Shown here: positions 1 through 64,000 of the stretch, one piece after another
Layout of the letters: every line of letters starts with the position of its first letter
Position numbering within the stretch: the first letter of the stretch is position 1
Source: Clostridia bacterium
Lineage (GTDB): Bacteria > Bacillota > Clostridia > UBA1212
Direction of reading: 5' to 3'
DNA length: 64,000 nt
NCBI GenBank assembly: GCA_017848335.1
Contig: JAGDAX010000046.1
Location: 2,752 to 66,751 of the forward strand
Notes under the pieces: model-generated
Database searches by the model: none
What the model was told of the DNA's origin: nothing
Seen by the model: the letters and a program-made list of their open reading frames with translations, nothing else
Program-made: the position numbers and the translations under genes

Positions 1-179
1 TGCTTTTCGACGAGCCCACCAAGGGCCTTGACGTGGATGAAAAGAGGCGTCTCCGGGATATATTCCGGCGGCTTGGCGAGGACGGCAGGATCGTGATTTT
101 TGTGACGCACGATGAGGAATTTACGCTGATGGCGGCTAACCGCGTCGGCGTGCTCTCAGGCGGCAGGATACTGGAGTGA
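1..179 (+). CDS. ABC transporter ATP-binding protein, C-terminal fragment (5' end outside window)
   Basis: Frame 3 reads LFDEPTKGLDVDEKRRL...RIVIFVTHDEEF...GGRILE with stop TGA at 177-179. The Walker B (LFDEPT) and H-loop (VTHD) motifs are visible. Confidence 0.8.
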   Translation, partial: LFDEPTKGLDVDEKRRLRDIFRRLGEDGRIVIFVTHDEEFTLMAANRVGVLSGGRILE

Positions 180-282
180 AGGCAATAGGGGCGGCGGAAT
201 ATGCGGCCGGACCGTACGGTCAGAGGTTCCCGCAGGAGCCTTGCGGACCTGCGGCGGCCGCGGCGCAGACAGTGGGAAATAT

Positions 283-1080
283 ATGAACCGGACACTTTTT
301 CGCAGAATAATTTCATATTTCCTGGTGCTTGGGGCTGTGCCGGCGTTGGTGGTCGTGTTCGCGGCAGTAATGCCCGGAAGGTACTTCCTGCTGGTCGCCA
401 TCGGTATTGCGGTTTTGTCTGTGGGCTCCTTCTTCCTGAATTTCGAGAAGGAGCGCAACAATTCCGCCAGGACGGTGCTGACGGCGGTGTTTGCCGCGCT
501 GTCCACGGCCAGCCGCATTGTGTTCGCGGCGGTGCCGGGTTTCAAGCCGGTCATGAGCATGACGATGTTCGCGGGAATGTACCTTGGCGGTGACGCGGGT
601 TTTCTGGTGGGTGCTCTTACCGCGCTTCTCTCGAATTTCTTCTTCGGGCAGGGTGCGTGGACGCCGTTTCAGATGTTCCTGTGGGGGCTTATCGGGCTTT
701 TGGCCGGCGTGCTGGCAAAGCCGCTCAAAAAGAGCAGGATTTTCCTGTGCGTGGTGGGCGTTCTTGTGGGAGTAATGTTCTCGATGCTCATTGACGTGTG
801 GTCGACCGTGTGGATGTTCAACAGCTTCTCGCTCGAAAAGTATCTGGCGGTGGCCGCGCAGGGCGTTCCGTTTATGATAAGATACGGTGTTTCGAATACG
901 ATCTTTCTGCTGCTTTTGGCGGAGCCGATGAGGAAGACGATGGAGCGCGTTATGATAAAGTACGATATCGGGGTGGCGACCTTTTCGGGCAGTGAGAAAA
1001 GAGAAAAGCCGGGCAGTAAGAAAAGTGAGGACCCTGACAGTGAGATTTTGCCTAATAATACTGAAAAAACAGACCTTTAA
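283..1080 (+). CDS. Multi-pass membrane protein, ECF-transporter S-component-like
   Basis: ORF 241..1080, with ATG at 283 (MNRTLFRRII) as the likely start. It has several hydrophobic helices and a GQGAWTPFQMFLWGLIGLLAG motif, and it directly follows an ABC ATPase. Confidence 0.55.
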   Translation: MNRTLFRRIISYFLVLGAVPALVVVFAAVMPGRYFLLVAIGIAVLSVGSFFLNFEKERNNSARTVLTAVFAALSTASRIVFAAVPGFKPVMSMTMFAGMYLGGDAGFLVGALTALLSNFFFGQGAWTPFQMFLWGLIGLLAGVLAKPLKKSRIFLCVVGVLVGVMFSMLIDVWSTVWMFNSFSLEKYLAVAAQGVPFMIRYGVSNTIFLLLLAEPMRKTMERVMIKYDIGVATFSGSEKREKPGSKKSEDPDSEILPNNTEKTDL

Positions 1081-1165
1081 ACAAATGCGGATCCGGGAGA
1101 ATTTTATTGACTTTTTTTCTCGCCGGAGGTACAATAAGATAGATAATTCCGGGAGGTAAAACATT

Positions 1166-2218
1166 ATGGATGATAAGAAAACGTCGGACAGAAAAGCTGC
1201 TCTTGAGGCGGCAATTGCAGGAATAGAAAAACAATACGGCCAGGGCGCGGTAATGCGTCTGGGCGAGAATAAACATATGTCTGTGGATTCCGTTTCCACG
1301 GGATGCATAGGGCTTGACGCGGCTCTTGGCGTGGGAGGTCTTCCCAGGGGGAGAATCGTTGAGATATACGGGCCTGAGTCCTCGGGTAAGACCACGGTTG
1401 CGCTTCACGTGATAGCGGAGGCCCAGAAACAGGGAGGCGCGGCGGCTTTTATTGACGCGGAGCATGCGCTTGATCCGATCTATGCCTCAAATCTCGGTGT
1501 CGATATAGACAACCTTCTGGTTTCGCAGCCGGATACGGGCGAGCAGGCTCTCGAGATCGCGGAAGCACTGGTGAGGAGCGGCGCTATAGACGTTATCGTT
1601 ATTGACTCCGTGGCGGCTCTGGTGCCCAAGGCCGAGATCAACGGCGAGATGGGCGAGTCTTTTATGGGTCTGCAGGCGAGACTGATGTCGCAGGCGCTCA
1701 GGAAGCTGTCGGGCGTCATCAATAAATCCAACACCATCGCGATTTTCATCAATCAGCTGAGGGAGAAAATCGGCGTTATGTTCGGCAATCCGGAGACCAC
1801 CACAGGCGGCAAGGCTCTCAAGTTTTATTCGTCAGTCAGGATCGATATCCGCAAGGTTGACGTCATCAAAGAGGGCGGCGAAATCGTGGGCAACAGAACA
1901 AAGGCCAAGATCGTAAAGAACAAGGTCGCACCGCCCTTCAAGACGGTGGAATTCGATATTATTTACGGCAAGGGCATTTCCAAATCGGGCTCGCTGCTTG
2001 ATCTGGCGGTTATCAATGATATCATAGTCAAGAGCGGATCCTGGTTCTCCTATGACGGGAAGAGAATCGGCCAGGGGCGCGAGAATGCAAAGGCTTTCCT
2101 TGAGGACAATCCGGAGGTGTTTGCTGAAATCGAGAACAAGCTCCGTGTCGTGCTGAATTCCTCGGCGGCGGCCGTTCCGATAGCAATCGAGGAGACGTCG
2201 GACGAGGAGCAGGACTGA
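1166..2218 (+). CDS. recA: Recombinase RecA
   Basis: 350 aa. Contains GPESSGKTT (Walker A), FIDAEHALD and the [11 protein letters not shown] signature. A GGAGG-type RBS lies upstream. Confidence 0.98.
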
Positions 2219-2385
2219 TATATTGTCGCTGAATGCCCCGCATACATTCCTCCGCGTACGCTCCGCGAATTCCCTCGCGAATTCCCTCGCGTATCCTCTA
2301 CGTATTTTCTTGCACAACCCCTTGTACGGCTGACCGTTACTTGCGGTATTGGATTTTGACAGTGGCAAAGGCGCAGGCATGATAA

Positions 2386-3036
2386 ATGATTAAAGAACCG
2401 CTCAAGGCCGGTTTCGGACAGTCCGGCGAAAGGTATGCCGTCTCATCCTTCGAAAAGACAGAGGAAAAGACTTACAGGGTCGAATTTGCCAACGGTGAAA
2501 GTGAGATCTTCTCGCCCGAGGAGTTCATTAAGTATGACCTCTATGCCACCGGTGAGACGAACAGACATTCCTACCGCGAGCTTTATTGCGGCGTGAATTT
2601 CGGGAGGTGCAAGGCTGTCGCCGGAAGGCAGGCCGCGTCGTCGCCGAAGCCCTCGGCCGCGGTGGCTGCGTACGTGAGGGCGCTGGGATTTACGGACGAA
2701 ACGGTCATTGAAGTTATTGACGCGCTCAAGGAAGAGGGTGCGCTGGATGACGCCAGAGTGGCAGCAAGGCTTGCCGCTCAAAGGACAGCTGCCGGGAAGG
2801 CTTCGTCCGGGATGATAGTAAGAGAGCTGATCTCAAAAGGCATTGACCGCGAAGCTGCGGAAAATGCGGTCGGCGAGCTTGACTATTCGGACGCCGACGC
2901 CGCGGCTGCGATTGCCGAAAGCCGGAAAAGTCTCGGACAGGACGAGTTGAAGGTGATGCGGTACCTTGCGGGGAAGGGCTTCAGTCAAACTGTGGTTCTG
3001 GAGGCGGTTCGGAAGGTCTACGGGTGTGACGAGTGA
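2386..3036 (+). CDS. recX: RecX-like regulatory protein
   Basis: Lies immediately downstream of recA. The C-terminal two thirds show RecX-type three-helix repeats (VIEVIDALKEEGALDDARVA..., MIVRELISKGIDREAAENAV..., VMRYLAGKGFSQTVVLEAV). Confidence 0.75.
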   Translation: MIKEPLKAGFGQSGERYAVSSFEKTEEKTYRVEFANGESEIFSPEEFIKYDLYATGETNRHSYRELYCGVNFGRCKAVAGRQAASSPKPSAAVAAYVRALGFTDETVIEVIDALKEEGALDDARVAARLAAQRTAAGKASSGMIVRELISKGIDREAAENAVGELDYSDADAAAAIAESRKSLGQDELKVMRYLAGKGFSQTVVLEAVRKVYGCDE

Positions 3037-3195
3037 ATGCGGAGGGTTTGCCCGGCCGGTAAATGCGGAAGGCTTGCTTGACGGATAAGCGCGTAAGGCT
3101 TGCTTGACGGGAAAATCAGGAAGGCTTGATCTACGGGCAAAAGCGGAGGATCCGCTTGACGGATTAATGTGAAAGGGCTTCGTGAGTGACGGATA
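3037..3195. repeat. Degenerate ~26-nt tandem repeat (core GGAAGGCTTGCTTGACGGATAA), about 6 units
   Basis: Read directly between recX and rimO. The last unit overlaps the putative GTG start of rimO. Confidence 0.8.
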
Positions 3196-4760
3196 AAAAG
3201 GATTTTTCATCAGAAATGGTACCCGGAAATATTTCCGTGGGAATGATATCGCTGGGCTGCGCCAAAAACCGCATCGATTCAGAGATCATGCTCGGACTTT
3301 TGAAGGAAGCCGGGTATCGGATCACGGGCGACGAAAACAAAGCCGATATTGTCATAATTAATACCTGCGGGTTCATTGAGAGCTCCAAAAGGGAAGCAAT
3401 TGACGCGATTCTGGAGACCGCGGCTCTCAAGGAGAGCGGCAACGTAAAGGGGATTATTGTCGCGGGCTGCCTTGCGCAAAGGTACGGTAACGATATTGTG
3501 AAGTCCATGCCTGAGGTGGATGCCGTGATGGGCGCATACGGCTACAGCGATATATGCAAGGCCGTTGAAAGCGTGATTGGAAATGTAATCGGGCAAGCGG
3601 CCGGGAGTGTCCCGGAAGGCTTCGCTCAAAGCGCGGCACGTGATATTGGCGCGGCTCGCAATGTTGGTGCGGCCGGTAATATTGGCGAGGCTCGCAGCAG
3701 CGTTGACGGACGCGGAGAGGCGCCGGGAGAGGGACCGGCTTCCGGGAGGACAAGCGCTCAAAATGCAGCTCAAGGCGTTTGCTATTTTGACGATGAAGTG
3801 AGACTTTCGCTGGATTATCTTGACGGGGAAAGAGTGCTCACAACGCCGGGAAGCTACGCTTATCTGAAGCTGGCGGAGGGCTGCAGCAACAGATGCTCTT
3901 ATTGCGCCATTCCTTCAATCAAGGGACCCTTCAGAAGCAGGCCTTTGGAAAGTGTGCTTGCAGAGGCTGCCGCATTGGGGAAAAAAGGAATCAAAGAGCT
4001 GGTGCTGGTGGCTCAGGACAGCACGATGTACGGTCGGGATATTGCCGGAAGGTCGCTGCTGCCGGAATTGCTGGAGGGGCTTGACGGGATCGGCGGAATC
4101 AAGGCGGTGAGGATACTGTATCTGTATCCGGACGAGCTTGACGACGACATATTCGCGGCAATGACCCGCAGCAGGAAGCTTCTCCGCTATTTCGACATAC
4201 CGATGCAGCATATCAGCACGGCGGTTCTGAAGCGGATGAACAGGCGGGGCACAAAGGAAATGTATCTGGAAGCTCTGGAGAGGTTCCGCAGGGAAATGCC
4301 CGACTGCGTCATCAGAACGTCGCTTATTACCGGATTTCCCGGGGAGACAGAGGAAGACCACCGGGAGCTGAAGGATTTTTTGAGGACGGCAGCGGTGCAG
4401 CGCGCCGGAGTGTTTACGTATTCGCGCGAAGAGGGCACTAAAGCTGCGGGCTTTAAGGATCAGATTCACGGCAATACCAAAAAGAGACGTTACCGCGAGC
4501 TGATGGAGATTTTGAGGGCCAATTCGGAGGAATTCAACCGGAGCCGCGTCGGCAAGGTTTACGACGTGATCGTGGACGGAACGGCGGAGGACGGGATATT
4601 TTACACGGGGCGGTCATACATGGAGGCGCCGGAGGAGGACGGCTTGATTTATTTTGCCGCCAAGGACGAGCTTTCGCCGGGGGATATCGTGAAAGTGAAA
4701 ATACTGATTGCAGGCGAATATGACCTTACAGGCGAACAGGTGGAAGAGGACGAAGATTAG
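3186..4760 (+). CDS. rimO: Ribosomal protein S12 methylthiotransferase RimO (radical SAM MTTase) carrying a low-complexity insertion
   Basis: N-terminal SLGCAKNRIDSE...INTCGFI, radical-SAM CSNRCSYC motif, and a C-terminal TRAM-like region. The start may be the ATG at 3216 (MVPGNISVGMISLGC). The insertion spans about 3588-3777. Confidence 0.85.
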   Translation: MTDKKDFSSEMVPGNISVGMISLGCAKNRIDSEIMLGLLKEAGYRITGDENKADIVIINTCGFIESSKREAIDAILETAALKESGNVKGIIVAGCLAQRYGNDIVKSMPEVDAVMGAYGYSDICKAVESVIGNVIGQAAGSVPEGFAQSAARDIGAARNVGAAGNIGEARSSVDGRGEAPGEGPASGRTSAQNAAQGVCYFDDEVRLSLDYLDGERVLTTPGSYAYLKLAEGCSNRCSYCAIPSIKGPFRSRPLESVLAEAAALGKKGIKELVLVAQDSTMYGRDIAGRSLLPELLEGLDGIGGIKAVRILYLYPDELDDDIFAAMTRSRKLLRYFDIPMQHISTAVLKRMNRRGTKEMYLEALERFRREMPDCVIRTSLITGFPGETEEDHRELKDFLRTAAVQRAGVFTYSREEGTKAAGFKDQIHGNTKKRRYRELMEILRANSEEFNRSRVGKVYDVIVDGTAEDGIFYTGRSYMEAPEEDGLIYFAAKDELSPGDIVKVKILIAGEYDLTGEQVEEDED

Positions 4761-4866
4761 AGGCGGTGCGGCGATTTGCCGGAGATTTGCCGGTTCGTTG
4801 CGCGAAAAGTCCGCTTCCGTGCTGCGGGCGCGGGCCGACTGCGGGCTGCCGGATTTTTGATTTTGT

Positions 4867-4895
4867 TTGACACAAAGCCGCTTTTGTTTTATATT
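4867..4895 (+). promoter_or_regulatory. Sigma-70-type promoter upstream of pgsA
   Basis: TTGACA (4867-4872), a 17-nt spacer, then TATATT (4890-4895). An unassigned leader of about 190 nt follows. Confidence 0.55.
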
Positions 4896-5145
4896 ATCCT
4901 GTGGCATTTCGGCGAAATGCCCCGGCGTTTGTGGCCGGACAGGTAAAAGGTGCCCGGCTTGGGGCGTCAGGCAGCGCAGGGAACGGCGTAAATATTTGGG
5001 ACGGTCGGAACCTTCGAAACGATGAGAACGTTCTTCACGCGCGTAAAATGCAAAATGCGGAACACGTCTTTTTTGGAAGGGAGGAATTGTTATTACACTT
5101 TCAAATAAAATTACAATTTCGCGGATAATAGTAATTCCTGTCTTT

Positions 5146-5679
5146 ATGGTGTTCGCGTTTCCGTGGCCTTCGTTTATTGGCTTTGATATGCCTTATCCGG
5201 TGAGGGCAATCGTTTCCCTGGTGCTTTTTGTGCTGGCCTCGATTTCGGATCTGGTGGACGGCAGGATTGCCAGGAAGTATAACCAGATCACGGATTTCGG
5301 CAAGTTTCTGGATCCGATAGCCGATAAGCTTTTGGTGACGGCGGCGCTTCTCGCGATTTGCGCAGAGAGAAATATTTACGTTTGGGCCACCGCTGTGATT
5401 TTGATGCGGGAGTTTATCGTAACGGGTTTGAGACTTGTGGCTGCCGCAGGCGGGAAGGTCATTGCCGCCGGGAAGCTGGGCAAGGCAAAGACCACGCTTC
5501 AGACTACTTCAATAATTACGTTGTATTCTGCGAAGGTGCTGGGTCTTATTTACGGGCCCATTGAAAAATATCTGGCTATTCTCGGGGATGTTGTGATGCT
5601 CGCCGCTGTCGTGATGACGATCATTTCGGGCGTCGAGTATGTCGTTCGCAACAAGGACGTGTTGCGGGGAAGCATCTGA
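5146..5679 (+). CDS. pgsA: CDP-diacylglycerol--glycerol-3-phosphate 3-phosphatidyltransferase
   Basis: CDP-alcohol phosphatidyltransferase motif DxxDGxxAR...G...D...D (SDLVDGRIARKYNQITDFGKFLDPIADK). Coordinates are given from the first ATG. The conserved N-terminus continues upstream in frame to about 5092 with no canonical start codon (see findings). Confidence 0.85.
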   Translation: MVFAFPWPSFIGFDMPYPVRAIVSLVLFVLASISDLVDGRIARKYNQITDFGKFLDPIADKLLVTAALLAICAERNIYVWATAVILMREFIVTGLRLVAAAGGKVIAAGKLGKAKTTLQTTSIITLYSAKVLGLIYGPIEKYLAILGDVVMLAAVVMTIISGVEYVVRNKDVLRGSI

Positions 5680-5695
5680 CAGGAGTTTTGTTTTT

Positions 5696-6733
5696 ATGAT
5701 TATTGCAGTCGATGCCATGGGAGGCGATAATGCTCCCGTTGAAATAGTGAAGGGCGCCATCGAAGCCGTGAAGGCGGAGGAGGGCTTTGACGTTCTTTTG
5801 ATAGGTGATTCACAGAGGATTGAGGAGATCATTAAGGCTTCCGGCTATGTCGGGGACCGTATCAGGATCCGCAACACCACTGAGGTGATCACCAACGAGG
5901 ACGCACCCACCAAGGCCATCAAGACCAAGAAGGATTCGTCCATTCACGTGGGGTTTGACCTTGTGAAGGCTGACGAGGCGGACTGTCTTATTTCTGCGGG
6001 CAGCAGCGGGGCTCTGCTGGCGGGCTCGGTGATGCTTCTGAAGCGTATTCCGGGCGTTGACAGACCGGCGGTGGCTACCGCGGTGCCTTCGGGAAAGGGC
6101 AACGTGCTCCTTATAGACTCGGGCTTTAATACTTCCGTCAAGCCCGTCAATTACGTGCAGTTCGGATTGCTGGGCAGCGCGTATATGAAGGCGGCTTTCG
6201 GCTGCGAAAATCCCAGAGTAGGGCTTATCAACATAGGGGTTGAAGAAGAGAAGGGCGACCCGGTCATTAAGGAGGCCAACGCGCTGCTTAAGAACGCGAA
6301 GCTCAATTTCATCGGGAACCTTGAAAGCCGCGACTTTTTCAACGACGTGGCCGACGTGGCGGTGACGGACGGATTCACGGGTAACGTTATGCTGAAGCTC
6401 ATCGAAGGGGCGTCGGAGTTCCTTTTCGGTGAGATAAAAAAGGTGTTTTCGACGAACGCCAGGACTAAGATCGGCGCCGCCATGGTCGCCGGAGAGCTTA
6501 AAGAGCTCAAGAAGAAGGTCGACACGGATATTCTGGGCGGCGCTCCTGTGCTCGGAATTGACAGGCTGGTAATAAAGAGCCACGGCAGCTCGAAGGCGAG
6601 GACGATCAAGTACGTCATCCTCAAGGCCCGGAAGCTGATCGAATCGGATTTTATAGAGGACCTGAGGCAACATTGCGGCGAGCTCTTTGTGAGTGAGCAG
6701 GAAGGTGACTCAGGAGACGGGCTCCGGGAATGA
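5696..6733 (+). CDS. plsX: Phosphate acyltransferase PlsX
   Basis: MIIAVDAMGGDNAP N-terminus with an AGGAG RBS at 5681-5685. Lies in the pgsA-plsX-acpP context. Confidence 0.93.
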   Translation: MIIAVDAMGGDNAPVEIVKGAIEAVKAEEGFDVLLIGDSQRIEEIIKASGYVGDRIRIRNTTEVITNEDAPTKAIKTKKDSSIHVGFDLVKADEADCLISAGSSGALLAGSVMLLKRIPGVDRPAVATAVPSGKGNVLLIDSGFNTSVKPVNYVQFGLLGSAYMKAAFGCENPRVGLINIGVEEEKGDPVIKEANALLKNAKLNFIGNLESRDFFNDVADVAVTDGFTGNVMLKLIEGASEFLFGEIKKVFSTNARTKIGAAMVAGELKELKKKVDTDILGGAPVLGIDRLVIKSHGSSKARTIKYVILKARKLIESDFIEDLRQHCGELFVSEQEGDSGDGLRE

Positions 6734-6919
6734 ACGGGCATTGTGTTTATGACCTGCTGCCGGCCTGCTGCTGAATTTTGCTGAACTGCTGCTGAGCTGC
6801 AGCTGACTTGATCGCGGCGCGTTTGCGGCATGACCTTAACGCGGTTATTGGTTATAACGTGATTATGGCTTGTCTTTTATCCGGGCCGTTGGAAAATGTA
6901 TTATACGGAGGTAGTAAGA

Positions 6920-7141
6920 ATGTTTGAGAAGGTAAAAGCGATTATTGCTGAGCAGCTTAATATTGACGCTGATAAAATCACAATGGAATCATCGATTATT
7001 GAAGATCTCGGAGCGGATTCTCTGGACGTAGTTGAGCTGGTTATGGCTCTCGAAGAGAATTTCGGCGTGGAGATTCCGGACGACGAGGCGGAGAAGATCA
7101 ACACTATCGGCGACATCGTGAATTACATCGAGAGCCACTGA
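6920..7141 (+). CDS. acpP: Acyl carrier protein
   Basis: 73 aa containing the [18 protein letters not shown] phosphopantetheine-attachment motif. Confidence 0.93.
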
Positions 7142-7143
7142 TT

Positions 7144-7305
7144 TTGTAAGCCTTGTAAGCTTTTGTAACCGCTGTAAGCCTTTCTTCGTCTTGTGAGCCG
7201 CTGCTGATCTGCGGCTGATCTGCGACTGGTCTGCAACTGATCTTTGGATGAACTGCGGCTGATCTTCGGCAGATCTGCGGCTGGTTTTCGGCAGATCTTC
7301 GGCGG
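7144..7305. repeat. Two adjacent short tandem repeats (TTGTAAGCC-like 9-10-mer, then CTGCGGCTGATCT-like 13-mer)
   Basis: Read directly in the acpP-rnc spacer. Confidence 0.75.
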
Positions 7306-7397
7306 CGCGGATGCTTCCTTGGCGGAACTCGCGCTTCACCGGTGAGAAAACATGTCGAAGGACACATTGTTTACTTAAAGATGGGAGACGTCCTGTA

Positions 7398-8117
7398 ATG
7401 TCCGTGGATCTGCAGAAAAAGCTTGGATATTATTTCAAAAACGGGGCGCTTCTGAAGGAGGCGCTTCGGCATACGTCATACGCCCACGAAAGATACAAAA
7501 CCGACGCCCATCTGAAGAGCAATGAGAGACTTGAATTTGTGGGCGACGCGGTGGTCGGACTGATAGTCGCGTCGTATCTGTACAAGACGTTTCCGGAGCT
7601 TCCCGAGGGGAACATGTCCAAGATCAGGGCTTCGGTGGTGTGCGAGGAGTCGTTGTCAAAGCTTGCCGAGAAGCTGGGCGTGCCCGGATGCATTAAGCTG
7701 GGCGTCGGTGAATTCCAGTCAGGCGGCAGATTCAAGCCGTCGATCCTGGCGGATGCTGTGGAAAGTATTGTCGCGGCGATATACCTTGACGGCGGATACG
7801 AAACGGCGGAGCGCATAATGCTTCCGTTCTTTGTGGATCTCATTCACGACGCCGGAGCGGAGGCAATTGTTCACAATTACAAATCGAGGCTTCAGGAGTA
7901 TTTGGCGCCGAAGGGGATTCGCCCGGTTTATTCGATAATAAATGAGACCGGGCCCGATCACAACAGGTCTTTCGAGGCTATGGTTACCCTGAAAGGCGCG
8001 GACGACGGCCCTGAGACGATTATTGACGGGTTCTCCGCGACGGGAAGCGGAAGGACCAAAAAGGAAGCTGAGCAGGCTGCGGCGGGGGCGCTTCTTGGTG
8101 CTCTTACCGGGAAATAA
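7398..8117 (+). CDS. rnc: Ribonuclease III
   Basis: RNase III signature NERLEFVGDAV plus a C-terminal dsRBD (GPDHNRSF...GSGRTKKEAEQAAA). The start is taken at the ATG at 7398 (MSVDLQKKLGY). Confidence 0.93.
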   Translation: MSVDLQKKLGYYFKNGALLKEALRHTSYAHERYKTDAHLKSNERLEFVGDAVVGLIVASYLYKTFPELPEGNMSKIRASVVCEESLSKLAEKLGVPGCIKLGVGEFQSGGRFKPSILADAVESIVAAIYLDGGYETAERIMLPFFVDLIHDAGAEAIVHNYKSRLQEYLAPKGIRPVYSIINETGPDHNRSFEAMVTLKGADDGPETIIDGFSATGSGRTKKEAEQAAAGALLGALTGK

Positions 8118-8156
8118 TCTTTCAATACCTTATCCGGCTGTAAAGAGGAGAGCGTT

Positions 8157-8876
8157 ATGATACGTGTTACCGTGTGGAATGAGTTTTATCACGAGAAGGT
8201 CAGCGAGGCCATCGGGCAGATCTATCCCGATGGGATACACGGGGCCATTGCGGGTTTTCTCTCGAAGGACGAGAATTTGTCTGTGAGAACAGTGACCTTT
8301 GATGACCCGGAATACGGCCTTTCCGACGAAGTGCTCGACTCGACGGACGTCCTTATATGGTGGGCTCACGTGCTGCACCATAAGGTTCCCGATGAGGTGG
8401 CGAGGCGTGTTCAGGACAGGGTTCTCAAAGGGATGGGCTTTATTCCGCTTCATTCATCGCACATGTGCAAGCCCTTTCAGATGCTTCTCGGAACGTCCTG
8501 CACGCTGAGATGGCGCGACAATGACCGGGAGAGGCTATGGTGCGTAAATCCCGGGCATCCGATCGCACAGGGCATTGGCGAATATTTTGAGCTGGAACAC
8601 GAAGAGATGTACGGCGAGTTTTTCGATATTCCGGAGCCTGACGAGCTTATTTTCATAGGCTGGTTCAAGGGCGGCGAGGCCTTCAGAAGCGGCTGCACCT
8701 TCAGGCGCGGATACGGCAAAATTTTCTATTTTCAGCCGGGTCACGAGGAATATCCCACGTATTACAACGAGAACGTTCAGAAGGTCATTAAGAATGCCGT
8801 CTACTGGGCGGTGCCCACCAAGGCGAGGGAACGCATAGACGCGCCGTTTATGGAATCTCCCGAGGCCGGAAAATAA
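8157..8876 (+). CDS. ThuA-domain (trehalose-utilisation-like) protein
   Basis: IRVTVWNEF.HEK, YPDGIHGAIA, GMGFIPLHSSH, EEMYGEFFDIPEPD and GKIFYFQPGHEEYP match the ThuA family pattern as I remember it. Confidence 0.8.
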   Translation: MIRVTVWNEFYHEKVSEAIGQIYPDGIHGAIAGFLSKDENLSVRTVTFDDPEYGLSDEVLDSTDVLIWWAHVLHHKVPDEVARRVQDRVLKGMGFIPLHSSHMCKPFQMLLGTSCTLRWRDNDRERLWCVNPGHPIAQGIGEYFELEHEEMYGEFFDIPEPDELIFIGWFKGGEAFRSGCTFRRGYGKIFYFQPGHEEYPTYYNENVQKVIKNAVYWAVPTKARERIDAPFMESPEAGK

Positions 8877-8892
8877 CTGCCGGTGAATAATG

Positions 8893-8997
8893 CCCGCGGA
8901 ACGCTCTTGGCAGATAAGACCGCGGAACGCTCTTGGCAGGTAAGCCCGCGGAACGCTCTTGGCGGATAAGACCGCGGAAGGACGCCGGCAGACAGGC
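8893..8997. repeat. 26-nt tandem repeat CCGCGGAACGCTCTTGGCAGATAAGA, 4 units
   Basis: Read directly, starting 17 nt after the thuA-like stop codon. Confidence 0.85.
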
Positions 8998-9278
8998 CCG
9001 CATTATGATCATACTACTTGGAAATGCCGCTTTTGCGTTGACCGGACGTGCCGGGAATGTCAGGCGGCTTTTTCATAGACCGTTTCGTTAATCGGAAGGC
9101 CGCTGAGGAAGGCCGGGCGCTGCAGGGAGGTAAATTGCAGGCCGTGTTGTCCTCGGCATGGTTCCGTTTTACAGGTCGAGCTGCAGCAGCAGGGCTTTAC
9201 GATAAGGTTTTACGTTTTGAGGTACAAGGTTAAAGTACAAAGGTTAAAGTACAAGGTTGGAGTACAAGGAGAGGATCC

Positions 9279-10622
9279 GTGTCACAGAGCAGGTTTCAAA
9301 ACAGGCAGAAGCTTCTGATAATACCTATATTCGTTCCGCATGCCGGCTGCCCTCACGACTGCTGCTTCTGCAATCAGAAGCTCATCAGCGGCAGCATCCG
9401 GGAGCCAGGGGCGGCGGAAATTGAGAAAACCATAGGAAGCTTCGCAGAGGCGGCAAAAAGGTATGACCGGGTGGAGATTGCTTTCTACGGCGGCAGCTTT
9501 ACCGCGATAGAGGGCGGCAGGCAGGATTTTTATCTTGAAGCTGCGAGTAAATATCTAAAGCGGAACGGCGGCTTTGCGGACTCTTTGAGGGCCTCCACCA
9601 GACCGGATCGTATTGACGGTGAGGTGATTCGGAGACTCAAAAAATACGGGCTTGACGTGGTGGAACTGGGGGCCCAGTCCATGGACGACAACGTGCTGAG
9701 GCTTTCGGGGCGCGGGCACAGGGCTTCCGATACGGAAAGAGCCGCGGCAATGCTCAAGGAGAACGGATTTGTACTGGGTCTTCAGACGATGCAGGGGCTT
9801 CCCGGTGCAGACCGCGAGTCCGACGTTGAGACTGCCGTGAGGATTGCCGGGCTGAGGCCTGATTTCGTGAGAATATATCCCACCGTAGTGGTGAAGCAGA
9901 CGAAGCTTTATGAGGACTATATCCGGGGCGATTATACGCCCTTGTCGGTTGAGGACGCGGTGGCGCTGGTTTCGAGGCTTTGCGGGATCTACAGAAGCAG
10001 CGGTATTCCTGTTGCCAGAATCGGCCTTCAGTCGACGGACACGATCTCGAGAGAGGGCGCGGGGACTGAGATTGCTGCGGGGCCGTATCACGAAGCCTTC
10101 GGGCAGCTGGTGACGTCATACGACGTCAGGCGTGCCGTGAAGAGCGCCGTGGATCATATCCGGGAGGATTATATCAATATGAACGAACGCCGCAAGCTTT
10201 GTGTGAAGCGGCTTTACGTGGTTGTGCCGCCGGAGCGGGTTTCGGACGCGACGGGGCAAAGGCGGTCAAACGCGGAAACAATGGCCCGTGAATGCGGTGC
10301 GGAGCGTGTGACTGTGCTGTCGAAGGACAGCTTCGACGCGGACTTCAGGCGGCTTCCCGGGCAGGCGACCGAGGCGTCGGCCTATGCGGAAGCGGCCGCT
10401 GTGAAGGTGCTGCGTTGCGGCCGCGGGGCTCCTGCAGAAAACAAGCCTGAGGCGCCTGAGAAGTTTGGAGCGCTTGAGGCGCTTGAACCATTTGAGGCGC
10501 CTGAGAAGTCTGGAGCGCTTGAGGCGCCTAAACCGTTTGAGGCGCATAAGACGCGTGAGACGCCTGAGACGCCCGGGGAAATGCTGCCTGTGGCTGTCAG
10601 CGTGAGAATGCGGTTTAATTAA
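9279..10622 (+). CDS. Radical SAM protein (ELP3-like N-terminal radical-SAM domain) with a repeat-derived C-terminal tail
   Basis: GTG start. IPIFVPHAGCPHDCCFCNQ carries the CxxxCxxC cluster. The tail PEAPEKFGALEALEPFEAPEKSGALEAPKPFEA is encoded by a DNA tandem repeat at about 10437-10600. Confidence 0.75.
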   Translation: MSQSRFQNRQKLLIIPIFVPHAGCPHDCCFCNQKLISGSIREPGAAEIEKTIGSFAEAAKRYDRVEIAFYGGSFTAIEGGRQDFYLEAASKYLKRNGGFADSLRASTRPDRIDGEVIRRLKKYGLDVVELGAQSMDDNVLRLSGRGHRASDTERAAAMLKENGFVLGLQTMQGLPGADRESDVETAVRIAGLRPDFVRIYPTVVVKQTKLYEDYIRGDYTPLSVEDAVALVSRLCGIYRSSGIPVARIGLQSTDTISREGAGTEIAAGPYHEAFGQLVTSYDVRRAVKSAVDHIREDYINMNERRKLCVKRLYVVVPPERVSDATGQRRSNAETMARECGAERVTVLSKDSFDADFRRLPGQATEASAYAEAAAVKVLRCGRGAPAENKPEAPEKFGALEALEPFEAPEKSGALEAPKPFEAHKTRETPETPGEMLPVAVSVRMRFN

Positions 10623-10672
10623 AAGCTGATTGCACTGCAACGAAACTCGCCTTGCCCGTACTGCAGCACAAG

Positions 10673-10728
10673 CTTTGATTACATTGCAATGACTGCTTTG
10701 ATTACATTGCAATGACTGCTTTGATCAC
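10673..10728. repeat. 23-nt tandem repeat CTTTGATTACATTGCAATGACTG, about 2.4 units
   Basis: Read directly. Overlaps the comEA stop codon region. Confidence 0.8.
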
Positions 10729-11486
10729 ACCGTAATGTAGGCCTTGATCTCGTTGTATCTGGCGGCTTTGATGCCGCTGACGTTCATTATTTCGGTAATA
10801 GACGAGAAGGGGCCGTTTTCGGTGCGGTAGCTGACAATCTTGAGGGCGGTGCTTTCGCCGATGCCCGGCAGAGTACAGAGCTCGCTGACTGAGGCGGTGT
10901 TGATATTGACGAGCCCGGAGCCCTGTGGATCGCGGGTGCCGGAGGAGCCGGAGGGCCCGGAAAGGCCTGCGTCGATGATCCATTTTTTGTCTGTATCGTC
11001 AATATACGGGACCCGAATCATCATTCCGCTCTCAAGGGTAAAGGCGAGGTTTACGGCTTCGCGGTCCGCATTTTCGCTGAGCCCGCCTGCGGCTGCGACC
11101 AGATCGTTTAGGATCGAGCCCGCCGGGATCTCGTAGACGTCGGATTTTTCGACAGCGCCGACAATATAGACCACAATCATATCACTTGGCGTATCGTTCC
11201 CGTCGGTCGGAGCTTCCTCCTGAGCAGGCGTTTCTGAGGGTCCGGGGGTTCCGGCTTTAAAAGGCGATCCGGAAGCGGATGCGGAAGTGTTCGCGGACCC
11301 GGGTGTGATTCTGCCGCTGCCTGTTTTTTTCTCGAAAAGATACCCCCCGACAATAAGAACGGCTGCGACAAAAACGATCAAAACGTATTTCACAAAAACC
11401 GGCACGTAAAACGTTCTGCCGAACAACCTGAATCTCACTGAATGTCTGCCCCCTTTCGCACTGTGTCTGAGGAAAAGCCGGTTCAC
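10725..11486 (-). CDS. comEA: Competence protein ComEA (SLBB plus helix-hairpin-helix DNA-binding domain)
   Basis: N-terminal TM helix. The C-terminus LVNINTASVSELCTLPGIGESTALKIVSYRTENGPFSSITEIMNVSGI is a classic ComEA HhH. Confidence 0.85.
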   Translation of the reverse strand: MNRLFLRHSAKGGRHSVRFRLFGRTFYVPVFVKYVLIVFVAAVLIVGGYLFEKKTGSGRITPGSANTSASASGSPFKAGTPGPSETPAQEEAPTDGNDTPSDMIVVYIVGAVEKSDVYEIPAGSILNDLVAAAGGLSENADREAVNLAFTLESGMMIRVPYIDDTDKKWIIDAGLSGPSGSSGTRDPQGSGLVNINTASVSELCTLPGIGESTALKIVSYRTENGPFSSITEIMNVSGIKAARYNEIKAYITV

Positions 11487-11777
11487 GAAGCGTTTTCCGT
11501 GTGTTCCCGGCGTACGCCGCTGTTAAGCTCCCGGCAGCCGCTGTATTTCCCGGAAAACGCAAGGTCGCTCTGCGAACCCACAAGCACCGGCCGCCGCCGT
11601 AAATTCCGGGAGACGCCGAACAGCTTGCACCGGCCGCCGTATTTCCCGGCAGCCTCCGCAGAAGTGATGGTATTTCATTTTCCGGACCGCGTCAACAGCG
11701 GGAAATATTATCGCGCAAAAGGCAACGGGCGACGCGCGGGGATCATTGCCTGCCGGTTGAGAGGCCGCGTTTGCTTC

Positions 11778-11938
11778 GTGAGGATCCATAAAGTGACTCA
11801 GTGAGGATCCATAAAGCGGCTTCGTGAGGATCCATAAAGCGGCTCCGTGAGGATCCATAAAGCGGCTTCGTGAGGATCCATAAAGCGGCTTCGTGAGGAT
11901 CCATAAAGCGGCTCCATGAAGAGCCATAAAGTCCCAGG
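11778..11938. repeat. 23-nt tandem repeat GTGAGGATCCATAAAGCGGCTYC, 7 units
   Basis: Unit boundaries read directly at 11778, 11801, 11824, 11847, 11870, 11893 and 11916. The first and last units are the most diverged. Confidence 0.9.
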
Positions 11939-12083
11939 AGACAGCCCCGTGAAGCACTGTAAAGCTGATTAATGAAGTTGTGCAATAAAGCTCGGGGAAG
12001 CGGCTCCGACAAGGCTCAAATTGTGTATCAGATTACCCTTCACGACCGCTCCGATTCCGCCCCGGGCATGCTTCGAAAAAAGG

Positions 12084-12112
12084 TTGAAATCCGGACAAAA
12101 AAGCATTAAAAT
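12084..12112 (+). promoter_or_regulatory. Sigma-70-type promoter of the solute-binding protein gene
   Basis: TTGAAA (12084-12089), a 17-nt spacer, then TAAAAT (12107-12112). Confidence 0.5.
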
Positions 12113-12166
12113 ATGGGCACGATTTGTGGCATTTTTGCGCAAAGAAATCAGAGGAGAATGCTTATG

Positions 12167-13546
12167 AAATCCAAATTGACACTTACAATAAAAATGATAT
12201 TTGCGGTGATGGCGGTCGCCATGTTCTTCAGCCTTGTCGGATGTGACGAAAGGGTCTACGTGGACGGCACGCTCGAAGAGGGCTACGTGCCGGACGTCAG
12301 GGGCAAAATCAAGGTTACGTGCAGAACCGACGTGTACCCCAATGAGTCTTCACGCAAAGCGGTCCGCAGCTGGATCAGCTCTTTCAGGAACAAGTACCCG
12401 GACGTGAATATCGAGACGGACTTCTCCGTGCCGGATTATGCCCCGTTGATTTCCTCAAAGACTATCGGCGACGTGTTCTGGCTGAGTGACGCGGACGTGT
12501 ACAACTACGCAATCACGATGCAGGCGCTGATGCCGCTGGATTCGTACATAGAGGCGATGGATATCGACACCGCGGACATTTACTCGGGTATTCTGAATCT
12601 CTGCGAGGTGAAGGGCAAGATGTACTTCGCGGGAGCGACCTGCGGAAACGTTATATTTACGTACAACGTTGACGCGATGGTCGAGGCGGGACTTCTTGAG
12701 CCGGGTGAGAGAGTTGCCAACGACTGGACCTGGGATGATTTCAAGAGGTATGCCGAGGCGCTCAAGAGATATGACGAGGACGGCGTAACGCTGACTCAGG
12801 TGGGCGCGGGCTTCCCGCTTTACTGGCCCAATACGTTCTCTCCCTTCCTTTACGCTTTCAGCGATGACTGGGTCGATAAGACCTCGAATAAGGTCACGTT
12901 CACAAGCCCGCAGGTCATTCAGGGCATCAATCTTGTGATCGAGGCGCTGGACAACCGCTGGATCTACCCCGAAGGAACCGCTATGGGAGGCCAGATGCTT
13001 GGCGAGTACGGCAAGGTCAGCACCAAGAGCGGATGCGTTTTTGCCTATAACCAGGCATATACGGTGCTTACGCAGAACGCTGACCATTACAATTCCAAAG
13101 GCATTACGTGGGATCTGGCGCCCTGGCCGCTTTTCGAGAAGAAGGCTTCCCCCTGCGGAACGCTCGGATTCGGCGTTTTCAGTTACACCCGCAACAGGGA
13201 TGCCGCTGCGGCGCTGGTGCTGTCGCTTTACACCGAGGACGGTCAGAGGGCTATGCATGAGCAGGAAGGCGGAGACGTGCCTGTGCTCAAGAAGCTCGGC
13301 GAGATGGACTTCTGGCACCTCAATAAGGAAGGCTACGAAGGCAAGAACTATGATGCTTTTACCGCCAATTATGAGCGGTACGTTCCGGGGCAGGTGAACG
13401 CCAGTGTTCCGCCGGAGGTGGCGACCATTATTGAGGCGGGCATCAAGTCGCTCTTTGACGACTATTGCAAGAACGCTATCGACTGGACCGACAGGCTCAG
13501 ACAGATAGAAGAAAGGTGCAACCAGACGTGGGAAACACTCAGTTAA
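12167..13546 (+). CDS. ABC transporter extracellular solute-binding lipoprotein (carbohydrate type)
   Basis: Signal peptide with lipobox FFSLVGC. Its size and composition fit a family-1 sugar SBP. The start is chosen at the ATG 7-8 nt after GGAG. No permease or ATPase gene is adjacent. Confidence 0.8.
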   Translation, partial: KSKLTLTIKMIFAVMAVAMFFSLVGCDERVYVDGTLEEGYVPDVRGKIKVTCRTDVYPNESSRKAVRSWISSFRNKYPDVNIETDFSVPDYAPLISSKTIGDVFWLSDADVYNYAITMQALMPLDSYIEAMDIDTADIYSGILNLCEVKGKMYFAGATCGNVIFTYNVDAMVEAGLLEPGERVANDWTWDDFKRYAEALKRYDEDGVTLTQVGAGFPLYWPNTFSPFLYAFSDDWVDKTSNKVTFTSPQVIQGINLVIEALDNRWIYPEGTAMGGQMLGEYGKVSTKSGCVFAYNQAYTVLTQNADHYNSKGITWDLAPWPLFEKKASPCGTLGFGVFSYTRNRDAAAALVLSLYTEDGQRAMHEQEGGDVPVLKKLGEMDFWHLNKEGYEGKNYDAFTANYERYVPGQVNASVPPEVATIIEAGIKSLFDDYCKNAIDWTDRLRQIEERCNQTWETLS

Positions 13547-13684
13547 ATGCATTCGCGGGCCTGCAGGCTCAGAGCGGCTGTGCGTTTGACGGAAATGTTA
13601 AGTAAGCGCTGAACAATTGCTCTTTCCGCAAGCGGTGATATTATCGTCATCAGAAATAAGCGCTTACTTGGTTTTGGAAGTATT

Positions 13685-13723
13685 GCCCACACCCTGTACT
13701 GCGGTGTGGGCTTTCACACTTTT
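13685..13723 (+). terminator. Rho-independent terminator
   Basis: GCCCACACC, loop ctgtactgc, GGTGTGGGC, followed by TTTCACACTTTT. Confidence 0.6.
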
Positions 13724-13804
13724 GAGAGGGGCGGCTTGCCTAAAACAAGGCAAAACCGTGAGAGCCGGCGCGTCAGAAAAGGTGAACCGGCGGATACCTC
13801 GTGC

Positions 13805-13912
13805 CGCGAGAATTATGCGTGCCGTAAGAATCGTGCGGACCGCGAGAATTATGCGTGCCGTGAGAATCGTGCGGGTCGCGAGAATAATGCGTGCCGTGAG
13901 ACCCGCCGGACC
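13805..13912. repeat. 36-nt tandem repeat CGCGAGAATTATGCGTGCCGTRAGAATCGTGCGGRY, 3 units
   Basis: Units read directly at 13805, 13841 and 13877. Confidence 0.9.
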
Positions 13913-13954
13913 GTTCAGGTCGCGTGAATTGTGGTATTCAGGGGCAAAAGAGCC

Positions 13955-15799
13955 ATGATGGATTTTAAGGAGGAACTGAAAAAGGTGCCGGAACGGCCGG
14001 GCGTGTACCTTATGCACGACGCGGATGACCGCATTATTTATGTGGGCAAGGCGGTCGTGCTGAGGAACCGTCTTCGTTCGTACTTTAACGCCACCCCCCA
14101 CAATGAGCGCATTACGAGGATGATCGAGAAGATCGACCGCTTTGAGTACATTGTCACGGACTCCGAGTACGAGGCGCTTCTTCTCGAGTGCAATCTTATC
14201 AAGAGGCACAGGCCGAAATACAACGTGATGCTGAAGGACGACAAGAGTTATCCTTACATCAGGGTCTCCGTCAATGAGGACTTCCCGGCGGCCTCTATGG
14301 CGCACAGAAGGGTCAACGACGGCGCGAAATATTTCGGGCCTTACTACCTCAATTATACGGTCAAATCTACGCTTGACACGCTCTCGAAGATTTTTCCGAT
14401 GAGGCACTGCCGGCGGAAAATTCAGCCCGAGAAGCCGGAGCGGGTCTGCCTCAATTATCACCTTGGGCTGTGCCCGGGCCCCTGCGCGGGGTACATTTCA
14501 AAGGAAGATTACGCGGTGAACGTGAATGCCGTGTGCGATTTTCTTTCCGGCAAGAGCGGCGAGGTCATTAAGGAGCTTCGCGGCAGGATGCTTGCGGCGT
14601 CGGAGAACCTTGAGTTCGAGAAGGCGGCGGAGCTTCGCGACCGCATTAAGTCGCTGGAGACCGTCAGCGAGAAGCAGAAGATCATGTTCTCGGGCAGTGA
14701 GAGCTTCGACGTGCTGGCTGCGTTCAGGAACGAGACGGACGCGGCGGTGCAGGTGTTCCACAACAACGGCGGTAACGTTGCCGGGCGGGACTGTTATATT
14801 CTCGAGGGCGCGGGTGACACGGATATGGCGGAGATCTACGCGACCTTCATTGCGCAATATTACGACGGAAATATGGCGGTGCCCGGGAAGATATACGTGG
14901 CGGATGAAATTGACGCGCGCGACAATGAGCTGCTGGCGGAGTACCTTTCTGCGGCGGCAGGAAGGCGCGTGACGCTTATGACGCCTCTTCGCGGAGAGAA
15001 GAAGAATCTGGCGCGGATGGCCAGGGACAACGCGGAGATCGCTCTTGATAATTACGAAAAGACGAAACGCAGGGAGAGCGGCGAAAATCTGGAGCTCCTG
15101 AAGAAGCTGGCGGCGGTGTGCGGCCTTCGCGGGATCCCCGTCAGGATCGAGGCCTTCGATATTTCGAATCTCGGGGACTCCGAGATCGACGGCAGCATGG
15201 TGGTGTTCGAGGAAGGGACGCCACGGAAGAGCGACTACAGGCACTTCAGGATCAGGACGCTGGCCGCAAGAAGCGACGTCGGGTCGATGAGGGAAATGCT
15301 GGAGCGGCGGTACCGTCGCCTTGTGGCGGGAGACCGGGGCTTTGAGAAGGCGCCGGACCTGATATTGATGGACGGCGGCATTACGCAGATACACGAGGCT
15401 GAGAAGGTGCTTGGCGAGCTGGGGCTGGAGATTCCGGTTTTTGGCATGGTGAAGGACGACCGGCACAGAAGCCGCGGAATTATGTCCACCGAGGGCAGGG
15501 AGTTCAGGCTCACCGAAGACCCGGAGATATGGCGGTTCATAACGGACGTCCAGAACGAAACGCACCGGTTTGCGATAGAATACAACAGGAAGCTGACCGA
15601 GAAGCGCTACAGGAAATCGCCGCTGGACGATATTAAGGGCATCGGCGACAAGCGCAAGGTGGCGCTTCTGCGCAGGTTCGGGTCGCTCAAGGCCATCAGA
15701 GAGGCGGAAATTGAGGAGATTGCCGCGGTGGACGGGATTGGGAATAAAACCGCCGGGGTGATCAAGGTGGCGCTCGCAAAGGAAACGTCGGGCGGCTGA
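13955..15799 (+). CDS. uvrC: Excinuclease ABC subunit C
   Basis: GIY-YIG N-terminus (PGVYLMHDADDRIIYVGKA...LRNRLRSY), a UVR domain (LEFEKAAELRDRI), and a C-terminal HhH (IKGIGDKRKVALLRRFGS). Confidence 0.96.
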   Translation: MMDFKEELKKVPERPGVYLMHDADDRIIYVGKAVVLRNRLRSYFNATPHNERITRMIEKIDRFEYIVTDSEYEALLLECNLIKRHRPKYNVMLKDDKSYPYIRVSVNEDFPAASMAHRRVNDGAKYFGPYYLNYTVKSTLDTLSKIFPMRHCRRKIQPEKPERVCLNYHLGLCPGPCAGYISKEDYAVNVNAVCDFLSGKSGEVIKELRGRMLAASENLEFEKAAELRDRIKSLETVSEKQKIMFSGSESFDVLAAFRNETDAAVQVFHNNGGNVAGRDCYILEGAGDTDMAEIYATFIAQYYDGNMAVPGKIYVADEIDARDNELLAEYLSAAAGRRVTLMTPLRGEKKNLARMARDNAEIALDNYEKTKRRESGENLELLKKLAAVCGLRGIPVRIEAFDISNLGDSEIDGSMVVFEEGTPRKSDYRHFRIRTLAARSDVGSMREMLERRYRRLVAGDRGFEKAPDLILMDGGITQIHEAEKVLGELGLEIPVFGMVKDDRHRSRGIMSTEGREFRLTEDPEIWRFITDVQNETHRFAIEYNRKLTEKRYRKSPLDDIKGIGDKRKVALLRRFGSLKAIREAEIEEIAAVDGIGNKTAGVIKVALAKETSGG

Positions 15800-15916
15800 G
15801 GTTGGCCTGTATGTCCGGGGCCGCGCCTGCGGGCTGCGGATCACCGTGCCGGATCGGAGCGGTTTGGGCTGCGCCGGTCGGACTGTGCGCATGAAGGCGG
15901 ATGAAAAGGATCGTCA

Positions 15917-16957
15917 ATGGGAAGACTGTTTATTATCGGGGATACTCATTTCGGGCTGGACGTCGATAAGCCTATGGACGTTTTCGGCGGCCAGTGGGCG
16001 GATCATGCCTCGAAAATTACCGAAAACTGGGCAAAAACGGTCTCGGACGGCGATATAACCGTTGTGAACGGCGACCTTTCCTGGGGGATCAACCGGCAGG
16101 AGACGCGGTGCGACCTGGCGCTGCTCAATTCCTTCGCGGGCAGGAAGATCCTCGTGAAGGGCAACCACGATCTCTGGTGGGATACCATGGCGAAGCTTTC
16201 GCGGCAGATACAGGAAGAGCATTTGGACAGCCTGCTGCCGCTTTACAACAGCGCGTATTTCATTCCGCGGGCGAATATTCTGATCTGCGGAACGAGGGGC
16301 TGGAAGGTGCCTGAGAATGCGGACTACCAGCCTTCGGACGCGAAAATACTGCGCCGGGAAATGATGCGCTTTGAGCTGTCCGTCAATTACGGTCTGGCTC
16401 TGGTCGAAAAATACAGAAAAGGCATCGGGGATCGCGCGGCAGCAGGAGGCACAGGTGCTGCCGGCACAGGTGCAGGCTGCGCGGGTGCAGGCGGCGGAGG
16501 GGCTGCCGGCGGAAGCGATGCCGGCGCACAGGGAATTCTTGATTTTGGCGGCGGGGCCGCTGTACGGTCAGGTGCGCCGGCAGAGGGCGGCGAAGCCGCC
16601 CGGGCGGCCGCGGCCAACGAAACCGGTGCGGCTGCCGATGCTGCAGCCGCTGCTGCTGATAATACAGCCGCGGCAGAAAATGCGGCCGCGGCCGCGCTTC
16701 CGCCCCCCGAAATAATAGCCGTGTTCCATTATCCGCCTTTTGACTACGGCACAAGGCACGAAACCGACTGGGCGGAGCTGCTTTCACGGTATCACGTAAA
16801 ACGGTGCTACTTTGGGCACGTGCACAACGCAGGTTCCTGCAAAAGGAATGACGCGGGGGAAGTGCTTCCGGTGCTTCAAAGGGACGGTGTCAGCTATTAT
16901 CTTACTGCGGCAGATTATCTCGGATTCGAGCCGATGGAGATCGCATTTCGCCGGTAG
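15917..16957 (+). CDS. Metallophosphoesterase with a long Ala/Gly-rich internal insertion
   Basis: FIIGDTHFG and VKGNHDLWW motifs, with a C-terminal GHVH. The insertion spans about 16412-16727. Confidence 0.75.
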   Translation: MGRLFIIGDTHFGLDVDKPMDVFGGQWADHASKITENWAKTVSDGDITVVNGDLSWGINRQETRCDLALLNSFAGRKILVKGNHDLWWDTMAKLSRQIQEEHLDSLLPLYNSAYFIPRANILICGTRGWKVPENADYQPSDAKILRREMMRFELSVNYGLALVEKYRKGIGDRAAAGGTGAAGTGAGCAGAGGGGAAGGSDAGAQGILDFGGGAAVRSGAPAEGGEAARAAAANETGAAADAAAAAADNTAAAENAAAAALPPPEIIAVFHYPPFDYGTRHETDWAELLSRYHVKRCYFGHVHNAGSCKRNDAGEVLPVLQRDGVSYYLTAADYLGFEPMEIAFRR

Positions 16958-17042
16958 CGCGAGAAGCGAGCCGCAAAACCTGAGGAACAAAGCCCTGGGA
17001 GCGAAGCGCGGCGAATAAGACGCGGCCCGCAGCCTCGGCGCT

Positions 17043-17142
17043 GCCGGGCATAGAGGCTAAGCAGACCGCAAACACCGAGGCACAGCCGGGCATAGAGCCT
17101 AAGCAGACCGCAAACACCGAAGCACTGCCGGGCCGAGAGCCC
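17043..17142. repeat. 42-nt tandem repeat GCCGGGCATAGAGSCTAAGCAGACCGCAAACACCGARGCAC, about 2.4 units
   Basis: Read directly downstream of the metallophosphoesterase gene. Confidence 0.85.
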
Positions 17143-17171
17143 GTGACAACTTTTTCGAAAGGAAAAACCGT

Positions 17172-19022
17172 TTGAACCTGGAATATCTTATTGTCGGCAT
17201 TGCCAAGGGCTCAGCTGACGACCTGAAACAATATTATGAAGCGACTTGCCGCGGGGCGTATTCCTACGCACTCTCGATTCTGGGCGACAGGAACCTCGCG
17301 CGTGACGCGGCCGTTGAAAGCTACCGCAGAGTTATCGCGAACGCGTACGTTTTCGATACCGCCATGTCGGCGGAGCTCTGGCATTTCGGCATGCTCAAAA
17401 ACCTGTGCGTTAACGGGCTCTGCGACGGAGAGATCGCGAAAAGCGCCGCGGCGGGCAGGCAGGACAACCTGTCGATTCTTCTCGGGAGCGCACTTTTTGA
17501 GACCGCCGAGGACAGGGGAAGGATCATCGCGCTGAGGCTTGGCGCGGGCCTTGCCGTGAAGGAGGCTGCGGAAATTCTCTGGTACAACAGGGCTTCCTGC
17601 GGAAGCGAGTACCGGCGCGGGCTCAGGGAAGCTGCGGCGCTGGCGGACGCAAAAATGGGCAACAGGAAGGGTGACGGCGCGTATGCTGACCTCAAAACCG
17701 GGGAGCTCGAGAAGAGGCTTGCGGAGGACTTTGCGCGGATCGTGCCCGATTATTTCGGACTGATCGACGCCCGCGAAGACACCGCCTTTTCGAACATCAG
17801 CAGCGATACGATGTGGCTTGACGAGAAGGACAGGGCGCTTCCCGGAGAGACGTCGGAGGAGCGCGAGGCGAGGCTTTCCGAGAAGTATAAGGAGAAGAGA
17901 AAGCGGAATTCGGCGATCGCAATTGCCGTGCTGGCGGCGGTGCTGCTGGTGGGCGGAATCGTGACCGCCATTCTGGTGTTTGCAAACAAAAAGGAAAACT
18001 CCGGCGAGGACGTTGAGAGCGGCGAGCCGCAGTACAGAACGACGGCGGTGGTATGTGCCTCGGGGAACAGGATATATTTCGGCAATTATTCGGAGGGCGG
18101 CAGCCTTTACGTGTACGATATCGCGTCCGGCAAGAGCAGCAGGCTCGGCGACGCGGTGCCCAGGGACTTTTCGGACGAGGCGGGCGGGAAAATTTATTTC
18201 CGCGACAGCGCGAAGGGCGAGCTTACCGTGCTGGATGCCCGCGAAGGAACCTTCTCGGGGACAGGCATTAAGGGCGCCTTGCCGGTGGTTCTGGGCGACG
18301 GAGCGGTGGCCTTCTCCTCGAAGGCCGGTGTGGACGTTCTGCTTCCGGACGGCACTGTGGAAAACGTGTTTACGGACAACAGCGGGGCTGTGTTCAGGTT
18401 CGACATGGGGGCGATTGACGGCTCGATTTATTTCTCCGCAGCGCCTTCGGACGGCCTTTACAGGATAACGCCTTATGACGAGGCGCCCGAAGAGGGCGGC
18501 GCCCGGTATTACACCGACAAGGCCATGGACGGCCAGGTGATATACGATTTTGAGACTGTCCGCGAATTTATTGCCTTCGAGGACGGGGGCGGTCACCTTT
18601 TCCTGGTGAACACGGGAATTGACGGGAAGAACGTCACGGAGCTCGCAGGAACACTGGCCAGCGGGGCATTCTCGGTGTACGGGGACAGGGTGTATTATTA
18701 CGGCAGGGCCGCGGCGGCCGGTTCGGGTGCTGCCGCCGGTTCAGGTGCTGCCGCCGCGGGTGCAGGGTCATCTTCGAACGCGATTTATTGTATTTCGGTG
18801 GATGACCTGCTGGCCGGTAAGGCGCCGCAATTACTTTTTGAGCCGGCCCAAAGGAAGGCGTCCGTGGCCGACATTTATGTTTTTGAAGGCGGCGCCGCGG
18901 TCTACTATTCAAACGGCGAAAAGGAAAAGCCCTATAACGAGCTTGTTTTCTACGCCTTTGACAACAGCAGCTTCAACGGAGAGGTGAAGCCGCAGGAGAC
19001 CGTGCTTTTTAAGAGCCGATAA
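17172..19022 (+). CDS. Membrane-anchored sigma-70-like protein with an extracytoplasmic beta-propeller-like (DUF5050-like) domain
   Basis: TTG start. The N-terminus has a region-2-like segment (DLKQYYEATCRGAYSYALSILGDRNLARDAAVESY) and a region-4-like HTH (RGRIIALRLGAGLAVKEAAEILWYNRASCGSEY). One TM helix follows (AIAIAVLAAVLLVGGIVTAILVF), then repeated IYF/VYY strand motifs. Confidence 0.55.
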   Translation: MNLEYLIVGIAKGSADDLKQYYEATCRGAYSYALSILGDRNLARDAAVESYRRVIANAYVFDTAMSAELWHFGMLKNLCVNGLCDGEIAKSAAAGRQDNLSILLGSALFETAEDRGRIIALRLGAGLAVKEAAEILWYNRASCGSEYRRGLREAAALADAKMGNRKGDGAYADLKTGELEKRLAEDFARIVPDYFGLIDAREDTAFSNISSDTMWLDEKDRALPGETSEEREARLSEKYKEKRKRNSAIAIAVLAAVLLVGGIVTAILVFANKKENSGEDVESGEPQYRTTAVVCASGNRIYFGNYSEGGSLYVYDIASGKSSRLGDAVPRDFSDEAGGKIYFRDSAKGELTVLDAREGTFSGTGIKGALPVVLGDGAVAFSSKAGVDVLLPDGTVENVFTDNSGAVFRFDMGAIDGSIYFSAAPSDGLYRITPYDEAPEEGGARYYTDKAMDGQVIYDFETVREFIAFEDGGGHLFLVNTGIDGKNVTELAGTLASGAFSVYGDRVYYYGRAAAAGSGAAAGSGAAAAGAGSSSNAIYCISVDDLLAGKAPQLLFEPAQRKASVADIYVFEGGAAVYYSNGEKEKPYNELVFYAFDNSSFNGEVKPQETVLFKSR

Positions 19023-19492
19023 GGCAAGGCTCCGGGCCGGGCGGTTGGAGCGCATTTTTTCATTCCGCCAGCGAAGGGAAAATCTGCAGGAGAGATGTTT
19101 TTCAGCTTATTTTTATTTCCCGGCGGTATCATACGTCCCGGCGGAAATATATTTTCCGTCAAATGCCCGTCAGATGTCCGCCAATTACCCGTAAAGCCGG
19201 ATTTTCCGCGGAAAACATTCTCGGGCGGCATCGCTTTTTGCGGAGAAAATATTTTCGGGCGGTGCATTTTGCCTGAAAAAGCTATATAATAGCACTGCAA
19301 GGGCGAATGCTTTTTCTTCGCTCCGCAGGACGCCGGGCAGGCAGGACGCCGGGCACGCGGGACGCAGGCCCACGCGACGCGCCAGATTGACGCGGTATCC
19401 GATTCCGATTTACTCAGGCATTGACCCGGCATTGACGCTACACCGGCGCTGCGTTGACTTTGCGGCGAGAGCACATTTAAGGAGGCCATCAT

Positions 19493-20434
19493 TTGAAAGC
19501 TTTGATGATAATCAACCCCATGTCAGGCATGCGGATCATGCAGAACAACGCCCACCAGCTTGAAAAGAGGCTTCTGAAAAACGGCAAGCTCACGGACGTC
19601 CGGATCGTATATACCACCGGCAACGGCGACGCAACAAGAGTCGCATCGGAGCTGTCTCCCGGGGAGTACGATTTCGTGCTGGCCGCAGGCGGTGACGGCA
19701 CGGTTCACGAGGTGGTCAACGGTCTCATGCTGTCGGAGTGCGGCATACCGCTTCTCGTTCTCGGGGCCGGCACCACCAACGATTTTGTGGGGGCTTTGGG
19801 CATTTCCAACAACGCCCTCGCACTGGAAACGTATATCAACGACTTCTGCGTCAGGGACGTGGACGTGGGAATTTGCAACGGGAAATATTTCCTCAACGTG
19901 GCCTCCGTGGGCATGCTTTCGGACATCGCACACACTGTGACGCCGGAGCAAAAATCCGCCCTCGGCAAGGTGGCTTACTACGCGCAGGGCATGATGGAGC
20001 TGGGCGCCTTCAAGTTCAATACGGAGAGGTTCAAATTCACGACGGACACGGAAGAATTCGAAGAGGACGTATTTCTCTTCGCGGCGACAAACACGCGCCA
20101 ATCCGGGGGCTTCAGGAATCTGGCTCCGCAGGCGAAGCTTGACGACGGCCTGCTGGACGTTTTCATTATGAGGGGCATTCGCCAGAACGACGTTTTGCCG
20201 CTTTTCGGGAAGATCCAGGCGGGCACCCACACCACCGACAAGAACATCCGGTATTTCCAGACCTCCAGCCTGGTGGTGGATTATGCCGGGGAGCGCGGTA
20301 CGTTCGCAGTAGACTGCGACGGCGAGGATTTCGGACTGCTGCCGATCACGATAAGCGTGGCGCCCCGCAAGCTGAAGCTTCTCGTGCCCCGCAATTCCGC
20401 CAAGGCGAAGAAGCACTTTTCGACCCCCTTGTGA
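19493..20434 (+). CDS. Diacylglycerol/lipid kinase family protein (YegS/DagK type)
   Basis: TTG start preceded by AAGGAGG. Contains MIINPMSG and the AAGGDGTVHEVVNGL motif. Confidence 0.85.
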   Translation: MKALMIINPMSGMRIMQNNAHQLEKRLLKNGKLTDVRIVYTTGNGDATRVASELSPGEYDFVLAAGGDGTVHEVVNGLMLSECGIPLLVLGAGTTNDFVGALGISNNALALETYINDFCVRDVDVGICNGKYFLNVASVGMLSDIAHTVTPEQKSALGKVAYYAQGMMELGAFKFNTERFKFTTDTEEFEEDVFLFAATNTRQSGGFRNLAPQAKLDDGLLDVFIMRGIRQNDVLPLFGKIQAGTHTTDKNIRYFQTSSLVVDYAGERGTFAVDCDGEDFGLLPITISVAPRKLKLLVPRNSAKAKKHFSTPL

Positions 20435-20594
20435 GGGCCGGCGGTCTCGTTACTTCCCGGCGGAGCTGACACTTTTTCCGCATGCTGCGAGCCCGGAAAA
20501 TTACGCGGCTTGCTGCCGGAAAACTTCGCCGCTTGCTGCGGCCAAACGATTTTGCAATACAGTGACACACGACAAAAATGTTTTGGAGGCTATT

Positions 20595-21386
20595 GTGAAA
20601 ATATATATCAGCAACAACATTGACGCGCGGACCGGCAAGGGCTTCAGGCGCGACAAGGACAACGCTCTGGCGATCAGGGTCAACCTTTCGACCGAGCTGG
20701 CGGAGATCTCGAAGGCGGCTCTGGAAGCCGGTGCGACGGACGTCTGCCTTCAGGACAAGGGCGTCGGCGACGGGCTCATTTACGACCTTTTCCCCAAGGA
20801 ATGCCGGTTTATTCGCGGGCGCGACGGCGATATTTTCGGGGCAACGCCGGGCCTTAACGGCGAGAAGTTCGACGGCATTTTCGTCACAAGAGCGTCATTT
20901 CCCAGCGACAGCAACATCGACCCGCTGTACGAAAATTCCGTGATCGGCATCGAGTCGGTCAAGATCAACGAGGAGCGCGCGGGAATTTTCGCCATCAACC
21001 TCTACAATGCGGGATACCTTGGCGTGCCCGTGGGTCTGGTCAGCGGCGACAAGGGCGCCTGCGATTTTGCGGAGGACATCGCGAAGGGCGTTGTGACGGT
21101 TCCCGTCAGCAAGAGCTCCGGCGGTGCGGAATTTCACGCAAGTCCCCTCAAGACAGCGGAGCTCCTTCGAAACGCCGTGAAGGAGATCATCGCCGGCGAC
21201 ACCTTGAAGGGTGCGAGCGTCAGAATGCCTCAGTCGTTTGAGGTCAGCGTCAGGTACGAAAGCTACGCTTCCGCTTACAGGAACAGCTTCTTCCCCGGAG
21301 CGATCCAGGTGGCGCCCGGCAAGATCCGATTTAAGTCCACCAATTACATGGACGTGCTGAGATTCCTGCTTTTCTGCGTGAGATAA
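20595..21386 (+). CDS. M55 (DppA-like) family protein, probably divergent
   Basis: GTG start after GGAGG. The N-terminus VKIYISNNIDARTG resembles MKIYIS.D.EG of D-aminopeptidase DppA, but the metal-ligand positions look altered. Confidence 0.45.
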   Translation: MKIYISNNIDARTGKGFRRDKDNALAIRVNLSTELAEISKAALEAGATDVCLQDKGVGDGLIYDLFPKECRFIRGRDGDIFGATPGLNGEKFDGIFVTRASFPSDSNIDPLYENSVIGIESVKINEERAGIFAINLYNAGYLGVPVGLVSGDKGACDFAEDIAKGVVTVPVSKSSGGAEFHASPLKTAELLRNAVKEIIAGDTLKGASVRMPQSFEVSVRYESYASAYRNSFFPGAIQVAPGKIRFKSTNYMDVLRFLLFCVR

Positions 21387-21469
21387 AAAGGCTGCCGTAT
21401 CTGCAGGAATGCCGAAGCGCCGGGCCCGTGGCCCGGCGTTTCAGCCAAAACGGAACAAAACGCAAAACA

Positions 21470-21517
21470 AATCCCCTTTCGGGCAACAATTCGTCGTCCC
21501 GAAAGGGGATTCTTTTT
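21470..21517. terminator. Strong, probably bidirectional, rho-independent terminator
   Basis: AATCCCCTTTCGGG (21470-21483) pairs with CCCGAAAGGGGATT (21498-21511). An A-run lies upstream and CTTTTTG downstream. It sits between convergent genes. Confidence 0.75.
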
Positions 21518-21634
21518 GCGCGGGGCGCTCGCGGCGCGTGAAGCAGAGCCTCAACCGTCACCTGCAGGGCGCTGTGCGAATGCGAGGAGCCGCCTGCTCA
21601 GCGCAGCCAATCAAGCAACGCTGCCAACTGTTCA

Positions 21635-21736
21635 GCGCCGCAAATCACGAAGCGCCGCAAATCACGAAGCGCCGCAAATCACGAAGCGCCGCAAATCAAG
21701 CAGCGCCGCAAATCAAGCAGCGCCGCCGGTTATGAA
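21635..21736. repeat. 17-nt tandem repeat GCGCCGCAAATCAMGMA, 6 units
   Basis: Units read directly at 21635, 21652, 21669, 21686, 21703 and 21720. Confidence 0.9.
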
Positions 21737-21791
21737 GCGCTTATTGCAGGACTCCAATCTAAGCCAACCTCCTAAAAACGCTCACCGGGGT

Positions 21792-23075
21792 TCAGCATGC
21801 GTCAACGCCTGACACCGTGATATTTTCCAGCCTGGTGACCTTCGGGATCTCCGCTGAGGCGTAGCGCCTTGTCTCGCGGCTCATGCGCATATGCGCGAGG
21901 TTGTCCTTCATGTTGCCTGAGATCGAGCCGCCGCTGACGGGAGTGACATTGCCCTCGCCGTCGTGGAAGTAGCCGAGACGGATCTCGCCGAAAATATCGC
22001 CGGTGAGGCCGTCCACCTGAAAATCGGAAAATTCGACTATTTCAAGGAACTTTCCGCTGCGCAGACCCTCTGCGGGCGTGCTGCCGCCGCTGACGCTCCA
22101 GTTGGAAACGATGAATGTGTCGTCAAGGCCAAGGTACTGGGAGAACATTCTGCCGCCGACGTATTGCTGCGGCACGCCGGAGTCGATAAGCACCGCGTCC
22201 CTGATTGGCGCGCCTTCCGGGTCGCAGGAGAAATTGGAGGGCGAATTCGGAAGCTCCCGCAATGCCTTGAGGGTGACCTTGTCGCCGTCCGTGTTCACGG
22301 TCACGGGCTTGCCGAGCTCGAAGGAGCTCATCCGGCGAAGCACCATGGAGACCTCCAGATTAGCCAGGAAGTAGCTGTAAATGCTGAGAGCTGCGTCGGT
22401 GGAAAATACGACGGGGTAGGAGCCTATGGCGGGCGTTGGCTTCGCGATCAGCCTGTCGCGGCCGAAGCGCATCAGCTCCTCGATATCGAGACGGAGCTGC
22501 TCCCGGTCGCAGCCGCCCAGATGGTAGAGCCTGTAAAGCTCGATTTCGTGATCGTCCTTGCGGGCGTTCACCACCAGGTCGATCATGGAGGAGAGGTAAT
22601 TCTCGGTCACGTCCACGCCCTCTGAATTGACGAGGCGCCTCTTCACGGCGGATACAAACAGCTCGTAGCTGTTGAGATACTCGGTCGCGGTCTCGTGAAT
22701 ACTGTCCATAGCCTTAATGAAGCGGTCGGATTCCTCCCTGAGATCGAATTCGCGGGCCTTTACCGGTTCGAAGGGCTTCGGCACGTTGAGCCTGTAGGGC
22801 TTGTTCTTGACGAGGCCGGCCTGGTAGACCAGATCGTCCACAGTCCGCCTGATATTGGCGTCGGTCTCCGTGGGCGGGATCTCGGCGGAGGCCATGCCCA
22901 TAAAGCCGTCCTCCGACAGCTTGTAAACGCAAAGCCTGACGTGCTCGACGTTCTTGGCGCGGTTCTGGTCAAGCCTGTGGCCGATGTAATAGAATTCCCA
23001 GTTTTTGACCTCTGTGCTGAATACTTCCCACGCGTCCGCCCCGGAAGCCTTCAAAATATCGATATATCTGTCCAT
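21792..23075 (-). CDS. pmbA: TldD/PmbA-family metalloprotease, PmbA (TldE)-like subunit
   Basis: Paralogous to the upstream TldD. Its ATG overlaps the tldD stop codon (TAATG at 23077-23073). The product begins MDRYIDILKASGADAWEV. Confidence 0.8.
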   Translation of the reverse strand: MDRYIDILKASGADAWEVFSTEVKNWEFYYIGHRLDQNRAKNVEHVRLCVYKLSEDGFMGMASAEIPPTETDANIRRTVDDLVYQAGLVKNKPYRLNVPKPFEPVKAREFDLREESDRFIKAMDSIHETATEYLNSYELFVSAVKRRLVNSEGVDVTENYLSSMIDLVVNARKDDHEIELYRLYHLGGCDREQLRLDIEELMRFGRDRLIAKPTPAIGSYPVVFSTDAALSIYSYFLANLEVSMVLRRMSSFELGKPVTVNTDGDKVTLKALRELPNSPSNFSCDPEGAPIRDAVLIDSGVPQQYVGGRMFSQYLGLDDTFIVSNWSVSGGSTPAEGLRSGKFLEIVEFSDFQVDGLTGDIFGEIRLGYFHDGEGNVTPVSGGSISGNMKDNLAHMRMSRETRRYASAEIPKVTRLENITVSGVDAC

Positions 23076-24508
23076 TATCCGAGCCTCGCTTTCGTTTTGA
23101 GATAGGGGCCGCCGTCGGAGACCTTGACCCATTCCTTGTGGCCTTTGCCGCAGCCGCCGCTTCCTTCAACCTCGCTGAAGGTGCCTGCCATGGTGATATT
23201 GCCGAGAAGATCCGGAACGTAGCCGGTCATGATCACCGGGGAGACCACCTTGCCGGTGAGCCTGCCGTCCTTTATTTCATGCCCCATCTGGATGATGCAC
23301 TGGATGCCCCAGTGCTTCGGGTCCTCCATGCCGCTCTCAACGCCTTCAAGCAGGTAGCCGTATTTGACGGAGGCGATCATGTCCTCGAGAGAATCGGTGC
23401 CTGTGTCAAAAACGGTGTTGGTCATGCGCGTGTAGACCTTGTGCTCGAAATTCTCGCGCTTCCCGTTGCCGGTGGGCACGGTGCCGAGCCGCAGGGCCGC
23501 AAGCGCGTCGCAAATTCCCGCTTTCAATATTCCCCGGTCGATCTCAACAACGTCGCCGGCGAGAGTACCTTCGTCGTCAAAAGCGTAACTGGTGACGTTC
23601 TCCGCGCAAAGAGCGCCCTCGTGCATCGTGACGAGGTCGGAGCCCACGCGCTTTCCTATGTAGTCCGCCCCGAGGGCGCGGCCTTTTACGAACATGTCCA
23701 TCTCAACGCCGTGGCCGAAGGCTTCGTGCGCGATAAGACCGGCAATTCCGGGCGTCGCAATAATGTCGTACTCGCCGGGAACGATGCGCTCCGAGTCGAG
23801 CATCAGCTCCGCGTTTTTGGCTGCCGGCTCCAGCTTGTCCGCAAGCCCCGGGAATATCTCAGGGCCGCCAAGCGCAGAAACGGATTTGTAGCCGACCTTG
23901 TTCTGCCCGTCTCTGCCGACGACCAGCGCCACCGAGCCTTCGCTGTAAACGTAGCTCTGCCTGAGGCACCGGTTTTTGGTGAGGAAAAGCTTGCAGATGT
24001 GTGTGGACTGCGCCCGTGTGATGCAGTCGAGAACGTTCTCCGACAGCGCCAGCCCCTTCTCGGATATTTCCGAGAGAAGCGCGATAAGCCCCGGAAGGTC
24101 GGCCTCCTCAGGCAGCACGCCGGTCTCTTTTTCCACAAAGAGCTCCAGCGGCTCATCGGGAAGGGGCCCCGTCTCGTAGATCCGGCAGCTGTTCGCCTTG
24201 AGAACCTCCAGCTGCGCGTTAAGAGTCTCCGATATCTCCTTCGCGGCCGCCTCCGGATTCTGCGGGTCAAACCTGTCAAGGGCATACTCGCTGTAAAGGC
24301 CGTCCCTGTATACCCGGACGACAGTGCCTCGCTCCGTGGTCATGGTCTTGTTTCCCACCGATTTTGAGTGCCGGGAAATGCCTACTGTGAGGCCCTTCGA
24401 GTCCGTGGACAGAACGCTCACATAGCTGAATTCCTGCCCGAGAAGCTCCACCAGCTTCTTGAGGCCGGGCATCAGGCTGTTCAGATATTCTGAAAAAGGT
24501 GCTTTCAT
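23075..24508 (-). CDS. tldD: Metalloprotease TldD
   Basis: HEAFGHGVEMD zinc motif (HExxxH) and a C-terminal GGCGKG motif typical of TldD. Confidence 0.88.
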   Translation of the reverse strand: MKAPFSEYLNSLMPGLKKLVELLGQEFSYVSVLSTDSKGLTVGISRHSKSVGNKTMTTERGTVVRVYRDGLYSEYALDRFDPQNPEAAAKEISETLNAQLEVLKANSCRIYETGPLPDEPLELFVEKETGVLPEEADLPGLIALLSEISEKGLALSENVLDCITRAQSTHICKLFLTKNRCLRQSYVYSEGSVALVVGRDGQNKVGYKSVSALGGPEIFPGLADKLEPAAKNAELMLDSERIVPGEYDIIATPGIAGLIAHEAFGHGVEMDMFVKGRALGADYIGKRVGSDLVTMHEGALCAENVTSYAFDDEGTLAGDVVEIDRGILKAGICDALAALRLGTVPTGNGKRENFEHKVYTRMTNTVFDTGTDSLEDMIASVKYGYLLEGVESGMEDPKHWGIQCIIQMGHEIKDGRLTGKVVSPVIMTGYVPDLLGNITMAGTFSEVEGSGGCGKGHKEWVKVSDGGPYLKTKARLG

Positions 24509-24596
24509 AAAATCTCCTTTTCGCGTTTTATTTGAGATCGCGGCCGCGGCGCCGATGTGCTGCCGGCGTTGAAGTCTCCGGCGTCGATCATCAGGG

Positions 24597-24700
24597 CGTT
24601 GATCTTGTCCGGCGGTGATTGTCCGGCGGTGCTTGTCCGGCGTTGATTGTTCCGGCGGTGCTTGTCCGGCCTTGTCCGGCGTTGATTGTTCCGGCGTTGA
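24597..24700. repeat. 13-14-nt tandem repeat TTGTCCGGCGGTGM, about 8 degenerate units
   Basis: Read directly upstream of tldD, at the GC-rich edge of the AT-rich island. Confidence 0.8.
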
Positions 24701-24913
24701 CCTCTGATGAATATATACTATTTTTTGGCCGCGGAATCAAGGCGGTCTTTGCGGTCTGTTTAGAGAAAATATCTCCAAATATGCGTCTGAAATAGTGCTC
24801 GCGGGCAATTTGCTTATGGATTTGATGCGCAAAAAGCTGATTATGCGTGTCTTTCGCTACTCGTCTTTGGCCGCCTTGGCAACGGCTCAAATAAAGCTTT
24901 GGAGAATGCCGCT

Positions 24914-24996
24914 TCAACGCATCCAACGCATCCAACGCAATGTTAACGCAGATCAAGCGTTGGGACAACGCATTCCAACGCGTTTAATGCGTTGGA
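24914..24996. repeat. Cluster of seven NCAACGCR octamers (5 direct, 2 inverted) including the hairpin TCCAACGC-gtttaat-GCGTTGGA
   Basis: Direct copies at 24914, 24923, 24932, 24943, 24965 and 24975. Inverted copies at 24957 and 24989. Confidence 0.8.
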
Positions 24997-25177
24997 TTCG
25001 AAGCTTTCTGTAAGCAAAGATTCTTTCCACGTGGATTTCCATTTTGATCCTCTTTTGACCCACTGGACAGAATGAAACACTGTAAAACCGTCCCCAAGAG
25101 TAGAAAGCAGATCGTACACAAGAATCTCTGCAAATGGAACATCGGATAGGTCTTCTTTGGATGGATATTTGAGCCAT
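24953..25177 (-). CDS. Hypothetical 74-aa basic Cys-containing protein, possibly translationally coupled to the helicase
   Basis: Its ATG overlaps the helicase stop codon (TAATG), and AAAGGAG lies 10 nt upstream inside the helicase 3' end. The ORF's 3' third is encoded by the CAACGC repeat cluster, which lowers confidence. An alternative 52-66-aa ORF in another frame (24984..25184) encodes one TM helix. Confidence 0.25.
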   Translation of the reverse strand: MAQISIQRRPIRCSICRDSCVRSAFYSWGRFYSVSFCPVGQKRIKMEIHVERIFAYRKLRIQRIKRVGMRCPNA

Positions 25178-28100
25178 TATTCAAGATCTCCTTTTATTGC
25201 TTCATAATCTATATCATAGATTCTGTACGCATGCCAACCTTTCCGCTTAAAATACTCCAAGGTTCCATTCGTTGTATCCTGTTGGCATATCAATGTATCT
25301 TTAGTCGGCCAGGACATCAAGATATCCTTACCTTCATCTGAATGCTTTATGCTGGTTTCCAAATACTCTGGGATTGGAATCTGGATAGCCGCAAGTTTTG
25401 AAAGGATTGAATGATCTCCCTCATCGAAGAAAGATTCCAGTTCTGTCCAATGATGATACATGTTCGTTGGGTAAGAATGCTCTTTGTCTATTAATTTGTT
25501 CATCCTTGCCTGTTTTTGTGAGGGCTCTTCAATACCTGAAAGAACATCATAGCCGAGAAAATAGTCTTCGATATAGTTCCATCGTTCCTCGTCCCCTTTC
25601 AGATTATTGAAGAACCTCAATAATACCGCCACATCTCTATCGTGTTTCTGTTTTGCTTTCGTCACATAATTATTTGAATAAACGGTATTGCCAAGAACAA
25701 TACTTTTGACCTTATTGGGATCGTTTAGACGAATAAAGATCTCAGGCTCTTCCCCTCCAGCCACCTCATATGTAATGTAATCAAAGATCGAAAGGAGTTT
25801 CAGAGCTGTATTTGAATTATCATCAGATGTCAAACTGATGAATCCTTCGTATGATGCCGCATCATGAATCCTTGCAATATTCTGCATGATATTTGAGCGG
25901 ATGATTGGTCTCCTCATAAACTCTTTGAAGTTGCCATTTGAGAGCGAATGGACTGTTTTTCCCGATGTGTCACCCGTACGATGTTTAACACAACGTGAAT
26001 CAGGATCTACTAGATCAAAAAGCGAGTTCGCAATAATCCTAGCCTTTGTAATGCCATATTTCTCACGAATAACTTTTGTAAATTCTTCTGTCGTAAAGAA
26101 TTGCCGCTTAAACTCAGTGTAAAGCGTATTGGCTATGAATTCAAAATCTTGAAGTATTAATTCTCTTAGTTCAGATAGAAGCATTTCACCCCTGGCTTCA
26201 ATTGTAATCTTTTGACGCGGAGCAATTTTATGCCTAACAGAAGGCATAATGTCCACTTTGTCCGGTGATTGGGAGTTTGCATTAAAAAACCAGTACTTGA
26301 ACTGTGGGAATGAAATGTTGGGATGGAACTCCTCCCAAATGCTTTTGAGATCTAATGTGTATACGTCTCCATTGTCACTCAACAAGCTTCCGTCGGGTTG
26401 TTTTTCCCGATACCTTCCTTTGGATACGAATCTCATGTATTTACCGTACTCAGATGATAGTACCTCGCTTTCACTCTCTTTATTAATACAAATAAATGCT
26501 TTTGTGAAAACACTCTGTGGGCGAGAGATTAAAACTTTAAAATTGTATTTGTCGTAAAAGTCTTTCTCAAGCATTAAGAGGCAAGTCTTGAGCTTGCTAA
26601 TGCAGTCACCCTCATTTTTTCCGTTGAAAATATAAGTAAATGCTTCTGGAGAGATAAGAAAGCTGCGTTCACCTTTTTTGCTTTTGTATGTATCATAAAT
26701 TCCTTCGAGGACTTTTTTTATCTGATACTGTCTTATTTGAGACATGCCAAATAAAACCTTCATAAAAGTCATATCGTTAAAGAAAAAATCAGTAACGGCA
26801 TTTCCTTCCATTGAAGATTTACGAGCAGCTCTTCCTATTTCCTGAACATAGTCCGATAGATTTCCGCTGACAGCATAGTGGTATACGTTCTTGACATCAT
26901 TTACATCTACACCCATACCAAACGCTTTTGTGGCAAGCATTATCGGAGTTGTACCTTTTCTAAAGCTTTCAAACGTTTGCCGCTTCACCTCGTTGAAGGC
27001 CTTGTTGCTCAAATCATCAATATTTCTTCCTGTATATGTTCCTATACGTTTATCGGTTGTGATACCTGCAAATCCCTGCATACCCCTAGACGCATCCCGA
27101 GCCAGGGAAGCATACGGGAAATACACTATCGTTTTTTCATCATTTTTCAGCCAATGCTGTATTCTTTTATCTAGTGCCTGGCATTTGGCTGATTCATATT
27201 CTGGTTTTGGAAGCTTCTGCCCAGTGCCTGGGTGGGTTATCTCAAATTTGACATCATCCCTTCTAACATAACCCAGATATTTAATTGGGTTCTCCATATA
27301 AAGACTTATGATGGTATCACTGACAGAGTCGTCCACGCCTCCGTTGATTGCTGTCGCTGTAAATGCACAGATCGGGAAATGATATACTTTCTGCTTCATC
27401 CCTTTGCTTGTTTGAACACGATTTCTCAATCTGTTAAGATAGCCACCAAGGTACCAATAGTCAGGTCTGAAGCCTACGCCCCACGTCGTAACTATATGAG
27501 CCTCGTCAACGATGATAAGACCAATCTCTCTCTCTCCAATAATAGTTTCGATCGAATACGACAAGAGTGTTTCCGGACTTAGATAAAGAAGATCTACATC
27601 GCCATGCTTAATTCTTTCTAGTACCGCCTCTTTTTCCACTTGAGTAATCAAATCAGAATTAAACGCTTCAACGCGCATATATCCTGATTTGTTAAGCTTT
27701 TCTTTTTGATCCTGCATCAGAGCTTTAACCGGCTCAATGATTATTGTAAGCTTATTGTATTTTTGTGCCAAATACACGGCGGGAATTTGAAACATCAAAG
27801 ATTTTCCTGCCCCAGTAGATGCAGTAATGAATATATCCCGGTAACTATCACCACGAGCATAGTTATACGCATTTTCCGCTTGTCGAATAATCTCATGGAT
27901 GATCTCAGACTGGGATATATCAACGACCTCTTTATTAATATCAGGGCTCTTGTAAAACTTTATTTTCCTGAACTCCTCGAATCCATTAATTCTGATAATA
28001 TCCTTAGCAATCGCTTTTAACTCAGAGTCTAGGCTTTTGTATTCAGGTTTTCTTTCCAGGTATTCAATTAATCTAATTCCATGAAACAAGCAATATGCCT

Positions 28101-28761
28101 GTAACGTTTTTTGTACTCTTTTGGACAGTTCGCCGTTTGTGGATTTTATGCTGATAATGCTCGGTTTTATTCGAATAATGCTCGTAAGATCGCGAAGATA
28201 GGTGTCGATATCTTCATTCAAAAATACATCGTATTGACTTTGAACAGTAGTTTTCTCGATTTCGCAATTCTGTGGATAGTAATCTTTTACAATCACGCCG
28301 TCATCCCGATAATACTCATAATTGTAGAATCCCCCATAGAGAGTACCATCCGCATCAACCAAAGAGTTATATATTGCGAGATAACTCTGGCAAGCAGAAC
28401 TTTGTACAGCGTTTCTATCGCCATTAATGGTCTCGATTATCTCCCTAGATATCTCAGAACTAATGTCGAACTCGATTGGATAATACTCTGGATAAAGATT
28501 ATTCCTAAAGATGACAACCTCAAGCTCATCTTCCGTGATTGCATCATCAATTCTATTTTTAATCAGTGAGTATTCCTCATAGGTCAACCAAGATACATCG
28601 TCCTCGTCTAGAGAAAGAAGTGCAATATCAAGTTTCTTGCGAATATCTTTATCATAGAGCAACACATTCTTTTTCTGGGAAACAGGTATGTTTAATAGAG
28701 GTCGCTGTTCTAGCGCACATAAAAAAGCCTCATCAAATCCCTTATATACTTCTATCCTCAT
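25177..28761 (-). CDS. RecQ-family SF2 DNA helicase, atypical 1194-aa architecture
   Basis: Motif I ASTGAGKSLMFQIPA (aa about 315), motif Ia TIIIEPVKALMQDQ, motif II IIVDEAHIVTTWGVGFRPDY (aa about 417-435), and motif III FTATA. Motif V is ATKAFGMGVDVNDVKNVYHY and motif VI YVQEIGRAARK (aa about 638-648). GGAGGTG RBS. About 300 aa at the N-terminus and about 545 aa at the C-terminus are unassigned. Confidence 0.9.
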   Translation of the reverse strand: MRIEVYKGFDEAFLCALEQRPLLNIPVSQKKNVLLYDKDIRKKLDIALLSLDEDDVSWLTYEEYSLIKNRIDDAITEDELEVVIFRNNLYPEYYPIEFDISSEISREIIETINGDRNAVQSSACQSYLAIYNSLVDADGTLYGGFYNYEYYRDDGVIVKDYYPQNCEIEKTTVQSQYDVFLNEDIDTYLRDLTSIIRIKPSIISIKSTNGELSKRVQKTLQAYCLFHGIRLIEYLERKPEYKSLDSELKAIAKDIIRINGFEEFRKIKFYKSPDINKEVVDISQSEIIHEIIRQAENAYNYARGDSYRDIFITASTGAGKSLMFQIPAVYLAQKYNKLTIIIEPVKALMQDQKEKLNKSGYMRVEAFNSDLITQVEKEAVLERIKHGDVDLLYLSPETLLSYSIETIIGEREIGLIIVDEAHIVTTWGVGFRPDYWYLGGYLNRLRNRVQTSKGMKQKVYHFPICAFTATAINGGVDDSVSDTIISLYMENPIKYLGYVRRDDVKFEITHPGTGQKLPKPEYESAKCQALDKRIQHWLKNDEKTIVYFPYASLARDASRGMQGFAGITTDKRIGTYTGRNIDDLSNKAFNEVKRQTFESFRKGTTPIMLATKAFGMGVDVNDVKNVYHYAVSGNLSDYVQEIGRAARKSSMEGNAVTDFFFNDMTFMKVLFGMSQIRQYQIKKVLEGIYDTYKSKKGERSFLISPEAFTYIFNGKNEGDCISKLKTCLLMLEKDFYDKYNFKVLISRPQSVFTKAFICINKESESEVLSSEYGKYMRFVSKGRYREKQPDGSLLSDNGDVYTLDLKSIWEEFHPNISFPQFKYWFFNANSQSPDKVDIMPSVRHKIAPRQKITIEARGEMLLSELRELILQDFEFIANTLYTEFKRQFFTTEEFTKVIREKYGITKARIIANSLFDLVDPDSRCVKHRTGDTSGKTVHSLSNGNFKEFMRRPIIRSNIMQNIARIHDAASYEGFISLTSDDNSNTALKLLSIFDYITYEVAGGEEPEIFIRLNDPNKVKSIVLGNTVYSNNYVTKAKQKHDRDVAVLLRFFNNLKGDEERWNYIEDYFLGYDVLSGIEEPSQKQARMNKLIDKEHSYPTNMYHHWTELESFFDEGDHSILSKLAAIQIPIPEYLETSIKHSDEGKDILMSWPTKDTLICQQDTTNGTLEYFKRKGWHAYRIYDIDYEAIKGDLE

Positions 28762-29085
28762 ATTGCACCTCCATATTTCTCTTGCTAAAAAGAATAATAA
28801 CGTGTTTGCACATTTATAGCTATCATATTTATATGAGTTTTTTTCTGATTATCTTCAGTTCACCGTTGATATAGCATATCGTTTTAAATTATACGGTAAT
28901 TATCTTTCAAATAACTCCCTGGAGGGTGAAGGAACGTCCATAAGCGCCCTGAGAAAATCTGAGAGGAACGTTCTGTTTTTCTGGACATTAAGCGGTTTTC
29001 GAGCTTTCGATCTCGCGAAATCATGAGGGATTTTTTCTAAAAGAAGTATCCTGAAACAGGCCCAAAATGCTGCTTATTTGCTGCA

Positions 29086-29238
29086 TTACATGGACAATTC
29101 GTGTATTCCGCAAGACAACAAGTACTTATAAATGGCATCGTAGTATGCGTGGTCCCTGGTCGGATCCTCTTCTGAATCCACACCCTCCGGAACGAAAATA
29201 ACCATGCCTTGGCGAGCCCTGGTCAGCAGAACACGATA
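29086..29238 (-). pseudogene. C-terminal remnant of a DUF2075-type (UvrD-C-like) helicase gene
   Basis: The minus-strand frame reads YRVLLTRARQGMVIFVPEGVDSEEDPTRDHAYYDAIYKYLLSCGIHELSM*. An in-frame stop lies just upstream at 29257-29259, and there is no N-terminal part. The pattern matches my memory of DUF2075 C-termini. Confidence 0.5.
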
Positions 29239-29270
29239 AGAATTAACTAAGTATACTCATTATCTCCAAA

Positions 29271-29359
29271 GAGTCCCACCATGGTCCGCAGTGCGTTGCC
29301 GCCTTATGCGTGGTGGGCTCTGTCGGTTATAGGATATACCCCGCTTGACCTTTTGTCAA
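29271..29359 (-). promoter_or_regulatory. Orphan sigma-70-type promoter followed by a 10-bp hairpin
   Basis: On the minus strand: TTGACA (29359-29354), a 17-nt spacer, then TATCCT (29336-29331). A hairpin follows, GAGCCCACCA...TGGTGGGACTC (29320-29271), then TTTGG. Confidence 0.35.
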
Positions 29360-29627
29360 TATGAATCCCCCGAACTGTTGCGTGATTTGCAACGGTTCCG
29401 GGCCCAATCCGGGCCGGTATTTTCGAAGCTTTAACACAGAGCGTTAAGACTTAACAAAGAGCTCGAAGCTTTAACACAGAACTCTATGCTATAACACGGT
29501 TTAACAGGGAAAGCCCCGTAACAATGACGGAACCCCTTGTTCAAATGAAAAAACAAGACAGAAAAGGCAAGCAGACAAGACAAAAAGGCAAGAAAACAAG
29601 ACAGTAAGCAAAACGACAAAGCAAGAC

Positions 29628-29660
29628 AAAAAAACGAGACCATCCCAAAAGATGATCTCG
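29628..29660 (-). terminator. Rho-independent terminator of rplM-rpsI
   Basis: On the minus strand: CGAGATCATC, loop ttttgg, GATGGTCTCG, followed by TTTTTTT. Confidence 0.8.
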
Positions 29661-29699
29661 TGCCTGGTGATCTGATAATAGATGATCTGAGAATTTCGG

Positions 29700-30089
29700 T
29701 TATCTCTTCGAGAACTGGGGCGCTCTTCTTGCCTTCTTGAGACCGTACTTTTTGCGCTCCTTCATACGGGGATCCCTGGTAAGGAAGCCGGCCGATTTGA
29801 GGTCCGCCTTGTAAGCTTCGTCCGCCACTACGAGAGCTCTTGCCACGCCGTGTCTGATGGCGCCTGCCTGTCCGGTGAATCCGCCGCCCATCACCTTGAC
29901 CGTGACGTCGAATTTCTTGTCCGCGCCGGTAAGCTCTATAGGCTGACGGCAAATGTATCTCAAGGTCTCGAGACCGAAATATTCGTCAAGTGTTTTGCCA
30001 TTGACAGTGAAGCTGCCGCTGCCGGGTACAAGCACGACCTGGGCGATGGCCTTCTTCCTTCTGCCTGTTGCACTAAATCTATCTGCCAT
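29700..30089 (-). CDS. rpsI: 30S ribosomal protein S9
   Basis: 129 aa ending ...[17 protein letters not shown]. Confidence 0.98.
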
Positions 30090-30107
30090 AACTCATTCCT
30101 CCGTTAA

Positions 30108-30536
30108 TCAGAATTCGTAGTTTTCAGGCTGCTGGGCCGCGTGGGTGTGCTCAGGTCCTGCGAAAACTTTAAGCTTCTTGAACATCGCTCTGCCGAGGGG
30201 ATTCTTGGGAAGCATGCCCTTAACGGCGTATTCTACGGCATAGGTGGGATGCTTGGCCATCATGTTCTTCAGGTTGAGCTCCTTGAGGCCGCCTGCGTAT
30301 CCGGTGTGATGTCTGTAAAGCTTGCCCGTTAATTTTTTGCCGGTAACAGTGACTTTAGAAGCGTTCACAACTATAACGTAATCGCCGGTATCGAGGAAGG
30401 GTGTGTATTCGGGCTTCTTTTTGCCCATGAGAAGCATTGCGACCTCGGTGGCGAGGCGGCCGAGAGTTTTGCCCTCCGCGTCAATGACATACCATTTCTT
30501 CTCGATTTCGCCGGCTTTTGCAACATATGTCTTCAT
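30108..30536 (-). CDS. rplM: 50S ribosomal protein L13
   Basis: 142 aa. Begins [29 protein letters not shown]. Confidence 0.98.
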
Positions 30537-30677
30537 ATTTTGAAAAACCTCCTGTGAAATATTCGGAGCGGTCCGCCGCGGATGAGTCCCGACCGGTTGC
30601 TGACCGGTTACCGTTTCTGCCCGACAAGAGCCCCGTTAATCCATAAAATTGTGCCGCTCCAAAACGCGGCGAAGTGT

Positions 30678-30706
30678 ATAATACCATCTGAATGTGGGCT
30701 TGTCAA
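30678..30706 (-). promoter_or_regulatory. Promoter of rplM-rpsI with a structured leader of about 135 nt (possible L13 autoregulatory leader)
   Basis: On the minus strand: TTGACA (30706-30701), a 17-nt spacer, then TATTAT (30683-30678). The leader 30537-30670 contains several hairpins. The L13-leader assignment is not verified. Confidence 0.55.
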
Positions 30707-30820
30707 GTTCGTTAAGTGCGAAATTTCAAAGATTTTGGCGAAATTTCGCGTTTTTCAGCAAATAGCCCTCTAAATCTCTCTTTTTCTCTCTTTTTCTCGT
30801 TTTTTCTCGCTTTTTCTTGC

Positions 30821-31504
30821 TCAAGACATAAAAATTTGATCCATTTTGGCGTCGTGAGGCAAAACCGCCACTGACGGCAGTACCAGCTCGCTGAAGCAGA
30901 CTCCGCAGACGCTTTCAAAGTGAGAACGGTGCTCCGAAAGGTATTTGTCGAAGAATCCCTTGCCGCGCCCGAGGCGGTTTCCTCCTGAGTCAAATGCCAA
31001 ACCGGGGCAGAGAAGGACGCTGCGTTCCGGGATATTTTCCGCCCGTGGAAATACGGATGCGTCGGGCTCGCGTGTGCCGTAGGCGCCGGAATTGAAGCCC
31101 TTGCCCGAGAATAATTCGCGCGAACGGAACTTTCCCGTGAACTCTGCCACGTATTCCGGGGAGCTCATATCAGGCACCGGGAACCCGCGGTTCAGGCAGC
31201 TTTCGTTCGAGCCTTCGATTGCGGCTGTCACGTCGCAGAAGAACATTTCCCCGGTCTCTTCGCACACGGGAAGAAAAACGTGCCGCCCCAAAGCCACCGC
31301 AGCCGAAAAAAGCGCATAAAGCTCCGGCTCGCCCCTGATGGCCGAATACGCGAAAATATTTTCCGCCGTTTTGAATTCGCGGGAATTGAATATGCTGCAG
31401 ACGATTCCGGCGGATTTCCCGGCAAGCTCCGACGGATCAAGCCCGTCAATAATGCTCTTGGCGTACCGGCGCTGGGCCTTCTTCAGTGCGATGTGTTTTT
31501 CCAT
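30821..31504 (-). CDS. 5-formyltetrahydrofolate cyclo-ligase
   Basis: GLAFDSGGNRLGRGKGFFDKYL motif. The start is chosen at MEKHIALKKAQRR (31504). It carries an internal extension relative to typical members. Confidence 0.8.
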   Translation of the reverse strand: MEKHIALKKAQRRYAKSIIDGLDPSELAGKSAGIVCSIFNSREFKTAENIFAYSAIRGEPELYALFSAAVALGRHVFLPVCEETGEMFFCDVTAAIEGSNESCLNRGFPVPDMSSPEYVAEFTGKFRSRELFSGKGFNSGAYGTREPDASVFPRAENIPERSVLLCPGLAFDSGGNRLGRGKGFFDKYLSEHRSHFESVCGVCFSELVLPSVAVLPHDAKMDQIFMS

Positions 31505-31603
31505 TGCTGCAACCTTTTTTGATAACTTATCTGATAGCGCTTCGCCTCTTGATCCGCATACCGGCAGGCAACCCAAAGGCCGCGGCGTCCGGACTCACAA
31601 CCG

Positions 31604-31737
31604 CCCGGACGCAGCGCTCAAAGCTCAGAGCCGTCTCAAAGCTCAGCGCCGCGCCTCAGAACTTACCGCCGGGCCCAAAAGCCCGGCCCGGACGCCGCGC
31701 TCAAAGCTCAGAGCCGTCTCAAGGCTCAGCACCGCGC
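31604..31737. repeat. Two copies of a ~51-nt unit (CCCGGACGCMGCGCTCAAAGCTCAGAGCCGTCTCAARGCTCAGCRCCGCGC) separated by 32 nt
   Basis: Copies at 31604-31654 and 31687-31737. The second copy overlaps the last ileS codons. Confidence 0.85.
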
Positions 31738-34700
31738 GATCGAGATCGTGGTGTTCTCGCCGTTTATGTCCCACTCCCTGGTGGACCCGCCGGGGATGAC
31801 CGCGTCCGCGAAGCCGTCGCACAGCACGTCGTGAGCGATTTCCGCGGCATGCGCCTTCACAGCCTCGGCCACCGTGGCCGTGCCGCCGATGAACACGTTG
31901 ACGTGGTCGGTGACGTCGAAGCCCGCGTCCTTGCGCATGGTCTGGATCTTGCTGATGATCTCGCGGCAGTAGCCCTCGGAGATGAGCTCAGGCGTGAGGT
32001 TGGTGTCGATGGCCACCGCGAAGCCGGGCTCGGAGGCGGAGGCGTAGCCGCTGACCTTGCCCACGTCGATGAGAAGGTCCTCCGTGAGCAGCTCGACGGG
32101 CCCCGACGGAAGGTTCAGCACCAGCTTGCCGGTCTCGTCCAGCTCCTTCTTGGCGGCGTTGCCGTCGACGGAGGCGAGGGCGGGCCGTATCTCGCCCAGA
32201 AGCTTCCCGAACTTGGGCCCCACGGTCTTGAGCTGGGGCTTGAAGGTGTACGTGGAAAATCTGGACATGTCCGCCGTGAATTCCACGTTCCGGATGTTGA
32301 GCTCGTCCTCGATTATCGCCTTGAATTCGCCGGTGAGGGGACTTGGCGCGGAGACGTACATTACCGAAAGAGGCTGCCTGTTCTTGATGGCGGCGTCGTT
32401 TCTGCAGGCTCTGCCCAGGGCCACTATCTTGAGGACCTCTTCCATGGAGGCCTCAAGGCCGCTGTCGATGAGGCTCTCGTCCGCGGCGGGATAATCGCAC
32501 AGGTGGACGCTCTCGGGTGCGGACGCGTCAATATTTACCACGAGGTTCCGGTAGATCTCCTCGGTCATGAACGGGATCATGGGCGCGGCAAGCTTGCTGA
32601 CGGTCACCAGGGCGGTGTAGAGCGTCATGTAGGCGTTTATCTTGTCCTCCGTGAGGTTCTTGCCCCAGAAGCGCTCGCGGCTCCTGCGGACGTACCAGTT
32701 GCTCATTTCGTCCACGAAATCCTGCAGGCACCTGGCAGCTTCGGTGATGTGATATTCCCCGAGGTTGCCGTCGGTCTCCTTGATGACCGTGTTGAGCTTG
32801 GAGAGCAGCCACCTGTCCATGCTGCCCAGCTTCGCGGGGTCGAGCCTGTACTTCGTGGGGTCGAACTCGTCGATGCCCGCGTAAAGCACGTAGAACGCGT
32901 AGGTGTTCCAGAGGGTGCCCAGGAATTTGCGCTGGCCTTCATTCACGGCCTCGAAGTAGAACTTGTTGGGCAGCCAGGGCGCGCTGTTCTCGTAGAAGTA
33001 CCACCTCACCGCGTCGGCGCCGTGATCCTCGAGGGCCTTGAAGGGATCCACCGCGTTGCCCTTGGATTTGCTCATCTTCTGGCCGAACTCGTCGAGCACG
33101 AGCCCCAGCACCACCACGTTCTTGTAGGGCGCCTTGTCGAACAGCAGCGTCGAAATGGCCAGCAGCGAATAGAACCAGCCGCGTGTCTGGTCCACGGCCT
33201 CCGAAATGAAGTCAGCGGGGAAATTCTCGTTGAAGATATCCTGATTCTCGAAGGGGTAGTGCCACTGCGCGAAGGGCATTGCGCCCGAATCGAACCAGCA
33301 GTCGATGACCTCCGGGACCCTCTTCATGGTGCCGCCGCAGTCGGGGCACTTCACGGTCACCGCGTCAATGTACGGCCTGTGAAGCTCTATGTCGTCGGGG
33401 CAGTTGTCGGAAAGCTTTTTGAGCTCGTCAATGGAACCCACCGAGATCCGGCTGCCGCAGGAGCACTCCCAGATGTTGAGAGGCGTTCCCCAATAACGGT
33501 TGCGGCTGACGCCCCAGTCCTGAACGTTTTCGAGCCAGCTGCCGAAGCGGCCCTTGCCGATGCCCTCGGGGATCCAGTTGACGGTGTTGTTGTTGGCGAT
33601 GAGCCTGTCGCGGACGGCGGTCATCTTGATGAACCAGGAGTCGCGGGCGTAGTAAATAAGCGGCGTGTCGCAGCGCCAGCAGAAGGGGTAGCTGTGCTCG
33701 AATTTGAGCTTTTTAAAGAGCAGACCGCGTGAACGGAGCTCGTCCATAATGAGCGGATCCGCATTCTTGCAGAAGGTGCCCGCCCAGGGAGTCTCCTCCG
33801 TCATTTCGCCCTTTGCGTTGACGAGCTGCACGAAGGGGAGTCCGTACTTTTTGCCCACGTTGCTGTCGTCCTCGCCGAAGGCGGGAGCAATGTGAACCAC
33901 GCCGGTGCCGTCCGTGAGCGTGACGTAATTGTCGCACACGATATAGAATGCCTTTTCGTTTGCGTTCAGCTTCGCGAACGGGAAGAGCGGCTCGTATTCC
34001 TTGTATTCGAGGTCGCGGCCGGTGTACTTCGCGAGAATTTCAACGTCCCCGCCAAGCACAGCGGGCACCAGCGCCTCCGCCATATAGTAGGTGTCTTCGC
34101 CGGATTTTACCTTAACGTAGGTCTCGGCCGGGTTGACGCACAGCGCCACGTTTGAGGGCAGCGTCCAGGGTGTGGTGGTCCAGGCCAGCACGTAGGCGTC
34201 CTCGTCCTTCACCTTGAACTTCGCGATAACACTTGTCTCCTTCACGTCCTTGTAGCCCTGGGCGACCTCGTGGGAAGACAGGGGCGTTCCGCAACGGGGG
34301 CAGTAGGGAACTATCTTGTAGCCTTTGTAGAGGAGGCCCTTGTCCCAGATCTGCTTGAGCGCCCACCACTCGGACTCGATGAAGTCGTTGTGATAGGTCA
34401 CGTAGGGATCGTCCATGTCCGCCCAGAATCCGACGGTGGATGAGAAGTCCTCCCACATGCCCTTGTATTTCCAGACGCTCTCCTTGCACTTGTCGATGAA
34501 GGGCTCGAGCCCGTAGGCCTCGATCTGCTCCTTCCCGTCAAGACCCAGCTCCTTTTCGACCTCGAGCTCCACGGGAAGACCGTGGGTGTCCCAGCCGGCC
34601 TTGCGGAGGACCTTGTATCCCTTCATGGTCTTGTAGCGGGGGATCATGTCCTTTATGACGCGCGTCAATACGTGCCCGATGTGGGGCTTGCCGTTGGCCG

Positions 34701-34845
34701 TCGGCGGGCCGTCGTAAAACGTACAGACCGGCTTGCCTTCGCGGTTTTCGATGCTCTTCTCGAAAATGCCGTTGTCCTTCCAGAACTTTTCGATGGCCTT
34801 CTCGCGGTCCACGAAGCTAAGGTTCGACGAAACTTTTTTGTACAT
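31726..34845 (-). CDS. ileS: Isoleucine--tRNA ligase
   Basis: HIGH motif (PTANGKPHIGH), KMSKS motif (QKMSKSKGN), a CP1 editing domain and a zinc-ribbon-like CPRCGT. The start is taken at MYKKVSSNLSF (34845) after GAGGTGA. Confidence 0.97.
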   Translation of the reverse strand: MYKKVSSNLSFVDREKAIEKFWKDNGIFEKSIENREGKPVCTFYDGPPTANGKPHIGHVLTRVIKDMIPRYKTMKGYKVLRKAGWDTHGLPVELEVEKELGLDGKEQIEAYGLEPFIDKCKESVWKYKGMWEDFSSTVGFWADMDDPYVTYHNDFIESEWWALKQIWDKGLLYKGYKIVPYCPRCGTPLSSHEVAQGYKDVKETSVIAKFKVKDEDAYVLAWTTTPWTLPSNVALCVNPAETYVKVKSGEDTYYMAEALVPAVLGGDVEILAKYTGRDLEYKEYEPLFPFAKLNANEKAFYIVCDNYVTLTDGTGVVHIAPAFGEDDSNVGKKYGLPFVQLVNAKGEMTEETPWAGTFCKNADPLIMDELRSRGLLFKKLKFEHSYPFCWRCDTPLIYYARDSWFIKMTAVRDRLIANNNTVNWIPEGIGKGRFGSWLENVQDWGVSRNRYWGTPLNIWECSCGSRISVGSIDELKKLSDNCPDDIELHRPYIDAVTVKCPDCGGTMKRVPEVIDCWFDSGAMPFAQWHYPFENQDIFNENFPADFISEAVDQTRGWFYSLLAISTLLFDKAPYKNVVVLGLVLDEFGQKMSKSKGNAVDPFKALEDHGADAVRWYFYENSAPWLPNKFYFEAVNEGQRKFLGTLWNTYAFYVLYAGIDEFDPTKYRLDPAKLGSMDRWLLSKLNTVIKETDGNLGEYHITEAARCLQDFVDEMSNWYVRRSRERFWGKNLTEDKINAYMTLYTALVTVSKLAAPMIPFMTEEIYRNLVVNIDASAPESVHLCDYPAADESLIDSGLEASMEEVLKIVALGRACRNDAAIKNRQPLSVMYVSAPSPLTGEFKAIIEDELNIRNVEFTADMSRFSTYTFKPQLKTVGPKFGKLLGEIRPALASVDGNAAKKELDETGKLVLNLPSGPVELLTEDLLIDVGKVSGYASASEPGFAVAIDTNLTPELISEGYCREIISKIQTMRKDAGFDVTDHVNVFIGGTATVAEAVKAHAAEIAHDVLCDGFADAVIPGGSTREWDINGENTTISIARC

Positions 34846-34895
34846 TCTTTTCACCTCTGAATAATATGAATCCATATATATAATATGAACGAAAA

Positions 34896-35100
34896 CCGGG
34901 AGCGCGTCCGCTGGAATAAAGTCGGGAGGCAGTCCTCCGGAATTGCAGCCGGGAGCGCGTCCGCAGAAATAAAGTCGGGAGGCAGTCCTCCGGAATTGCA
35001 GCCGGGAGCGCGTCCGCTGAAATTGCAGTCGGGAGCACGTCCGCTGAAATTACAGTCGGGAGCACGTCCGTCAGAAATAAATCAGGAGCGTATCCATCCG
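34896..35100. repeat. Composite tandem repeat (27-nt core YCGGGAGCRCGTCCGCTGAAATTRCAG, two units expanded to ~59 nt) inside the ileS 5' leader
   Basis: Read directly, between the T-box element and the ileS start codon. Confidence 0.85.
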
Positions 35101-35289
35101 GATCGTTGCTTTTGGCGCACACGCAGACAGTACCGCGTCCGCTCAGCACAGCATAAGGATGAATGCGCTCCGTTGTTTTTACAATCATCATCCGCTTGCC
35201 CGATACCAACATATCTGCCCGGTGTAACGGCCGGAAGCCGGCGGGGGCTAATGCCCGTGAATGCAGAGGCTGTCTGCCGGAAGCGGAGC

Positions 35290-35644
35290 TTGGGTGGCAG
35301 GCCCGGCGTACCGAACGCCTGCCTTGCGCCCGCGGCAACGGACGTCGTCCGCGTACCGCCCGAGGGCTTAACAAAACCTCCGAATTCTTAAGGTAAGTGC
35401 CGGTTTAAAGTCTGCTTCTGCGTGCGCGGCCGTGAATGCCGCACCGACGCCTGCGGAAGGAGCGTTAAAGCTGCGCTTACCAAGGGGTTCACCCTGCTGC
35501 TCGGGAGTGATATTCGGTCAGTGCCTCCGTCATACGGGCCTCGCACCATACGCCCGCTCGCTGCAATTTCAGGCACAGCCTACTGTCTCCGTCAACGCAT
35601 TTCGGATACGTTGTGAGGATAGCACCGCGGAGGAGTTTTGTCAA
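35290..35644 (-). promoter_or_regulatory. T-box leader (Ile specifier) with promoter, upstream of ileS
   Basis: On the minus strand: TTGACA (35644-35639), a 17-nt spacer, then TATCCT (35621-35616). Stem I contains GACGGAGACAGTAGG. The specifier-loop context is GAA-AUU-G (AUU at 35557-35555). The T-box sequence GGGCGGTACGCGG is at 35361-35349. A downstream GC helix GGCAGGC...GCCTGCC lies at 35323-35296. Confidence 0.8.
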
Positions 35645-35882
35645 GGCTGAAGTTGAGGCGGTAAGGCTGCCGGAGGCAGGTGGCCAGAGGATTCGGCAGC
35701 TGGTGAAGAAAAAGGATTCCGCGTCTGCATTTTGGGACGAGTGCCGGGCGCTAAGTGCCGGGTGCGCTGCGCCGGCTTCAGGCCCTTCAGTGGCCCGGCC
35801 GGAGCGCCCGATCGTGACATCCTGAAAATTCCCGGTTTTTGCGTATTTACGGGCTAAAATCCGCTTTTTGCCGGAAAAACGG

Positions 35883-35911
35883 TTGATTTACGGGGAGCAA
35901 ACTGATATACT
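35883..35911 (+). promoter_or_regulatory. Sigma-70-type promoter of the small peptide gene
   Basis: TTGATT (35883-35888), a 17-nt spacer, then TATACT (35906-35911). Confidence 0.65.
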
Positions 35912-35984
35912 GAATGCGTATTTGCACAAAATACTGTTTATGGACTGTTTTTATAAAAAGCTTTACTTTTCGAGGAATACTATT

Positions 35985-36116
35985 ATGGAAAAAGTTATTT
36001 ACAAGGGTAAAGAAGCCTTCGTGAAGCCCGAGATTCAGGTGATCCTTTTTGAGGGCGGAGCCGACGTTGTGACAAACAGCGAAAACTGGGGCGAGTGGGA
36101 CTGGAACAAACCGTGA
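35985..36116 (+). CDS. 43-aa Trp-rich small protein (MEKVIYKGKEAFVKPEIQVILFEGGADVVTNSENWGEWDWNKP)
   Basis: GAGGAA RBS 7-8 nt upstream of the ATG, its own promoter, and a strong terminator directly after the stop codon. It is part of track ORF 35868..36116. Confidence 0.5.
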   Translation: MEKVIYKGKEAFVKPEIQVILFEGGADVVTNSENWGEWDWNKP

Positions 36117-36121
36117 ATGTC

Positions 36122-36152
36122 AGCGGGAGGATTTTGTCTTTCCCGCTTTTTT
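36122..36152 (+). terminator. Rho-independent terminator
   Basis: AGCGGGA (36122-36128) pairs with TCCCGCT (36141-36147), followed by TTTTT. Confidence 0.8.
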
Positions 36153-36305
36153 CCGTTGCCTCAGTGCAGAAACGCTCCAAAGCCGCCTGAAAAACGCGCG
36201 CAGAATATCTCCAAAGCGCGCAAACCGTGCCTGCGCAGCGCTCCGGTGGCTTCTGCCAAATGGCCCGGTTCACAGCCGCGAAACGCCCAAAGACTACTCG
36301 TCGCA

Positions 36306-36460
36306 GTTAAGCGGCCAGGCAGCCAGACGGCCAAGCCGCCAGAGGGTTAAGCGGCCAGGCAGCCAGGCGGCCAAGCCGCCAGACGGCCAAGCCGACAAAC
36401 GGTTAAGCGGCCAGGCAGCCAGGCGGCCAAACAGCCAAACAGTTAAGCAGCTAAACAGCA
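36306..36460. repeat. ~40-nt tandem repeat GTTAAGCGGCCAGGCAGCCAGRCGGCCAAGCCGCCAGAS, about 3.5 units
   Basis: Read directly between the peptide gene and the first esterase gene. Confidence 0.85.
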
Positions 36461-36560
36461 GACTCTTACATTGCAGGCAAACAGCAGCCTGATACTGTTT
36501 CTATATCTTTGCCGGCGGCTCTAAAGGGGGGGATTGGCCGGCTTTAGGAGGATAATCCAG

Positions 36561-39500
36561 ATGAATAAAAAGTGGAGATTTTTGACGTGCATTCTTGCGA
36601 TTGCCATGCTCTTTACGGTGCTGCCCGCAGCGAAGCCCGCTGACACGGCGGCGGCCGCAGGCGCCGGGCTGAAAAACGTGGCCCGGGAGGCGGTTTCTCT
36701 TGACGCGTGGTTTGAGGATTCCTACGGATTAAACGCAAGCCTTGTCGATACCTGGTGGTCGATCAACGGCCTTATTGACGGGGCGGTGCCGATCTTCCAG
36801 GATGGCGATACGCGCGTTTTAGGCTGGTACTCGCAGTCTTCGGCGGCAGCAGCGGATCTGTATCTGCAGATAACGCTGGCGGCGTCCTATGATATCGAGG
36901 AGGTCATCCTTTACCCGATCGGATTCCTTAACGGATTCACGTTCCCGGACACCTATGAGGTCTTGATTTCCGCCAACGGAAACGATTGGACAAAGATAGG
37001 CGAGGACGCAAACTGCGGCGGCCAGAATCTGTTCCCCAACGGTGTTCCCGCGTCGAAATCATACAACGCAGGCTCGCAGCGCGCCAGGTTTGTGATGCTC
37101 CATATCACAAGACTCGTCAATCCCGGCGACAACTATTACTACGCGGCGCTGGGCGAGATCGAGGTAATGGCTGCCGTGGAAGGCTCAGTCGGGCACGCGG
37201 AGGGACTTATTGACGTGGACGAGTACGGAGAGCTGGGTGACGAGATCGTCGGGGTGTCCTTCGACAACGTGGCCTATGACAACGTTATTCAGACCACCGA
37301 CGGTGCGCCGCTGGACTACGCCACGCTTTCGAACTACCTGCCCGGATACGCCTGGAAGTCGGGCTTCAGCCCCATCAATCTGAAGGCGCCGGATTGTCCG
37401 ACTTATGTCGGCCTCTTTGGATGGATAGGCTTTGACCAGCCGATCACAGCCTTTGGATATATTATCGGGGACCGCGCCCCCGTATTCGACCCCTTGTTCA
37501 TGCAGCAGGCCGAGGAAGGCGTTCTGCAGGCAGGCGGACAGTATGCCAAGAGGTTCGCCGTAACGATACCCATCAAGGAAGCGCCCGACAAGGGAACCAC
37601 GGCGATCTACGCGGTGGTGCAGCTGGCGGACGGCAAGATCATCGTGCTGAACAGCGACCGGAGCTACCTGTACCTCGGCATAGGCTTTGAGGTCGTGGGC
37701 GACGTGCCCACAGGCGGCGTCGAGCTGAATATTGAGGCCTGCAACCTCGCCTTCGAGAATGACACGTACATACTGTATGCGGTTTCCGGAGAGGTGCTCG
37801 ATAACGTAAAGCTTCTCGTATGGACAGAGCCCCGCTCCTCATATACCTACGGGACTCAGGCGGCTGTGCTTGAGCCGGTGGAGACCAGGGTCCTTCAGGG
37901 CACGGAGATGCTCGTTTTTGAGTACACCGGATTCGCCGCGAAGCAGATGACGAAGGACATATATGCCAGGGCGTTCCTTGACGAGGGCGGTCTTTACAGC
38001 TACAGCCCGCTCAAAAAGTACAGTATCCTTCAGTACGTTTACAACAAGACCGGGCGGACCGGCACTGCCAGCGCCAATCAGAACCTTATCAACGTTCTCA
38101 ACGCGATGATCGCCTTCGGCGCGGCGGCTCAGAGATATTCAAATTACGATACCGACAGACAGGCGACGGACGACTTCTATCAGATCAAAACTGAGGAAGG
38201 CCTCATATTCGACCGCGCCAATCACGGACTTTACAGGCCCGGCGACCGCATCTCACTGATGGCGCCTCCCATTGACGGGAGCGGCAATGAGTTTTCCCAC
38301 TGGGAAAATGCCGCAGGCGACGTCTTTGAGGGCAGAACCGCGGAGATCACCGTGGGCACGGCTGACGAAACCTATACGGCCGTATACGAGCCCTCGGCGC
38401 TGCCTTACGTGCCGGATTTCAGAGTCGCCAACGTGTTCGGAAGCGATATGGTGGTCCAGCGCGGCGACCCCGTCAAGGTATGGGGCTTCGCGGACAGCCG
38501 CTATAACGGCGGCAAGGTCTACGGCGAGTTTAAGGGCGTTGAGGCTGAGGCTGTCATTATTGACGGCAGATGGGATATGACCTTTGAGGCTTCCTTCGAG
38601 GCTGACGCCAATCCCGGCAACGATATGCGCTTCTACACGGCCGGCAAGGAGGAGGTGCTCCGCAACGTCCTTATCGGCGACGTGTATTTCGTGATCGGAC
38701 AGTCAAACGTGGCATACGATATGAGCATGCACTGGACATACGTTGACGATGACGAGGTGGACCGCTGCTCGCGCAAGGCAGACCTTGATTATCCCATAAG
38801 GCTTGCGTACAATACGCACCTTATTCCCAACAGCTCGCCTCACGGCTCCGCCACTACGATTACCGACATCAACCAGAAGAGCAACTGGAAGGTGGCCACC
38901 AAGTCGAAGCTGCAGAGCTTCTCGGCGATGGGATACCTTTTTGCGTGGAACTTCTGCAGACTTACGGACAGCACCGTTCCTGTGGGTATTATCGAGTTTG
39001 ACGGCAACGGCAGGGCCCTCGGGTGCTTCCTGCCCAACGAGCTGGCGAACAAGTACCACAGCGACACCTACAACGCCTCCACGGGCCTTTACGTGGTGAA
39101 CGGCGGCCAGGAAGGCAGATTCATGTACAACGACTATATGGTGGCATACGACGGACTGCCGCTGGCGGGTATCGTCTGGTATCAGGGCGAGAGCGACTTC
39201 ACGGGCACACTCACCAACAACTACCATACGGTCTACAAGGAATATATGGACTTCCTGCGCGAGAAGCACAACGGCAAGGATCTGCCCGTTTACTTCGTGG
39301 AATTCCCGCCGATATTCCAGCAGCCCAGCAGCTACCCGGATATGGACAAGTACGGCTGGCAGTATATGGACGTGGGCATGATTCGCGGACGCATGGGTTC
39401 AATGGTGCTTCTGGACGATAACTTCTACCAGGTGGAGTCCAGCGACCTCTGGAACGACAGAACGTTCTGGAACAACCTGCACCCCAACTGCAAGAACGAA

Positions 39501-39911
39501 CAGGCTCTCAGGGCCGCCAAGATCGCATGCGCGGTGCTGGGCGAGGGCGATATCTCAATGGCGGAGGCCTCCGGACCTGTTGTGGAATCCATAACCTTCG
39601 CGTCAGACAGAAAATCGGCCACCATAAAGTACAAGAACGTGGGCGACGGACTCAGGACCACGGACGGCTCCGCGGTGAAGGGCTTCCAGTACGGAAGGAG
39701 CGCCAATGCTGTAAACGGCACGATTTCCGCCACCATTACCGGCACGGACACGGTGGTCGTTCAGCTGACGGGTACGGTGGCGCGCCTGTACACCATAAGC
39801 TCGCTCTATTACAACTGCCAGACCTCGTGGGTCTTCGGAACTGACATCAACCTGTGCAATTCCGCAGGAATACCGGCAGGTGCGTTCAGGATGAACTACG
39901 GCGACTTCTAA
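36561..39911 (+). CDS. Secreted multidomain protein: F5/8 type C (discoidin) domain plus C-terminal sialate O-acetylesterase-like (SASA/SGNH) domain
   Basis: Signal peptide MNKKWRFLTCILAIAMLFTVLPAA. Discoidin-like segment YDIEEVILYP...ARFVMLHITR...GEIEV. SASA motifs GDVYFVIGQSN, GIVWYQGESD and NLHPNCKNEQALRAA. Confidence 0.8.
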   Translation: MNKKWRFLTCILAIAMLFTVLPAAKPADTAAAAGAGLKNVAREAVSLDAWFEDSYGLNASLVDTWWSINGLIDGAVPIFQDGDTRVLGWYSQSSAAAADLYLQITLAASYDIEEVILYPIGFLNGFTFPDTYEVLISANGNDWTKIGEDANCGGQNLFPNGVPASKSYNAGSQRARFVMLHITRLVNPGDNYYYAALGEIEVMAAVEGSVGHAEGLIDVDEYGELGDEIVGVSFDNVAYDNVIQTTDGAPLDYATLSNYLPGYAWKSGFSPINLKAPDCPTYVGLFGWIGFDQPITAFGYIIGDRAPVFDPLFMQQAEEGVLQAGGQYAKRFAVTIPIKEAPDKGTTAIYAVVQLADGKIIVLNSDRSYLYLGIGFEVVGDVPTGGVELNIEACNLAFENDTYILYAVSGEVLDNVKLLVWTEPRSSYTYGTQAAVLEPVETRVLQGTEMLVFEYTGFAAKQMTKDIYARAFLDEGGLYSYSPLKKYSILQYVYNKTGRTGTASANQNLINVLNAMIAFGAAAQRYSNYDTDRQATDDFYQIKTEEGLIFDRANHGLYRPGDRISLMAPPIDGSGNEFSHWENAAGDVFEGRTAEITVGTADETYTAVYEPSALPYVPDFRVANVFGSDMVVQRGDPVKVWGFADSRYNGGKVYGEFKGVEAEAVIIDGRWDMTFEASFEADANPGNDMRFYTAGKEEVLRNVLIGDVYFVIGQSNVAYDMSMHWTYVDDDEVDRCSRKADLDYPIRLAYNTHLIPNSSPHGSATTITDINQKSNWKVATKSKLQSFSAMGYLFAWNFCRLTDSTVPVGIIEFDGNGRALGCFLPNELANKYHSDTYNASTGLYVVNGGQEGRFMYNDYMVAYDGLPLAGIVWYQGESDFTGTLTNNYHTVYKEYMDFLREKHNGKDLPVYFVEFPPIFQQPSSYPDMDKYGWQYMDVGMIRGRMGSMVLLDDNFYQVESSDLWNDRTFWNNLHPNCKNEQALRAAKIACAVLGEGDISMAEASGPVVESITFASDRKSATIKYKNVGDGLRTTDGSAVKGFQYGRSANAVNGTISATITGTDTVVVQLTGTVARLYTISSLYYNCQTSWVFGTDINLCNSAGIPAGAFRMNYGDF

Positions 39912-39935
39912 GGGCCCGTTTCGGAGGATATAATT

Positions 39936-42791
39936 ATGAAAAAAATAATTATGAACAAAATGTGGAAAGCTTTGTCAGTCATCCTGTCGGTGGTTTTGCT
40001 GCTTACGCTTGTCCCGCTGGCGAAGACGCCTGCAGGGCAGAGGTCCTACGCGGAGCCTGCTCAGCAGCTCGTGGACGTGGACGCGTTCGGCACGTATCCC
40101 AACCAGATAAAGGGCGTGTCCTTCGACGGCGTATTGTACGACGGCGTGAACGTAACCAGAGACGGCAGACCGATCGACTGGAACACGATGAGCAATTACG
40201 TTTCGGGATTTACGTGGATGGGCGAGTATACTCCCGTTGATATGGGAGACCCCGACGCGCCTTCGGAGATCTCGTTTGTGGGCTGGATAGGACTCGACCG
40301 CCCCATTGCCGCGTTCGGATATATTGTCGGGAACGAAGAGCCGGTATTTGACGATTCCTTCATGAATGCGGCGGAGCAGGGCGTTCTGGATGCCGGCGGA
40401 CAGTACGCCAAAAGGTTCAACGTTACGATACCGGTGGGAGAGATTTCCGCGTCGGGCCGAACCATGATCTACCTCGTCACCAGGCTGAACGATAACAGAG
40501 TCATTGTCTGGAACAGCGACGTTTATCCCTCTCTCATGCTGGGCTTCGAGCTTTACACGGGCCAGGAGCAGACCGGTCAGGAGAACGATCTGACCATCGC
40601 CTCCTGCAACCTTGCGTTCGAAAACAACACGTACGTAATGTACGCGGTGGCCGGCGACGACCTGTCCGACGTAAAGCTGCTTGTCTGGAAGGACGCGCGC
40701 CCGAGTTACACCTACGGAACGCAGGATGATATTCTGGAGCCCTCACGCACGGAGATGCTGCAGGGGCAGGAGATGCTCGTTTTCGAGTACACGAAGCTTG
40801 CCGCCAAGCAAATACCGGACGCGATCTATGCAAGGGCGTTTTCCGACAACGGAGGGACCGCCAGCTACAGTGAGCTCAAGAAGTACAGTACGCTGCAGTA
40901 CATTTACAACAAGACCGGCCGCACAGGCACCGCAAGCCCCAACGCGAGCCTTATTGACGTGCTGGAGACGCTGAAGGAGTACGGAGCGGCGGCGCAGATA
41001 TACACCCGCTACAAGACCACCCGACTTGCCACGGACGATTTCTATCAGATCAAGGTCGTGGGAGGAAAGCTCAGCGACCAGGCGACGGACGGACTTTACA
41101 GGCCCGGCGACGTCGTCACGATGACTGCATCGGCTTTCGACGGAAACGGCGGCGAATTCTCCTGCTGGCAGAACGGCGCGGGTGCCGTGATCTCCTCCGA
41201 CAGGACGATCGATATCACCGTCGGAACCGCTGACGAGACCTATACGGCTGTATTCGAGGCTTCCTCGGCGCCGCAGGTAGGAAACTTCAGGGTCGCGAAC
41301 GTGTTCGGCAGCGACATGGTGGTCCAGAGAGGCGAGCCTGTGGTTATCTGGGGCTTCGCGGACACGAAGTACGACGGCGGCAGGATCTACGGAGAATTTA
41401 TGGGCTATGAGGCCGAGGCCACCGTGGAGAACGGCAGATGGGAAATGACCTTTGACTGCGCTCTCGAGGCGAACGCACAGCTGGGCAACAATATGCGCAT
41501 TTATTCCGCGGCAAGGGAGATCGTGCTTTCCGATATTCTCGTGGGAGACGTGTATTTCGTGATCGGCCAGTCCAACACCGCATACACTATGAACGCGCAC
41601 TGGGCCTACACGGACGCCAACGACGTGGACCGCTGCTCCGTCAACGCGGACTTCAGCTACCCCATCAGAATACAGTACAACGGTATGGACGTCTCGAACG
41701 GCCACATCCGCGGCTCCGCAGACGTGATACAGGATATTGCCCAGAAGAACACCTGGAAGGTGCCCACGGCGGGCAGGCTCCAGAACTTCTCGGCCATAGG
41801 ATACATTTTCGCCTGGAACTACTGCAGGATGACTGACAGCACGGTGCCCGTCGGCGTGATCGAATTCAACGGCAACGGACAGCCTCTCAGCGTATTCCTG
41901 CCCAACGAGATCGCGTCGCAGTACGGAACCGACGTATACAACCAGGCGCAGGGTATCTATATCACCAACGGCGTTTTCGCCATTGAGAGCAGGTTTATGT
42001 ACAACGGCTATATGGCCGCCTTTGAGGGCATGTCCATGGCCGGCATCCTCTGGTATCAGGGCGAGAGCGACTTCAACACAATGGAGAGAAACCGCTACGG
42101 CGAGGTATACAAGGCTTACATGGACTTCATGAGAAGCAAGCACAATACCAACAATAAAGACTTCCCGGTCTATTTTGTGGAATTCCCGCCGATCTATACG
42201 CAGCCGGCCAGCTATCCCGACCAGAATATATACGACTGGCAGTACATTGACGTGGGTATGATCCGCGGCAGAATGGGCGCAATGTCGCTTTTGGACGACA
42301 ATTTCTACCAGGTACAGTCCAGCGACCTCTGGCACGACAGGACCTTCTGGAACAACCTGCATCCGAACTGCAAGTACGAGCAGGCTCTGAGGGCCGCCGA
42401 GATTGCCTGCGCGGTGAACGGCGAGGGCGATATCTCCATCTCCGAGGCCTCGGACCCGGTGATCGAATCCGTGACCTTCGACGCCAACGGCAAGAGCGCG
42501 GAGATCAAGTTCAAGAACGTGGGAACCGGCCTTAAGACCATAGACGGCGCTGCCAGCGTCAAGGGCTTCCAGTACGGCAGAAATACCACCGATACGGTGT
42601 CTACCGCGATCGTCGGGAGGATCATCGCGCCCGATACCGTCAAGGTCGAGCTCACCGGAGCGGCGGCCCGTCTTTATACGATAGACTGTCTGGGGTACAA
42701 CTGCACGACCACAATGGAATTCGGCATCGATATCAATTTGTGCAATTCATTTGACGTTCCCGCCGGCGCGTTTATGGTCAACAGGACTTAA
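39936..42791 (+). CDS. Secreted SASA/SGNH esterase-like protein, tandem paralog of the preceding gene without the discoidin domain
   Basis: Signal peptide. Collinear with the upstream protein from VDVD.(F/Y)G onward, with roughly 55-60% identity by eye. Motifs GDVYFVIGQSN, GILWYQGESD and NLHPNCKYEQALRAA. Confidence 0.8.
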   Translation: MKKIIMNKMWKALSVILSVVLLLTLVPLAKTPAGQRSYAEPAQQLVDVDAFGTYPNQIKGVSFDGVLYDGVNVTRDGRPIDWNTMSNYVSGFTWMGEYTPVDMGDPDAPSEISFVGWIGLDRPIAAFGYIVGNEEPVFDDSFMNAAEQGVLDAGGQYAKRFNVTIPVGEISASGRTMIYLVTRLNDNRVIVWNSDVYPSLMLGFELYTGQEQTGQENDLTIASCNLAFENNTYVMYAVAGDDLSDVKLLVWKDARPSYTYGTQDDILEPSRTEMLQGQEMLVFEYTKLAAKQIPDAIYARAFSDNGGTASYSELKKYSTLQYIYNKTGRTGTASPNASLIDVLETLKEYGAAAQIYTRYKTTRLATDDFYQIKVVGGKLSDQATDGLYRPGDVVTMTASAFDGNGGEFSCWQNGAGAVISSDRTIDITVGTADETYTAVFEASSAPQVGNFRVANVFGSDMVVQRGEPVVIWGFADTKYDGGRIYGEFMGYEAEATVENGRWEMTFDCALEANAQLGNNMRIYSAAREIVLSDILVGDVYFVIGQSNTAYTMNAHWAYTDANDVDRCSVNADFSYPIRIQYNGMDVSNGHIRGSADVIQDIAQKNTWKVPTAGRLQNFSAIGYIFAWNYCRMTDSTVPVGVIEFNGNGQPLSVFLPNEIASQYGTDVYNQAQGIYITNGVFAIESRFMYNGYMAAFEGMSMAGILWYQGESDFNTMERNRYGEVYKAYMDFMRSKHNTNNKDFPVYFVEFPPIYTQPASYPDQNIYDWQYIDVGMIRGRMGAMSLLDDNFYQVQSSDLWHDRTFWNNLHPNCKYEQALRAAEIACAVNGEGDISISEASDPVIESVTFDANGKSAEIKFKNVGTGLKTIDGAASVKGFQYGRNTTDTVSTAIVGRIIAPDTVKVELTGAAARLYTIDCLGYNCTTTMEFGIDINLCNSFDVPAGAFMVNRT

Positions 42792-42855
42792 GACGCGCGG
42801 CCGGGTCGCCGGGGCGGTCCCGCCCCGGCTCTGAAACCGTTTTTAAAAGTCATGA

Positions 42856-42910
42856 GCTGCCCGTAGGCAATTTCGCGATACCCGCGGAGAGCCACCGGGC
42901 AGCTTTTTTT
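42856..42910 (+). terminator. Rho-independent terminator
   Basis: GCTGCCCG (42856-42863) pairs with CGGGCAGC (42896-42903), followed by TTTTTTT. Confidence 0.75.
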
Positions 42911-43120
42911 GATCGGCGGCAGACTCCGAAGCCGGGCTTCGCGGATCCCGGCCGGAGCATGCAAGAGGTCTGCCGCTTCGCTTTTTTCCTTGAAAAAAAA
43001 CCGCCCGTGTGGCATAATATCACACGGAAGGCAGCCCGGACTGAACCGCTTCAGGCACCTGATTTTCGGTGTGCCGCGGTCTTGGCGCGCGAAGGCTTCC
43101 GCGGGAGGACTCTTCACGGG

Positions 43121-43969
43121 ATGAATGAAGTTAAAAACACGGTTTCCAAAAATATTGCGGCTTTAAGGACTGCTTGCGGGATGACACAGGCCGAGCTTGG
43201 AGCTATTCTTAATTATTCGGACAAGGCCGTTTCCAAGTGGGAGCGGGGGGAGTCTATTCCCGACGTGACTGTGCTTGCTGAGATCTGCCGCATTTTCGAG
43301 GTGAGCCTTGACGATATGGTGAAGGGGCCGGTGGCGGCGCTCAGTGCCGAGAAGGCCGAGGCTGAGGCTGTCAGGGCGTCCAGAGAGGCCGGGAGCAGGC
43401 TCAAAAAGCACGTTGCAATCACGCTGATGAGCATGAGCCTGGTGTGGCTTGTGGCGGTGCTGGGGTATATACTTTGGCAGGGAGTGGCAGGCCCCGGCGG
43501 GAACGCGTGGATGGTTTTTGTTTACGCGGTGCCTGTGTCGGCGATCGTATTGGTGGTCTTCGCGGGAATATGGTTCTCGCGCAAGACGGTTTTTCCGGCG
43601 GTGACCGTGCTGATGTGGTCGGTGCTGGCGGCGATCTACCTTTCGCTGCTGGTATTCGGGGGCATCAACTTCTGGCTGGTATTTTTGATAGGCATTCCGG
43701 GGCAGATCATAATCTTGCTCTGGTCGGGCATTGTCGCGAATATGGGCATCAATTCGGTGCCTAAAGCGCTGAAGGGGATATTCACGGGCAAGGACAAGGG
43801 CAGCGATAAGAGCAAGAACGCGGATCAGAACAGGGACAAGTTCAAGGCCGGGGACGCGGATCAGAACAGGCACAAGTTCAAGGCCGGGGACGCGGATCAG
43901 AACAGGGACGCGGCCGGAAACATGATCAAGGATAAGGACGCAGACAGAGACAAGGCTGCAGGAGATTAA
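43121..43969 (+). CDS. XRE-family HTH regulator fused to a multi-pass membrane domain
   Basis: NIAALRTACGMTQAELGAILNYSDKAVSKWERGESIPD is a Cro/C1-type HTH. Four or five TM helices follow. The C-terminal tail DADQNR(D/H)KFKAG is repeat-derived. Confidence 0.8.
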   Translation: MNEVKNTVSKNIAALRTACGMTQAELGAILNYSDKAVSKWERGESIPDVTVLAEICRIFEVSLDDMVKGPVAALSAEKAEAEAVRASREAGSRLKKHVAITLMSMSLVWLVAVLGYILWQGVAGPGGNAWMVFVYAVPVSAIVLVVFAGIWFSRKTVFPAVTVLMWSVLAAIYLSLLVFGGINFWLVFLIGIPGQIIILLWSGIVANMGINSVPKALKGIFTGKDKGSDKSKNADQNRDKFKAGDADQNRHKFKAGDADQNRDAAGNMIKDKDADRDKAAGD

Positions 43970-43971
43970 AA

Positions 43972-44943
43972 ATGAATGAAAAGAGATACCTGTTCCCCGG
44001 AGAGGGACGTTTTTACAAGGCGAATCTTCATTGCCACACCGTTGTTTCGGACGGCAGGCTGACGCCTGAGGAGATCAAAAAGGCATTTGCGGGCCACGGC
44101 TACGACATTGTGGCCTTCAGCGACCACAATACGCTGGTGGATCATCAGGATCTGACGGACGGCGGCTTCCTGGCCTTGAACGCCCTGGAGATCGATTTCA
44201 ACCAGCCGCCCCGCGAGGCGCCTCCCGGGTGCGATATCAAGGTCTTTCACCTGAATTTCTTCGCGAAGGATCCGGGCAATACGGATTTTCCGGCCTTTGA
44301 AAGAGCTTACAAACGGGAGGCTGTCCAGAAGCTTATCGACGATGCGAACCGGGCGGGCTTCCTGGTGCAGTACAACCACCCCAGATGGTCAATGCAGGGC
44401 AGTGACGAATTTGCCTCGCTGAAGGGCCTTTTCGGGTTTGAGGTATACAACCACGGATGCCAGCAGGATATGAACAACGGCTGGGGCAATTACGAGTACG
44501 AATATTACCTCCGCGAAGGCGGCGATGCCGCGCCCGTTGCCACGGACGACAACCATTGCGGCGGCGAGGATATCGATTCGCCCTACAGCGACTGCTTCGG
44601 GGGCTTTACAATGATCAAGGCGGACAGGCTCGACTACGCCGCGGTGATCGATGCGCTCGAGAATAAAAACTGCTACGCCTCCACGGGGCCGCTGATCCTG
44701 GACGGCAGCTATGAGAGGCTGGAGAACGGCGGCGTGCGCGTCTGCGGCGCCACAAGCCCCTGCAGGGCCGTATTCGTGAGGACCAACACCAGGCACACAG
44801 GGCGGCTGATCTCGAGGGAGAACGACGTGGTGACCTTTGACGTGACGCTGGCCGGCGGCACCAGGTGGTTCAGGATCGAGGTCGTGGACGACAGGGGCAA
44901 TATGGCGGTTTCGAAGGCGTACAGCGTTGAGGATCTGGTATGA
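43972..44943 (+). CDS. PHP-domain phosphoesterase
   Basis: ANLHCHTVVSDGRLTPEE and AFSDHN motifs. Confidence 0.75.
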   Translation: MNEKRYLFPGEGRFYKANLHCHTVVSDGRLTPEEIKKAFAGHGYDIVAFSDHNTLVDHQDLTDGGFLALNALEIDFNQPPREAPPGCDIKVFHLNFFAKDPGNTDFPAFERAYKREAVQKLIDDANRAGFLVQYNHPRWSMQGSDEFASLKGLFGFEVYNHGCQQDMNNGWGNYEYEYYLREGGDAAPVATDDNHCGGEDIDSPYSDCFGGFTMIKADRLDYAAVIDALENKNCYASTGPLILDGSYERLENGGVRVCGATSPCRAVFVRTNTRHTGRLISRENDVVTFDVTLAGGTRWFRIEVVDDRGNMAVSKAYSVEDLV

Positions 44944-44955
44944 TATTCCGCTGAT

Positions 44956-45117
44956 TTTTCAGCAGGCGGCAAGGGAGCCGCGGGCATTCGCGGAATTTTT
45001 GACAGCCGCGGCGAAGCTTTTCAGCAGGCGGCAAGGGAGCCGCGGGCCTTCGCGGAATTTATGACAGCCGCGGCGATGCTTTTCAGCAGGCGGCAAGGGA
45101 GCCGCGGGCCTTCGCGA
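44956..45117. repeat. 62-nt tandem repeat (TTTTCAGCAGGCGGCAAGGGAGCCGCGGGCMTTCGCGGAATTTWTGACAGCCGCGGCGAWGC), 2.6 units
   Basis: Units start at 44956, 45018 and 45080. Confidence 0.9.
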
Positions 45118-45192
45118 TCTTTTGGCTGCGTTGCGGCAATAAGCTTTTCGCGGCTTTTCAACAATATAGGATCGGAGCTTTGACAATCAATT

Positions 45193-46107
45193 ATGCAAAT
45201 ATTTCTGCTTGTTCTGAAGATAGTTTTGATAGTTTTGGGCGGCGCGCTGGGTCTGCTGCTTCTGCTGGTGATTTTCGGGTTCCTGTCGGGCCTCTTCACG
45301 GGCCACAAGGACGAATATTCCAAGGACAGCCCGTTTTACCGCTTCGTCCTGAACAGCATGACGGGACTGGTGCTCTTTATTGCTGGCGCGAAGCTGGTGC
45401 ATGAGGGGGAGGAGCTTCCCGAGGGGCGGTTCCTTATCGTGAGCAACCACCGCTCGAATTTCGACCCGATAGTCACCTGGTACAAGTTCCGCAAGCGGCC
45501 CATTTCCTTCGTCACAAAGCCCTCAAACCTCAAGGTCCCCTTTTACGGAAATATCGTGAAGAGGTGCCTTTTCCTGCCCATCGACAGGCAGAATGCCAGG
45601 AACGCCGTCAAGACCATCGACAAGGCCGCGGAGTACCTCATAAATGACGTGGTGAACGTCGGAATATACCCCGAGGGCACGCGCTCCAAGACGTTTCAGC
45701 TGCTCAGATTCCACAACGGGGCCTTTAAGATCGCGCAGAAGGCGGGCGTTCCCATCGTGGTGGTCTGCCTCACGGGCACCGAAAAGATCAAGGACAACTG
45801 GCTGCGGCGCAGGACTCTTGTGACGCTCAACGTGGCGGAGATCATTCCTGCGGAGAGGCACATGGGCATGACCACCTCGGAGATTGGCTGCGAGGTGAAG
45901 GAGGTGCTTCTCAGGGAGCTCAGGAAGGCGGAGCCGTGGAGAGTGCACGACAAGGCCGAGGCCGACGCCAAAGAAGAAGCGGGAGCCGACGCCAAAGCTG
46001 ACGCCAAAGAAGAAGCGGGAGCTGGCGCCAAAGAAGAAGCCAAAGCGGAAGCGGAAGCCGCTGCCAAAGCCGACGCCAAAGAAGTAAGCGCATCAATAGA
46101 TACGTGA
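45193..46107 (+). CDS. plsC: 1-acyl-sn-glycerol-3-phosphate acyltransferase with an Ala/Lys/Glu-rich repeat tail
   Basis: NHRSNFD (HX4D) and YPEGTRS motifs, plus an N-terminal TM segment. The tail AEADAKEEAGADAKADAKEEAGAGAKEEAKAEAEAAAKADAKE spans about 45950-46090. Confidence 0.85.
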   Translation: MQIFLLVLKIVLIVLGGALGLLLLLVIFGFLSGLFTGHKDEYSKDSPFYRFVLNSMTGLVLFIAGAKLVHEGEELPEGRFLIVSNHRSNFDPIVTWYKFRKRPISFVTKPSNLKVPFYGNIVKRCLFLPIDRQNARNAVKTIDKAAEYLINDVVNVGIYPEGTRSKTFQLLRFHNGAFKIAQKAGVPIVVVCLTGTEKIKDNWLRRRTLVTLNVAEIIPAERHMGMTTSEIGCEVKEVLLRELRKAEPWRVHDKAEADAKEEAGADAKADAKEEAGAGAKEEAKAEAEAAAKADAKEVSASIDT

Positions 46108-46144
46108 GTTATAGATTTGTGATTCTGTTCTCTGGGAGGAGATT

Positions 46145-46966
46145 ATGAAATTAGCTTTTTCAACCCTTGGCTGTCCGGACTGGAATTTCAACGAGATCTT
46201 TGCCACCGCCAAGGATTTCGGCTTTGACGGCGTTGAGATCAGGGGCGTCAAGAATGAGCTTTACGCGCCTTATATCGCGGAATTCAGCGACAGGAACATT
46301 GCCGCCACTCTCGAAAAGCTGGGCAGGCTGGGAGTCGCGATTCCCTGCGTCACGTCGGGTATTTGCGTGAGGAATTACGGGCTTGATCCCGCTGCCGACG
46401 AGGGGACGGTCAGGGAGACCGTTGAATATGCCGAGCTGGCGCAGAAGCTTGGCGCGAGGTACGTGAGAATACTGGGAGATATTGACGTGATGCCCAGGGG
46501 AGACGTTTCGGACGCGGCGGTGGCTGAGGCCATGAAGACGCTCTGCGACGCCACGAAGCACACGGACACTACGCTCCTTATCGAGACCAACGGAGCCTTT
46601 GCGGAGTCGGAGAGGCTTGCAAGGCTCGTCAAGAAGGTTGACGACGGCAGGCTGGGCATTCTCTGGGACGTGCACCACCCCTACAGGTTCTTTAAGGAGG
46701 ATCTGGCCAAAACCGCCGCCAATATAGGCGAATACGTGCGGTATATTCACGTGAAGGACTCCGTGATGCTCCCTTCGGGCGCCGTGAAGTACAAGATGAT
46801 GGGGAAGGGCGACCTGCCGCTTTCGCAGCTTATCCGCATTCTGCGGGCGAACGACTATCAGGGCTTCATTTCGCTGGAATGGGTGAAGCGCTGGTGCCAG
46901 GAGCTGGAGGCCCCGGGCATTGTGTTCGTGCAGTACATAAATTACATGAAGAAGGTTCTGGCATGA
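46145..46966 (+). CDS. Sugar phosphate isomerase/epimerase (xylose isomerase-like TIM barrel)
   Basis: The pattern FDGVEIR..., ETNG, WDVHH, and ISLEW is typical of the AP-endonuclease-2/TIM-barrel family. Confidence 0.8.
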   Translation: MKLAFSTLGCPDWNFNEIFATAKDFGFDGVEIRGVKNELYAPYIAEFSDRNIAATLEKLGRLGVAIPCVTSGICVRNYGLDPAADEGTVRETVEYAELAQKLGARYVRILGDIDVMPRGDVSDAAVAEAMKTLCDATKHTDTTLLIETNGAFAESERLARLVKKVDDGRLGILWDVHHPYRFFKEDLAKTAANIGEYVRYIHVKDSVMLPSGAVKYKMMGKGDLPLSQLIRILRANDYQGFISLEWVKRWCQELEAPGIVFVQYINYMKKVLA

Positions 46967-47640
46967 AGGGCAGCTCCGGCGCGGGAATCGGCCACGGTGA
47001 GAAGGTCGTTGTCGCGGCTTATGCGCTGGGGGCGCTGCTGCTTCACGGGCTTTCGTCGCTTTGGTTCGTGCTGAAGGGCTATGCCGCGGAGGAAGCCTTC
47101 ATTGACGTGCCTTTAAGAATTGCGGGCCTCGCGGTGTGCGCGCTTGCCGTCGCCGCAGTCATCGTCCTTTCGGTGCTCAAAAAGGACCGGCCCTGCATGG
47201 GCCTGTTCTTCTACGGCCTCGCGGGGATGGTCTTTTTCGTGATCTCGCTGGGGATGAAATTTGCGGGCGGCCAGTCCGCGGGCGGCGCCTTCGCGAGAAT
47301 ATTCGACTGGTTCACGATTTTTGTGCGGCCGCTGAGCACACTGCTGGCGCCCCTTATCGGGATGTCGGAATTTTACCGCAAGGCGATTCTGTTCGGGCTT
47401 TTTACGGCTTTTTCCGGCTATATGGCCGCCAACGTCAAGAGGCGCAGAAAATTCTACGCGGAAATGGAGGAGCGCAGGGCGATGGAGCGGCAGTCGGCTT
47501 TGAGGGCGGCTTCCGCCGGTTCGGCCCCGGCCCCCGGAGGTTCGGCCCCGGCTTCGGCTTCTGCGCGAGAAGAGCCTTCCTCCCCGGTCATCGGGGGCGC
47601 CGGAGAGTCTTCCGGCCCGTCCTCGCGAGGTGCGGAATGA
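46963..47640 (+). CDS. Hypothetical membrane protein
   Basis: Its ATG overlaps the preceding stop codon (ATGA). It has four or five hydrophobic helices and a low-complexity C-terminus. Confidence 0.55.
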   Translation: MKGSSGAGIGHGEKVVVAAYALGALLLHGLSSLWFVLKGYAAEEAFIDVPLRIAGLAVCALAVAAVIVLSVLKKDRPCMGLFFYGLAGMVFFVISLGMKFAGGQSAGGAFARIFDWFTIFVRPLSTLLAPLIGMSEFYRKAILFGLFTAFSGYMAANVKRRRKFYAEMEERRAMERQSALRAASAGSAPAPGGSAPASASAREEPSSPVIGGAGESSGPSSRGAE

Positions 47641-47821
47641 GGCGGAATTCCGTGAGTCTCCCGGCTGATTTCCCGGCTCTTTTATCGGAAATTTTCGCGT
47701 CAATATTCCGGAGCGGCGCGGTATTCGCGCGCTGGGCGCACAAAAATTCACCTATAAAAAGGTGAATTCTCGCGGCGGCGAAACTCTTGCGGGGCTCTTC
47801 ACGGGAATTTTGAAAAAAGTC

Positions 47822-47849
47822 TTGCAAAAGCAAAAAAATGTGATATAAT
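47822..47849 (+). promoter_or_regulatory. Promoter of secG with an extended -10
   Basis: TTGCAA (47822-47827), a 16-nt spacer, then TGATATAAT (47841-47849). Confidence 0.65.
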
Positions 47850-47881
47850 TCTTTGGCTGATTAACCGGAGGTGTCAGAAAG

Positions 47882-48124
47882 ATGTTAGCATTAAAGATAA
47901 CTTTGGGTGTCATATACATACTGATTTGCATCGCGCTGATAGTGATCACCCTTTTACAGGACGCAAAGGAAGGCGGTATTTCCGCTCTCGGACAGGAGAC
48001 GTCCATTTTCAATAAGAGCAACGATTCCAAGGAGGCGTTCCTCGCAAGAGCGACCATCGCCCTGGGTTCTATGTTTGCTGTTTTGGCAATTGTTCTCACC
48101 ATTATCATTTCTCTTGTAAAGTGA
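47882..48124 (+). CDS. secG: Preprotein translocase subunit SecG
   Basis: 80 aa with two TM helices flanking a QD.KEGGISALG-type loop. Confidence 0.85.
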   Translation: MLALKITLGVIYILICIALIVITLLQDAKEGGISALGQETSIFNKSNDSKEAFLARATIALGSMFAVLAIVLTIIISLVK

Positions 48125-48300
48125 GACGTTTGTGAGGTAACCGGTTTAAGACTTACATTCTGCATGCCGTTGAACGGGTCGGCATGCTGCCTGATTTATA
48201 TTGCGGCCTCACACGCTTTGCCAAAATTATACGTATTTTATTTGAAGCACTGCCACAGCCACGGTAGTGCTTTTTATATGCTTTTTCGGTTTCCCGGCCC

Positions 48301-48436
48301 GTGAGATTATCGCGAAGTGTGAGATTTTTGCGAGGTGTGAGGCTCCTGCGGCCCGTGAGATCCCCGCGAAGCGTGAGAGCCTTGCGGTCAGTGAGATTCC
48401 CGGAAAATCATTATCGCAGACCGTGAAATTATCGCG
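48301..48436. repeat. ~17-nt degenerate tandem repeat (GTGAGATTWTCGCGAAG-like), about 7 units
   Basis: Read directly downstream of secG. Confidence 0.75.
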
Positions 48437-48550
48437 AATAAAGCGGTGCCGCGGCGCTTTTTTAATGTATTCTTAAATCTTGAGGGGTATAATATGCCCG
48501 GCAAGGCCGGAAATCCGGCATTTTTACGATGACAATGACACATTACCGGG

Positions 48551-50122
48551 ATGAAACCGCGGAAGGAGGGCTCCCGCAAATTGAGTGACAGGAAAAAGAA
48601 ATCACAAATTGACGCGGAGATACGCACGGACTGCGGCGGGCTCCGTTCCGGGGAGGAAATCCATGAAGGCGGCGGGCTCCGTTCCGGGGTGGAAAACACC
48701 GAAAGCGGCCGCCCGGAAGGTGCATTCTCCGAAAGCATCCGCACCGAAAGCGGCGGGCTCCGTTCCGGGGAGGGATCAGCTGAAAAAGCTTCTTCCGAAA
48801 AATCTTCCGAAACCGAAACAGCAGCCGCCAAGGGCGCCCGTTCCGGCAGAAAAAAGCTCAAATGGATGCGGCTCGACAATGCCGCGCTCATATTTCCCGC
48901 CGCGCTCCGTAAGAACTGGAGCAACGCCTTCAGGATCTCATTCTCGTTCAGGGACCTCGTGGAGCCGGACGTGCTCGCGCAGGCCCTCCGGAGCATTGCC
49001 CCCAGATTTCCCACGGTGGTGGTGCGCCTCAAGCGGAGCCTGTTCTGGTATTACATTGAGGAGCTGCCGGAGCCGCCGGGCATTGGCGCGGACAGCGATA
49101 TGCCGCTTTGCGGAATGACCCGCAGAGACCTGGGGCGGTCGGCCATCCGCGTGCTTTATTATCGCGACAGGATGGCGGTGGAATATTTCCACGCAGTGAC
49201 GGACGGGACGGGCGGTATGATTTTTGCCAAAAATCTGGCTGCCGAGTACGTGAGGCTGCGGTACGGCGCCGGGGTTCCCTGCGAATTCGACGTCAAGGAT
49301 CTGTCCGCGAAGGCTCCGGAGAGCGAGTTTAAGGACCGATTCCCCGACAATGCAGGCAGCGTTGCCTTCCCGCGCGAGAAGGGCCCTGTCTTCAGGTTCA
49401 AGGGCGACAAGGAGCCGGACCTTTTCCTGCACGTTACGAAGGGTGTGCTTGACGCGGAGCACGTGCTGCGCGTGGCCCGCGAGAAGGGCGTCACGGTGAC
49501 GGAGTACCTTACCGCGGTGCTCGTGGAGTCGATCATCGCAATCCAGAGCCGGAAAATACGCGACAGACGGCGCCAAAAGAAGGTCAAGGTGCAGATCCCG
49601 GTCAACCTTCGCAAGCTTTACAATGCGGACACCATGCGCAATTTCGTGGCGGTGGCCAGCGTGGGCGTCGACCCGCGAATGGGCGACTACACCTTCGACG
49701 AGCTTTTGAAGCTCATTCACCACCAGCTGCAGATCTCGCTCAACCCCAAAAATATGGCGGCCGTTTTCAAGCAGAACGTGCTGGACGAGCAGAACCCGCT
49801 GGTGAAGCCCGTGCCGCTTTTCATCAAGAATATCGTGATGAGGATGGTCTTTGACCGCGTTGGCGAGAGCGCAGCCTGCCTGTCCTTTTCGAACCTTGGC
49901 GCGATAATGCTCCCCGACGCCATGAAGGACTACGTCACCGACGTGGAATTCATACTGGGCGCACAGGCGGACTCGCCTTATAACACGTCGCTCACGACCT
50001 ACGGCGGCAAGCTCAATTTCAATATGGTCAGAAATACCGTGGAGCCGGTGCTGGAGCGCGAATTCTTTACGCGGCTCGTGAAGCTGGGCTTCCACGTCAA
50101 GATTGACGGCAACTTCCGGTGA
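48551..50122 (+). CDS. HxxxD acyltransferase of the alcohol-acetyltransferase/condensation superfamily, with a repeat-derived N-terminal extension
   Basis: W.RLDNAALIFPA and FHAVTDGTGG motifs. The start is uncertain. The N-terminal ~100 aa contain a GGLRSG(E/V)E repeat, encoded by a DNA repeat at about 48620-48790. Confidence 0.65.
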   Translation: MKPRKEGSRKLSDRKKKSQIDAEIRTDCGGLRSGEEIHEGGGLRSGVENTESGRPEGAFSESIRTESGGLRSGEGSAEKASSEKSSETETAAAKGARSGRKKLKWMRLDNAALIFPAALRKNWSNAFRISFSFRDLVEPDVLAQALRSIAPRFPTVVVRLKRSLFWYYIEELPEPPGIGADSDMPLCGMTRRDLGRSAIRVLYYRDRMAVEYFHAVTDGTGGMIFAKNLAAEYVRLRYGAGVPCEFDVKDLSAKAPESEFKDRFPDNAGSVAFPREKGPVFRFKGDKEPDLFLHVTKGVLDAEHVLRVAREKGVTVTEYLTAVLVESIIAIQSRKIRDRRRQKKVKVQIPVNLRKLYNADTMRNFVAVASVGVDPRMGDYTFDELLKLIHHQLQISLNPKNMAAVFKQNVLDEQNPLVKPVPLFIKNIVMRMVFDRVGESAACLSFSNLGAIMLPDAMKDYVTDVEFILGAQADSPYNTSLTTYGGKLNFNMVRNTVEPVLEREFFTRLVKLGFHVKIDGNFR

Positions 50123-50146
50123 ATTCCGGATTTTGGAGGAACGAAA

Positions 50147-50854
50147 ATGTATTGTGTGAAATGCGGCGTCGAGCTGCGTGAAGGAATCGATAACTGCCCG
50201 CTTTGCGGGACGCCGGTGTGGAAGCCCGAGGGCGTGGTTCTGCATGCGGAGCCGGCGCCTTACCCGGAGGACGCTGTCAGAGAGCCCCCCAAGGCAACCC
50301 ACGGCCACATGTTCATAATCACGGGCCTTTTTGCGGTGGCGCTGATAATCTGCGCGCTTACGGACGTGATAATAAACCGCGCTGTCACCTGGAGCGGATA
50401 CCCTGCGGTAGGCCTCGGGCTCCTTTACGTGTGCTTCGTTCTGCCTTCCTGGTTCAGCAAGCCCAACCCGGTGATCTTCTTCCCCTGTGCGGCGGCCGCG
50501 GTGCTTCTGACGGCGCTCTTTGTGTGCCTGAAGACCGGCGGCAGGTGGTTCCTGTCCTTCGCGCTCCCGGTGTTCGGCGCGTTCGCTCTCATTGTCGAGA
50601 CCGTTATAGTGCTCTCGTTGTACACGGTGCGCAAGAAGAGGTACCGCTTCCTTTATATTTTCGGCGGCGCTTTGATTGCGATCGGTGCGCTTTGCGTGCT
50701 CATCGAGCTGCTGCTAAACGTGACCTTCGGGCTCCGGATGATCTGGTGGTCGCTGATACCGCTGATCTCGCTTTTCCTGCTGGGAATGTTTTTGATCGTC
50801 GCGGCAATATCGCCCCATCTGAGGAGCTCGCTGTACAAGAGGTCGTTTATCTAG
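50147..50854 (+). CDS. Zinc-ribbon membrane protein
   Basis: The N-terminal zinc ribbon MYCVKCGVELREGIDNCPLCG is followed by about 5 TM helices. Confidence 0.65.
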   Translation: MYCVKCGVELREGIDNCPLCGTPVWKPEGVVLHAEPAPYPEDAVREPPKATHGHMFIITGLFAVALIICALTDVIINRAVTWSGYPAVGLGLLYVCFVLPSWFSKPNPVIFFPCAAAAVLLTALFVCLKTGGRWFLSFALPVFGAFALIVETVIVLSLYTVRKKRYRFLYIFGGALIAIGALCVLIELLLNVTFGLRMIWWSLIPLISLFLLGMFLIVAAISPHLRSSLYKRSFI

Positions 50855-51385
50855 TTTCAGGCTGAAGAAGGCCGGAGGCAAGGGGCCGGAGGCAAGGGGC
50901 AGGAGGCAAGGGACAGGAGGCCGGAGGCCGGAGTCCGCTGCGCGGTTGCCCGGTGAAGCTTCGCGGCTTGAATAGATGGGCCCGCGTCTTCCCTGCAGCT
51001 GCCGAAAGCGCCGGCCTATAGCCTTACAGTGTCAGAACCTGCACGGCGCCGCGTTCTCGTTGACTTAAAGCCTCTCTTTATAATATAATAATATGGGGCA
51101 AAACTGCCTCTTTTTGGTCTTTGAGAACGTCGGCGAGAACGTCGGCGGAAGCATTTTCCAAGGCCTGCGTCGGTGGAAAATCTGCGGCGGGATCAGGCGG
51201 AGAAAGCACGCGGCGGGATCAGGCGGAGAAAGCACGCGGACGGGATGCTCTTATCGGGCAAAATTCAAAAAGGCGCACTTCCCGGCGAGGGGGATGCCCT
51301 TTACGGACAAATACCGGACAAACGCAAAAAGTTGTAAGCCGGGGCACCGCTCCGGAAAATTTAAAAAGCATTGGGGATGATATAA

Positions 51386-52511
51386 ATGTTTGAACTGGAT
51401 CAATATAGCCAGAAGCTTCCGGCTATGCAGAAAAATTTATACGATTTGAGGGATTCACTTTGACACGGACGGCATGAACGAACGTGTGCTGGAGCTCGAA
51501 AACAAGGCTACCGAGCCCGACTTCTGGAATGATTCGCACAATTCCAAAGAGGTGCTCAAGGAAATCAAGATATTGAAGGACAAGCTGGAAAAGATCCACC
51601 ACCTGGAGGAGCTTTTCGACGAGATTCAGCTGATGATCGAGATCGGCAACGAGGAGAACGACGCTGACGCACCGGCTGCGGTGGCGGAGGCCATTGACGC
51701 GTTCGAGAAGGACCTGGAGGTTCTGAAGCTCGAGACGCTTCTTACCGGGGAGTACGACAGCAACAACGCCATCGTGACGATCCATCCCGGCGCGGGCGGC
51801 ACCGAGGCGCAGGACTGGGCGCAGATGCTTATGCGTATGTATATGCGCTGGGGAGAGGCCCACGAATACGAGGTCAAGATACTGGATTACCTTGACGGTG
51901 ACGAGGCCGGCATCAAGAGCGTGTCAATGCAATTCGACGGCCTCAACGCTTACGGGTTCCTGAAGAGCGAGCACGGCGTCCACAGGCTTGTGCGGATATC
52001 GCCCTACAACGCGGCCGGCAAGAGGCAGACCTCCTTTGCGTCAGTCGAGGTCATGCCCGAGATCGACGATTCCATCGAGATCGAGATCAGGCCCGACGAG
52101 CTCGAGATCAGCTATTTCAGGGCCAGCGGCGCCGGCGGTCAGCACATCAATAAGACCGACTCTGCCTGCCGCATCGTTCACAAGCCCACGGGCATTATGG
52201 TGTCCTGCCAGACGGAGCGGTCGCAGGTCCAGAACCGCGAATACGCCATGAGAATGCTCACCTCAAAGCTGTTTGACATCAAGCGGCGCGAGAATGAACA
52301 GCTCACGTCGGAGCTCAAGGGCGAGCAGGGCGACATCGCCTTCGGCAATTCCATCAGGTCATACGTGTTCTGCCCCTACACGCTCGTGAAGGACAGACGC
52401 ACCGAATACGAGGAGACCGGAGTGCAGAAGGTCATGGACGGCGGGCTGGACGGCTTCATTAACGCGTTCCTCGCGGACGAGTTCAACAAGAACCAGGGAG
52501 CCAAGGCGTAA
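51386..52511 (+). CDS. prfB: Peptide chain release factor 2 (programmed +1 frameshift; join 51386..51460, 51462..52511)
   Basis: ORF0 reads MFELDQYSQKLPAMQKNLYDLRDSL and ends at the in-frame TGA at 51461-51463. The +1 frame continues DTDGMNERVLELE... and contains the SPF and GGQ motifs (SGAGGQHINKTDSA). Confidence 0.93.
51446..51464 (+). other. RF2 frameshift site
   Basis: An SD-like GAGGGA is followed by TCA CTT TGA C. This is the classic CUU UGA C slippery/stop context. Confidence 0.9.
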
Positions 52512-52547
52512 GCTTTTGGCAGAACCAAAATATCAAGGAGAATCAAA

Positions 52548-53513
52548 ATGAAAATCGGATTATTTACTGTCCTTTTGGCAGACATGAAAACCGCCGACGC
52601 AATGAAATATATTGCCGGGCAGGGCGTCGAGGCCGTGGAGATCGGCTGCGGCGGATACCCGGGGGACGCGCACTGCAAGCCCTCGGTACTGCTCAACGAC
52701 GACAAGGCCCTCGAGGACTTCAGGCAGGCGGTATTCGGCAACGGACTCACTATCAGCGCGCTTTCCTGCCACGGAAACCCGGTGCATCCCGTGAAGGAGA
52801 TCGCGGACAAATTCCACAACGACTTCATTGACACCATATTGCTTTGCGAGAAGCTGGGCGTTGACACGATCGTCGGATTCTCGGGCTGCCCGGGCGACTG
52901 CCCGGAGTCAAGGCACCCCAACTGGGTCACCTGCCCCTGGCCGAATGATTTCCTTGAGGTGCTGGACTACCAGTGGAACGAGGTGCTGATCCCTTACTGG
53001 AAGAAGACGGCGGCCTTCGCGGAGGCTCACGGCATCAAAAAGATTGCCTTCGAGATGCACCCGGGCTTCTGCGTTTACAACCCGGAGACGCTTCTCAGGC
53101 TGCGCAGCGCGGTGGGCCCGATCATCGGTGCAAATCTCGACCCCAGCCATCTGGTATGGCAGGGTATTGACGTGCCCGAGGCGATCAGGTACCTTGGCGA
53201 GGCGGTTTACTACGTGCACGGCAAGGACGTGCGCCTTGACAGCGGCAACGTCAGGAAGAACGGCGTGCTCGACACCAAGGGCTACGGCGACATTCTGAAC
53301 AGGTCATGGGTCTTCAGGACGCTGGGCTACGGCAACGACCTCAAGTACTGGAAGGACATCGTGAGCATGCTTCGGACGGTGGGCTACGACGGAGTCATTT
53401 CCATCGAGCACGAGGACGGGCTTATGAGTCCCCGCGAAGGTCTCAAAAAGGCGATCGACCTCCTCAAGGAGGTGCTCGTCAAGGAGCAGCCGGGCGATAT
53501 GTTCTGGGCGTGA
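52548..53513 (+). CDS. Sugar phosphate isomerase/epimerase (TIM barrel)
   Basis: Motifs AVEIGCGGYPG, FEMHPGF and ISIEHED. Confidence 0.8.
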   Translation: MKIGLFTVLLADMKTADAMKYIAGQGVEAVEIGCGGYPGDAHCKPSVLLNDDKALEDFRQAVFGNGLTISALSCHGNPVHPVKEIADKFHNDFIDTILLCEKLGVDTIVGFSGCPGDCPESRHPNWVTCPWPNDFLEVLDYQWNEVLIPYWKKTAAFAEAHGIKKIAFEMHPGFCVYNPETLLRLRSAVGPIIGANLDPSHLVWQGIDVPEAIRYLGEAVYYVHGKDVRLDSGNVRKNGVLDTKGYGDILNRSWVFRTLGYGNDLKYWKDIVSMLRTVGYDGVISIEHEDGLMSPREGLKKAIDLLKEVLVKEQPGDMFWA

Positions 53514-53700
53514 ACCCGCAGGATCGCGGAGTGCCTCAGGGCATCAGCCAAAGGCGCGGCAAGAGCAGAGCCGCAGCAATGCAATGACCGGGCAGGTAAG
53601 GGCAGGTGCGGGGCACCCGCCTGATAACGGCAGGCAACGGACGTAAAATGACCGGGCAACCTTCCGATAAGGGCCCGGGGGTAAGAGTCGGAGAATTAAG

Positions 53701-54291
53701 ATGTCGGATTTTTTCGCTTTCATAAACCGAATGAAATATATCGAGCGCTGGGGCCTCATGAGGAACACGGTTTCCGACAATCTTCAGGAGCACTGCTTCC
53801 AGACGGCCGTGCTGGCGCACGCGCTCTGCCTTATCGACCGCAAATATTTCGGCGGCGAGCTGGTGCCGGAGAGGGCGGCTCTTTATGCGCTTTACCACGA
53901 CGCGCCGGAGATCATTACCGGCGATATGCCCACGCCCGTGAAGTATTACAACTCCGACATCAGGAGCATCTACGGCGAGATCGAGAAGAACGCCGAGAAG
54001 CAGCTTATCGCGATGCTGCCCGAGGATTTCCGGGAGGACTTTGCGGACGTTATAGGCTTCGAGACTGCGGACCCCCGGTACAAGGCGCTTGTGAAGGCCG
54101 CCGACAAGATCAGCGCGTACCTCAAATGTGTTGAAGAGGAGAGGTGCGGGAACAGTGAGTTTTTGAAGGCCAAGGAGTCGCTTTACGAGATCATAACAGG
54201 CCTCGGAATGCCCTGTGTGGACTATTTCATGGAGCATTTTGCGGCGGGCTTCGGAAAACCGCTGGACGAGCTGGGTAAGAGGGATATTTGA
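53701..54291 (+). CDS. HD-domain 5'-deoxynucleotidase (YfbR-like)
   Basis: Motifs RWGLMRN...NLQEHCFQTAVLAHAL and LYHDAPEIITGDMPTPVK. Confidence 0.8.
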   Translation: MSDFFAFINRMKYIERWGLMRNTVSDNLQEHCFQTAVLAHALCLIDRKYFGGELVPERAALYALYHDAPEIITGDMPTPVKYYNSDIRSIYGEIEKNAEKQLIAMLPEDFREDFADVIGFETADPRYKALVKAADKISAYLKCVEEERCGNSEFLKAKESLYEIITGLGMPCVDYFMEHFAAGFGKPLDELGKRDI

Positions 54292-54496
54292 GCGCCGGGA
54301 AAGGCCGGGGCCAGAGGCCGGAGATTGGCGCGCGTTCCGCGCGAGCTACGAGCCGTGAGTTACCGGCTATGGGATGCGGGTTGCGGGTTGCGGGTGCCGC
54401 CGCACGCGTCGCGCGCAGCGGCCGGCAGCCGGAGAACTTCGCGCGGTTGGCCCCTTCCCAACCAAAACAAAATAAACAAAAACAGGAGACAGACTA

Positions 54497-57373
54497 ATGG
54501 GTCTTTTCGAAAAGATATTCGGAACATACAGTGAAAAATACCTCAAGAGAATCGCGCCTCTGGTGAAGGAGATCAATTCCTACGAGCCGGAGATGCAAAA
54601 GAGAACAGACGAGGAGCTTCGCGCGCTTACCGGCGTGTACAAGGACAGGCTGGCCAAGGGCGAGACGCTTGACGACATATTGCCGGAGGCCTTCGCGACG
54701 GTGAGAGAGGCCGCGGTGCGTGTTCTCGGGCAGAGGCATTACGACGTGCAGCTTATCGGCGGCATTGTTCTTCACAGGCACAACATTGCCGAGATGAAGA
54801 CGGGCGAAGGCAAAACGCTGGTGTCCACGCTGCCGGCGTACCTTAACGCGCTTGAAGGCAAGGGCGTGCACATTGTCACCGTCAACGACTACCTCGCCAA
54901 AAGAGACAGCGAGTGGATGGGCAAGGTCTTCAGGTACCTCGGACTCAGCGTGGGCGTTATTCTGCACGATCTGACGTCGAAGCAGCGCCGCGAGGCTTAC
55001 GGCTGCGATATTACCTATGCCACCAACAACGAGCTGGGCTTCGACTACCTCAGGGACAATATGGTCAATTACAAGGAGCAGATGGTGCAGCGCGACCTGC
55101 ACTACGCGATAATCGACGAGGTGGACAGCATTCTTATCGACGAGGCCAGGACGCCTCTCATTATTTCGGGCGCAGGCGAGAAATCCTCGGAGCTTTACGA
55201 GAAGGCCAACAAGTTCGCGGCGTCGCTGAAGGCTCTGGTCATCAAGGAGACGGACAAAAAGGACCTTTTGGAGAACGTCAAGGAGGACTACGTGGTGGAC
55301 GAGAAGGCCCACAGCGCGTCGCTTACCGAGAACGGTGTCCGCAAGGCCGAGGAATGGTTTAAAATCGAGAATCTGGCGGACGCGCAGCATGCGGAGCTTC
55401 GCCACCATATAAATCAGGCGATCAAGGCCTGGGGCGTGATGAAGCGCGACGTGGACTACGTGGTCAAGGACGGCAGCGTCATTATCGTGGACGAATTCAC
55501 GGGCCGCCTGATGTTCGGAAGGCGTTACAATGAAGGCCTCCACCAGGCCATCGAGGCCAAGGAGGGCGTTAAGGTCGAGCAGGAGTCCATGACGCAGGCC
55601 ACCATTACGTTCCAGAATTTCTTCAGGCTCTACGAGAAGCTGGCGGGTATGACCGGTACGGCGCACACGGAGGCGGCGGAATTCGACGAGATATACAACC
55701 TGGGCGTGGTGGAGATCCCCACCAACAAGCCCGTCATCAGGATCGACTACCCGGACAGCGTTTACAGGACCGTGAAGGGCAAGTACGAGGCGCTGGTGCG
55801 GGACGTGGAGGAGGCGCACGCCAAGGGGCAGCCGATCCTTATCGGTACGGTCTCGATCGAGAAGTCCGAGCACCTCAGCAAGCTCCTGCAGCGCAAGGGC
55901 ATCAAGCACGACGTGCTGAACGCCAAGAATCACGAGCGGGAGGCGCAGATCATCGCGCAGGCCGGTAAATTCGGGGCCGTGACCATCGCCACCAACATGG
56001 CGGGCCGCGGTACGGACATCATGCCCGGCGGAAACGCGGAATTTATGGCCAAGCAGAAGCTGCGGCAGAACGGTGTGCCGGAGGACCTTATCGCGCTTGC
56101 GGACAGCTTTTTCGACACGGAGGACGAGTCGATACTGATCGTGAGAAGCCAGTTCAAGGACTTCGTGAAGGATATTACCGCGGAGATCAAGGAGGAAAAG
56201 GAGAAGGTGCTGGCGGCGGGAGGCCTGTTTATAATGGGCACCGAGCGCCACGAATCAAGGCGTATCGACAATCAGCTGCGGGGACGCTCCGGGCGTCAGG
56301 GCGACCCGGGTATGTCGCGCTTCTACCTCTCGCTGGAGGACGACCTGATGAGGCTTTTCGGGTCGGAGCGCGTGGAAAGCATTATGGGTATGCTGAACCT
56401 TCCCGAGGACCAGCCCATCGAGCACAAGATGCTCACCAACGTCATCGAGGGCGCCCAGAAGAAGGTCGAGGCTCGCAACTACGAGATCCGCAAGAACGTT
56501 CTCCGCTACGACGACGTGATGAACCAGCAGAGGGAGATCATCTACAGCCAGCGCAGGAAGGTGCTTGACGGCGAGAATCTCAGCGATTTCTATCTTGACC
56601 TTATCGACGGGCGCTGCAGGGAGATCGCGGACGAGCTGTTCCCCCGCGACCGCAAGCATCAGGAGCCCGGCAATATCGACGCCGAGAATGACACGCTCTC
56701 CGTCCTCATGAACCAGCAGGATTACGAGACGGTGCGCCGCGAATTCCCGAGCATGTCGTCCGCAGATGAATTCTGCAAGGCCGTATATCAGAAGACTCTG
56801 GACAATTATCGCGCCAGGGAGAAGCTGTTCGGAGACTCCGCGAGAGAGGCGGAGAGGATCGCGCTGCTTTACGCGGTGGACAAAAACTGGATGGAGCACA
56901 TTGACACGCTGGACCAGCTGAGGACCAGCATAGGCCTGCGCGCCATCGCCCAGCACGACCCGGTCATCGAGTACCAGAACGAGGCCTTCGAGCTGTTCGA
57001 CATCATGAACGATACCATCAGGCGCGAGGCGCTCAGGTTCCTGTTCAGCTTCCACATTGTGTCCAGCGAGAAGATCGAGCGCCGCAAGGTCGCTTCCGAG
57101 AGCCACGAGGGCGGTGTGCGCAGAAGACCCATATCAGGCGGAATTGCCGGGCCTGTGAATGCGGCCGCCCGGGGTGCTTCCTCCGGGAAGGGCGGCCCGA
57201 CAGGCGGACAGGCAGGCGGTTCAAGGGGCTCAGGCGCGGAGAATGCGAAAAACGGCGACAGCGGTCCGGCGACATTCGTGCGCGAGAAGGCAAAGGTCGG
57301 CAGAAACGATCCCTGCACCTGCGGCAGCGGCAAAAAGTACAAGAACTGCTGCGGCAAAAACGCGGAGGACTGA
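54497..57373 (+). CDS. secA: Preprotein translocase ATPase SecA
   Basis: Motifs [28 protein letters not shown], and [10 protein letters not shown], plus the C-terminal zinc finger [14 protein letters not shown]. Confidence 0.98.
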
Positions 57374-57384
57374 TTTTTTCCGTG

Positions 57385-57600
57385 CGGGAAATTCCGGGGA
57401 AATGCCCGGGAAATGTCCGGGGAATACCGGGGAAACGCCCGGGAAATACCGGGGAAATACCCGGGAAATACTGGGGAAATGCCCGGGAAACGCCCGGGAA
57501 ATACCCGGGGAAATGTCCGGAAAACGCCCGGGAAATACTCAGGAAATGCCCGGGAAATGCTCGGGAAACGCCCGGGAAATACCGGACGGCAGGGAAACGC
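57385..57600. repeat. 11-12-nt tandem repeat CCCGGGAAATRY, about 18 degenerate units
   Basis: Read directly, immediately after the secA stop codon. Confidence 0.9.
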
Positions 57601-57681
57601 CTTAACGGGCTTTGAAACGTTAACGGACTTTAGCGCCTTAACAGGCTTTAATGCAGATTGATTGAAGGGAGGCGATACGTT

Positions 57682-59604
57682 ATGACACTGAAGGAACTGG
57701 CGAGAAATTTTAAAAAGATATCAGGCTACGGCGACGGCCAGGGCGCGGGTGCGGCGTACCGCCTCTACAACGAAGCGCTTGATCTGATTGCGGAGCAGAA
57801 TTACAAGGAGGCGCGGCAGCTGCTCAAGACCGCGATCCGGTACTACCCGGCCTTTGACGACGGTTATATGCTGCTGGGCCTTACGCAATTTGCCTGCGGC
57901 AACAGAATTGAGGCGCTGAAGACCATCAACCAGATATCGCACCCCGGAAAGCACAACACCGCCATGAAGTACTACGACGCGATCTCAGGCGGCAGCGCGA
58001 CGCCGGATATTTACGCGAGCCGCGGCAATACAGGCAGAAGGCAGCCCTCGGACGTGCCGGGCCAGTCCGGAGAAGGTGTGTTCGCGGTCTCCGACATGGA
58101 AACCAAAGCCTCGCCCGACAATGCATTCCGCGGCGGCGAAAACAGGTATACCGGAGACGGAGGCTCTTATAACGGCGGCCCGAAAAGAGGCGGCGCTTCA
58201 GCGGATTTTTCCGATTCGGGCGTGGCAGACGAAAACTATTCGCCGCCAAAGGACGCTCCTTTTGAAAAGGATGCGCCGTCCGAAGGCTCCGGCGGCAGGC
58301 TTGACGGAAGCTCCGACGGCAGATACAACGGGAAAAACGAGACGGATCCTGAGGAGGAATTGATAGTATTCAGCGAAGCGCCGGCCCACAGGGACGCACC
58401 GCGGATGACCGACTTTGAGAGGCGTTTCAAAAAGGCGCGCGAATCCGCCGAGGAGGCCCTCGGATATGAGAGGCGCGGCTTGTCGGGCAACACCGGGGCG
58501 GCCGAAAGGGAGCCCGCAAACGACCTGGTGCTCAGCAATCCGGATGATTTCGCGGAGCATATTTACTATGGTGGCGAAGAACCGTACCGCGGCCGCGAAG
58601 AGACTTACCGCGGCGGCGAAGAAATCTACCGCGGCCGCGAATCGGGCGCGGAGGGCGGCCGCGGGTATTCAGCCGTCGGCGCGGACTCAGGCGCCGGGGA
58701 AGCTTCCCCCGACGGTGTGAAGACTGCCGGCACTGACAAAGAAACCGCCGGGGGCGCAGCTAAGGCCATGGACGGGGACCGGACAAACGGCCGGGAGGGG
58801 CAGAACGGTCAAAGAAGTCCAAAAGCCCCGAAGGATCAAAGCGGCCAAGGCGGCCAAAGCCTTCGGAAGGGCGGCTCCAAAAAGGTCGTCATGGCGCTGG
58901 TGGTGGCGGCTTGTATTCTCGTGCTTGCGGGGCTGGGGGCGCTTGCCGCGTCAAAGCACCTTGCGCACATAGACCGGACCGCCGGGACTTCCACGGCATC
59001 GCCTTCTCCGAACAGCTCTGCTGCACCTGAGGACACGGCATCGCATTCTCCGAACAGCTCTGCTGCACCTGAGGACACGGCAGAGCCTTCCGAAACGCCT
59101 GAAGCGACGGATGACCCGACTGAAACGGCCACGGGGCAGGAAACCCCGGAGCCTACCGCTGAGGCGACTCCGGAGCCCTCCGATTCGGCGGCGGATGCGC
59201 TTGCTGCGGCCAAAGCTTATTTTAATGATAAAAATTATTACGATTGCTACGTGGCGCTCTACGGCAGGGACCTTGGCGGGCTTTCTCCGCAGGAAGCGTC
59301 GGAGGCTGCGAAGCTCAGCAAGGACTCCCTCGGGCTGTTCTCAAGGGATTACTACAATCTGATGTACAGCAGCGTCGGCTCCGAGGAGTGGGAAAAGGTG
59401 CTGAAATACGCTCTCCCGATAATAAAATACAATCCGGATTACGAGCAGGGCGGCGCGGTTTATTTCCATGCCGGCAAGGCCTGCGAGCTTCTGGGGGACG
59501 CCGAAAATGCGCGCAAATACTATCAGGAGACGATGACGAGGTTCGCCGGTACGGCCTACGAGGAATATGCGCGATACCGCCTGTCGACAATGCCGTCTGG
59601 ATGA
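57682..59604 (+). CDS. TPR-like protein with a long disordered region, one TM helix and internal repeats
   Basis: The ATG lies after a GGGAGG RBS. TPR-like helices occur at both ends, with a TM helix VVMALVVAACILVLAGLGALAA. Internal DNA repeats lie at about 58570-58640 (24-nt units) and 59003-59085 (about 39-nt units). Confidence 0.55.
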   Translation: MTLKELARNFKKISGYGDGQGAGAAYRLYNEALDLIAEQNYKEARQLLKTAIRYYPAFDDGYMLLGLTQFACGNRIEALKTINQISHPGKHNTAMKYYDAISGGSATPDIYASRGNTGRRQPSDVPGQSGEGVFAVSDMETKASPDNAFRGGENRYTGDGGSYNGGPKRGGASADFSDSGVADENYSPPKDAPFEKDAPSEGSGGRLDGSSDGRYNGKNETDPEEELIVFSEAPAHRDAPRMTDFERRFKKARESAEEALGYERRGLSGNTGAAEREPANDLVLSNPDDFAEHIYYGGEEPYRGREETYRGGEEIYRGRESGAEGGRGYSAVGADSGAGEASPDGVKTAGTDKETAGGAAKAMDGDRTNGREGQNGQRSPKAPKDQSGQGGQSLRKGGSKKVVMALVVAACILVLAGLGALAASKHLAHIDRTAGTSTASPSPNSSAAPEDTASHSPNSSAAPEDTAEPSETPEATDDPTETATGQETPEPTAEATPEPSDSAADALAAAKAYFNDKNYYDCYVALYGRDLGGLSPQEASEAAKLSKDSLGLFSRDYYNLMYSSVGSEEWEKVLKYALPIIKYNPDYEQGGAVYFHAGKACELLGDAENARKYYQETMTRFAGTAYEEYARYRLSTMPSG

Positions 59605-59768
59605 TATTGACTTGCCGGGAAGGATTCCCGGGCTCACACAGAGCTTACGGCTGCGACAGCTTTCCGGGCGGAACGGTGTTTATGGGGCGGAACGGTGCTT
59701 CTCGCGGAGGATAAATCCGCGCAGGGCAAAAATAATTGAAAAAATATGCAAAATGTTAAAGAAAACGG

Positions 59769-59798
59769 TTGACACGTCTTTGTACAAAGTGTTAAAAT
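59769..59798 (+). promoter_or_regulatory. Promoter of rpmG-secE-nusG
   Basis: TTGACA (59769-59774), an 18-nt spacer, then TGTTAAAAT (extended -10, 59790-59798). Confidence 0.6.
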
Positions 59799-59830
59799 AG
59801 CCGTTGCCCAAATTTTTGGAGGTGTAAAAA

Positions 59831-59980
59831 ATGCGTGTAAAAGTGATTATGGCATGCACAGAGTGCAAGCGCCGCAACTACATAACGATGAAAAACAAGA
59901 AAAATACTACAGACAGACTTGAGATGAACAAGTATTGCAAATTCTGCGACAAGCATACTGTTCACAAAGAGACGAAGTAA
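59831..59980 (+). CDS. rpmG: 50S ribosomal protein L33
   Basis: Not in the ORF track because it is only 49 aa. Reads [49 protein letters not shown] with stop TAA at 59978-59980. Confidence 0.95.
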
Positions 59981-60007
59981 TTTCTGTCACACTAACGGAG
60001 GATTATT

Positions 60008-60265
60008 ATGGCATCCGCAAAAGCTAATGCTAAGAAAAAATCCGGCGGCAAGGTGGGCGCTTTCTTCAAGAAGGTCGGAAGCGCTATCTCCGGTTTCTTT
60101 AAGGGTATTTTTTCTGAGCTCAAAAAGGTCACCTGGCCTACGAAAAAAGAGCTTTTCAAAAGCACTGTTTCAGTCCTGGCAGTATGTCTTGTTATAGGCG
60201 CGATTATTTTCGGTATCGATTCGCTTCTTAAGGTTTTACTTGATCTTATTCGCCCGGGCATCTGA
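60008..60265 (+). CDS. secE: Preprotein translocase subunit SecE
   Basis: ELKKVTWPTKKEL motif followed by a single TM helix. Confidence 0.9.
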   Translation: MASAKANAKKKSGGKVGAFFKKVGSAISGFFKGIFSELKKVTWPTKKELFKSTVSVLAVCLVIGAIIFGIDSLLKVLLDLIRPGI

Positions 60266-60293
60266 CTCACTGTGATGAGGAGGGTTATTTACC

Positions 60294-60893
60294 ATGAGCC
60301 CAATAGAGTTTAATGGCTTATTCAGCGATGACGAGCAGGAGAAGAAAGCCCCTGAGTCGGACATGAGATGGTACGTTATCCATACCTATTCGACTTACGA
60401 AAACAAGGTCAAGCAGTATCTTGAGTCAAAGATGGAAAATTCCGACCTCGGCAGGATGGTTTCCAAAATCGTTATTCCGATGGTCGAGGAGACGGTCTAT
60501 AAGGACGGCAAGGAGAAGACTGAGCTCAAGAAGGCGTTCCCCGGCTACGTTCTTATCAAGATGTGCTATACCAAGGAATCCTGGTATACAGTCAGAAATA
60601 CACCCGGCGTTACGGGATTTGTGGGCCCCGATCCCATGAATCCTACTCCTCTTACGCCTGAGGAGGTCCGGGCACTCAACGTGGATATCGACGATATCTC
60701 CGATGAGATCTACGTCGACGCATTCAATCCCGGCGACCGCATCAGTATCATTTCCGGACCTCTGGCCGGCAACGAAGGTACTGTGGAAGCGGTGCTGGCA
60801 GAGAAGAAGTGCGTCAAGGCAAACGTTTCTATGTTCGGCCGTAAGATCAGCGCCGAACTGGAATATACACAGATCGAGCTTGCCGACGATTGA
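60294..60893 (+). CDS. nusG: Transcription termination/antitermination factor NusG
   Basis: NGN domain (RWYVIHTYSTYENKV) and KOW domain (GDRISIISGPLAGNEGTV). Confidence 0.95.
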   Translation: MSPIEFNGLFSDDEQEKKAPESDMRWYVIHTYSTYENKVKQYLESKMENSDLGRMVSKIVIPMVEETVYKDGKEKTELKKAFPGYVLIKMCYTKESWYTVRNTPGVTGFVGPDPMNPTPLTPEEVRALNVDIDDISDEIYVDAFNPGDRISIISGPLAGNEGTVEAVLAEKKCVKANVSMFGRKISAELEYTQIELADD

Positions 60894-60975
60894 TCACGGC
60901 AGGCAGGGCGGCCGCATCAGCCATTAGCGCGGCTTTGCCTCAGGACGGTCTGAATTTTTTGGGAGGTGGATAGAG

Positions 60976-61401
60976 ATGGCAAAGAAAATAACGGCATTTG
61001 TAAAATTACAAATACCCGCAGGTAAAGCAACCCCGACTCCACCGGTTGGACCAGCTTTGGGTCAGCATGGCCTTAATATCATGGGATTCTGCAAAGAATT
61101 CAATGAGAAAACCAAGAATGACGCAGGTCTTATTATTCCTGTTGTCATTACAGTTTATGCTGATAAGACGTTTACTTTCGTTACAAAGACTCCGCCGGCA
61201 GCGGTTTTGCTTAAGAAAGCCTGCAAGATCGAGAGCGGTTCGGGCAAGCCCAATCGCGACAAGGTGGCAACCATAACAAAAGCGGAAGTGCTTAAGATCG
61301 CTGAGCAGAAGATGCCCGACCTTAACGCGGCTGATGTTGAAGCGGCAGCGAGCATGATCGCCGGCACCGCACGCAGCATGGGCATTGTTGTGGTAGATTG
61401 A
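60976..61401 (+). CDS. rplK: 50S ribosomal protein L11
   Basis: Begins [32 protein letters not shown]. Confidence 0.98.
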
Positions 61402-61422
61402 GCTGTAAGGAGAGTGAATTAA

Positions 61423-62112
61423 ATGTTTAGAGGAAAGAAATATCGTGAGAGCGTCAAGGCTTATGACGCCGCTAAGCTTTATGATCCTTCTGAGGCTATC
61501 AAGACGGTTATATCCTGCTCAAAGGCCAAATTCGACGAGACTGTCGAGCTTCACATGAGACTCGGCGTTGACTCAAGGCAGGCGGACCAGCAGGTCAGAG
61601 GCAGCGTCGTGCTGCCCAACGGAACCGGTAAGACCAAGAGAGTTCTCGTATTCGCAAAGGGCGACAAGGCCACCGAGGCCGAGGAAGCCGGAGCCGATTA
61701 CGTAGGCGCTGAGGAGCTTGTTCACAAGATCCAGGCCGAGAACTGGTTCGCGTTCGATATCGTGGTCGCGACCCCCGACATGATGGGCGTGGTTGGCCGC
61801 ATCGGTAAGATCCTCGGTCCCAAAGGCCTTATGCCTAACCCCAAGTCCGGTACGGTCTCCATGGACGTCAAGAAGGTCATTGCCGAGATCAAAGCCGGTA
61901 AGGTCGAGTACAGACTTGACAAGACCAATATCATCCACTGCCCCATCGGCAAGGTCTCCTTCGGCGAGGAGAAGCTGCTTGAGAACTTCAACGCTCTCTA
62001 CGACGCGGTCATCAAGGCAAAGCCTGCAGCCGCCAAGGGTCAGTACGTTAAGAGCGCCGTGGTTACGTCCACAATGGGCCCCGGCGTCAAGATCAACCCC
62101 GTAAAGGTCTGA
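61423..62112 (+). CDS. rplA: 50S ribosomal protein L1
   Basis: 229 aa with the typical L1 sequence ([13 protein letters not shown]...QVRG). Confidence 0.98.
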
Positions 62113-62224
62113 TAGCTTAGAAAGCGCGGCCGCCTTAGAAGCAAAAGCGTGCTCTGACGCAAATGCACACGCAGACGCAAGAGCGCACGCAGCTGCAGAA
62201 GCGGTTCGCCGCATAATCACATAA

Positions 62225-62389
62225 CATATATGCCAAAGACGCCGGCAGGTGTTTCGCTAAGGGACACCGGTAAGTCCTGCCGAGGTGTAGCTTGACAGAC
62301 GCGTGGGCTTTGCCTTCGCGCGGTTCAGAAACCTTCGGCACGTCTTTGGGATGCTCCGAAGGTTTTTGGTTTGGAAGGAGGTGCAAATA
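62225..62389 (+). promoter_or_regulatory. Structured leader upstream of rplJ (possible L10 autoregulatory leader)
   Basis: Long-range complementarity: GCCAAAGACGCCGG pairs with CGGCACGTCTTTGGG, and CCTTCGG with CCGAAGG. The position is as expected for the L10(L12)4 binding site. Not verified against a covariance model. Confidence 0.35.
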
Positions 62390-62890
62390 ATGCCAAGTCA
62401 AAAAATTTTAGAGGAAAAGAAGGGTATAGTCGCCGGTATTAAGGACGATCTTACGAATTCCAAGGCTACGGTCATCGTTGACGGAATCGGTCTCACCGTA
62501 GAGGAGGACACTGCGCTTCGTGTAGCTCTGAGACAGGCAGGCGTGAAATATGCTGTTCACAAGAACACGCTTATCACGAAGGCCGTCGAGGGTACCGAGC
62601 TGGAAGGTCTTAAGGATTACCTGAAGGGGCCCTCCGCTATCGCTACCGCATCGGATTACACCGCTGCAGCGAAGGTTCTTACCGAGTATGCCAAGAAGTA
62701 CAAGAATCTCACCGTCAAGTGCGGCTTCTGCGAGGGCCAGGTTCTGGATCCCGCCGGAGTTGAGAGACTGTCGAACATTCCTTCGAGAGAGGGTCTGCTT
62801 TCAATGCTTCTCAGCGCGCTCACCGGAAATCTCAGAGGCTTTGCGGTCGCTGTCAAGGCAGTTGCCGAAAAGAAGGAGCAGGGAGCATAA
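62390..62890 (+). CDS. rplJ: 50S ribosomal protein L10
   Basis: The start is the ATG at 62390 after GGAAGGAGG. Begins MPSQKILEEKKGIVAGIKDDL. Confidence 0.96.
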   Translation: MPSQKILEEKKGIVAGIKDDLTNSKATVIVDGIGLTVEEDTALRVALRQAGVKYAVHKNTLITKAVEGTELEGLKDYLKGPSAIATASDYTAAAKVLTEYAKKYKNLTVKCGFCEGQVLDPAGVERLSNIPSREGLLSMLLSALTGNLRGFAVAVKAVAEKKEQGA

Positions 62891-62987
62891 TCTTTGCTTT
62901 TGGTTTGAAAAGATCCGGCGTATGCCGGGAAGGGCAACGCCTCACAGGGCGGCCTTGTGAAAGCCGACGCGCGTTCGGAATGACCTT

Positions 62988-63105
62988 TAAGGAGCTCCGG
63001 TGACCGATAAGGATATCCGGTGACCGGGAAGGAACCTCGGCGACTGCAGGAGCTTCGGAGGATTGCAGGAACTTCGGTGGCCTGCAGGAGCTTCGGAGGA
63101 CTTCA
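62988..63105. repeat. 19-20-nt degenerate tandem repeat (AGGAGCTTCGGAGGAYTKC-like), about 6 units
   Basis: Read directly in the rplJ-rplL spacer. Confidence 0.75.
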
Positions 63106-63211
63106 GCGCACTGAGGTCAGGAATGCGATTCGGCGAAGCGTCCGGGATCCCCGGGCGAATCAAAGGGGATAACCCCTGCATTTGTAAAATATTTATTTGG
63201 AGGAAAATAAA

Positions 63212-63589
63212 ATGTCTGAAAAGATCCAACAGATTATCGATACTATCGATACTATGACAGTTCTCGAGCTCTATGATCTCGTTAAAGCAATTGAAGAGAA
63301 GTACGGCGTAACCGCTGCTGCAGCAGTAGCATTTGCTCCCGCTGCCGGCGGCGACGCTGCCCCCGCAGCTGCTGAGCAGACCGAATTCACCGTTGTGCTG
63401 ACCAACGCAGGCGGCAACAAGATGAACGTTATCAAGGTCGTTAAGGACGCTTGCGGCGTTGCTCTTATGGACGCCAAGAAGCTTGTTGACGGCGCCCCCG
63501 CCACCCTCAAGGAGAACATCTCCAAAGAGGATGCTGACGCTCTGGCTGCCAAGCTCAAAGAGGCCGGCGCTGAGGTCGAGATCAAGTAA
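63212..63589 (+). CDS. rplL: 50S ribosomal protein L7/L12
   Basis: Begins [33 protein letters not shown] and ends ...[13 protein letters not shown]. Confidence 0.97.
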
Positions 63590-63613
63590 TTATTTGGCTT
63601 TCGGAAGTCCTTG

Positions 63614-63654
63614 TTTGTGAGCCGGTCTTTGTGAGCCGGTGTTTGTGAGCCGGT
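63614..63654. repeat. 14-nt tandem repeat TTTGTGAGCCGGTN, 3 units
   Basis: Read directly after the rplL stop codon. Confidence 0.8.
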
Positions 63655-63720
63655 CTCAGAAAACAGGGCTCGTAAGGCAGCCTTAAATACAGGCTGCCCG
63701 ACAAGGACAATACAGAGGTT

Positions 63721-63750
63721 AAGGCGTCTTCGGGCGCCTTTTCTGCGTTT
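63721..63750 (+). terminator. Rho-independent terminator after rplL (UUCG tetraloop)
   Basis: AAGGCGTC, loop ttcg, GGCGCCTT, followed by TTCTGCGTTTT. Confidence 0.7.
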
Positions 63751-64000
63751 TGAGGGGGTCGGCGCGGCAGCTCCTTCGCAGGCCGCGCCGACTGGGTTCG
63801 CATCGCAGGGGCCGCGTCGCAGGATAAGACGGCCGCGTCTTCATTCAGCCGCTGTTGAAGTCTCCGGCCTCTGGCCTTACAGCCGCCTTCAAACTCATTA
63901 ACGCACTTTTTGACTTATGGGCAGCTTTTTTATAAAATGTATGGGAAATCCGCAGAGGGAATGCTTTTGCGGAAAAACGTATTTATGCGGACCTTTGAGG

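Follow-up and report, generated by a model that had tools for sequence, protein, structure and literature searches.

In an uncultured Clostridia bacterium of the gut or rumen, most of the longer intergenic spacers hold short tandem arrays of locus-specific units. These arrays are most likely leftovers of short duplications that occur unusually often, and not functional elements. The best reading, which we hold to be probably correct, is that short tandem duplication and unit slippage proceed at a raised rate and that selection filters their products. The genome analyzed is a MAG (2.4 Mb, 55% GC, 169 contigs), and the window is a 64-kb stretch of it, analyzed over its whole length of 64,000 nucleotides. 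TRF yielded 1,360 arrays genome-wide (565/Mb, 4.45% of bases) and 45 merged arrays in the window (score of at least 50, overlapping hits merged; 5.5% of bases). Of the spacer bases, 16-20% lay in arrays, whereas shuffles that preserve dinucleotides gave 0.0-0.5%; arrays covered 14.8% of noncoding versus 1.5% of coding bases; perfect tandem duplications numbered 625 in the genome and 37 in the block-shuffled genome. Periods ranged over 7-100 nt (median 22) with no favored unit size, and matches within intergenic arrays had their mode at 85-95%, exceeding 95% in only about 15% of arrays and reaching 60% at the lowest. Spacers have a median length of 186-221 nt, and coding density is 77.6% genome-wide, a lower bound because the gene calls come from our own dicodon caller, versus 81% by public calls in the window. 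The 21 loci at which the first-pass annotation had named tandem repeats all lie on TRF arrays (starts at 3067, 7142, 8892, 9222, 10672, 11773, 13800, 17043, 20493, 21599/21634, 24595, 31617, 34896, 36306, 44956, 48301, 50869, 51123, 57385, 62988 and 63614), with periods of 7-62 nt and copy numbers of 1.9-17.7 that agree with its description. Its claim that nearly every spacer carries such a repeat was somewhat overstated: arrays are common, being found in 23 of the 32 window spacers of at least 100 nt (72%) and in 65-81% of the 200-1000 nt spacers genome-wide.

Intergenic arrays of the window were located by TRF and are given without strand. A perfect 12-nt x2.3 array sits in the recA-recX spacer (2264-2291), a 26-nt x2.4 array directly past the recX-like stop (3067-3128), an 11-nt x5.3 array past the plsX-like stop (6750-6806) and two adjoining arrays (19-nt x2.2; 11/22-nt x9.2/4.6) past the acyl-carrier-protein gene (7142-7303). 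Further along lie a hierarchical 26/52-nt array (8892-8991), a 13-nt x3.6 array (9222-9269), a 23-nt x2.5 array in a convergent spacer (10672-10729), a 23-nt x6.9 array in a divergent spacer of 767 nt (11773-11931) and an 18/36-nt array upstream of uvrC (13800-13901). The left edge of an AT-rich island carries a 14/29/39-nt array (24595-24700), and a perfect 9-nt x2.8 array (24915-24939) and a 10-nt x4.7 array (30775-30821) were also found. Hierarchical arrays recur at 34896-35090 (27/53/80-nt) and at 36306-36459 (8/40/56-nt, GCGGCCAG-type), followed by an AT-rich 15-nt x2.1 repeat between two esterase-like genes (39930-39961), 18/36-nt arrays past secG (48301-48402) and a perfect 12-nt x2.1 array with a 26-nt x2.4 array upstream of prfA (51123-51246). 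An 11-nt x17.7 array that starts 11 nt past the secA stop (57385-57580) is not present in seven congeners or a sister species; a decayed 18-nt x3.1 array occupies 57596-57651. Directly past the rplA stop, an 18-nt x2.1 array (62156-62192) lies 5' of a conserved leader-like element and leaves it intact, while 20-nt x2 and 19-nt x3.4 arrays sit within the rplJ-rplL spacer (62988-63106) and a 14-nt x3.1 array past the rplL stop (63614-63656). Public gene calls mis-annotate the array at 34896-35090 as part of a 168-aa ORF (34885-35391) and mis-call the one at 57385-57580 as a 67-aa gene.

A MAG in 169 contigs invites the suspicion of assembly or binning artefacts, since short-read assemblers mishandle repeats, but this explanation is effectively refuted already. 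The arrays are present in assemblies from 10 other samples (98.8-100% identical) and are therefore not artefacts; these independent assemblies, made with at least two assembly pipelines, contain the same unit-to-unit point differences, assemblers collapse repeats rather than invent degenerate copies, and reading frames stay open through the coding arrays. Over 190 kb compared between strains that are 99.5-99.9% identical (571 substitutions), all eight indels of at least 2 nt fall in arrays, although arrays make up 5.5% of the window. Six of the eight are whole units (+36, -34, -36, -62 and -55 nt, plus -46 nt, about two units). The copy-number polymorphism among strains and MAGs that the first-pass annotation had proposed to look for was thus found, as read from assemblies of short reads, in which repeats may be collapsed. 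One strain carries 36 nt more (two units) adjoining the array of a MiaB-like gene (3631-3691), and one each has 34 nt less (two units) in a 17/51-nt array of a convergent spacer (21599-21740), 46 nt less in the AT-rich arrays on the right flank of the island (20-nt x3.8; 21/22-nt x2.5; 29423-29604), one unit fewer in an HTH-gene array (43818-43913), one unit fewer in a 62-nt x2.6 array with 96% matches (44956-45116) and five units fewer in the secA-downstream array.

Unit clustering left 1,205 of the 1,360 arrays (~89%) as singletons, and two small dispersed families cover only about 53. The earlier view that the units are unrelated and form no dispersed family holds for these ~89% and fails for a composite element that carries two repeat types. 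The element (~110-130 nt) has a 12-mer core, AATGCAGACGCG, at 67 sites genome-wide, flanked by AGGCCGG heptamer arrays, a GCGCGTTCCGCGC hairpin and GAGTTATGGGAC 14-mer arrays. In the window we found a partial copy (35640-35760, reverse strand), a 7/14-nt GGCCGGAGGCAAGG array of the dispersed AGGCCGG family (50869-50933, TRF) and a composite copy (54300-54440, TRF) made of AGGCCGG units, the hairpin, GAGTTAYGGGA-like units and GGGTTGC x3.6. This one composite explains the ~185 nt by which the spacer upstream of secA exceeds that of the sister species (206 versus 22 nt). Its repeat-array flanks and the CGCGGAA-type words that recur across many units would suit an origin of the arrays from a mobile REP/MITE-like family that inserts into spacers and has internal minisatellites, the arrays being pieces of such elements or what is left after their decay. 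We regard such an origin as very improbable, given how few arrays belong to the two families; coding arrays and the majority of intergenic ones do not resemble the element, and what strains gain or lose is whole units within arrays, not the element itself.

Inside genes the arrays respect the reading frame: the period is divisible by 3 in 322 of 324 coding arrays (99.4%) versus 38.6% of intergenic arrays, which fits one genome-wide process filtered by selection. In-frame TRF arrays on the forward strand of the window comprise an 18-nt x3.4 array in the interdomain linker of the MiaB-like radical-SAM gene (3631-3691), a 9/18/45-nt array in the C-terminal tail of a radical-SAM protein (10448-10572), 15-, 12- and 21-nt arrays in the C-terminal part of a metallophosphatase-like gene (16448-16671), an 18-nt x2.2 coding array (18717-18756), a 36-nt x2.6 array in the C-terminal part of the HTH protein (43818-43913), a 12/36-nt array in the C-terminal tail of an acyltransferase (45961-46090), a 36-nt x2.1 repeat at the 5' end of a publicly called 513-aa gene (48633-48709) and, within one fast-evolving TPR protein, 21-nt x3.2 (58574-58641) and 42-nt x2.2 (58992-59082) arrays. 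On the reverse strand, a 21-nt x2.0 repeat lies in frame within the 1,194-aa helicase gene of the AT-rich island (28144-28184, TRF). Housekeeping proteins are lengthened, as by the MiaB-like linker array; the HTH protein has 282 aa here and its sister-species counterpart 219 aa, and within the order PolA and MutL have their longest frames here.

Array density falls sharply outside the lineage. Perfect duplications (period 10-100) occur at 169 per Mb in this genome and at 106, 54, 25 and 14 in congeners. The corresponding values are 7 for the family, 3 for the order and 25 for a set of 80 diverse bacterial loci, and the TRF density gradient across relatives agrees with this. In the sister species, whose IleRS is 91% identical, 23 kb contain 2 arrays, versus 20 in the syntenic 30 kb here, and its syntenic spacers total 2,755 nt versus 4,091 nt, i.e. 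they are a third shorter. The spacer with a 42-nt x2.4 array (17043-17141) measures 214 nt versus 57 nt in the sister, that with a 16-nt x2.6 array (19324-19365) 470 versus 277 nt, that with a 23-nt x2.0-2.4 array (20493-20547) 160 versus 35 nt, and that with an 18-nt x1.9 array inside a ~95-nt repeated block (31617-31651) 221 versus 58 nt; the strain-variable arrays at 21599-21740 and 44956-45116 lie in spacers of 405 versus 210 nt and 249 versus 114 nt. Three further spacers measure 218, 206 and 309 nt versus 51, 22 and 110 nt in the sister, and the rplJ-rplL spacer 306 nt versus 130-148 nt in seven congeners. These data bear out the expectation that arrays are denser here than in related genomes and favor the host-specific mutational process, as opposed to CRISPR or REP/BIME, that had been proposed from the window: the excess is lineage-specific, coding DNA is hit but only in frame, strains change by whole units, and the orthologous spacers of relatives lack arrays.

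Arrays could also have accumulated at no raised duplication rate, if a small effective population or relaxed selection for compactness retained the products of ordinary slippage. We consider this unlikely, even though the long spacers and low coding density (78-81%), the build-up of arrays wherever constraint is weak and the uncultured, host-associated state of the bacterium all agree with it. The youngest perfect duplications exceed the density seen in family and order relatives 25-50-fold and that of diverse bacteria ~7-fold, and retention alone would be too slow to enrich the youngest class so strongly. Selection is moreover effective against frameshifts, as the 99.4% in-frame coding arrays indicate, and spacers are compact in the sister species, which shares this type of habitat. 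We infer both the rise in the duplication rate itself and its molecular route; the comparison does not separate a higher rate from weaker purging.

Array cover follows constraint. Arrays occupy the first 80% of the spacer and are scarce in its final 20%, or the ~50 nt preceding the next start, and their cover is lowest in divergent spacers, which hold two promoters (10.8%, versus 17.6-17.8% in convergent and tandem spacers). Genome-wide, 109 arrays cover a stop codon and 136 start within 20 nt past one, versus 50-107 per later 20-nt bin. Arrays had been described as usually just downstream of a stop; enriched there they are, but only about twofold and with a median stop-to-array distance of 77 nt. 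They are ~56% GC, G+C-richer than the remaining spacer, and have slightly more A than T on the sense strand. Low-GC DNA is array-poor genome-wide (71/Mb in segments below 42% GC versus 589/Mb in the backbone), in line with the reported lack of arrays in the AT-rich island, but AT-rich arrays do adjoin the island's 1,194-aa gene, which makes up most of it, at 29423-29497 and 29550-29604.

The stop-codon enrichment, this base composition, the copy-number differences between strains and the function proposed for Borg tandem repeats (PMC9879509) could be taken to mean that the arrays are under selection for a function: they might pad 3' UTRs or terminators, insulate transcription units from one another, act as RNAs with a regulatory or architectural role, or serve as phase-variable promoter spacers tuned by copy number. 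This we find improbable. Private units allow no shared trans-acting factor, which counts against such a function; hairpins are not in excess among the units (mean z -0.33), the position of arrays relative to terminator-like hairpins is not fixed, and terminator-like sites are barely commoner on the sense than on the antisense strand (291 versus 221). The orthologous spacers of the sister species and seven congeners work without arrays, arrays also lie within the co-transcribed rplJ-rplL spacer and housekeeping genes, and units of 11-62 nt with near-exclusively in-frame coding arrays are unlike contingency loci. Terminator-like padding and phase variation, both suggested from the window, are therefore unsupported, and an origin by template switching at transcription ends lacks specific support, given the spread of arrays over most of the spacer, their variable order relative to hairpins and the array pair between rplJ and rplL. 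The twofold stop excess, G+C richness and mild A bias may be more than a purely neutral model can account for.

Under a raised rate of duplication, short local stretches (~7-100 nt, median 22) would be duplicated head to tail unusually often, strongly in the present species and more weakly in some congeners, and slipped-strand misalignment or unequal exchange between sister strands would then add whole units to the arrays or take them away. Their slight degeneracy would arise because point mutations degrade units faster than homogenization proceeds. Selection would purge duplications that break reading frames or harm promoters and ribosome-binding sites, so that survivors would gather in unconstrained DNA, i.e. 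just past stops, in the middle of spacers, between convergent genes and, where the frame is kept, in the linkers and tails of proteins. Spacers would on balance grow by insertion, contrary to the usual bacterial deletion bias, and a minority of arrays would be carried by the small dispersed hairpin-bearing element. Of 318 perfect 2.x-copy repeats, 258 lie within older degenerate arrays, indicating that arrays already present are where most new duplications form. Among the isolated perfect duplications, flanking microhomology amounts to 0-1 nt in half of the cases and to at least 3 nt in 45% (~6% expected), a mixed signal that simple slippage between short direct repeats does not fully explain. 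The search for a lineage-specific polymerase or repair gene set, also proposed at first pass, gave no cause: among the repair genes inspected no loss was found (PolA 5'-nuclease domain, MutS, MutL, ExoVII and RecJ are all present, RecJ with intact catalytic motifs), and Y-family polymerase content does not track array density across genomes.

Yeast rad27 and E. coli polA 5'-exonuclease mutants, which are defective in flap processing, show a genome-wide excess of ~5-100 bp tandem duplications, typically bounded by short direct repeats. The genome-wide signature of short tandem duplication is common to both, but about half of the isolated founders here lack microhomology and the PolA 5'-nuclease domain is present here and in all relatives. 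Bacterial VNTR/MLVA loci such as MIRU-VNTR of Mycobacterium likewise consist of head-to-tail units of ~10-100 nt that often lie between genes or keep the reading frame; strains differ in copy number by whole units, which is ascribed to slipped-strand mispairing. MLVA-typed genomes are usually described with tens of VNTR loci, compared with ~1,360 arrays here, and MIRUs are a dispersed family, whereas ~89% of the present units are private. Repeat units of ~150 bp are reportedly involved in the genome plasticity of Ehrlichia ruminantium; units here are mostly 10-60 nt. PMC10710844 describes E. ruminantium as having an abnormally low coding ratio from long intergenic regions (citing Frutos et al., 2006) and noncoding tandem repeats that expand and contract, with strains differing by whole units, as here. 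It is an obligate intracellular alphaproteobacterium of ~1.3 Mb with ~64% coding, whereas the present genome has 2.4 Mb, 55% GC, 78-81% coding and ~1,360 arrays, with in-frame arrays in excess within genes as well.

Borg elements of Methanoperedens resemble the present case in locus-unique units seemingly derived from local sequence, in repeats virtually missing from close relatives or host, in unit numbers that vary within populations and in the low-complexity protein segments that the repeats add (PMC9879509). All Borg repeats in ORFs are divisible by three, versus only 14-38% of intergenic ones (PMC9879509), close to the 39% here. They differ in being perfect, strongly A-enriched and on a giant linear archaeal element (PMC9879509), whereas the present arrays are mostly degenerate, ~56% GC with a mild A bias, and on a bacterial chromosome, with no function indicated. 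Methanosarcina satellites (PMC6749651) and Bacillus repeats (PMC8161180) are similarly locus-specific, short-unit and noncoding, and dense in particular lineages, with a distribution along taxonomic lines; the constant-size Bacillus repeats have a preferred unit size (PMC8161180), in contrast to periods of 7-100 nt here. In a survey of prokaryotic satellites, group medians were 0-3/Mb and 18 of 119 reference bacteria exceeded 4/Mb (Subirana and Messeguer, 2019, PMC6749651); an approximate re-implementation of that criterion gave 64/Mb here, in the range of the archaeon Methanosarcina. The genome is an extreme bacterial example, to which E. ruminantium, Borg elements and Methanosarcina are comparable: about a sixth of its intergenic DNA consists of young locus-specific repeats that are missing in a close sister species.

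Tandem arrays were called with TRF in the window and in the whole genome that holds it, a MAG of 2.41 Mb in 169 contigs with 55.5% GC and a completeness of about 79%. The 96 TRF rows obtained for the window merged into 45 arrays (score of at least 50) covering 5.5% of its bases, and 23 of the 32 spacers of at least 100 nt carried at least one array. Genome-wide, 1,360 merged arrays were found (565/Mb, 4.45% of bases), which with abutting units of 7-100 nt, a median period of 22 nt and a median copy number of about 2.8 are minisatellites. Periods were often hierarchical (11/22, 18/36, 26/52, 8/40/56). According to our own gene calls, 954 arrays were intergenic, 324 coding and 82 straddled a gene edge; arrays covered 14.8% of the noncoding versus 1.5% of the coding bases. 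Depending on the TRF threshold, 16-20% of spacer bases lay in arrays, compared with 0.0-0.5% in dinucleotide-preserving shuffles, and perfect tandem duplications numbered 625 in the genome versus 37 after block shuffle. The first-pass annotation had described spacers laden with tandem repeats, and this description holds genome-wide, far above the shuffles; all 21 coordinates it named fell on TRF arrays. It had also set the arrays apart from CRISPR, rightly so: the copies abut with no spacers between them, whereas CRISPR combines constant repeats with unique spacers of similar length.

Our gene caller was a self-trained dicodon model and returned 1,647 genes and 77.6% coding, which is a lower bound. 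With the public gene calls of a 99.8%-identical contig, the window is 81% coding and has a median spacer of 221 nt, and across gene callings the median spacer length was 186-221 nt. The start codon of uvrC differed between the public call and ours. Two ORFs in the public calls on near-identical contigs, 34885-35391 (168 aa) and 57402-57605 (67 aa), consist largely or wholly of array sequence and are likely false genes.

All arrays of the window recurred in ten other samples, in 24 loci that are 98.8-100% identical to the window and were gathered by exact-protein look-up; this recurrence rules out an assembly artefact. The 190 kb compared contained 571 substitutions and eight indels of at least 2 nt; all eight lay in or adjoined arrays, and six of them were multiples of the repeat unit: +36 (2x18, in the MiaB-like gene), -34 (2x17), -36 (1x36, coding), -62 (1x62), -55 (5x11) and -46 (about 2x22). 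The copy-number comparison across strains that the first-pass annotation had suggested thus yielded six whole-unit differences, as in ordinary VNTR loci, all seen in assemblies rather than reads. Counted more widely, there were 6-8 unit-change events per 133 array-by-strain comparisons (ten samples, about 0.3% divergence), with copy numbers taken from short-read assemblies, which can collapse repeats. For every four to five point substitutions in an array there was roughly one unit change, and the arrays are therefore slightly degenerate and not homogenised; 143 of the 954 intergenic arrays had more than 95% matches. Distinct 1-nt indels numbered only three, two outside arrays and one beside an array at 63041. 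At this position, between two arrays, all five other samples covering the site have a G that the window lacks; the window's genome has either a 1-nt deletion of its own or an assembly error at this point.

Relatives were sampled at 20-200 kb each and set beside a baseline of 80 diverse bacterial loci, which came from the RecA relatives search and belong to distant phyla, RecA being too conserved to yield nearer ones. The best RecA identity to Clostridia MAGs was 72%, and the SecA relatives were labelled 'Clostridia bacterium'; the proteins thus indicate an uncultured member of the Clostridia. Against 565 TRF arrays and 169 perfect duplications (period 10-100) per Mb in this genome, other members of the genus reached 250 and 106 per Mb (G003), 150 and 54 (G004) and 120 and 14 (G006), with 25 perfect duplications/Mb in G001. 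Genomes of the same family had 32-42 arrays and 7 perfect duplications per Mb, those of the same order 0-33 and 3, and the 80 diverse loci a median of 74 arrays and 25 perfect duplications. One same-order genome at 50% GC had only 12.5 arrays/Mb, and the excess is thus not due to GC content alone. With the SATFIND criterion, re-implemented approximately, 64 satellites/Mb were counted in this genome; in a published survey the group medians were 0-3/Mb, and only 18 of 119 reference bacteria exceeded 4/Mb (PMC6749651).

The contrast is sharpest with a sister species with 91% identity in IleRS, of which one contig is fully syntenic with the window between 16 and 46 kb except for the AT-rich island. 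It has two arrays in 23.1 kb, compared with 20 in the matching 30.2 kb of the window, i.e. about 87/Mb versus about 660/Mb at about 91% protein identity, and its spacers in this segment sum to 2,755 nt versus 4,091 nt. Three further spacers measure 51-80, 22 and 110 nt in contigs of a species with 87-90%-identical SecA and 218, 206 and 309 nt in the window. The rplJ-rplL spacer is 306 nt long in the window versus 130-148 nt in seven congeners, and the excess corresponds to the array pair 62988-63106. Single-copy precursors of the young arrays could not be traced in the sister species, as its spacers were too diverged to align past the gene edges. As any detectable array must be young, arrays unshared between species are expected anyway; the informative results are the density difference and the net spacer growth, not the absence of arrays from other species.

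In the rplA-rplJ spacer an array directly follows the stop codon and leaves a genus-conserved leader-like element untouched. This element, upstream of rplJ (62200-62389), is kept in all eight genus members (tgccaaagacgccggc...gtaagtcctgccgagg...aaccttcgg...cgaaggtttttgatttggaaggaggtg) and looks like the L10-leader type, though it scores below every Rfam gathering threshold; Rfam and tRNA scans of the window gave no matches at gathering thresholds. The window further holds the housekeeping genes recA, miaB-like, uvrC, ileS, rplM-rpsI, prfA, secA, secE-nusG and the rplKAJL cluster. The AT-rich segment (24509-29699) is an insertion between pmbA/tldD and rpsI with a DEAD/Helicase_C gene of 1,194 aa at 25177-28761; the sister species (L170) has a gap of 279 nt and no island here, and all near-identical strains have the island. 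A small ORF of 58-77 aa (35883/35940-36116) stands alone in a gene-poor stretch of 1.7 kb, with ileS on one side and a large F5/8-type-C esterase-like gene on the other, and is followed by a hairpin and T-run terminator, gggaggattttgtctttcccgcttttttcc (region 36117-36581).

All-against-all clustering of the consensus units left 1,205 of the 1,360 as singletons. The units had been described as mutually unrelated and free of any dispersed family; the former stands for these singletons, and the latter fails for two small families, a 14-mer of the GAGTTATGGGAC type (32 arrays) and a 7/14-mer of the AGGCCGG type (21 arrays). Both are found on the flanks of a dispersed element some 110-130 nt long; its 12-mer core, AATGCAGACGCG, is present at 67 sites. 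The element (consensus ...GGATTCCGCGTCTGCATTTTGAG.CACGAACGGTTCACGCG..AGCGTGCTCAG.GAGGG.CTCAATATGCTGCGCGG...) carries a GCGCGTTCCGCGC hairpin beside the AGGCCGG heptamer arrays and the GAGTTATGGGAC 14-mer arrays. The window contains it, whole or in part, at 50869-50933, about 54300-54440 and about 35640-35760, with no Rfam match. It looks MITE- or REP-like, and such a family accounts for only about 4% of arrays; apart from these two families, no unit recurs at many loci in the manner of REP/BIME, MITE or MIRU repeats.

The placement of the arrays points to mutation as their origin and to selection as a filter. The period was divisible by three in 99.4% of coding versus 38.6% of intergenic arrays, and the density of coding arrays (about 174/Mb of coding DNA) exceeds severalfold the density of all arrays in family relatives. 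Housekeeping proteins are lengthened accordingly: the MiaB-like protein in a linker, an HTH protein to 282 aa versus 219 aa, and PolA and MutL, whose frames are longer than any others in the order. Downstream of secA, a TPR protein of 640 aa (57682-59604) contains two in-frame arrays; none of seven congeners has an ortholog covering more than half its length, although a similar-sized gene occupies its position, and the protein appears to be fast-evolving. Within spacers, arrays spread over the first 80% and are scarcer in the final 20% that leads up to the next start codon; about the last 50 nt in front of start codons are avoided. Cover was lowest in divergent spacers (10.8% versus 17.6-17.8% in the others), and 109 arrays covered a stop codon versus 21 a start codon. 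The arrays had been placed usually just downstream of stop codons; there is indeed an approximately twofold excess at stops, and 136 arrays begin within 20 nt after one. Because a duplication across a stop leaves the protein unchanged, this excess may reflect tolerance rather than mechanism.

The first-pass annotation had offered template switching at transcription ends, terminator-like padding and phase variation as explanations, none of which gained support. Terminator-like sites were found in 291 spacers on the sense strand versus 221 on the antisense strand, a slight excess, and the order of arrays relative to the first such site was not fixed (81 before, 61 overlapping, 128 after). The units showed no excess of hairpin potential, and the arrays do not fit intrinsic terminators or 3' UTR structural elements, in which a G+C-rich hairpin and then a T run stand at a constant position behind the stop. 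Phase-variable loci have units of 1-7 nt whose copy number shifts a reading frame or the distance between promoter elements; here most units are 10-60 nt, coding arrays are almost all in frame, and the stretch just before start codons is avoided. The sense-strand AT skew was 0.12 in arrays versus 0.05 in the remaining spacer and was positive in 58% of arrays. Low-GC segments, presumably foreign, had 71 arrays/Mb versus 589/Mb on the backbone; this shortage fits a shorter residence time, with GC dependence as the alternative.

Raised short tandem duplication with unit slippage, filtered by selection, is the reading we prefer, and the mutational process proposed in the first-pass annotation was largely right given the lineage-specific excess, the in-frame filter and the whole-unit strain changes. 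Among 318 perfect 2.x-copy repeats with a period of at least 11, 258 lay inside older degenerate arrays and 60 were isolated founders; new events therefore mostly arise within existing arrays. Half of the founders had 0-1 nt of flanking identity and 45% had at least 3 nt versus about 6% expected; some founders thus arose independently of homology, others as microhomology-bounded or multi-step events. Microhomology is on this mixed result not a diagnostic signature.

The suggestion that array density tracks a repair or polymerase gene set was not borne out among PolA, MutS, MutL, ExoVII, RecJ and the Y family. Loss of repair or replication genes was rejected as the cause, as this genome and every good-quality relative have the PolA 5'-nuclease domain (PF02739), MutS_I, MutL_C, the ExoVII large subunit and RecJ; a second PF02739 match at a contig end is probably polA split across two contigs, as inferred from synteny. 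A Y-family polymerase was rejected likewise, the canonical DinB type being absent from some congeners and present in the high-density G003, with no correlation. Against a curated model, the RecJ proteins of the genus score lower by about 100 bits, with intact DHH-family motifs. The GC content is 50-55% in the genus (G000-G007) versus 37-41% in family relatives (G008-G020), and this shift and the lower RecJ score point to a lineage-wide change in mutation or repair. Very tentatively, and with the balance rather against it, a heritable 'tandem-duplication mutator' state may exist in this species and, independently, in at least one congener, in which an altered replication or repair protein causes short, largely homology-independent duplications. 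A change in a protein, not a simple gene loss, would then raise the rate of short tandem duplication many times above normal, which would reverse the general deletion bias of bacteria and supply new spacer DNA and new protein linkers.

The array system is a new, extreme bacterial member of an already known kind, notable for its degree and for the contrast with the sister species. Methanosarcina satellites are likewise dense, locus-specific and built of short units (PMC6749651). Ehrlichia ruminantium has a low coding ratio, and its noncoding tandem repeats actively expand and contract (PMC10710844), and the same plasticity is seen here in a coding fraction of 77.6% (lower bound) or 81%, long repeat-bearing spacers and whole-unit strain indels. 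The repeats of Borg elements are unique to their locus, in frame without exception inside ORFs, absent from relatives, perfect, and rich in A on the coding strand (PMC9879509). The arrays share with them units unique to each locus, ORF repeats divisible by three and absence from close relatives; in contrast to the SNP-free Borg repeats, their matches range from 60 to 100%.

Bacterial compactness has been attributed to deletion-biased mutation (Mira et al. 2001 and later work, as cited in PMC6054270). The spacers of this lineage are about 50% longer than those of its close sister species and most of the extra DNA is supplied by tandem duplication, which makes it a natural case of insertion-driven growth against this bias. 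In practice, arrays are mis-called as hypothetical genes, and short-read assemblies break or collapse at them; as markers, they would distinguish strains at high resolution. With sister species differing so sharply, the cause can in principle be mapped, and if a mutator state does exist, this contrast is a natural experiment for finding the responsible gene. In-frame repeats in housekeeping proteins are raw material for new linkers and tails.

What the first reader, a model, noticed from the sequence alone, without database searches (positions are those of the whole stretch)
24700..29085. Abrupt AT-rich island between tldD and the rplM-rpsI operon with no visible mobility machinery
The flanks are GC-rich with GC3-rich codons. 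The helicase ORF and its flanking non-coding DNA are strongly AT-rich, roughly one third G+C by eye, and dominated by AAA, GAA, ATT and TAT codons. I see no integrase, transposase, tRNA or convincing flanking direct repeats. The only shared flank word I found is about 8-10 nt (GAGAAAAT). The way the island was acquired is therefore unclear.
Basis: seen in the sequence. Interest (0 to 1): 0.6.

Follow-up and report, generated by a model that had tools for sequence, protein, structure and literature searches.

The report
Truncated helicase cassette in defence hotspot
The AT-rich island is real and foreign: it is a cut-down copy of a two-gene helicase cassette common in low-GC gut Firmicutes, sitting in a gene-swapping hotspot between rpsI and tldD. 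This is an ordinary kind of genomic island, and related copies of the cassette travel on small integrative mobilizable elements, which are absent here.

Summary
Observation confirmed. The helicase ORF (25177-28761, minus strand) has GC 0.386 and GC3 0.38. The genome has GC 0.555 and GC3 0.705±0.098. No tRNA, integrase or meaningful flanking repeat is present.

The island is a composite.
- About 25022-28899 is an orphaned fragment of a conserved, translationally coupled two-gene cassette. Gene 1 is a 1194-aa RecQ-like SF2 helicase (PADLOC C3a193). Gene 2 is a ~575-aa NERD + SF1 helicase.
- Here gene 2 is frameshifted at codon 4 and cut after codon 53/54. It has lost the nuclease triad and the motor.
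- An older DUF2075-type C-terminal remnant and conserved non-coding modules flank the fragment.

The whole rpsI-tldD interval (24543-29697) is a multi-allelic hotspot.
- A sister species has it empty (279 bp) or holding DUF6994.
- Another relative carries a 15.6-kb restriction/defence island there.
- Conspecific strains in gut metagenomes lack the helicase and carry other cargo.

Elsewhere the cassette is AT-rich whatever the host's GC. It sits beside tyrosine integrases, MobV relaxases, serine recombinases and defence genes.

Most likely the cassette arrived by horizontal transfer into a recombination hotspot and was truncated recently.

Verdict: new member of a known kind, moderate-to-low interest.

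The parts
24543..29697 (.). Variable interval of the rpsI-tldD hotspot. Everything between the end of rpsI and 34 bp upstream of the tldD start has no counterpart in the sister species.
   Evidence: Homology to L082/L083/L090 stops at about 29696-29698 and resumes at 24542. L090 has only 279 bp here.
25177..28761 (-). Intact 1194-aa RecQ-like SF2 helicase (C3a193 family). Walker A is TGAGKS at 316-321 and the DEAH box is at 419-422. About 280 aa at the N-terminus and about 500 aa at the C-terminus are unassigned.
   Evidence: All invariant columns of 31 homologues are kept. The core fold is RecQ-like.
25021..25177 (-). Dead stump of the partner gene (NERD + SF1 helicase). The ATG overlaps the helicase stop, there is a 2-nt deletion at codon 4, and the gene is cut after codon 53/54, before the invariant D55/E69/K71 triad and the Walker A motif.
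   Evidence: The stump is 74% identical to residues 5-54 of the L012 partner and 94% identical to the same residues of the L067 partner. The DNA homology of 12 loci ends at 25021/25022. Frameshift. Invariant residues.
28762..28899 (-). AT-rich leader in front of the helicase. Only the last 21 nt (the RBS region) match the closest relative; the rest is of unknown origin.
   Evidence: Homology to L067 starts at 28782. No strong promoter is predicted.
28897..29086 (-). Conserved non-coding element with a terminator-like hairpin followed by TTATTTGAAAGATAAT. It forms the right-hand boundary of the cargo.
   Evidence: 71-73% identical to G002 (340 bp after its rpsI) and to L080/L089 (upstream of a DUF6414 cassette). 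Helicase-less strains diverge at 28900-28903.
29087..29257 (-). C-terminal 56-codon remnant of a DUF2075/SLFN-g3-type helicase gene. It is older than the helicase insertion.
   Evidence: Translation. It is not the partner's C-terminus. It is present at about 96% identity in strains that lack the helicase. A 49%-identical homologue lies on contig C156.
29252..29484 (.). Strain-variable stretch with TTAACAC-type repeats (29423-29500) and an orphan promoter-like site. It is deleted in other strains.
   Evidence: Repeats. The 228-233-bp deletion is seen in L065/L066 and in run X6. Promoter-like site.
29634..29661 (-). Intrinsic terminator of the rplM-rpsI operon.
   Evidence: 12-bp stem followed by T7.
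24845..25020 (.). Left boundary module. It holds a CAACGC word array and the palindrome CCAACGCGTTTAATGCGTTGG (24907-25000), with a promoter-like TTGTCC-17-TAACAT pointing towards tldD.
   Evidence: Five CCAACGC/GCGTTGG words lie within 73 bp. The same motif family follows the conserved element in G002 after about 60 nt. One X3 contig shares 24815-25022 and then diverges at 25022, whereas allele A diverges at 24844.
24573..24700 (.). GC-rich tandem repeat upstream of tldD. Its length differs between strains by a 39-nt indel.

Best explanation
The island is horizontally acquired DNA lodged in a cargo-swapping hotspot between the rplM-rpsI operon and tldD of a 55%-GC gut Clostridia species.

Its core (about 25022-28899) is a fragment of a widespread, translationally coupled two-gene cassette. 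The first gene is a 1194-aa RecQ-like SF2 helicase. The second is a ~575-aa NERD (PD-(D/E)xK nuclease) + SF1 helicase. The cassette circulates among low-GC gut Firmicutes as cargo of small integrative mobilizable elements and defence islands.

In this species only the helicase and the first 53 codons of the partner remain, and the partner stump is also frameshifted. No mobility genes came with the fragment, or none survived.

Inferred steps:
- The cassette entered by recombination. Either flanking homology of hotspot modules and core genes was used, or one end was joined illegitimately inside the partner gene.
- The truncation is recent.
- The complete cassette works as a helicase-nuclease system against foreign DNA (two motors plus one nuclease). 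This copy has therefore lost its effector nuclease. The orphan helicase is either decaying or kept for a residual function, at roughly even odds.
For: Foreign and AT-rich.

The same site in relatives:
- Empty (279 bp) in L090.
- Holds DUF6994 in L082/L083/L085.
- Holds a 15.6-kb methylase/REase/HNH/Vsr/DUF6414/Fic island in L089/L080.
- Holds Abi-like, HTH-plus-two-genes or AAA-ATPase cargo in the genus genomes.

Polymorphic within the species: runs X3, X5 and X6 have the flanks but zero depth over the helicase. Their contigs diverge at 24844 or 25022 and at 28900-28903.

Two-gene cassette: the partner starts 5-21 nt after the helicase in 15 of the 25 loci tabulated. It is also present in L067-L070.

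Partner identity: NERD + SF1 helicase.

Stump, junction and frameshift.

The cassette is AT-rich (GC 0.30-0.42) in hosts of 0.31-0.65 GC.

Mobility and defence neighbours elsewhere:
- Tyrosine integrase + HTH + AAA_25 + Mob_Pre + cassette in L030.
- Mob_Pre in L014, L015 and L034.
- Two large serine recombinases in L023.
- Integrase + Xis + RCR Rep in L006-L011.
- Type IV REase, AbiU, AIPR, GmrSD and Gabija-like genes nearby.

Recency:
- The stump has dN 0.018 against L067 while dS is saturated.
- The cassette shows 0-1 differences in 3.9 kb among six assemblies, while tldD differs by 0.45% and pmbA by 2.3%.
Against: - The actual joining mechanism is not shown.
- No donor closer than 80% DNA identity was found.
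- One other allele abuts the same left flank at the same nucleotide (25022). That is not what a random illegitimate joint predicts, and it hints at a preferred or site-specific breakpoint.
- A defence function of the cassette has never been tested. The family is only catalogued (C3a193, 3 members, PMC6546367).
- Whether the orphan helicase is alive is ambiguous. One assembly (L063) carries a nonsense codon at position 174, whereas all four SNPs in run X4 are synonymous. Solo helicases also exist in Eubacterium elements.
Confidence: 0.7

Rival explanations
1. The island is the decayed remnant of an integrative mobilizable element. The element integrated site-specifically downstream of rpsI using its own integrase. 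Later deletions removed the integrase, the relaxase, the att sites and most of the partner gene.
For: Relatives of the cassette ride on exactly such elements: L030 (integrase + HTH + AAA_25 + Mob_Pre) and L006-L011 (integrase + Xis + Rep). The interval contains other gene remnants, including the DUF2075 C-terminus and an orphan promoter.
Against: tblastn with 561 neighbour ORFs found no remnant of an integrase, relaxase or Rep gene in the interval. There are no att-like repeats. None of the other alleles of this hotspot that could be read (L083, L089, G001, G003, G006, G007) shows an integrase at the site either.
Confidence: 0.15
2. Cargo in this hotspot is exchanged at fixed non-coding boundary modules by a site-specific or hairpin-stimulated mechanism acting in trans, in an integron-like way. 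The modules are the terminator-like element with its 20-nt GAGTTrTTTGAArGATAAT repeat and the CAACGC array with its palindrome.
For: - The right boundary recurs at 28900-28903 in different alleles. Its 42-nt core occurs in several other contexts in runs X3 and X6, and upstream of an unrelated cassette in L080.
- Two different cargos abut the left module at the same nucleotide, 25022.
- In G002 the two modules lie about 60 nt apart.
- The palindrome arms contain ATCCAAC/GTTGGAT, which fit the RYYYAAC/GTTRRRY core of attC sites. This match was made by eye against the consensus as I know it.
Against: - No integron integrase scores above the cut-off in any of the 8 genomes of the genus.
- The cargo here is a truncated gene, not a precise cassette.
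- The sister-species alleles (L083, L090) lack both modules.
- There are too few sequences to test structure conservation.
- Shared boundaries are also expected simply where conserved flanks end.
Confidence: 0.08
3. The island is not an acquired island at all. It is either a native gene with unusual composition or an assembly or binning chimera.
For: The genome is a 79%-complete MAG in 169 contigs.
Against: Six independent assemblies and single unitigs span both junctions. The island is absent from all relatives at this site, and an empty site exists. Homologues at 65-89% identity occur in unrelated Firmicutes, Synergistota and CPR MAGs.
Confidence: 0.02

Closest known systems
C3a193 ('poss. 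alt. Cas3'), cluster 193 of Shah et al. 2018 (PMC6546367); PADLOC model PDLC01089
   Same: The HMM matches over its full length (residues 53-1072, E 5e-164). Both are a large RecQ-like SF2 helicase with uncharacterised N- and C-terminal modules.
   Different: The catalogue entry rests on 3 members next to type III CRISPR-cas loci and has never been tested. The copy here is not beside cas genes in the rpsI-tldD interval. It belongs to a ~1194-aa subfamily with about 120 extra C-terminal residues, and this subfamily is normally coupled to a NERD-SF1 partner.
RecQ family DNA helicases (TIGR00614, TIGR01389; E. coli/C. sakazakii RecQ, RECQL5)
   Same: The helicase core has the same motifs and fold. 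Sequence search against PDB gives E 1e-27 to 4tmu. Foldseek gives E 1.8e-18 with TM 0.58 on the target.
   Different: Scores are far below the curated cut-offs: 149.6 against 219.8 bits, and 159.6 against 640 bits. The protein is twice as long. It is carried on mobile DNA and is not a housekeeping gene.
NERD/nuclease-helicase defence proteins: Nhi, AbiO, RTasNERD-Hel (cluster 485 with UG34 reverse transcriptases, PMC9226505), C3a187 'NERD+UvrD'
   Same: The intact partner in relatives matches RTasNERD-Hel (E 7.5e-49), C3a187, AbiO and Nhi. It has an invariant D55...E69xK71 triad plus Walker A.
   Different: In this cassette the partner is coupled to a RecQ-like helicase, not to a reverse transcriptase, and it does not stand alone. 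In the window only codons 1-53 remain and they are frameshifted.
Chromosomal integration and defence hotspots between conserved core genes, as described for E. coli, Pseudomonas and Vibrio (from my own knowledge; no paper was read here)
   Same: The core flanks are fixed (rpsI and tldD/pepM55). Each species and strain has different low-GC, defence-rich cargo. Empty alleles exist, and often no integrase is present.
   Different: The host is an uncultured gut Clostridia lineage. The hotspot contains shared non-coding modules whose role is unknown.
Integrative mobilizable elements with a tyrosine integrase and a MobV (Mob_Pre) relaxase
   Same: This is the usual vehicle of the cassette in other hosts, for example L030, an 11-kb low-GC island in a 60-67% GC genome.
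   Different: None of the vehicle's genes or ends is present in the window.

Membership tests
Horizontally acquired genomic island | Composition and codon usage deviate from the host genome | tested here: met
   GC 0.386 against 0.555; GC3 0.38 against 0.705 +/- 0.098
Horizontally acquired genomic island | Absent from the same site in close relatives; an empty site exists | tested here: met
   L090 has a 279-bp rpsI-tldD spacer. L083, L089 and the genus genomes carry other cargo
Horizontally acquired genomic island | Presence/absence polymorphism within the species | tested here: met
   Runs X3, X5 and X6 have the flanks but no helicase. Runs X1, X2, X4 and X7 have the helicase
Horizontally acquired genomic island | Own mobility genes, an adjacent tRNA, or flanking att/direct repeats | tested here: not met
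   No tRNA. No integrase, transposase or relaxase, and no remnant of one. The only repeat is an 11-mer at chance level
C3a193 helicase family (PADLOC PDLC01089) | Full-length match to the family HMM | tested here: met
   E 5.1e-164, residues 53-1072 on model positions 50-982 of 983
C3a193 helicase family (PADLOC PDLC01089) | Neighbourhood of type III CRISPR-cas genes (the basis of the original catalogue entry) | not tested
   The flanking genes annotated here (pepM55, pmbA, tldD, rpsI, rplM, FTHF cyclo-ligase, ileS) are not cas genes. No dedicated cas or CRISPR search was run on the window
RecQ family (TIGR00614 / TIGR01389) | Score above the curated family cut-off | tested here: not met
   149.6 against 219.8 bits; 159.6 against 640.2 bits
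RecQ family (TIGR00614 / TIGR01389) | RecQ-like helicase core fold and motifs | tested here: met
   PDB phmmer E 9e-28 to 4tmu. Foldseek E 1.8e-18. Walker A and DEAH are invariant
RecQ-like helicase + NERD-SF1 helicase two-gene cassette | Intact helicase gene | tested here: met
   The 1194-codon ORF keeps all invariant columns of 31 homologues. One population variant has a stop at codon 174
RecQ-like helicase + NERD-SF1 helicase two-gene cassette | Intact partner gene directly downstream | tested here: not met
   Only codons 1-53 remain, with a 2-nt deletion at codon 4. D55/E69/K71 and the Walker A motif are lost. No second copy lies in the 79%-complete genome
Integron gene cassette array | Integron integrase (TIGR02249) in the genome | tested here: not met
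   No match above the cut-off in 8 genomes of the genus
Integron gene cassette array | attC sites at cassette boundaries | tested here: inconclusive
   The palindrome arms fit the 7-nt core consensus by eye. No attC model was available, and Rfam found nothing
Integrative mobilizable element | Integrase plus relaxase/oriT within the island | tested here: not met
   Absent in the window. Present beside the cassette in L030, L034, L014, L023 and L006

The most novel reading that the evidence does not exclude
The rpsI-tldD hotspot of this Clostridia lineage may exchange cargo at fixed non-coding boundary modules. One module is a terminator-like element ending in a 20-nt GAGTTrTTTGAArGATAAT repeat. 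The other is a CAACGC word array with a palindrome. The exchange would use a site-specific or hairpin-directed mechanism whose recombinase is encoded elsewhere, making this an integron-like cassette platform outside the known integron integrase family. The helicase fragment would then be a cassette captured by that platform, not a random scar.
Probability: 0.08. Interest if true: 0.7.

Novelty: new member of a known kind. Interest (0 to 1): 0.35.

Why it matters
The answer in outline is that the site is a recombination hotspot with at least seven different contents across the species and its relatives. The cargo here is a broken piece of a cassette that normally travels on integrative mobilizable elements.

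Two by-products may interest defence-system researchers.
- The catalogued but untested C3a193 helicase has a large ~1194-aa subfamily. The search found more than 1900 clusters at 90% identity, mostly from gut metagenomes. This subfamily is normally coupled, by overlapping or nearly abutting genes, to a NERD-SF1 nuclease-helicase. That makes it a concrete two-gene candidate system that can be cloned and tested.
- The hotspot carries conserved non-coding boundary modules of unknown role.

For this genome itself the finding is ordinary: a recently acquired, partly dead defence-type remnant.

Tried and rejected
- GTDB relatives as a source of empty sites: too distant. Their TldD is only 41-48% identical and tldD is not at this site. 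The question was solved through members of the TldD 90% cluster instead.
- Two exact-word scans of JGI metagenome contigs, one with a flank word and one with the allele-A loose end: no hits.
The content of alleles A and (c) therefore stays unknown.
It was solved with a neighbour-gene look-up.
- Rfam on 24400-29800: nothing.
- RNAalifold on three copies of the conserved element: a terminator-like hairpin, but too few sequences to judge.
- RNA-seq runs holding the helicase: none listed, so expression is untested.
- Foldseek of the AlphaFold model (pLDDT 75.9) returned only RecQ cores. The N- and C-terminal modules remain unassigned.
- The 11-nt direct repeat TTCGAAGCTTT (24997 and 29422) was considered as a target-site duplication and rejected. 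It is at chance level for the region, and its right copy lies inside a stretch that other strains delete.
- Integron hypothesis: no IntI.
- The last TldD-cluster look-up (L092) turned out to be an L080-type relative, not the conspecific alternative allele.

Full report
**1.

In 400-nt windows, GC drops from 0.57-0.61 over pmbA/tldD to 0.34-0.43 between about 24800 and 29100. It recovers over rpsI/rplM and beyond.

The window is C23:2752-66751 of a 2.41-Mb, 169-contig MAG with GC 0.555. The 3585-nt helicase ORF (25177-28761, minus strand) has GC 0.386, and only 0.7% of same-sized windows in the genome are as low.

GC3 is 0.38. Flanking genes have GC3 0.64-0.86, and 1167 long ORFs of the genome average 0.705 ± 0.098. 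AAA, ATT, TAT, TTA and AGA codons are enriched 2.4-6-fold.

There is no tRNA in the window. The interval holds no integrase or transposase ORF. The best flanking repeat is an exact 11-mer at chance level.

The island is not an assembly artefact. Five other assemblies and single unitigs of two bovine-gut runs span both junctions.

**2. What the ORF is**

The 1194-aa protein has a DEAD/Helicase_C core at residues about 284-700.
- The core is RecQ-like by sequence and by predicted fold. PDB phmmer gives E 9e-28 to 4tmu. The AlphaFold model has pLDDT 75.9, and Foldseek gives E 1.8e-18.
- It scores far below the curated RecQ cut-offs.
- Over its whole length it matches PADLOC model PDLC01089, 'C3a193, poss. 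alt. Cas3' (E 5e-164). This is a three-member cluster from a survey of type III CRISPR accessory genes and has never been tested (PMC6546367).
- Homologues are very numerous: 1917 hits among the candidates scored. The best 120 are all about 1194 aa long and 64-89% identical.
- At greater distance there are 628 clusters (50% identity level) at E ≤ 1e-30. Most of these are 1050-1100 aa and lack the last ~120 residues.
- The protein is conserved end to end, with Walker A and DEAH invariant.

**3. The helicase is normally half of a two-gene cassette, and the second half is broken here**

Loci from species genomes are mostly Lachnospiraceae, Oscillospiraceae, Ruminococcus and Eubacterium. There are also Fretibacterium, Veillonellales and a Peribacteria MAG.

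In 15 of the 25 loci tabulated, a ~575-aa gene starts 5-21 nt after the helicase stop. The same holds in the closest relatives, L067-L070, where the two genes overlap by one base or lie one base apart.

That partner is a NERD nuclease domain fused to an SF1 (UvrD_C_2/SLFN-g3-type) helicase.
- It matches PADLOC RTasNERD-Hel (E 7.5e-49), C3a187 'NERD+UvrD', AbiO and Nhi.
- D55, E69, K71 and the Walker A motif are invariant.

In the window, the stretch directly after the helicase stop (25167→25021, minus strand) encodes residues 5-53 of this partner. It is 74% identical to L012 and 94% identical to L067.
- The start codon is thrown out of frame by a 2-nt deletion at codon 4.
- The DNA homology of twelve loci stops at exactly 25021/25022.
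- The stump therefore ends two residues before the catalytic aspartate.
- The 74-codon ORF at 24953-25177 is this stump read in the wrong frame.
- No second partner copy is found in the 79%-complete genome.

**4. The rest of the interval**

On the minus strand downstream of rpsI, the order is:
- the operon terminator (29661-29634);
- a strain-variable stretch with TTAACAC repeats, of which 29252-29484 is deleted in other strains;
- a 56-codon C-terminal remnant of a DUF2075/SLFN-g3-type helicase (29257-29087). It is not the partner's C-terminus, and strains without the RecQ-like helicase also carry it;
- a ~190-nt conserved non-coding element (29086-28897).

The core of that element is 71-73% identical to sequence 340 bp after rpsI in congener G002. 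It is similarly identical to sequence just upstream of an unrelated DUF6414 cassette in relative L080/L089. It ends in a terminator-like hairpin plus TTATTTGAAAGATAAT.

Next come 135 nt of AT-rich leader, of which only the last 21 nt match L067. The helicase and the partner stump follow.

To the left of the junction lies a 176-nt module (24845-25020) with a CAACGC word array and a palindrome. In G002 the same motif family follows the conserved element after only about 60 nt and precedes the promoter of the next gene. The helicase fragment therefore sits between two non-coding modules that are neighbours in a congener.

**5. Empty and occupied sites**

The GTDB relatives were too distant to give an exact junction, but they show the pattern. 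Directly after rpsI they carry:
- an Abi-like gene of GC 0.35 (G007);
- an HTH gene plus two further genes (G001);
- an AAA-ATPase gene (G003, G006);
- nothing (G004).

Members of the TldD 90% cluster gave the decisive loci.
- In a sister species (core genes about 85% identical), rpsI and tldD are separated by 279 bp in L090. In L082/L083/L085 they are separated by a 1.1-kb DUF6994 insert.
- Homology with the window ends at about 29697 and resumes at 24542. The window's 5155 bp therefore stand where L090 has 243 bp.
- In another relative (L089/L080) the same interval is 15.6 kb of low-GC DNA. It holds a C5 methylase, an AlwI/FokI-type REase, HNH, Vsr, DUF6414, RhuM/Fic and a 1154-aa protein.

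Within the species itself:
- Logan contigs of runs X3, X5 and X6 contain the flanks but have zero depth over the helicase.
- One allele (A) diverges from the window at 24844 and at 28903.
- Another contig shares 24815-25022 and then diverges at the very nucleotide where the partner stump ends.
- Runs X1, X2, X4 and X7 carry the helicase.

**6. Where the cassette comes from and how it travels**

The helicase gene has GC 0.30-0.42 in every host. This includes hosts whose flanks are 0.55-0.65 GC (L015 Gemmiger, L023, L025, L030), where it forms the same kind of abrupt island.

Its neighbours elsewhere include mobility genes:
- a tyrosine integrase, an HTH repressor, an AAA_25 ATPase and a Mob_Pre relaxase (L030);
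- Mob_Pre (L014, L015, L034);
- two large serine recombinases (L023);
- integrase + excisionase-like HTH + RCR Rep (L006-L011).

They also include defence genes: GmrSD, type IV REases, AbiU, AIPR, Gabija-like and UvrD-type helicases.

None of these genes has left a detectable remnant in the window.

**7. Age and state**

Against L067 the helicase has dN/dS 0.02 with saturated dS. The partner stump has dN 0.018. The partner was therefore under constraint until recently.

Among six assemblies the cassette fragment shows 0-1 differences in 3.9 kb, while tldD differs by about 0.45% and pmbA by 2.3%. This is consistent with one recent acquisition.

Evidence on the orphan helicase is mixed.
- One assembly (L063) has CAA→TAA at codon 174.
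- The four SNPs seen in run X4 are all synonymous.
- Solo helicases exist in Eubacterium elements.

**8. Mechanism**

Shown:
- foreign origin;
- the hotspot;
- the truncated two-gene cassette;
- mobility vehicles in relatives.

Inferred:
- Entry was by recombination without a dedicated integrase. At least one end was joined illegitimately inside the partner gene. A GAAAGA microhomology is present at both ends but is weak evidence.
- The complete cassette acts as a dual-motor helicase-nuclease against invading DNA, by analogy with Nhi, AbiO, Gabija, Hachiman and AddAB/RecBCD-type logic. This is from my own knowledge and was not tested here.
- This copy has lost its nuclease.

Rivals considered:
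- a decayed integrative mobilizable element;
- a fixed-boundary, integron-like exchange, for which no IntI was found;
- an artefact, which is excluded.

**9. Verdict**

This is a well-supported but ordinary genomic island: a new member of a known kind, namely hotspot cargo. Its by-products are a testable two-gene candidate defence system and some unexplained boundary modules.

Noticed in passing
window 24747-24755: In helicase-less strains (runs X3, X5, X6), an insertion element with terminal inverted repeats GGTTCTACTCCCGTTTCCGTAAT sits here with a 9-bp target duplication. The same repeat lies at or near contig ends C3, C53 and C73 and inside C9 and C95 of this genome, so it is a multi-copy IS.
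   Followed up: partly
window 28897-29086: A ~190-nt conserved non-coding element (terminator-like hairpin plus a 20-nt GAGTTrTTTGAArGATAAT unit, which is duplicated in G002 and L089). It recurs after rpsI in G002, upstream of a DUF6414 cassette in L080, and in several other contexts in metagenome runs. Its function is unknown.
   Followed up: partly
window 24907-25000: Five CCAACGC/GCGTTGG words and a 7-bp-stem palindrome lie within 73 bp. The same motif family precedes the promoter of an AlbA_2-like gene in G002. It may be an operator array or a recombination site.
   Followed up: partly
window 24573-24700: A GC-rich tandem repeat (CCGGCGGTGxTTGT units) upstream of tldD shows a 39-nt length polymorphism between strains.
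   Followed up: no
window 21792-23074 (pmbA): pmbA differs by 2.3% between conspecific assemblies, while neighbouring genes differ by 0.1-0.5%. This looks like an imported recombination tract.
   Followed up: no
window 21792-24508 (tldD-pmbA): The seven GTDB genus genomes lack tldD-pmbA at this site, and their best TldD is only 41-44% identical. The best match in the order is 48%. The pair may itself be an older acquisition, although its GC matches the host.
   Followed up: no
L063:1510-2856 (= window 28761-27446): One metagenome assembly carries a nonsense mutation (Q174*, window 28242) in an otherwise identical helicase. The last ~30 nt of that contig switch to a different helicase homologue.
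   Followed up: partly
L033:10001-18506: In Eubacterium sp. AM49-13BH the helicase gene is interrupted after residue 951 by a ~5-kb insert that carries a tyrosine integrase. The rest of the gene continues downstream.
   Followed up: no
genome contigs C152:41-50 kb, C107:39-50 kb, C55:22-26 kb, C16:1-3 kb, C91:1-5 kb, C22:1-5 kb: There are further abrupt low-GC (0.31-0.45) islands in this 55%-GC genome. Examples are four tandem ~600-aa genes on C152, and a tyrosine recombinase plus 724-aa and 2206-aa proteins on C107. Import of low-GC DNA is a general feature of the genome.
   Followed up: no
whole genome G000: tblastn with the helicase found no other RecQ-like gene at E <= 1e-3. Either a canonical recQ is absent or it lies in the missing 21% of the genome.
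   Followed up: no

Follow-up and report, generated by a model that had tools for sequence, protein, structure and literature searches.

The 64-kb window, by which is meant the whole stretch of DNA that was analysed, probably contains a degenerate copy of a two-gene helicase/nuclease-helicase cassette, which is mobile and is a candidate anti-phage/anti-plasmid module. The first gene of the pair encodes a RecQ-like helicase and is intact. The second is reduced to a short remnant. The window locus is an incomplete copy and should not be presumed to be a functional system.

The RecQ-like helicase and its flanking regions

The helicase gene spans positions 25177..28761 of the minus strand, begins with an ATG and encodes 1194 residues. 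ORF and translation analysis, Pfam, PADLOC and the homologues identify it as an intact, long-form member of the family that PADLOC calls C3a193, with an SF2 helicase core. Pfam recognizes only two domains in the protein: DEAD (aa 306–472, E=4e-23) and Helicase_C (aa 526–648, E=7e-17). The RecQ-type core (aa 306–650; 26812..27846, minus strand), as defined by Pfam, NCBIfam, PDB sequence matches and conservation among homologues, has all of the expected motifs. These are the Walker A residues G317/G319/K320/S321, the DEAH box at 419–422, the aromatic-rich loop that follows it (W427-G428-x-x-F431-R432-P433-D434-Y435), FTATA at 467–471, FGMG at 614–617 and QEIGRAAR with R644 and R647. Nearly all of these residues are invariant or at least 90% conserved in 34 homologues, and more than 120 full-length homologues exist with 65–100% identity. 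The dN/dS ratio between the window helicase and its closest relative is 0.02, with dS saturated, so that the value is silent on selection since the partner was lost.

It is scarcely credible that this protein is the housekeeping RecQ of the organism. The public NCBI record of the identical protein is named "ATP-dependent DNA helicase RecQ", and the core, including the aromatic-rich loop, is of RecQ type: its best PDB sequence matches are bacterial RecQ, RECQL5, RECQ1, WRN and BLM, each confined to the core (RecQ-family E=1e-27). Canonical bacterial RecQ thus shares with the window helicase the SF2 core, the RecQ aromatic-rich loop and the arginine finger. In contrast to canonical RecQ, the window protein lacks the zinc, RQC and HRDC modules, is extended by 300 aa N-terminally and by 545 aa C-terminally, and is horizontally mobile. 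Its scores fall far under the cutoffs of the NCBIfam recQ equivalogs (159.6 bits against 640.2 for TIGR01389 and 128.4 against 1015 for NF008279) and under that of the recQ_fam subfamily (149.6 against 219.8). The four-cysteine zinc cluster is absent, as beyond motif VI cysteines occur only at residues 720, 727, 758, 924 and 1159, of which the first three lie within aa 650–900, and neither RQC nor HRDC has a Pfam match at E<=1. In addition, the gene has a GC content of 38% in a genome of 57–60%, its homologues occupy unrelated loci in different genera, and the nearest species-level relative (TldD, 80% identity) has a different synteny with no helicase at the site. As a name for the family, that of the NCBI record appears unsupported by these data.

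Outside the core, the protein is divided into three regions. The N-terminal region (aa 1–300; 27862..28761, minus strand) comprises two alpha/beta domains, at approximately aa 1–110 and 120–235, and a linker, as defined by AF2, Foldseek, a profile search of the PDB and conservation in the wider helicase family, throughout which the region is retained. The AF2 model of aa 1–305 has a pLDDT of 83.4 and a pTM of 0.71, and resembles Rossmann/RecA-like folds only weakly (best Foldseek E=0.048 in the PDB and 0.006 in BFVD). Next is the family-specific C-terminal region (aa 651–1084; 25510..26811, minus strand), which ends in a conserved ...ERWxYIExYFLG motif and was delimited with the C3a193 profile, a profile search and AF2. 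A profile search retrieved 537 representatives, clustered at the 50% level. The AF2 model of aa 655–1194 is of moderate quality (pLDDT 69) and its winged-helix matches are weak (5aim and 1xma, E>0.5); aa 651–1084 probably contain winged-helix-like elements. Neither model has a Foldseek match at E<0.001 in either the PDB or BFVD; for the N- and C-terminal regions, Pfam and profile-based searching of PDB sequences likewise return nothing. No effector domain, whether nuclease, NADase, TM or similar, was detectable by Pfam or Foldseek across the 1194 residues. An earlier, sequence-only reading of this DNA had described an intact reading frame with all RecQ-type SF2 motifs, had judged it not to be a normal recQ, and had left the flanking two thirds without assignment; on each of these points the present results agree with it.

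The last region is the C-terminal domain or CTD (aa 1085–1194; 25180..25509, minus strand), which was delimited using AF2, the ends of profiles and co-occurrence with the partner. It is a separate, well-predicted block (AF2 pLDDT 81–91) behind a disordered linker and has zero Pfam matches. The short forms of the family (L016, L023, P0129, P0140 and others) end ahead of it, as does the C3a193 profile. These final ~110 residues occur only in family members with the NERD-SF1 partner architecture, that is, the long form. The window CTD aligns over its full length with partner-paired homologues and is conserved about as much as the rest of the protein. From its co-occurrence with the partner, we infer that the CTD is a partner-docking module.

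The partner gene and its remnant in the window

In relatives, the ~1195-aa helicase is paired with a protein of ~575 aa in which a NERD (PD-(D/E)xK) nuclease is joined to an SF1 (UvrD/DUF2075-type) helicase. NERD is recognized by Pfam in one such partner (P0492), and the residues D55/E69/K71, the Walker A motif and DExQD are conserved in 36 sequences. The best PADLOC models for the partner include RTasNERD-Hel (E=1e-48) and C3a187, 'NERD+UvrD' (E=3e-14). Among the surveyed CTD-bearing loci, the partner lies directly downstream with a gap of 0–2 nt in 38 (~30 distinct arrangements/independent lineages), is split in three and is absent in 11 (6 lineages). Approximately 80% of lineages with the long-form architecture retain the coupled partner. 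The reverse survey, starting from the partner, found the helicase upstream in 12/12 of the contexts shown. Downstream of short forms the NERD-SF1 partner was found in 0 of ~32 loci; these relatives pair with sigma-70-like, HNH, or UvrD+PD-(D/E)xK genes. A cassette with this architecture is a translationally coupled pair, and it is common in human-gut and rumen Bacillota.

In the window, the partner survives as a pseudogene remnant (25019..25177, minus strand), which was identified by tblastn, by direct reading of the sequence and by the end of DNA homology. Its start codon, an ATG at 25177, overlaps the stop of the helicase gene. A 2-bp deletion after codon 4 shifts the frame, codons 5–54 are kept and ~520 codons are deleted. 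Partner aa 5–54 align by tblastn to 25019–25168 with 62–94% identity (E=4e-17 to 3e-24). The 94% value (E=3e-24) is that for the partner of the closest relative, L039, with which DNA homology ends at 25022. The remnant stops just ahead of the conserved NERD aspartate D55, so the catalytic residues and the entire helicase part are gone. The remnant shows that the ancestral state of the locus was the helicase/partner pair. The decayed DUF2075-type gene that had been noted beside the helicase is real. It is the cognate operon partner and not an unrelated casualty of turnover, and its degeneration is mainly a matter of truncation, not of mutational decay. The proposal that the helicase is a stand-alone, single-gene system is not supported, as the family with this architecture is a coupled two-gene cassette.

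As the partner is the proposed effector, its loss in the window most likely leaves an orphaned sensor/translocase and not a complete defence system. This orphan could be a relic of recent date, or it might retain some activity by itself. Alternatively, the helicase could be a self-sufficient, single-gene defence or anti-MGE factor, which strips proteins from invader DNA or unwinds it, with NERD-SF1 as an optional accessory. This is unlikely. In six independent lineages the helicase is intact although the partner is missing, an indication that the helicase may work alone: partner-less intact genes occur in the window lineage and in L017, L043/44, L045/46, L061 and L066, and comparison with the nearest relatives of each marks these as independent losses. 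The level of conservation of the window CTD fits such a function, as do some short-form relatives that have no obvious adjacent nuclease. Against this stand the retention of the coupled partner by most lineages of the same architecture, the lack of a detectable effector domain in the helicase and the ancestral pair recorded by the remnant. Furthermore, loss of the toxic nuclease first is the expected route of decay.

Genomic setting and comparison with known systems

The cassette copy lies in a 4-kb insert between rpsI and tldD/pmbA. The GC profile, 0.33–0.44 over 25000–29000 against 0.55–0.61 in the flanks, confirms the AT-rich island of the sequence-only reading. DNA homology to relatives is confined to 25022–28782 and, because of this limit and the low GC of the helicase gene relative to the genome, the cassette is considered foreign in origin. 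The AT-rich 5' leader of the island (28762..29000, minus strand) is homologous to the closest relative only in its last 21 nt (28762–28782), which is the ribosome-binding region. At the other end, a repeat-rich spacer of intermediate GC (24509..25018, unstranded) extends from the truncation point to tldD/pmbA and is without homology to the cassette. Tandem arrays are present in this spacer at 24595–24700 and 24915–24939. No tRNA, integrase or other defence gene was found next to the island in the window, so the description of the site as a defence hot spot does not fit an insert with zero other defence genes.

The homologues are found in variable regions, defence-type neighbourhoods and prophage-adjacent sites. 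A homologue of 89% identity is surrounded by GmrSD (two copies), WYL, UvrD, Macro-NADAR and a dynamin-like gene. Neighbours of the long form include WYL, GIY-YIG, DpnI, DpnII with a methylase, resolvases, AAA_21, RhuM and SLFN_AlbA_2; one cassette adjoins an SPP1 portal gene, with giant helicases of the DEAD+UvrD and SNF2 types coming next, and prophage ends are among the sites that border homologous cassettes. Short-form relatives adjoin type I R-M, BREX and HNH genes and occur on plasmids also. Because the neighbourhoods are heterogeneous, with 160 Pfam families among 133 neighbours, many of them housekeeping, the defence-island signal is suggestive, not overwhelming. A role in defence or against MGEs, as first proposed for this gene, is plausible from these contexts, but its single-gene form is unlikely. 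No experimental report on this helicase family was found in full-text literature searches or in PADLOC, Pfam and NCBIfam annotations.

These contexts also bear on whether the helicase serves the replication, recombination or counter-defence of a mobile element itself, rather than host defence. The gene is compositionally foreign, L043/44 belong to an element that also encodes a tyrosine integrase, HTH_17 and a rolling-circle Rep, L142-145 adjoin the phage portal gene, one IMG/VR contig has a homologue and relatives are present on plasmids. However, integrase, Rep and phage genes are missing within 8–10 kb at most loci, and the two genes travel as a bare cassette among unrelated chromosomal sites. 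The IMG/VR homologue is the one match in 2.9 million viral contigs, and a search of 50,697 phage records gave no match exceeding 30% identity. Moreover, a partner that is a NERD nuclease-helicase like Nhi or AbiO is typical of defence. Service to a mobile element is improbable on balance.

The closest named relative is PADLOC PDLC01089, 'C3a193' or "poss. alt. Cas3" (E=5.1e-164; aa 53–1072 against positions 50–982 of a 983-position profile). This is the same protein family; the profile ends ~120 aa early, and the window protein, being longer, carries the CTD in addition. The helicase therefore does match a named defence family, which the sequence-only reading had not found, at E=5e-164, although in a weak sense: the label comes from a tabulation of genes found beside type III CRISPR loci (Shah et al. 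2018, RNA Biol, PMC6546367), in which the family is a single row with 3 members. In that table, both C3a193 and C3a187 are placed beside type III cassettes (Shah et al. 2018, PMC6546367). A role as an accessory of type III CRISPR-Cas, or as an alternative Cas3, would agree with that placement, with the full-length PDLC01089 match and with the match of the partner to C3a187 from the same screen. A spaced-repeat scan of up to +/-10 kb found no CRISPR-like array in the 64-kb window, in 131 related loci or in the distant TldD-homologue locus, Cas families are absent from the commonest neighbour families of the homologues, and the original label is based on three members. A CRISPR role is highly improbable, and the PADLOC name appears unsupported for the family.

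The partner has the same layout as Nhi and AbiO, with a PD-(D/E)xK-type nuclease at the N-terminus and an SF1 helicase behind it. Its PADLOC matches to Nhi (4e-10) and AbiO (9e-10 to 7e-13) are weak and in the helicase part only. Nhi and AbiO are stand-alone, whereas the nuclease-helicase of the cassette has a second helicase coupled to it, a far larger one of SF2, and is deleted in the window. Hachiman consists of the HamA nuclease and the HamB SF2 helicase, and Gabija of the GajA nuclease and the GajB UvrD helicase. Both are two-gene, helicase plus nuclease systems of defence islands, the nuclease being under the control of a helicase that senses the state of the DNA. The cassette would share this general helicase-plus-nuclease logic. 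Their helicases, however, are Ski2-like or UvrD, while that of the cassette is RecQ-like and its NERD nuclease is fused to a second helicase. Models of HamA, HamB and GajA are absent among the best 25 PADLOC matches of the helicase and the 15 matches of the partner, and those of GajB to the partner are marginal. Hachiman membership was rejected, as no Ham model appears in either set.

Among defence-annotated proteins, the closest helicase cores are DpdF (E=1e-50) and PsyrT (E=3e-40) in PADLOC. Both are RecQ-like, and their likeness to the window helicase is limited to aa ~308–670. DpdF, of the Dpd 7-deazaguanine system, was rejected, as the window protein reaches only 131 with NCBIfam NF041063, whose cutoff is 550, and the gene is flanked by rpsI and tldD/pmbA and by no dpd genes. 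PsyrT, the PsyrTA/RqlHI toxin, was likewise rejected: its HMM covers only aa 311–651 (profile 41–338 of 689), and no PsyrA-like gene was seen beside any homologue.

Proposed function of the cassette

The intact cassette is a probable anti-phage module, putatively of the "helicase sensor + nuclease effector" kind and directed at phages and plasmids. The RecQ-like protein would load on ssDNA or on branched replication/recombination intermediates of the invader and translocate, with the aromatic-rich loop linking the binding of DNA to the hydrolysis of ATP, as it does in RecQ. The novel N- and C-terminal domains may gate this activity. The CTD would then recruit or license the NERD-SF1 partner, which would unwind and cut the DNA.

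If the intact cassette does protect against phages or plasmids, a two-helicase system, RecQ-like SF2 plus SF1-NERD nuclease, would be added to those known. Its hosts are Bacillota of the human gut and the rumen, in which only a small number of defence systems have been tested. The ~850 aa of conserved helicase sequence that are without a structural relative could point to a new mechanism for the sensing of invader DNA. In addition, the swapping of partners, linked to a swappable CTD, would be a natural experiment in the wiring of defence modules.

A wider proposal, made tentatively and with less than even confidence, is that C3a193-family helicases are the common "sensor helicase" hub of a modular Bacillota defence group that has so far gone unrecognised. 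Here, a shared core of ~1070 aa would be combined with exchangeable C-terminal extensions and varied partners, and orphans might act alone. The partners observed are NERD-SF1 nuclease-helicases, HNH nucleases, UvrD+PD-(D/E)xK helicase-nucleases and sigma-70-like (MzaA-C-terminal-like) proteins. The core so defined carries the two novel N-terminal alpha/beta domains.

The helicase and its relation to RecQ

The helicase is encoded by an uninterrupted ORF of 1194 codons (25177..28761, reverse strand), in an island where the GC content is 0.33-0.44 (~25000 to 29000) versus 0.55-0.61 in both flanks. Only the SF2 helicase lobes are recognised by Pfam: DEAD at aa 306-472 and Helicase_C at aa 526-648. 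Every SF2/RecQ motif quoted in the sequence-only reading was found in the ORF, and in an alignment of 34 homologues the helicase motifs are almost entirely invariant or at least 90% conserved. The conserved residues include K320, D419-E420-A-H422 and R644/R647, as well as W427, G428, F431, R432, D434 and Y435 of the RecQ aromatic-rich loop. Among solved structures, those closest in sequence are bacterial RecQ, RECQL5, RECQ1, WRN and BLM, which are matched in the core only.

Canonical RecQ membership was tested and failed. The protein scores 159.6 against the NCBIfam recQ equivalog (cutoff 640.2) and 149.6 against recQ_fam (cutoff 219.8), both far below threshold. The cysteines following motif VI (720, 727, 758, 924 and 1159) are scattered, so that there is no zinc cluster, and Pfam finds neither an RQC nor an HRDC domain in the window helicase. 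The sequence-only reading, which had seen no CxxCxxC cluster and no winged-helix or HRDC signature, was therefore right that this is not a housekeeping recQ. The public record of a protein identical to the window helicase (P0001) bears the name 'ATP-dependent DNA helicase RecQ'. Since its score is a quarter of what NCBIfam requires for recQ, this is probably an over-annotation spreading through MAG records.

By sequence, the helicase belongs to C3a193, with a RecQ/DpdF/PsyrT-like core. In PADLOC, aa 53-1072 align to positions 50-982 of the 983-position profile PDLC01089, 'C3a193 - poss. alt. Cas3' (E=5e-164). The next-best PADLOC matches, DpdF (1e-50) and PsyrT (3e-40), are confined to the helicase core, and membership of DpdF, PsyrTA and Hachiman was rejected on testing. 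The C3a193 label comes from a table in Shah et al. 2018 (PMC6546367), where cluster 193 has three members, is represented by Thebr_0949 and lies beside type III-B/D cassettes; that paper holds nothing on C3a193 beyond the table entry. No CRISPR-like array was found in 131 related loci, in one TldD-homologue locus or in the 64-kb window, which leaves the 'alt Cas3' idea without support. The CRISPR association behind the label thus failed in the loci scanned, and C3a193 is a labelled yet uncharacterised family.

The regions flanking the helicase core had been called uncharacterised, and structural searches bear this out. AlphaFold2, given alignments of 18 homologues, was used to model aa 1-305 and aa 655-1194. 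For the N-terminal part, confidence is high (pLDDT 83.4, pTM 0.71), and the prediction has two alpha/beta domains ahead of a disordered linker. Confidence in the C-terminal part is moderate (pLDDT 68.6); here, several small alpha/beta and helix-strand units precede a disordered stretch (aa ~1024-1083) and a well-predicted terminal block. Foldseek gave no match at E<0.001 for either model against the PDB, or for the N-terminal model against BFVD, and HMM profiles of the flanks searched against PDB sequences returned nothing. The best N-terminal Foldseek matches are weak and Rossmann/RecA-like (shikimate dehydrogenase, RECQL5, KaiC, phage helicases), while the C-terminal model has a few weak winged-helix matches. 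About 850 aa of the helicase are thus predicted to adopt a novel fold for which no relative was found, and this adds to the appeal of the family.

The partner gene and its remnant in the window

Homologous loci were gathered in three ways: 29 came from representative genomes, 80 from metagenomes via the family alignment, and the others from exact-protein look-ups; ORFs were called and their neighbours scored, with sampling that proceeded from the helicase. In homologues from other lineages, a gene of ~575 aa with matches to SLFN-g3/DUF2075, AAA_19/AAA_30 and UvrD_C_2 comes directly after the helicase. This partner matches the PADLOC model RTasNERD-Hel over its full length (E=1e-48) and, more weakly, C3a187 'NERD+UvrD' (3e-14), Nhi (4e-10) and AbiO (9e-10), so that it resembles Nhi/AbiO; one member has a Pfam NERD match. 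Across 36 distinct partner sequences, the PD-(D/E)xK residues D55, E69 and K71 are conserved, as are the Walker A (GTGKT), DExQD and later SF1 motifs.

The state of the partner was scored at loci with readable downstream DNA where the helicase has the same C-terminal end as in the window. It is intact and separated from the helicase by 0-2 nt at 38 loci, in about 30 distinct arrangements, and its ORF is split at three (L012, L050 and L058). Eleven loci from six lineages have no partner: the window lineage, L017, L043/44, L045/46, L061 and L066. In the reverse search from the partner, the helicase lies upstream in all 12 of the contexts shown. The helicase gene also decays, albeit less often among the loci gathered. 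At one locus (L031, 8001-16506), which has no partner, ~5 kb of inserted DNA breaks up the helicase gene after codon ~951, and at another (L062, 7077-9962) its ORF is in two pieces (670 and 254 aa) with the partner intact.

In the window, the ATG of the partner is retained at 25177, overlapping the helicase stop codon as usual, and the frame is shifted after four codons (MAQI) by the loss of 2 bp in an ATATAT run. The shifted frame encodes partner residues 5-54, which are 94% identical to those of the closest relative (L039). In that relative, which is 89% identical, the pair is intact at 8001-13309. Similarity to the partner ends at 25019-25022 at both the protein and DNA level, immediately before the NERD aspartate, and the loss therefore amounts to about 520 codons, including the entire nuclease active site and the SF1 motor. 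Beyond the remnant lies repeat-rich DNA of intermediate GC content, up to tldD/pmbA. DNA similarity to L039 (80% identity) is confined to 28782-25022, with 28782 being 21 nt upstream of the start codon; the window therefore keeps the helicase and its ribosome-binding site. The window locus is a degenerate copy of an unnamed, unvalidated two-gene cassette. With the partner directly downstream at 38 loci and a remnant here, the stand-alone single-gene system that had been proposed from the sequence becomes the less likely reading.

Identical copies of the window protein occur on six metagenomic contigs in the same arrangement, the gene order throughout being ileS, 5-FTHF cyclo-ligase, rplM, rpsI, helicase and two tldD/pmbA genes. 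A search for an insertion-free allele of the site found none; the closest distinct TldD homologue (80% identity) is in another synteny with MatE upstream. Neither Rfam nor tRNA scanning gave a hit in the island flanks, and a promoter/terminator scan gave sites no more numerous than in shuffled sequence. Short tandem repeats abound in the non-coding DNA that flanks the AT-rich insert on either side (24595-24700, 24915-24939 and 29423-29604). Among them are a 9-nt CAACGCATC x2.8 array, a 14/29/39-nt GC-rich array upstream of tldD and, downstream of the rpsI terminator, a 20-nt array and a T/G-rich 21-nt array. Separately, a 748-aa ORF (31486-33732, forward strand) runs antisense to ileS (31726-34875, reverse strand); with a translation rich in arginine, glycine and alanine, it looks less like a gene than like the shadow ORFs common in GC-rich coding DNA.

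It is unlikely that the helicase by itself still confers a phenotype. The chance cannot be neglected, since an intact orphan helicase persists in six lineages, although loss of a potentially toxic nuclease followed by passive survival of the helicase explains that pattern equally well. The helicase dN/dS relative to the nearest relative is 0.02, with dS saturated at 2.9; this ratio carries no information on the period after partner loss and cannot separate the two explanations.

Genomic contexts and a proposed mechanism

The bare two-gene cassette is found in Lachnospiraceae, Oscillospiraceae, Ruminococcus, Eubacterium and Veillonellales, among others, and its chromosomal sites are unrelated. 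As a PADLOC scan of 133 proteins neighbouring 33 long-form loci was swamped by redundant GajB models, Pfam was used instead. The neighbours fall into 160 Pfam families, so there is no conserved third gene, and a small upstream HTH_17 gene in one locus (L005) is not conserved. Recurrent neighbours are AAA_21/AAA_15, UvrD and DEAD helicases, resolvase/recombinase, DpnII with a methylase, RhuM and SLFN_AlbA_2. The 89%-identical homologue is flanked on one side by two GmrSD genes, a WYL protein and a Zn-ribbon UvrD, and on the other by Macro-NADAR, a dynamin-like GTPase and an FtsK/HerA-like ATPase. In L142-L145 (1-13719), the intact cassette directly follows an SPP1-type portal gene at a prophage end, and downstream come a ~1587-aa DEAD/Helicase_C and UvrD fusion and then SNF2/MTES_1575 helicases. 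These genes form a dense helicase cluster, and another locus (L056) has the same ~1590-aa neighbour. An intact solo helicase with no partner remnant (L043/L044, 5019-13374) resides in an integrase/Rep element that carries a tyrosine integrase, HTH_17, a rolling-circle Rep (REP_ORF2-G2P), a resolvase and WYL/Tpt1/FtsH-like cargo. Phage genomes are nearly devoid of the family, with one IMG/VR match and, among GenBank phages, only distant matches to the core. The case for a defence role of the cassette is circumstantial and consistent.

A profile of aa 655-1194 was searched against 1.84 billion representative proteins and recovered 537 family members at E<=1e-3, of which 219 reach E<=1e-30. Short forms (about 1050-1100 aa) end at a conserved ...ERWDxIExYFLG motif, the exact end of the C3a193 profile; long forms (about 1190-1230 aa) carry the last ~110 aa of the window protein, and a third group (about 1220-1260 aa) has a different extension. 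Among the loci gathered, the NERD-SF1 partner is found only behind long forms, including the more distant L071, L072, L095 and L105, and behind none of the short forms at about 32 loci. From this co-occurrence and the 0-2 nt spacing, we infer that the terminal domain is a putative adaptor for the partner. The window domain (aa 1085-1194, 25180-25509) shares a short pattern, W-P-x-K-x-x-L-(I/L)... D ... G-W-x-x-(Y/F)-(R/L)-I, with the alternative C-terminal extensions of other family members (P0180 and P0193). By eye, this is reminiscent of restriction-endonuclease folds of the DUF559/Vsr type in which the acidic residues have been replaced, and is only a lead; as an assignment it was rejected, Pfam being empty at E<=1 for three domain sequences.

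The cassette is rather likely to be a module in which a helicase sensor is paired with a nuclease effector. Here, the RecQ-like subunit would engage an invading replicon at its ssDNA or branched intermediates, translocating in an ATP-dependent manner, with the family-specific N- and C-terminal domains setting its specificity or restraining it. The terminal domain would then recruit or license the NERD-SF1 partner, which would unwind and cleave the DNA; this presumed effector is missing from the window copy. In this proposed logic, the cassette resembles Hachiman and Gabija, and no paper naming the helicase and NERD-SF1 pair was found in the open-access literature. Being widespread in gut Bacillota and showing modular partner exchange, the family is a reasonable candidate for experiments, for which the window locus is the wrong copy.

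Short forms and their neighbours

Directly upstream of the short form, here ~1060-1110 aa long, 16 loci carry a gene for a ~370-aa sigma-70 r2/r4 protein (L109, L114, L115, L123, L077, L084, L091, L092, L107, L108, L112, L113, L116, L118, L119 and L125). On the E. faecium plasmid pW142 (L133, 5035-9478), the sigma-like and helicase genes overlap. In PADLOC, the sigma-like protein hits the C-terminal half of MzaA (E=3e-30), and the pairs often adjoin type I R-M, as on pW142; four loci also have a 655-aa SF1 helicase two genes upstream. The same helicase core seems to underlie a second candidate system here.

Other short forms have different neighbours. The mobilizable plasmid pCXA of Exiguobacterium aurantiacum (L132, 984-5162) encodes a short form, annotated 'DEAD/DEAH box helicase', followed by an annotated HNH endonuclease, and is another helicase-plus-nuclease pairing. 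The short form of L016 neighbours a UvrD and PD-(D/E)xK protein and a small exonuclease-like gene, and in other loci BrxA and type I R-M genes are found near short forms.
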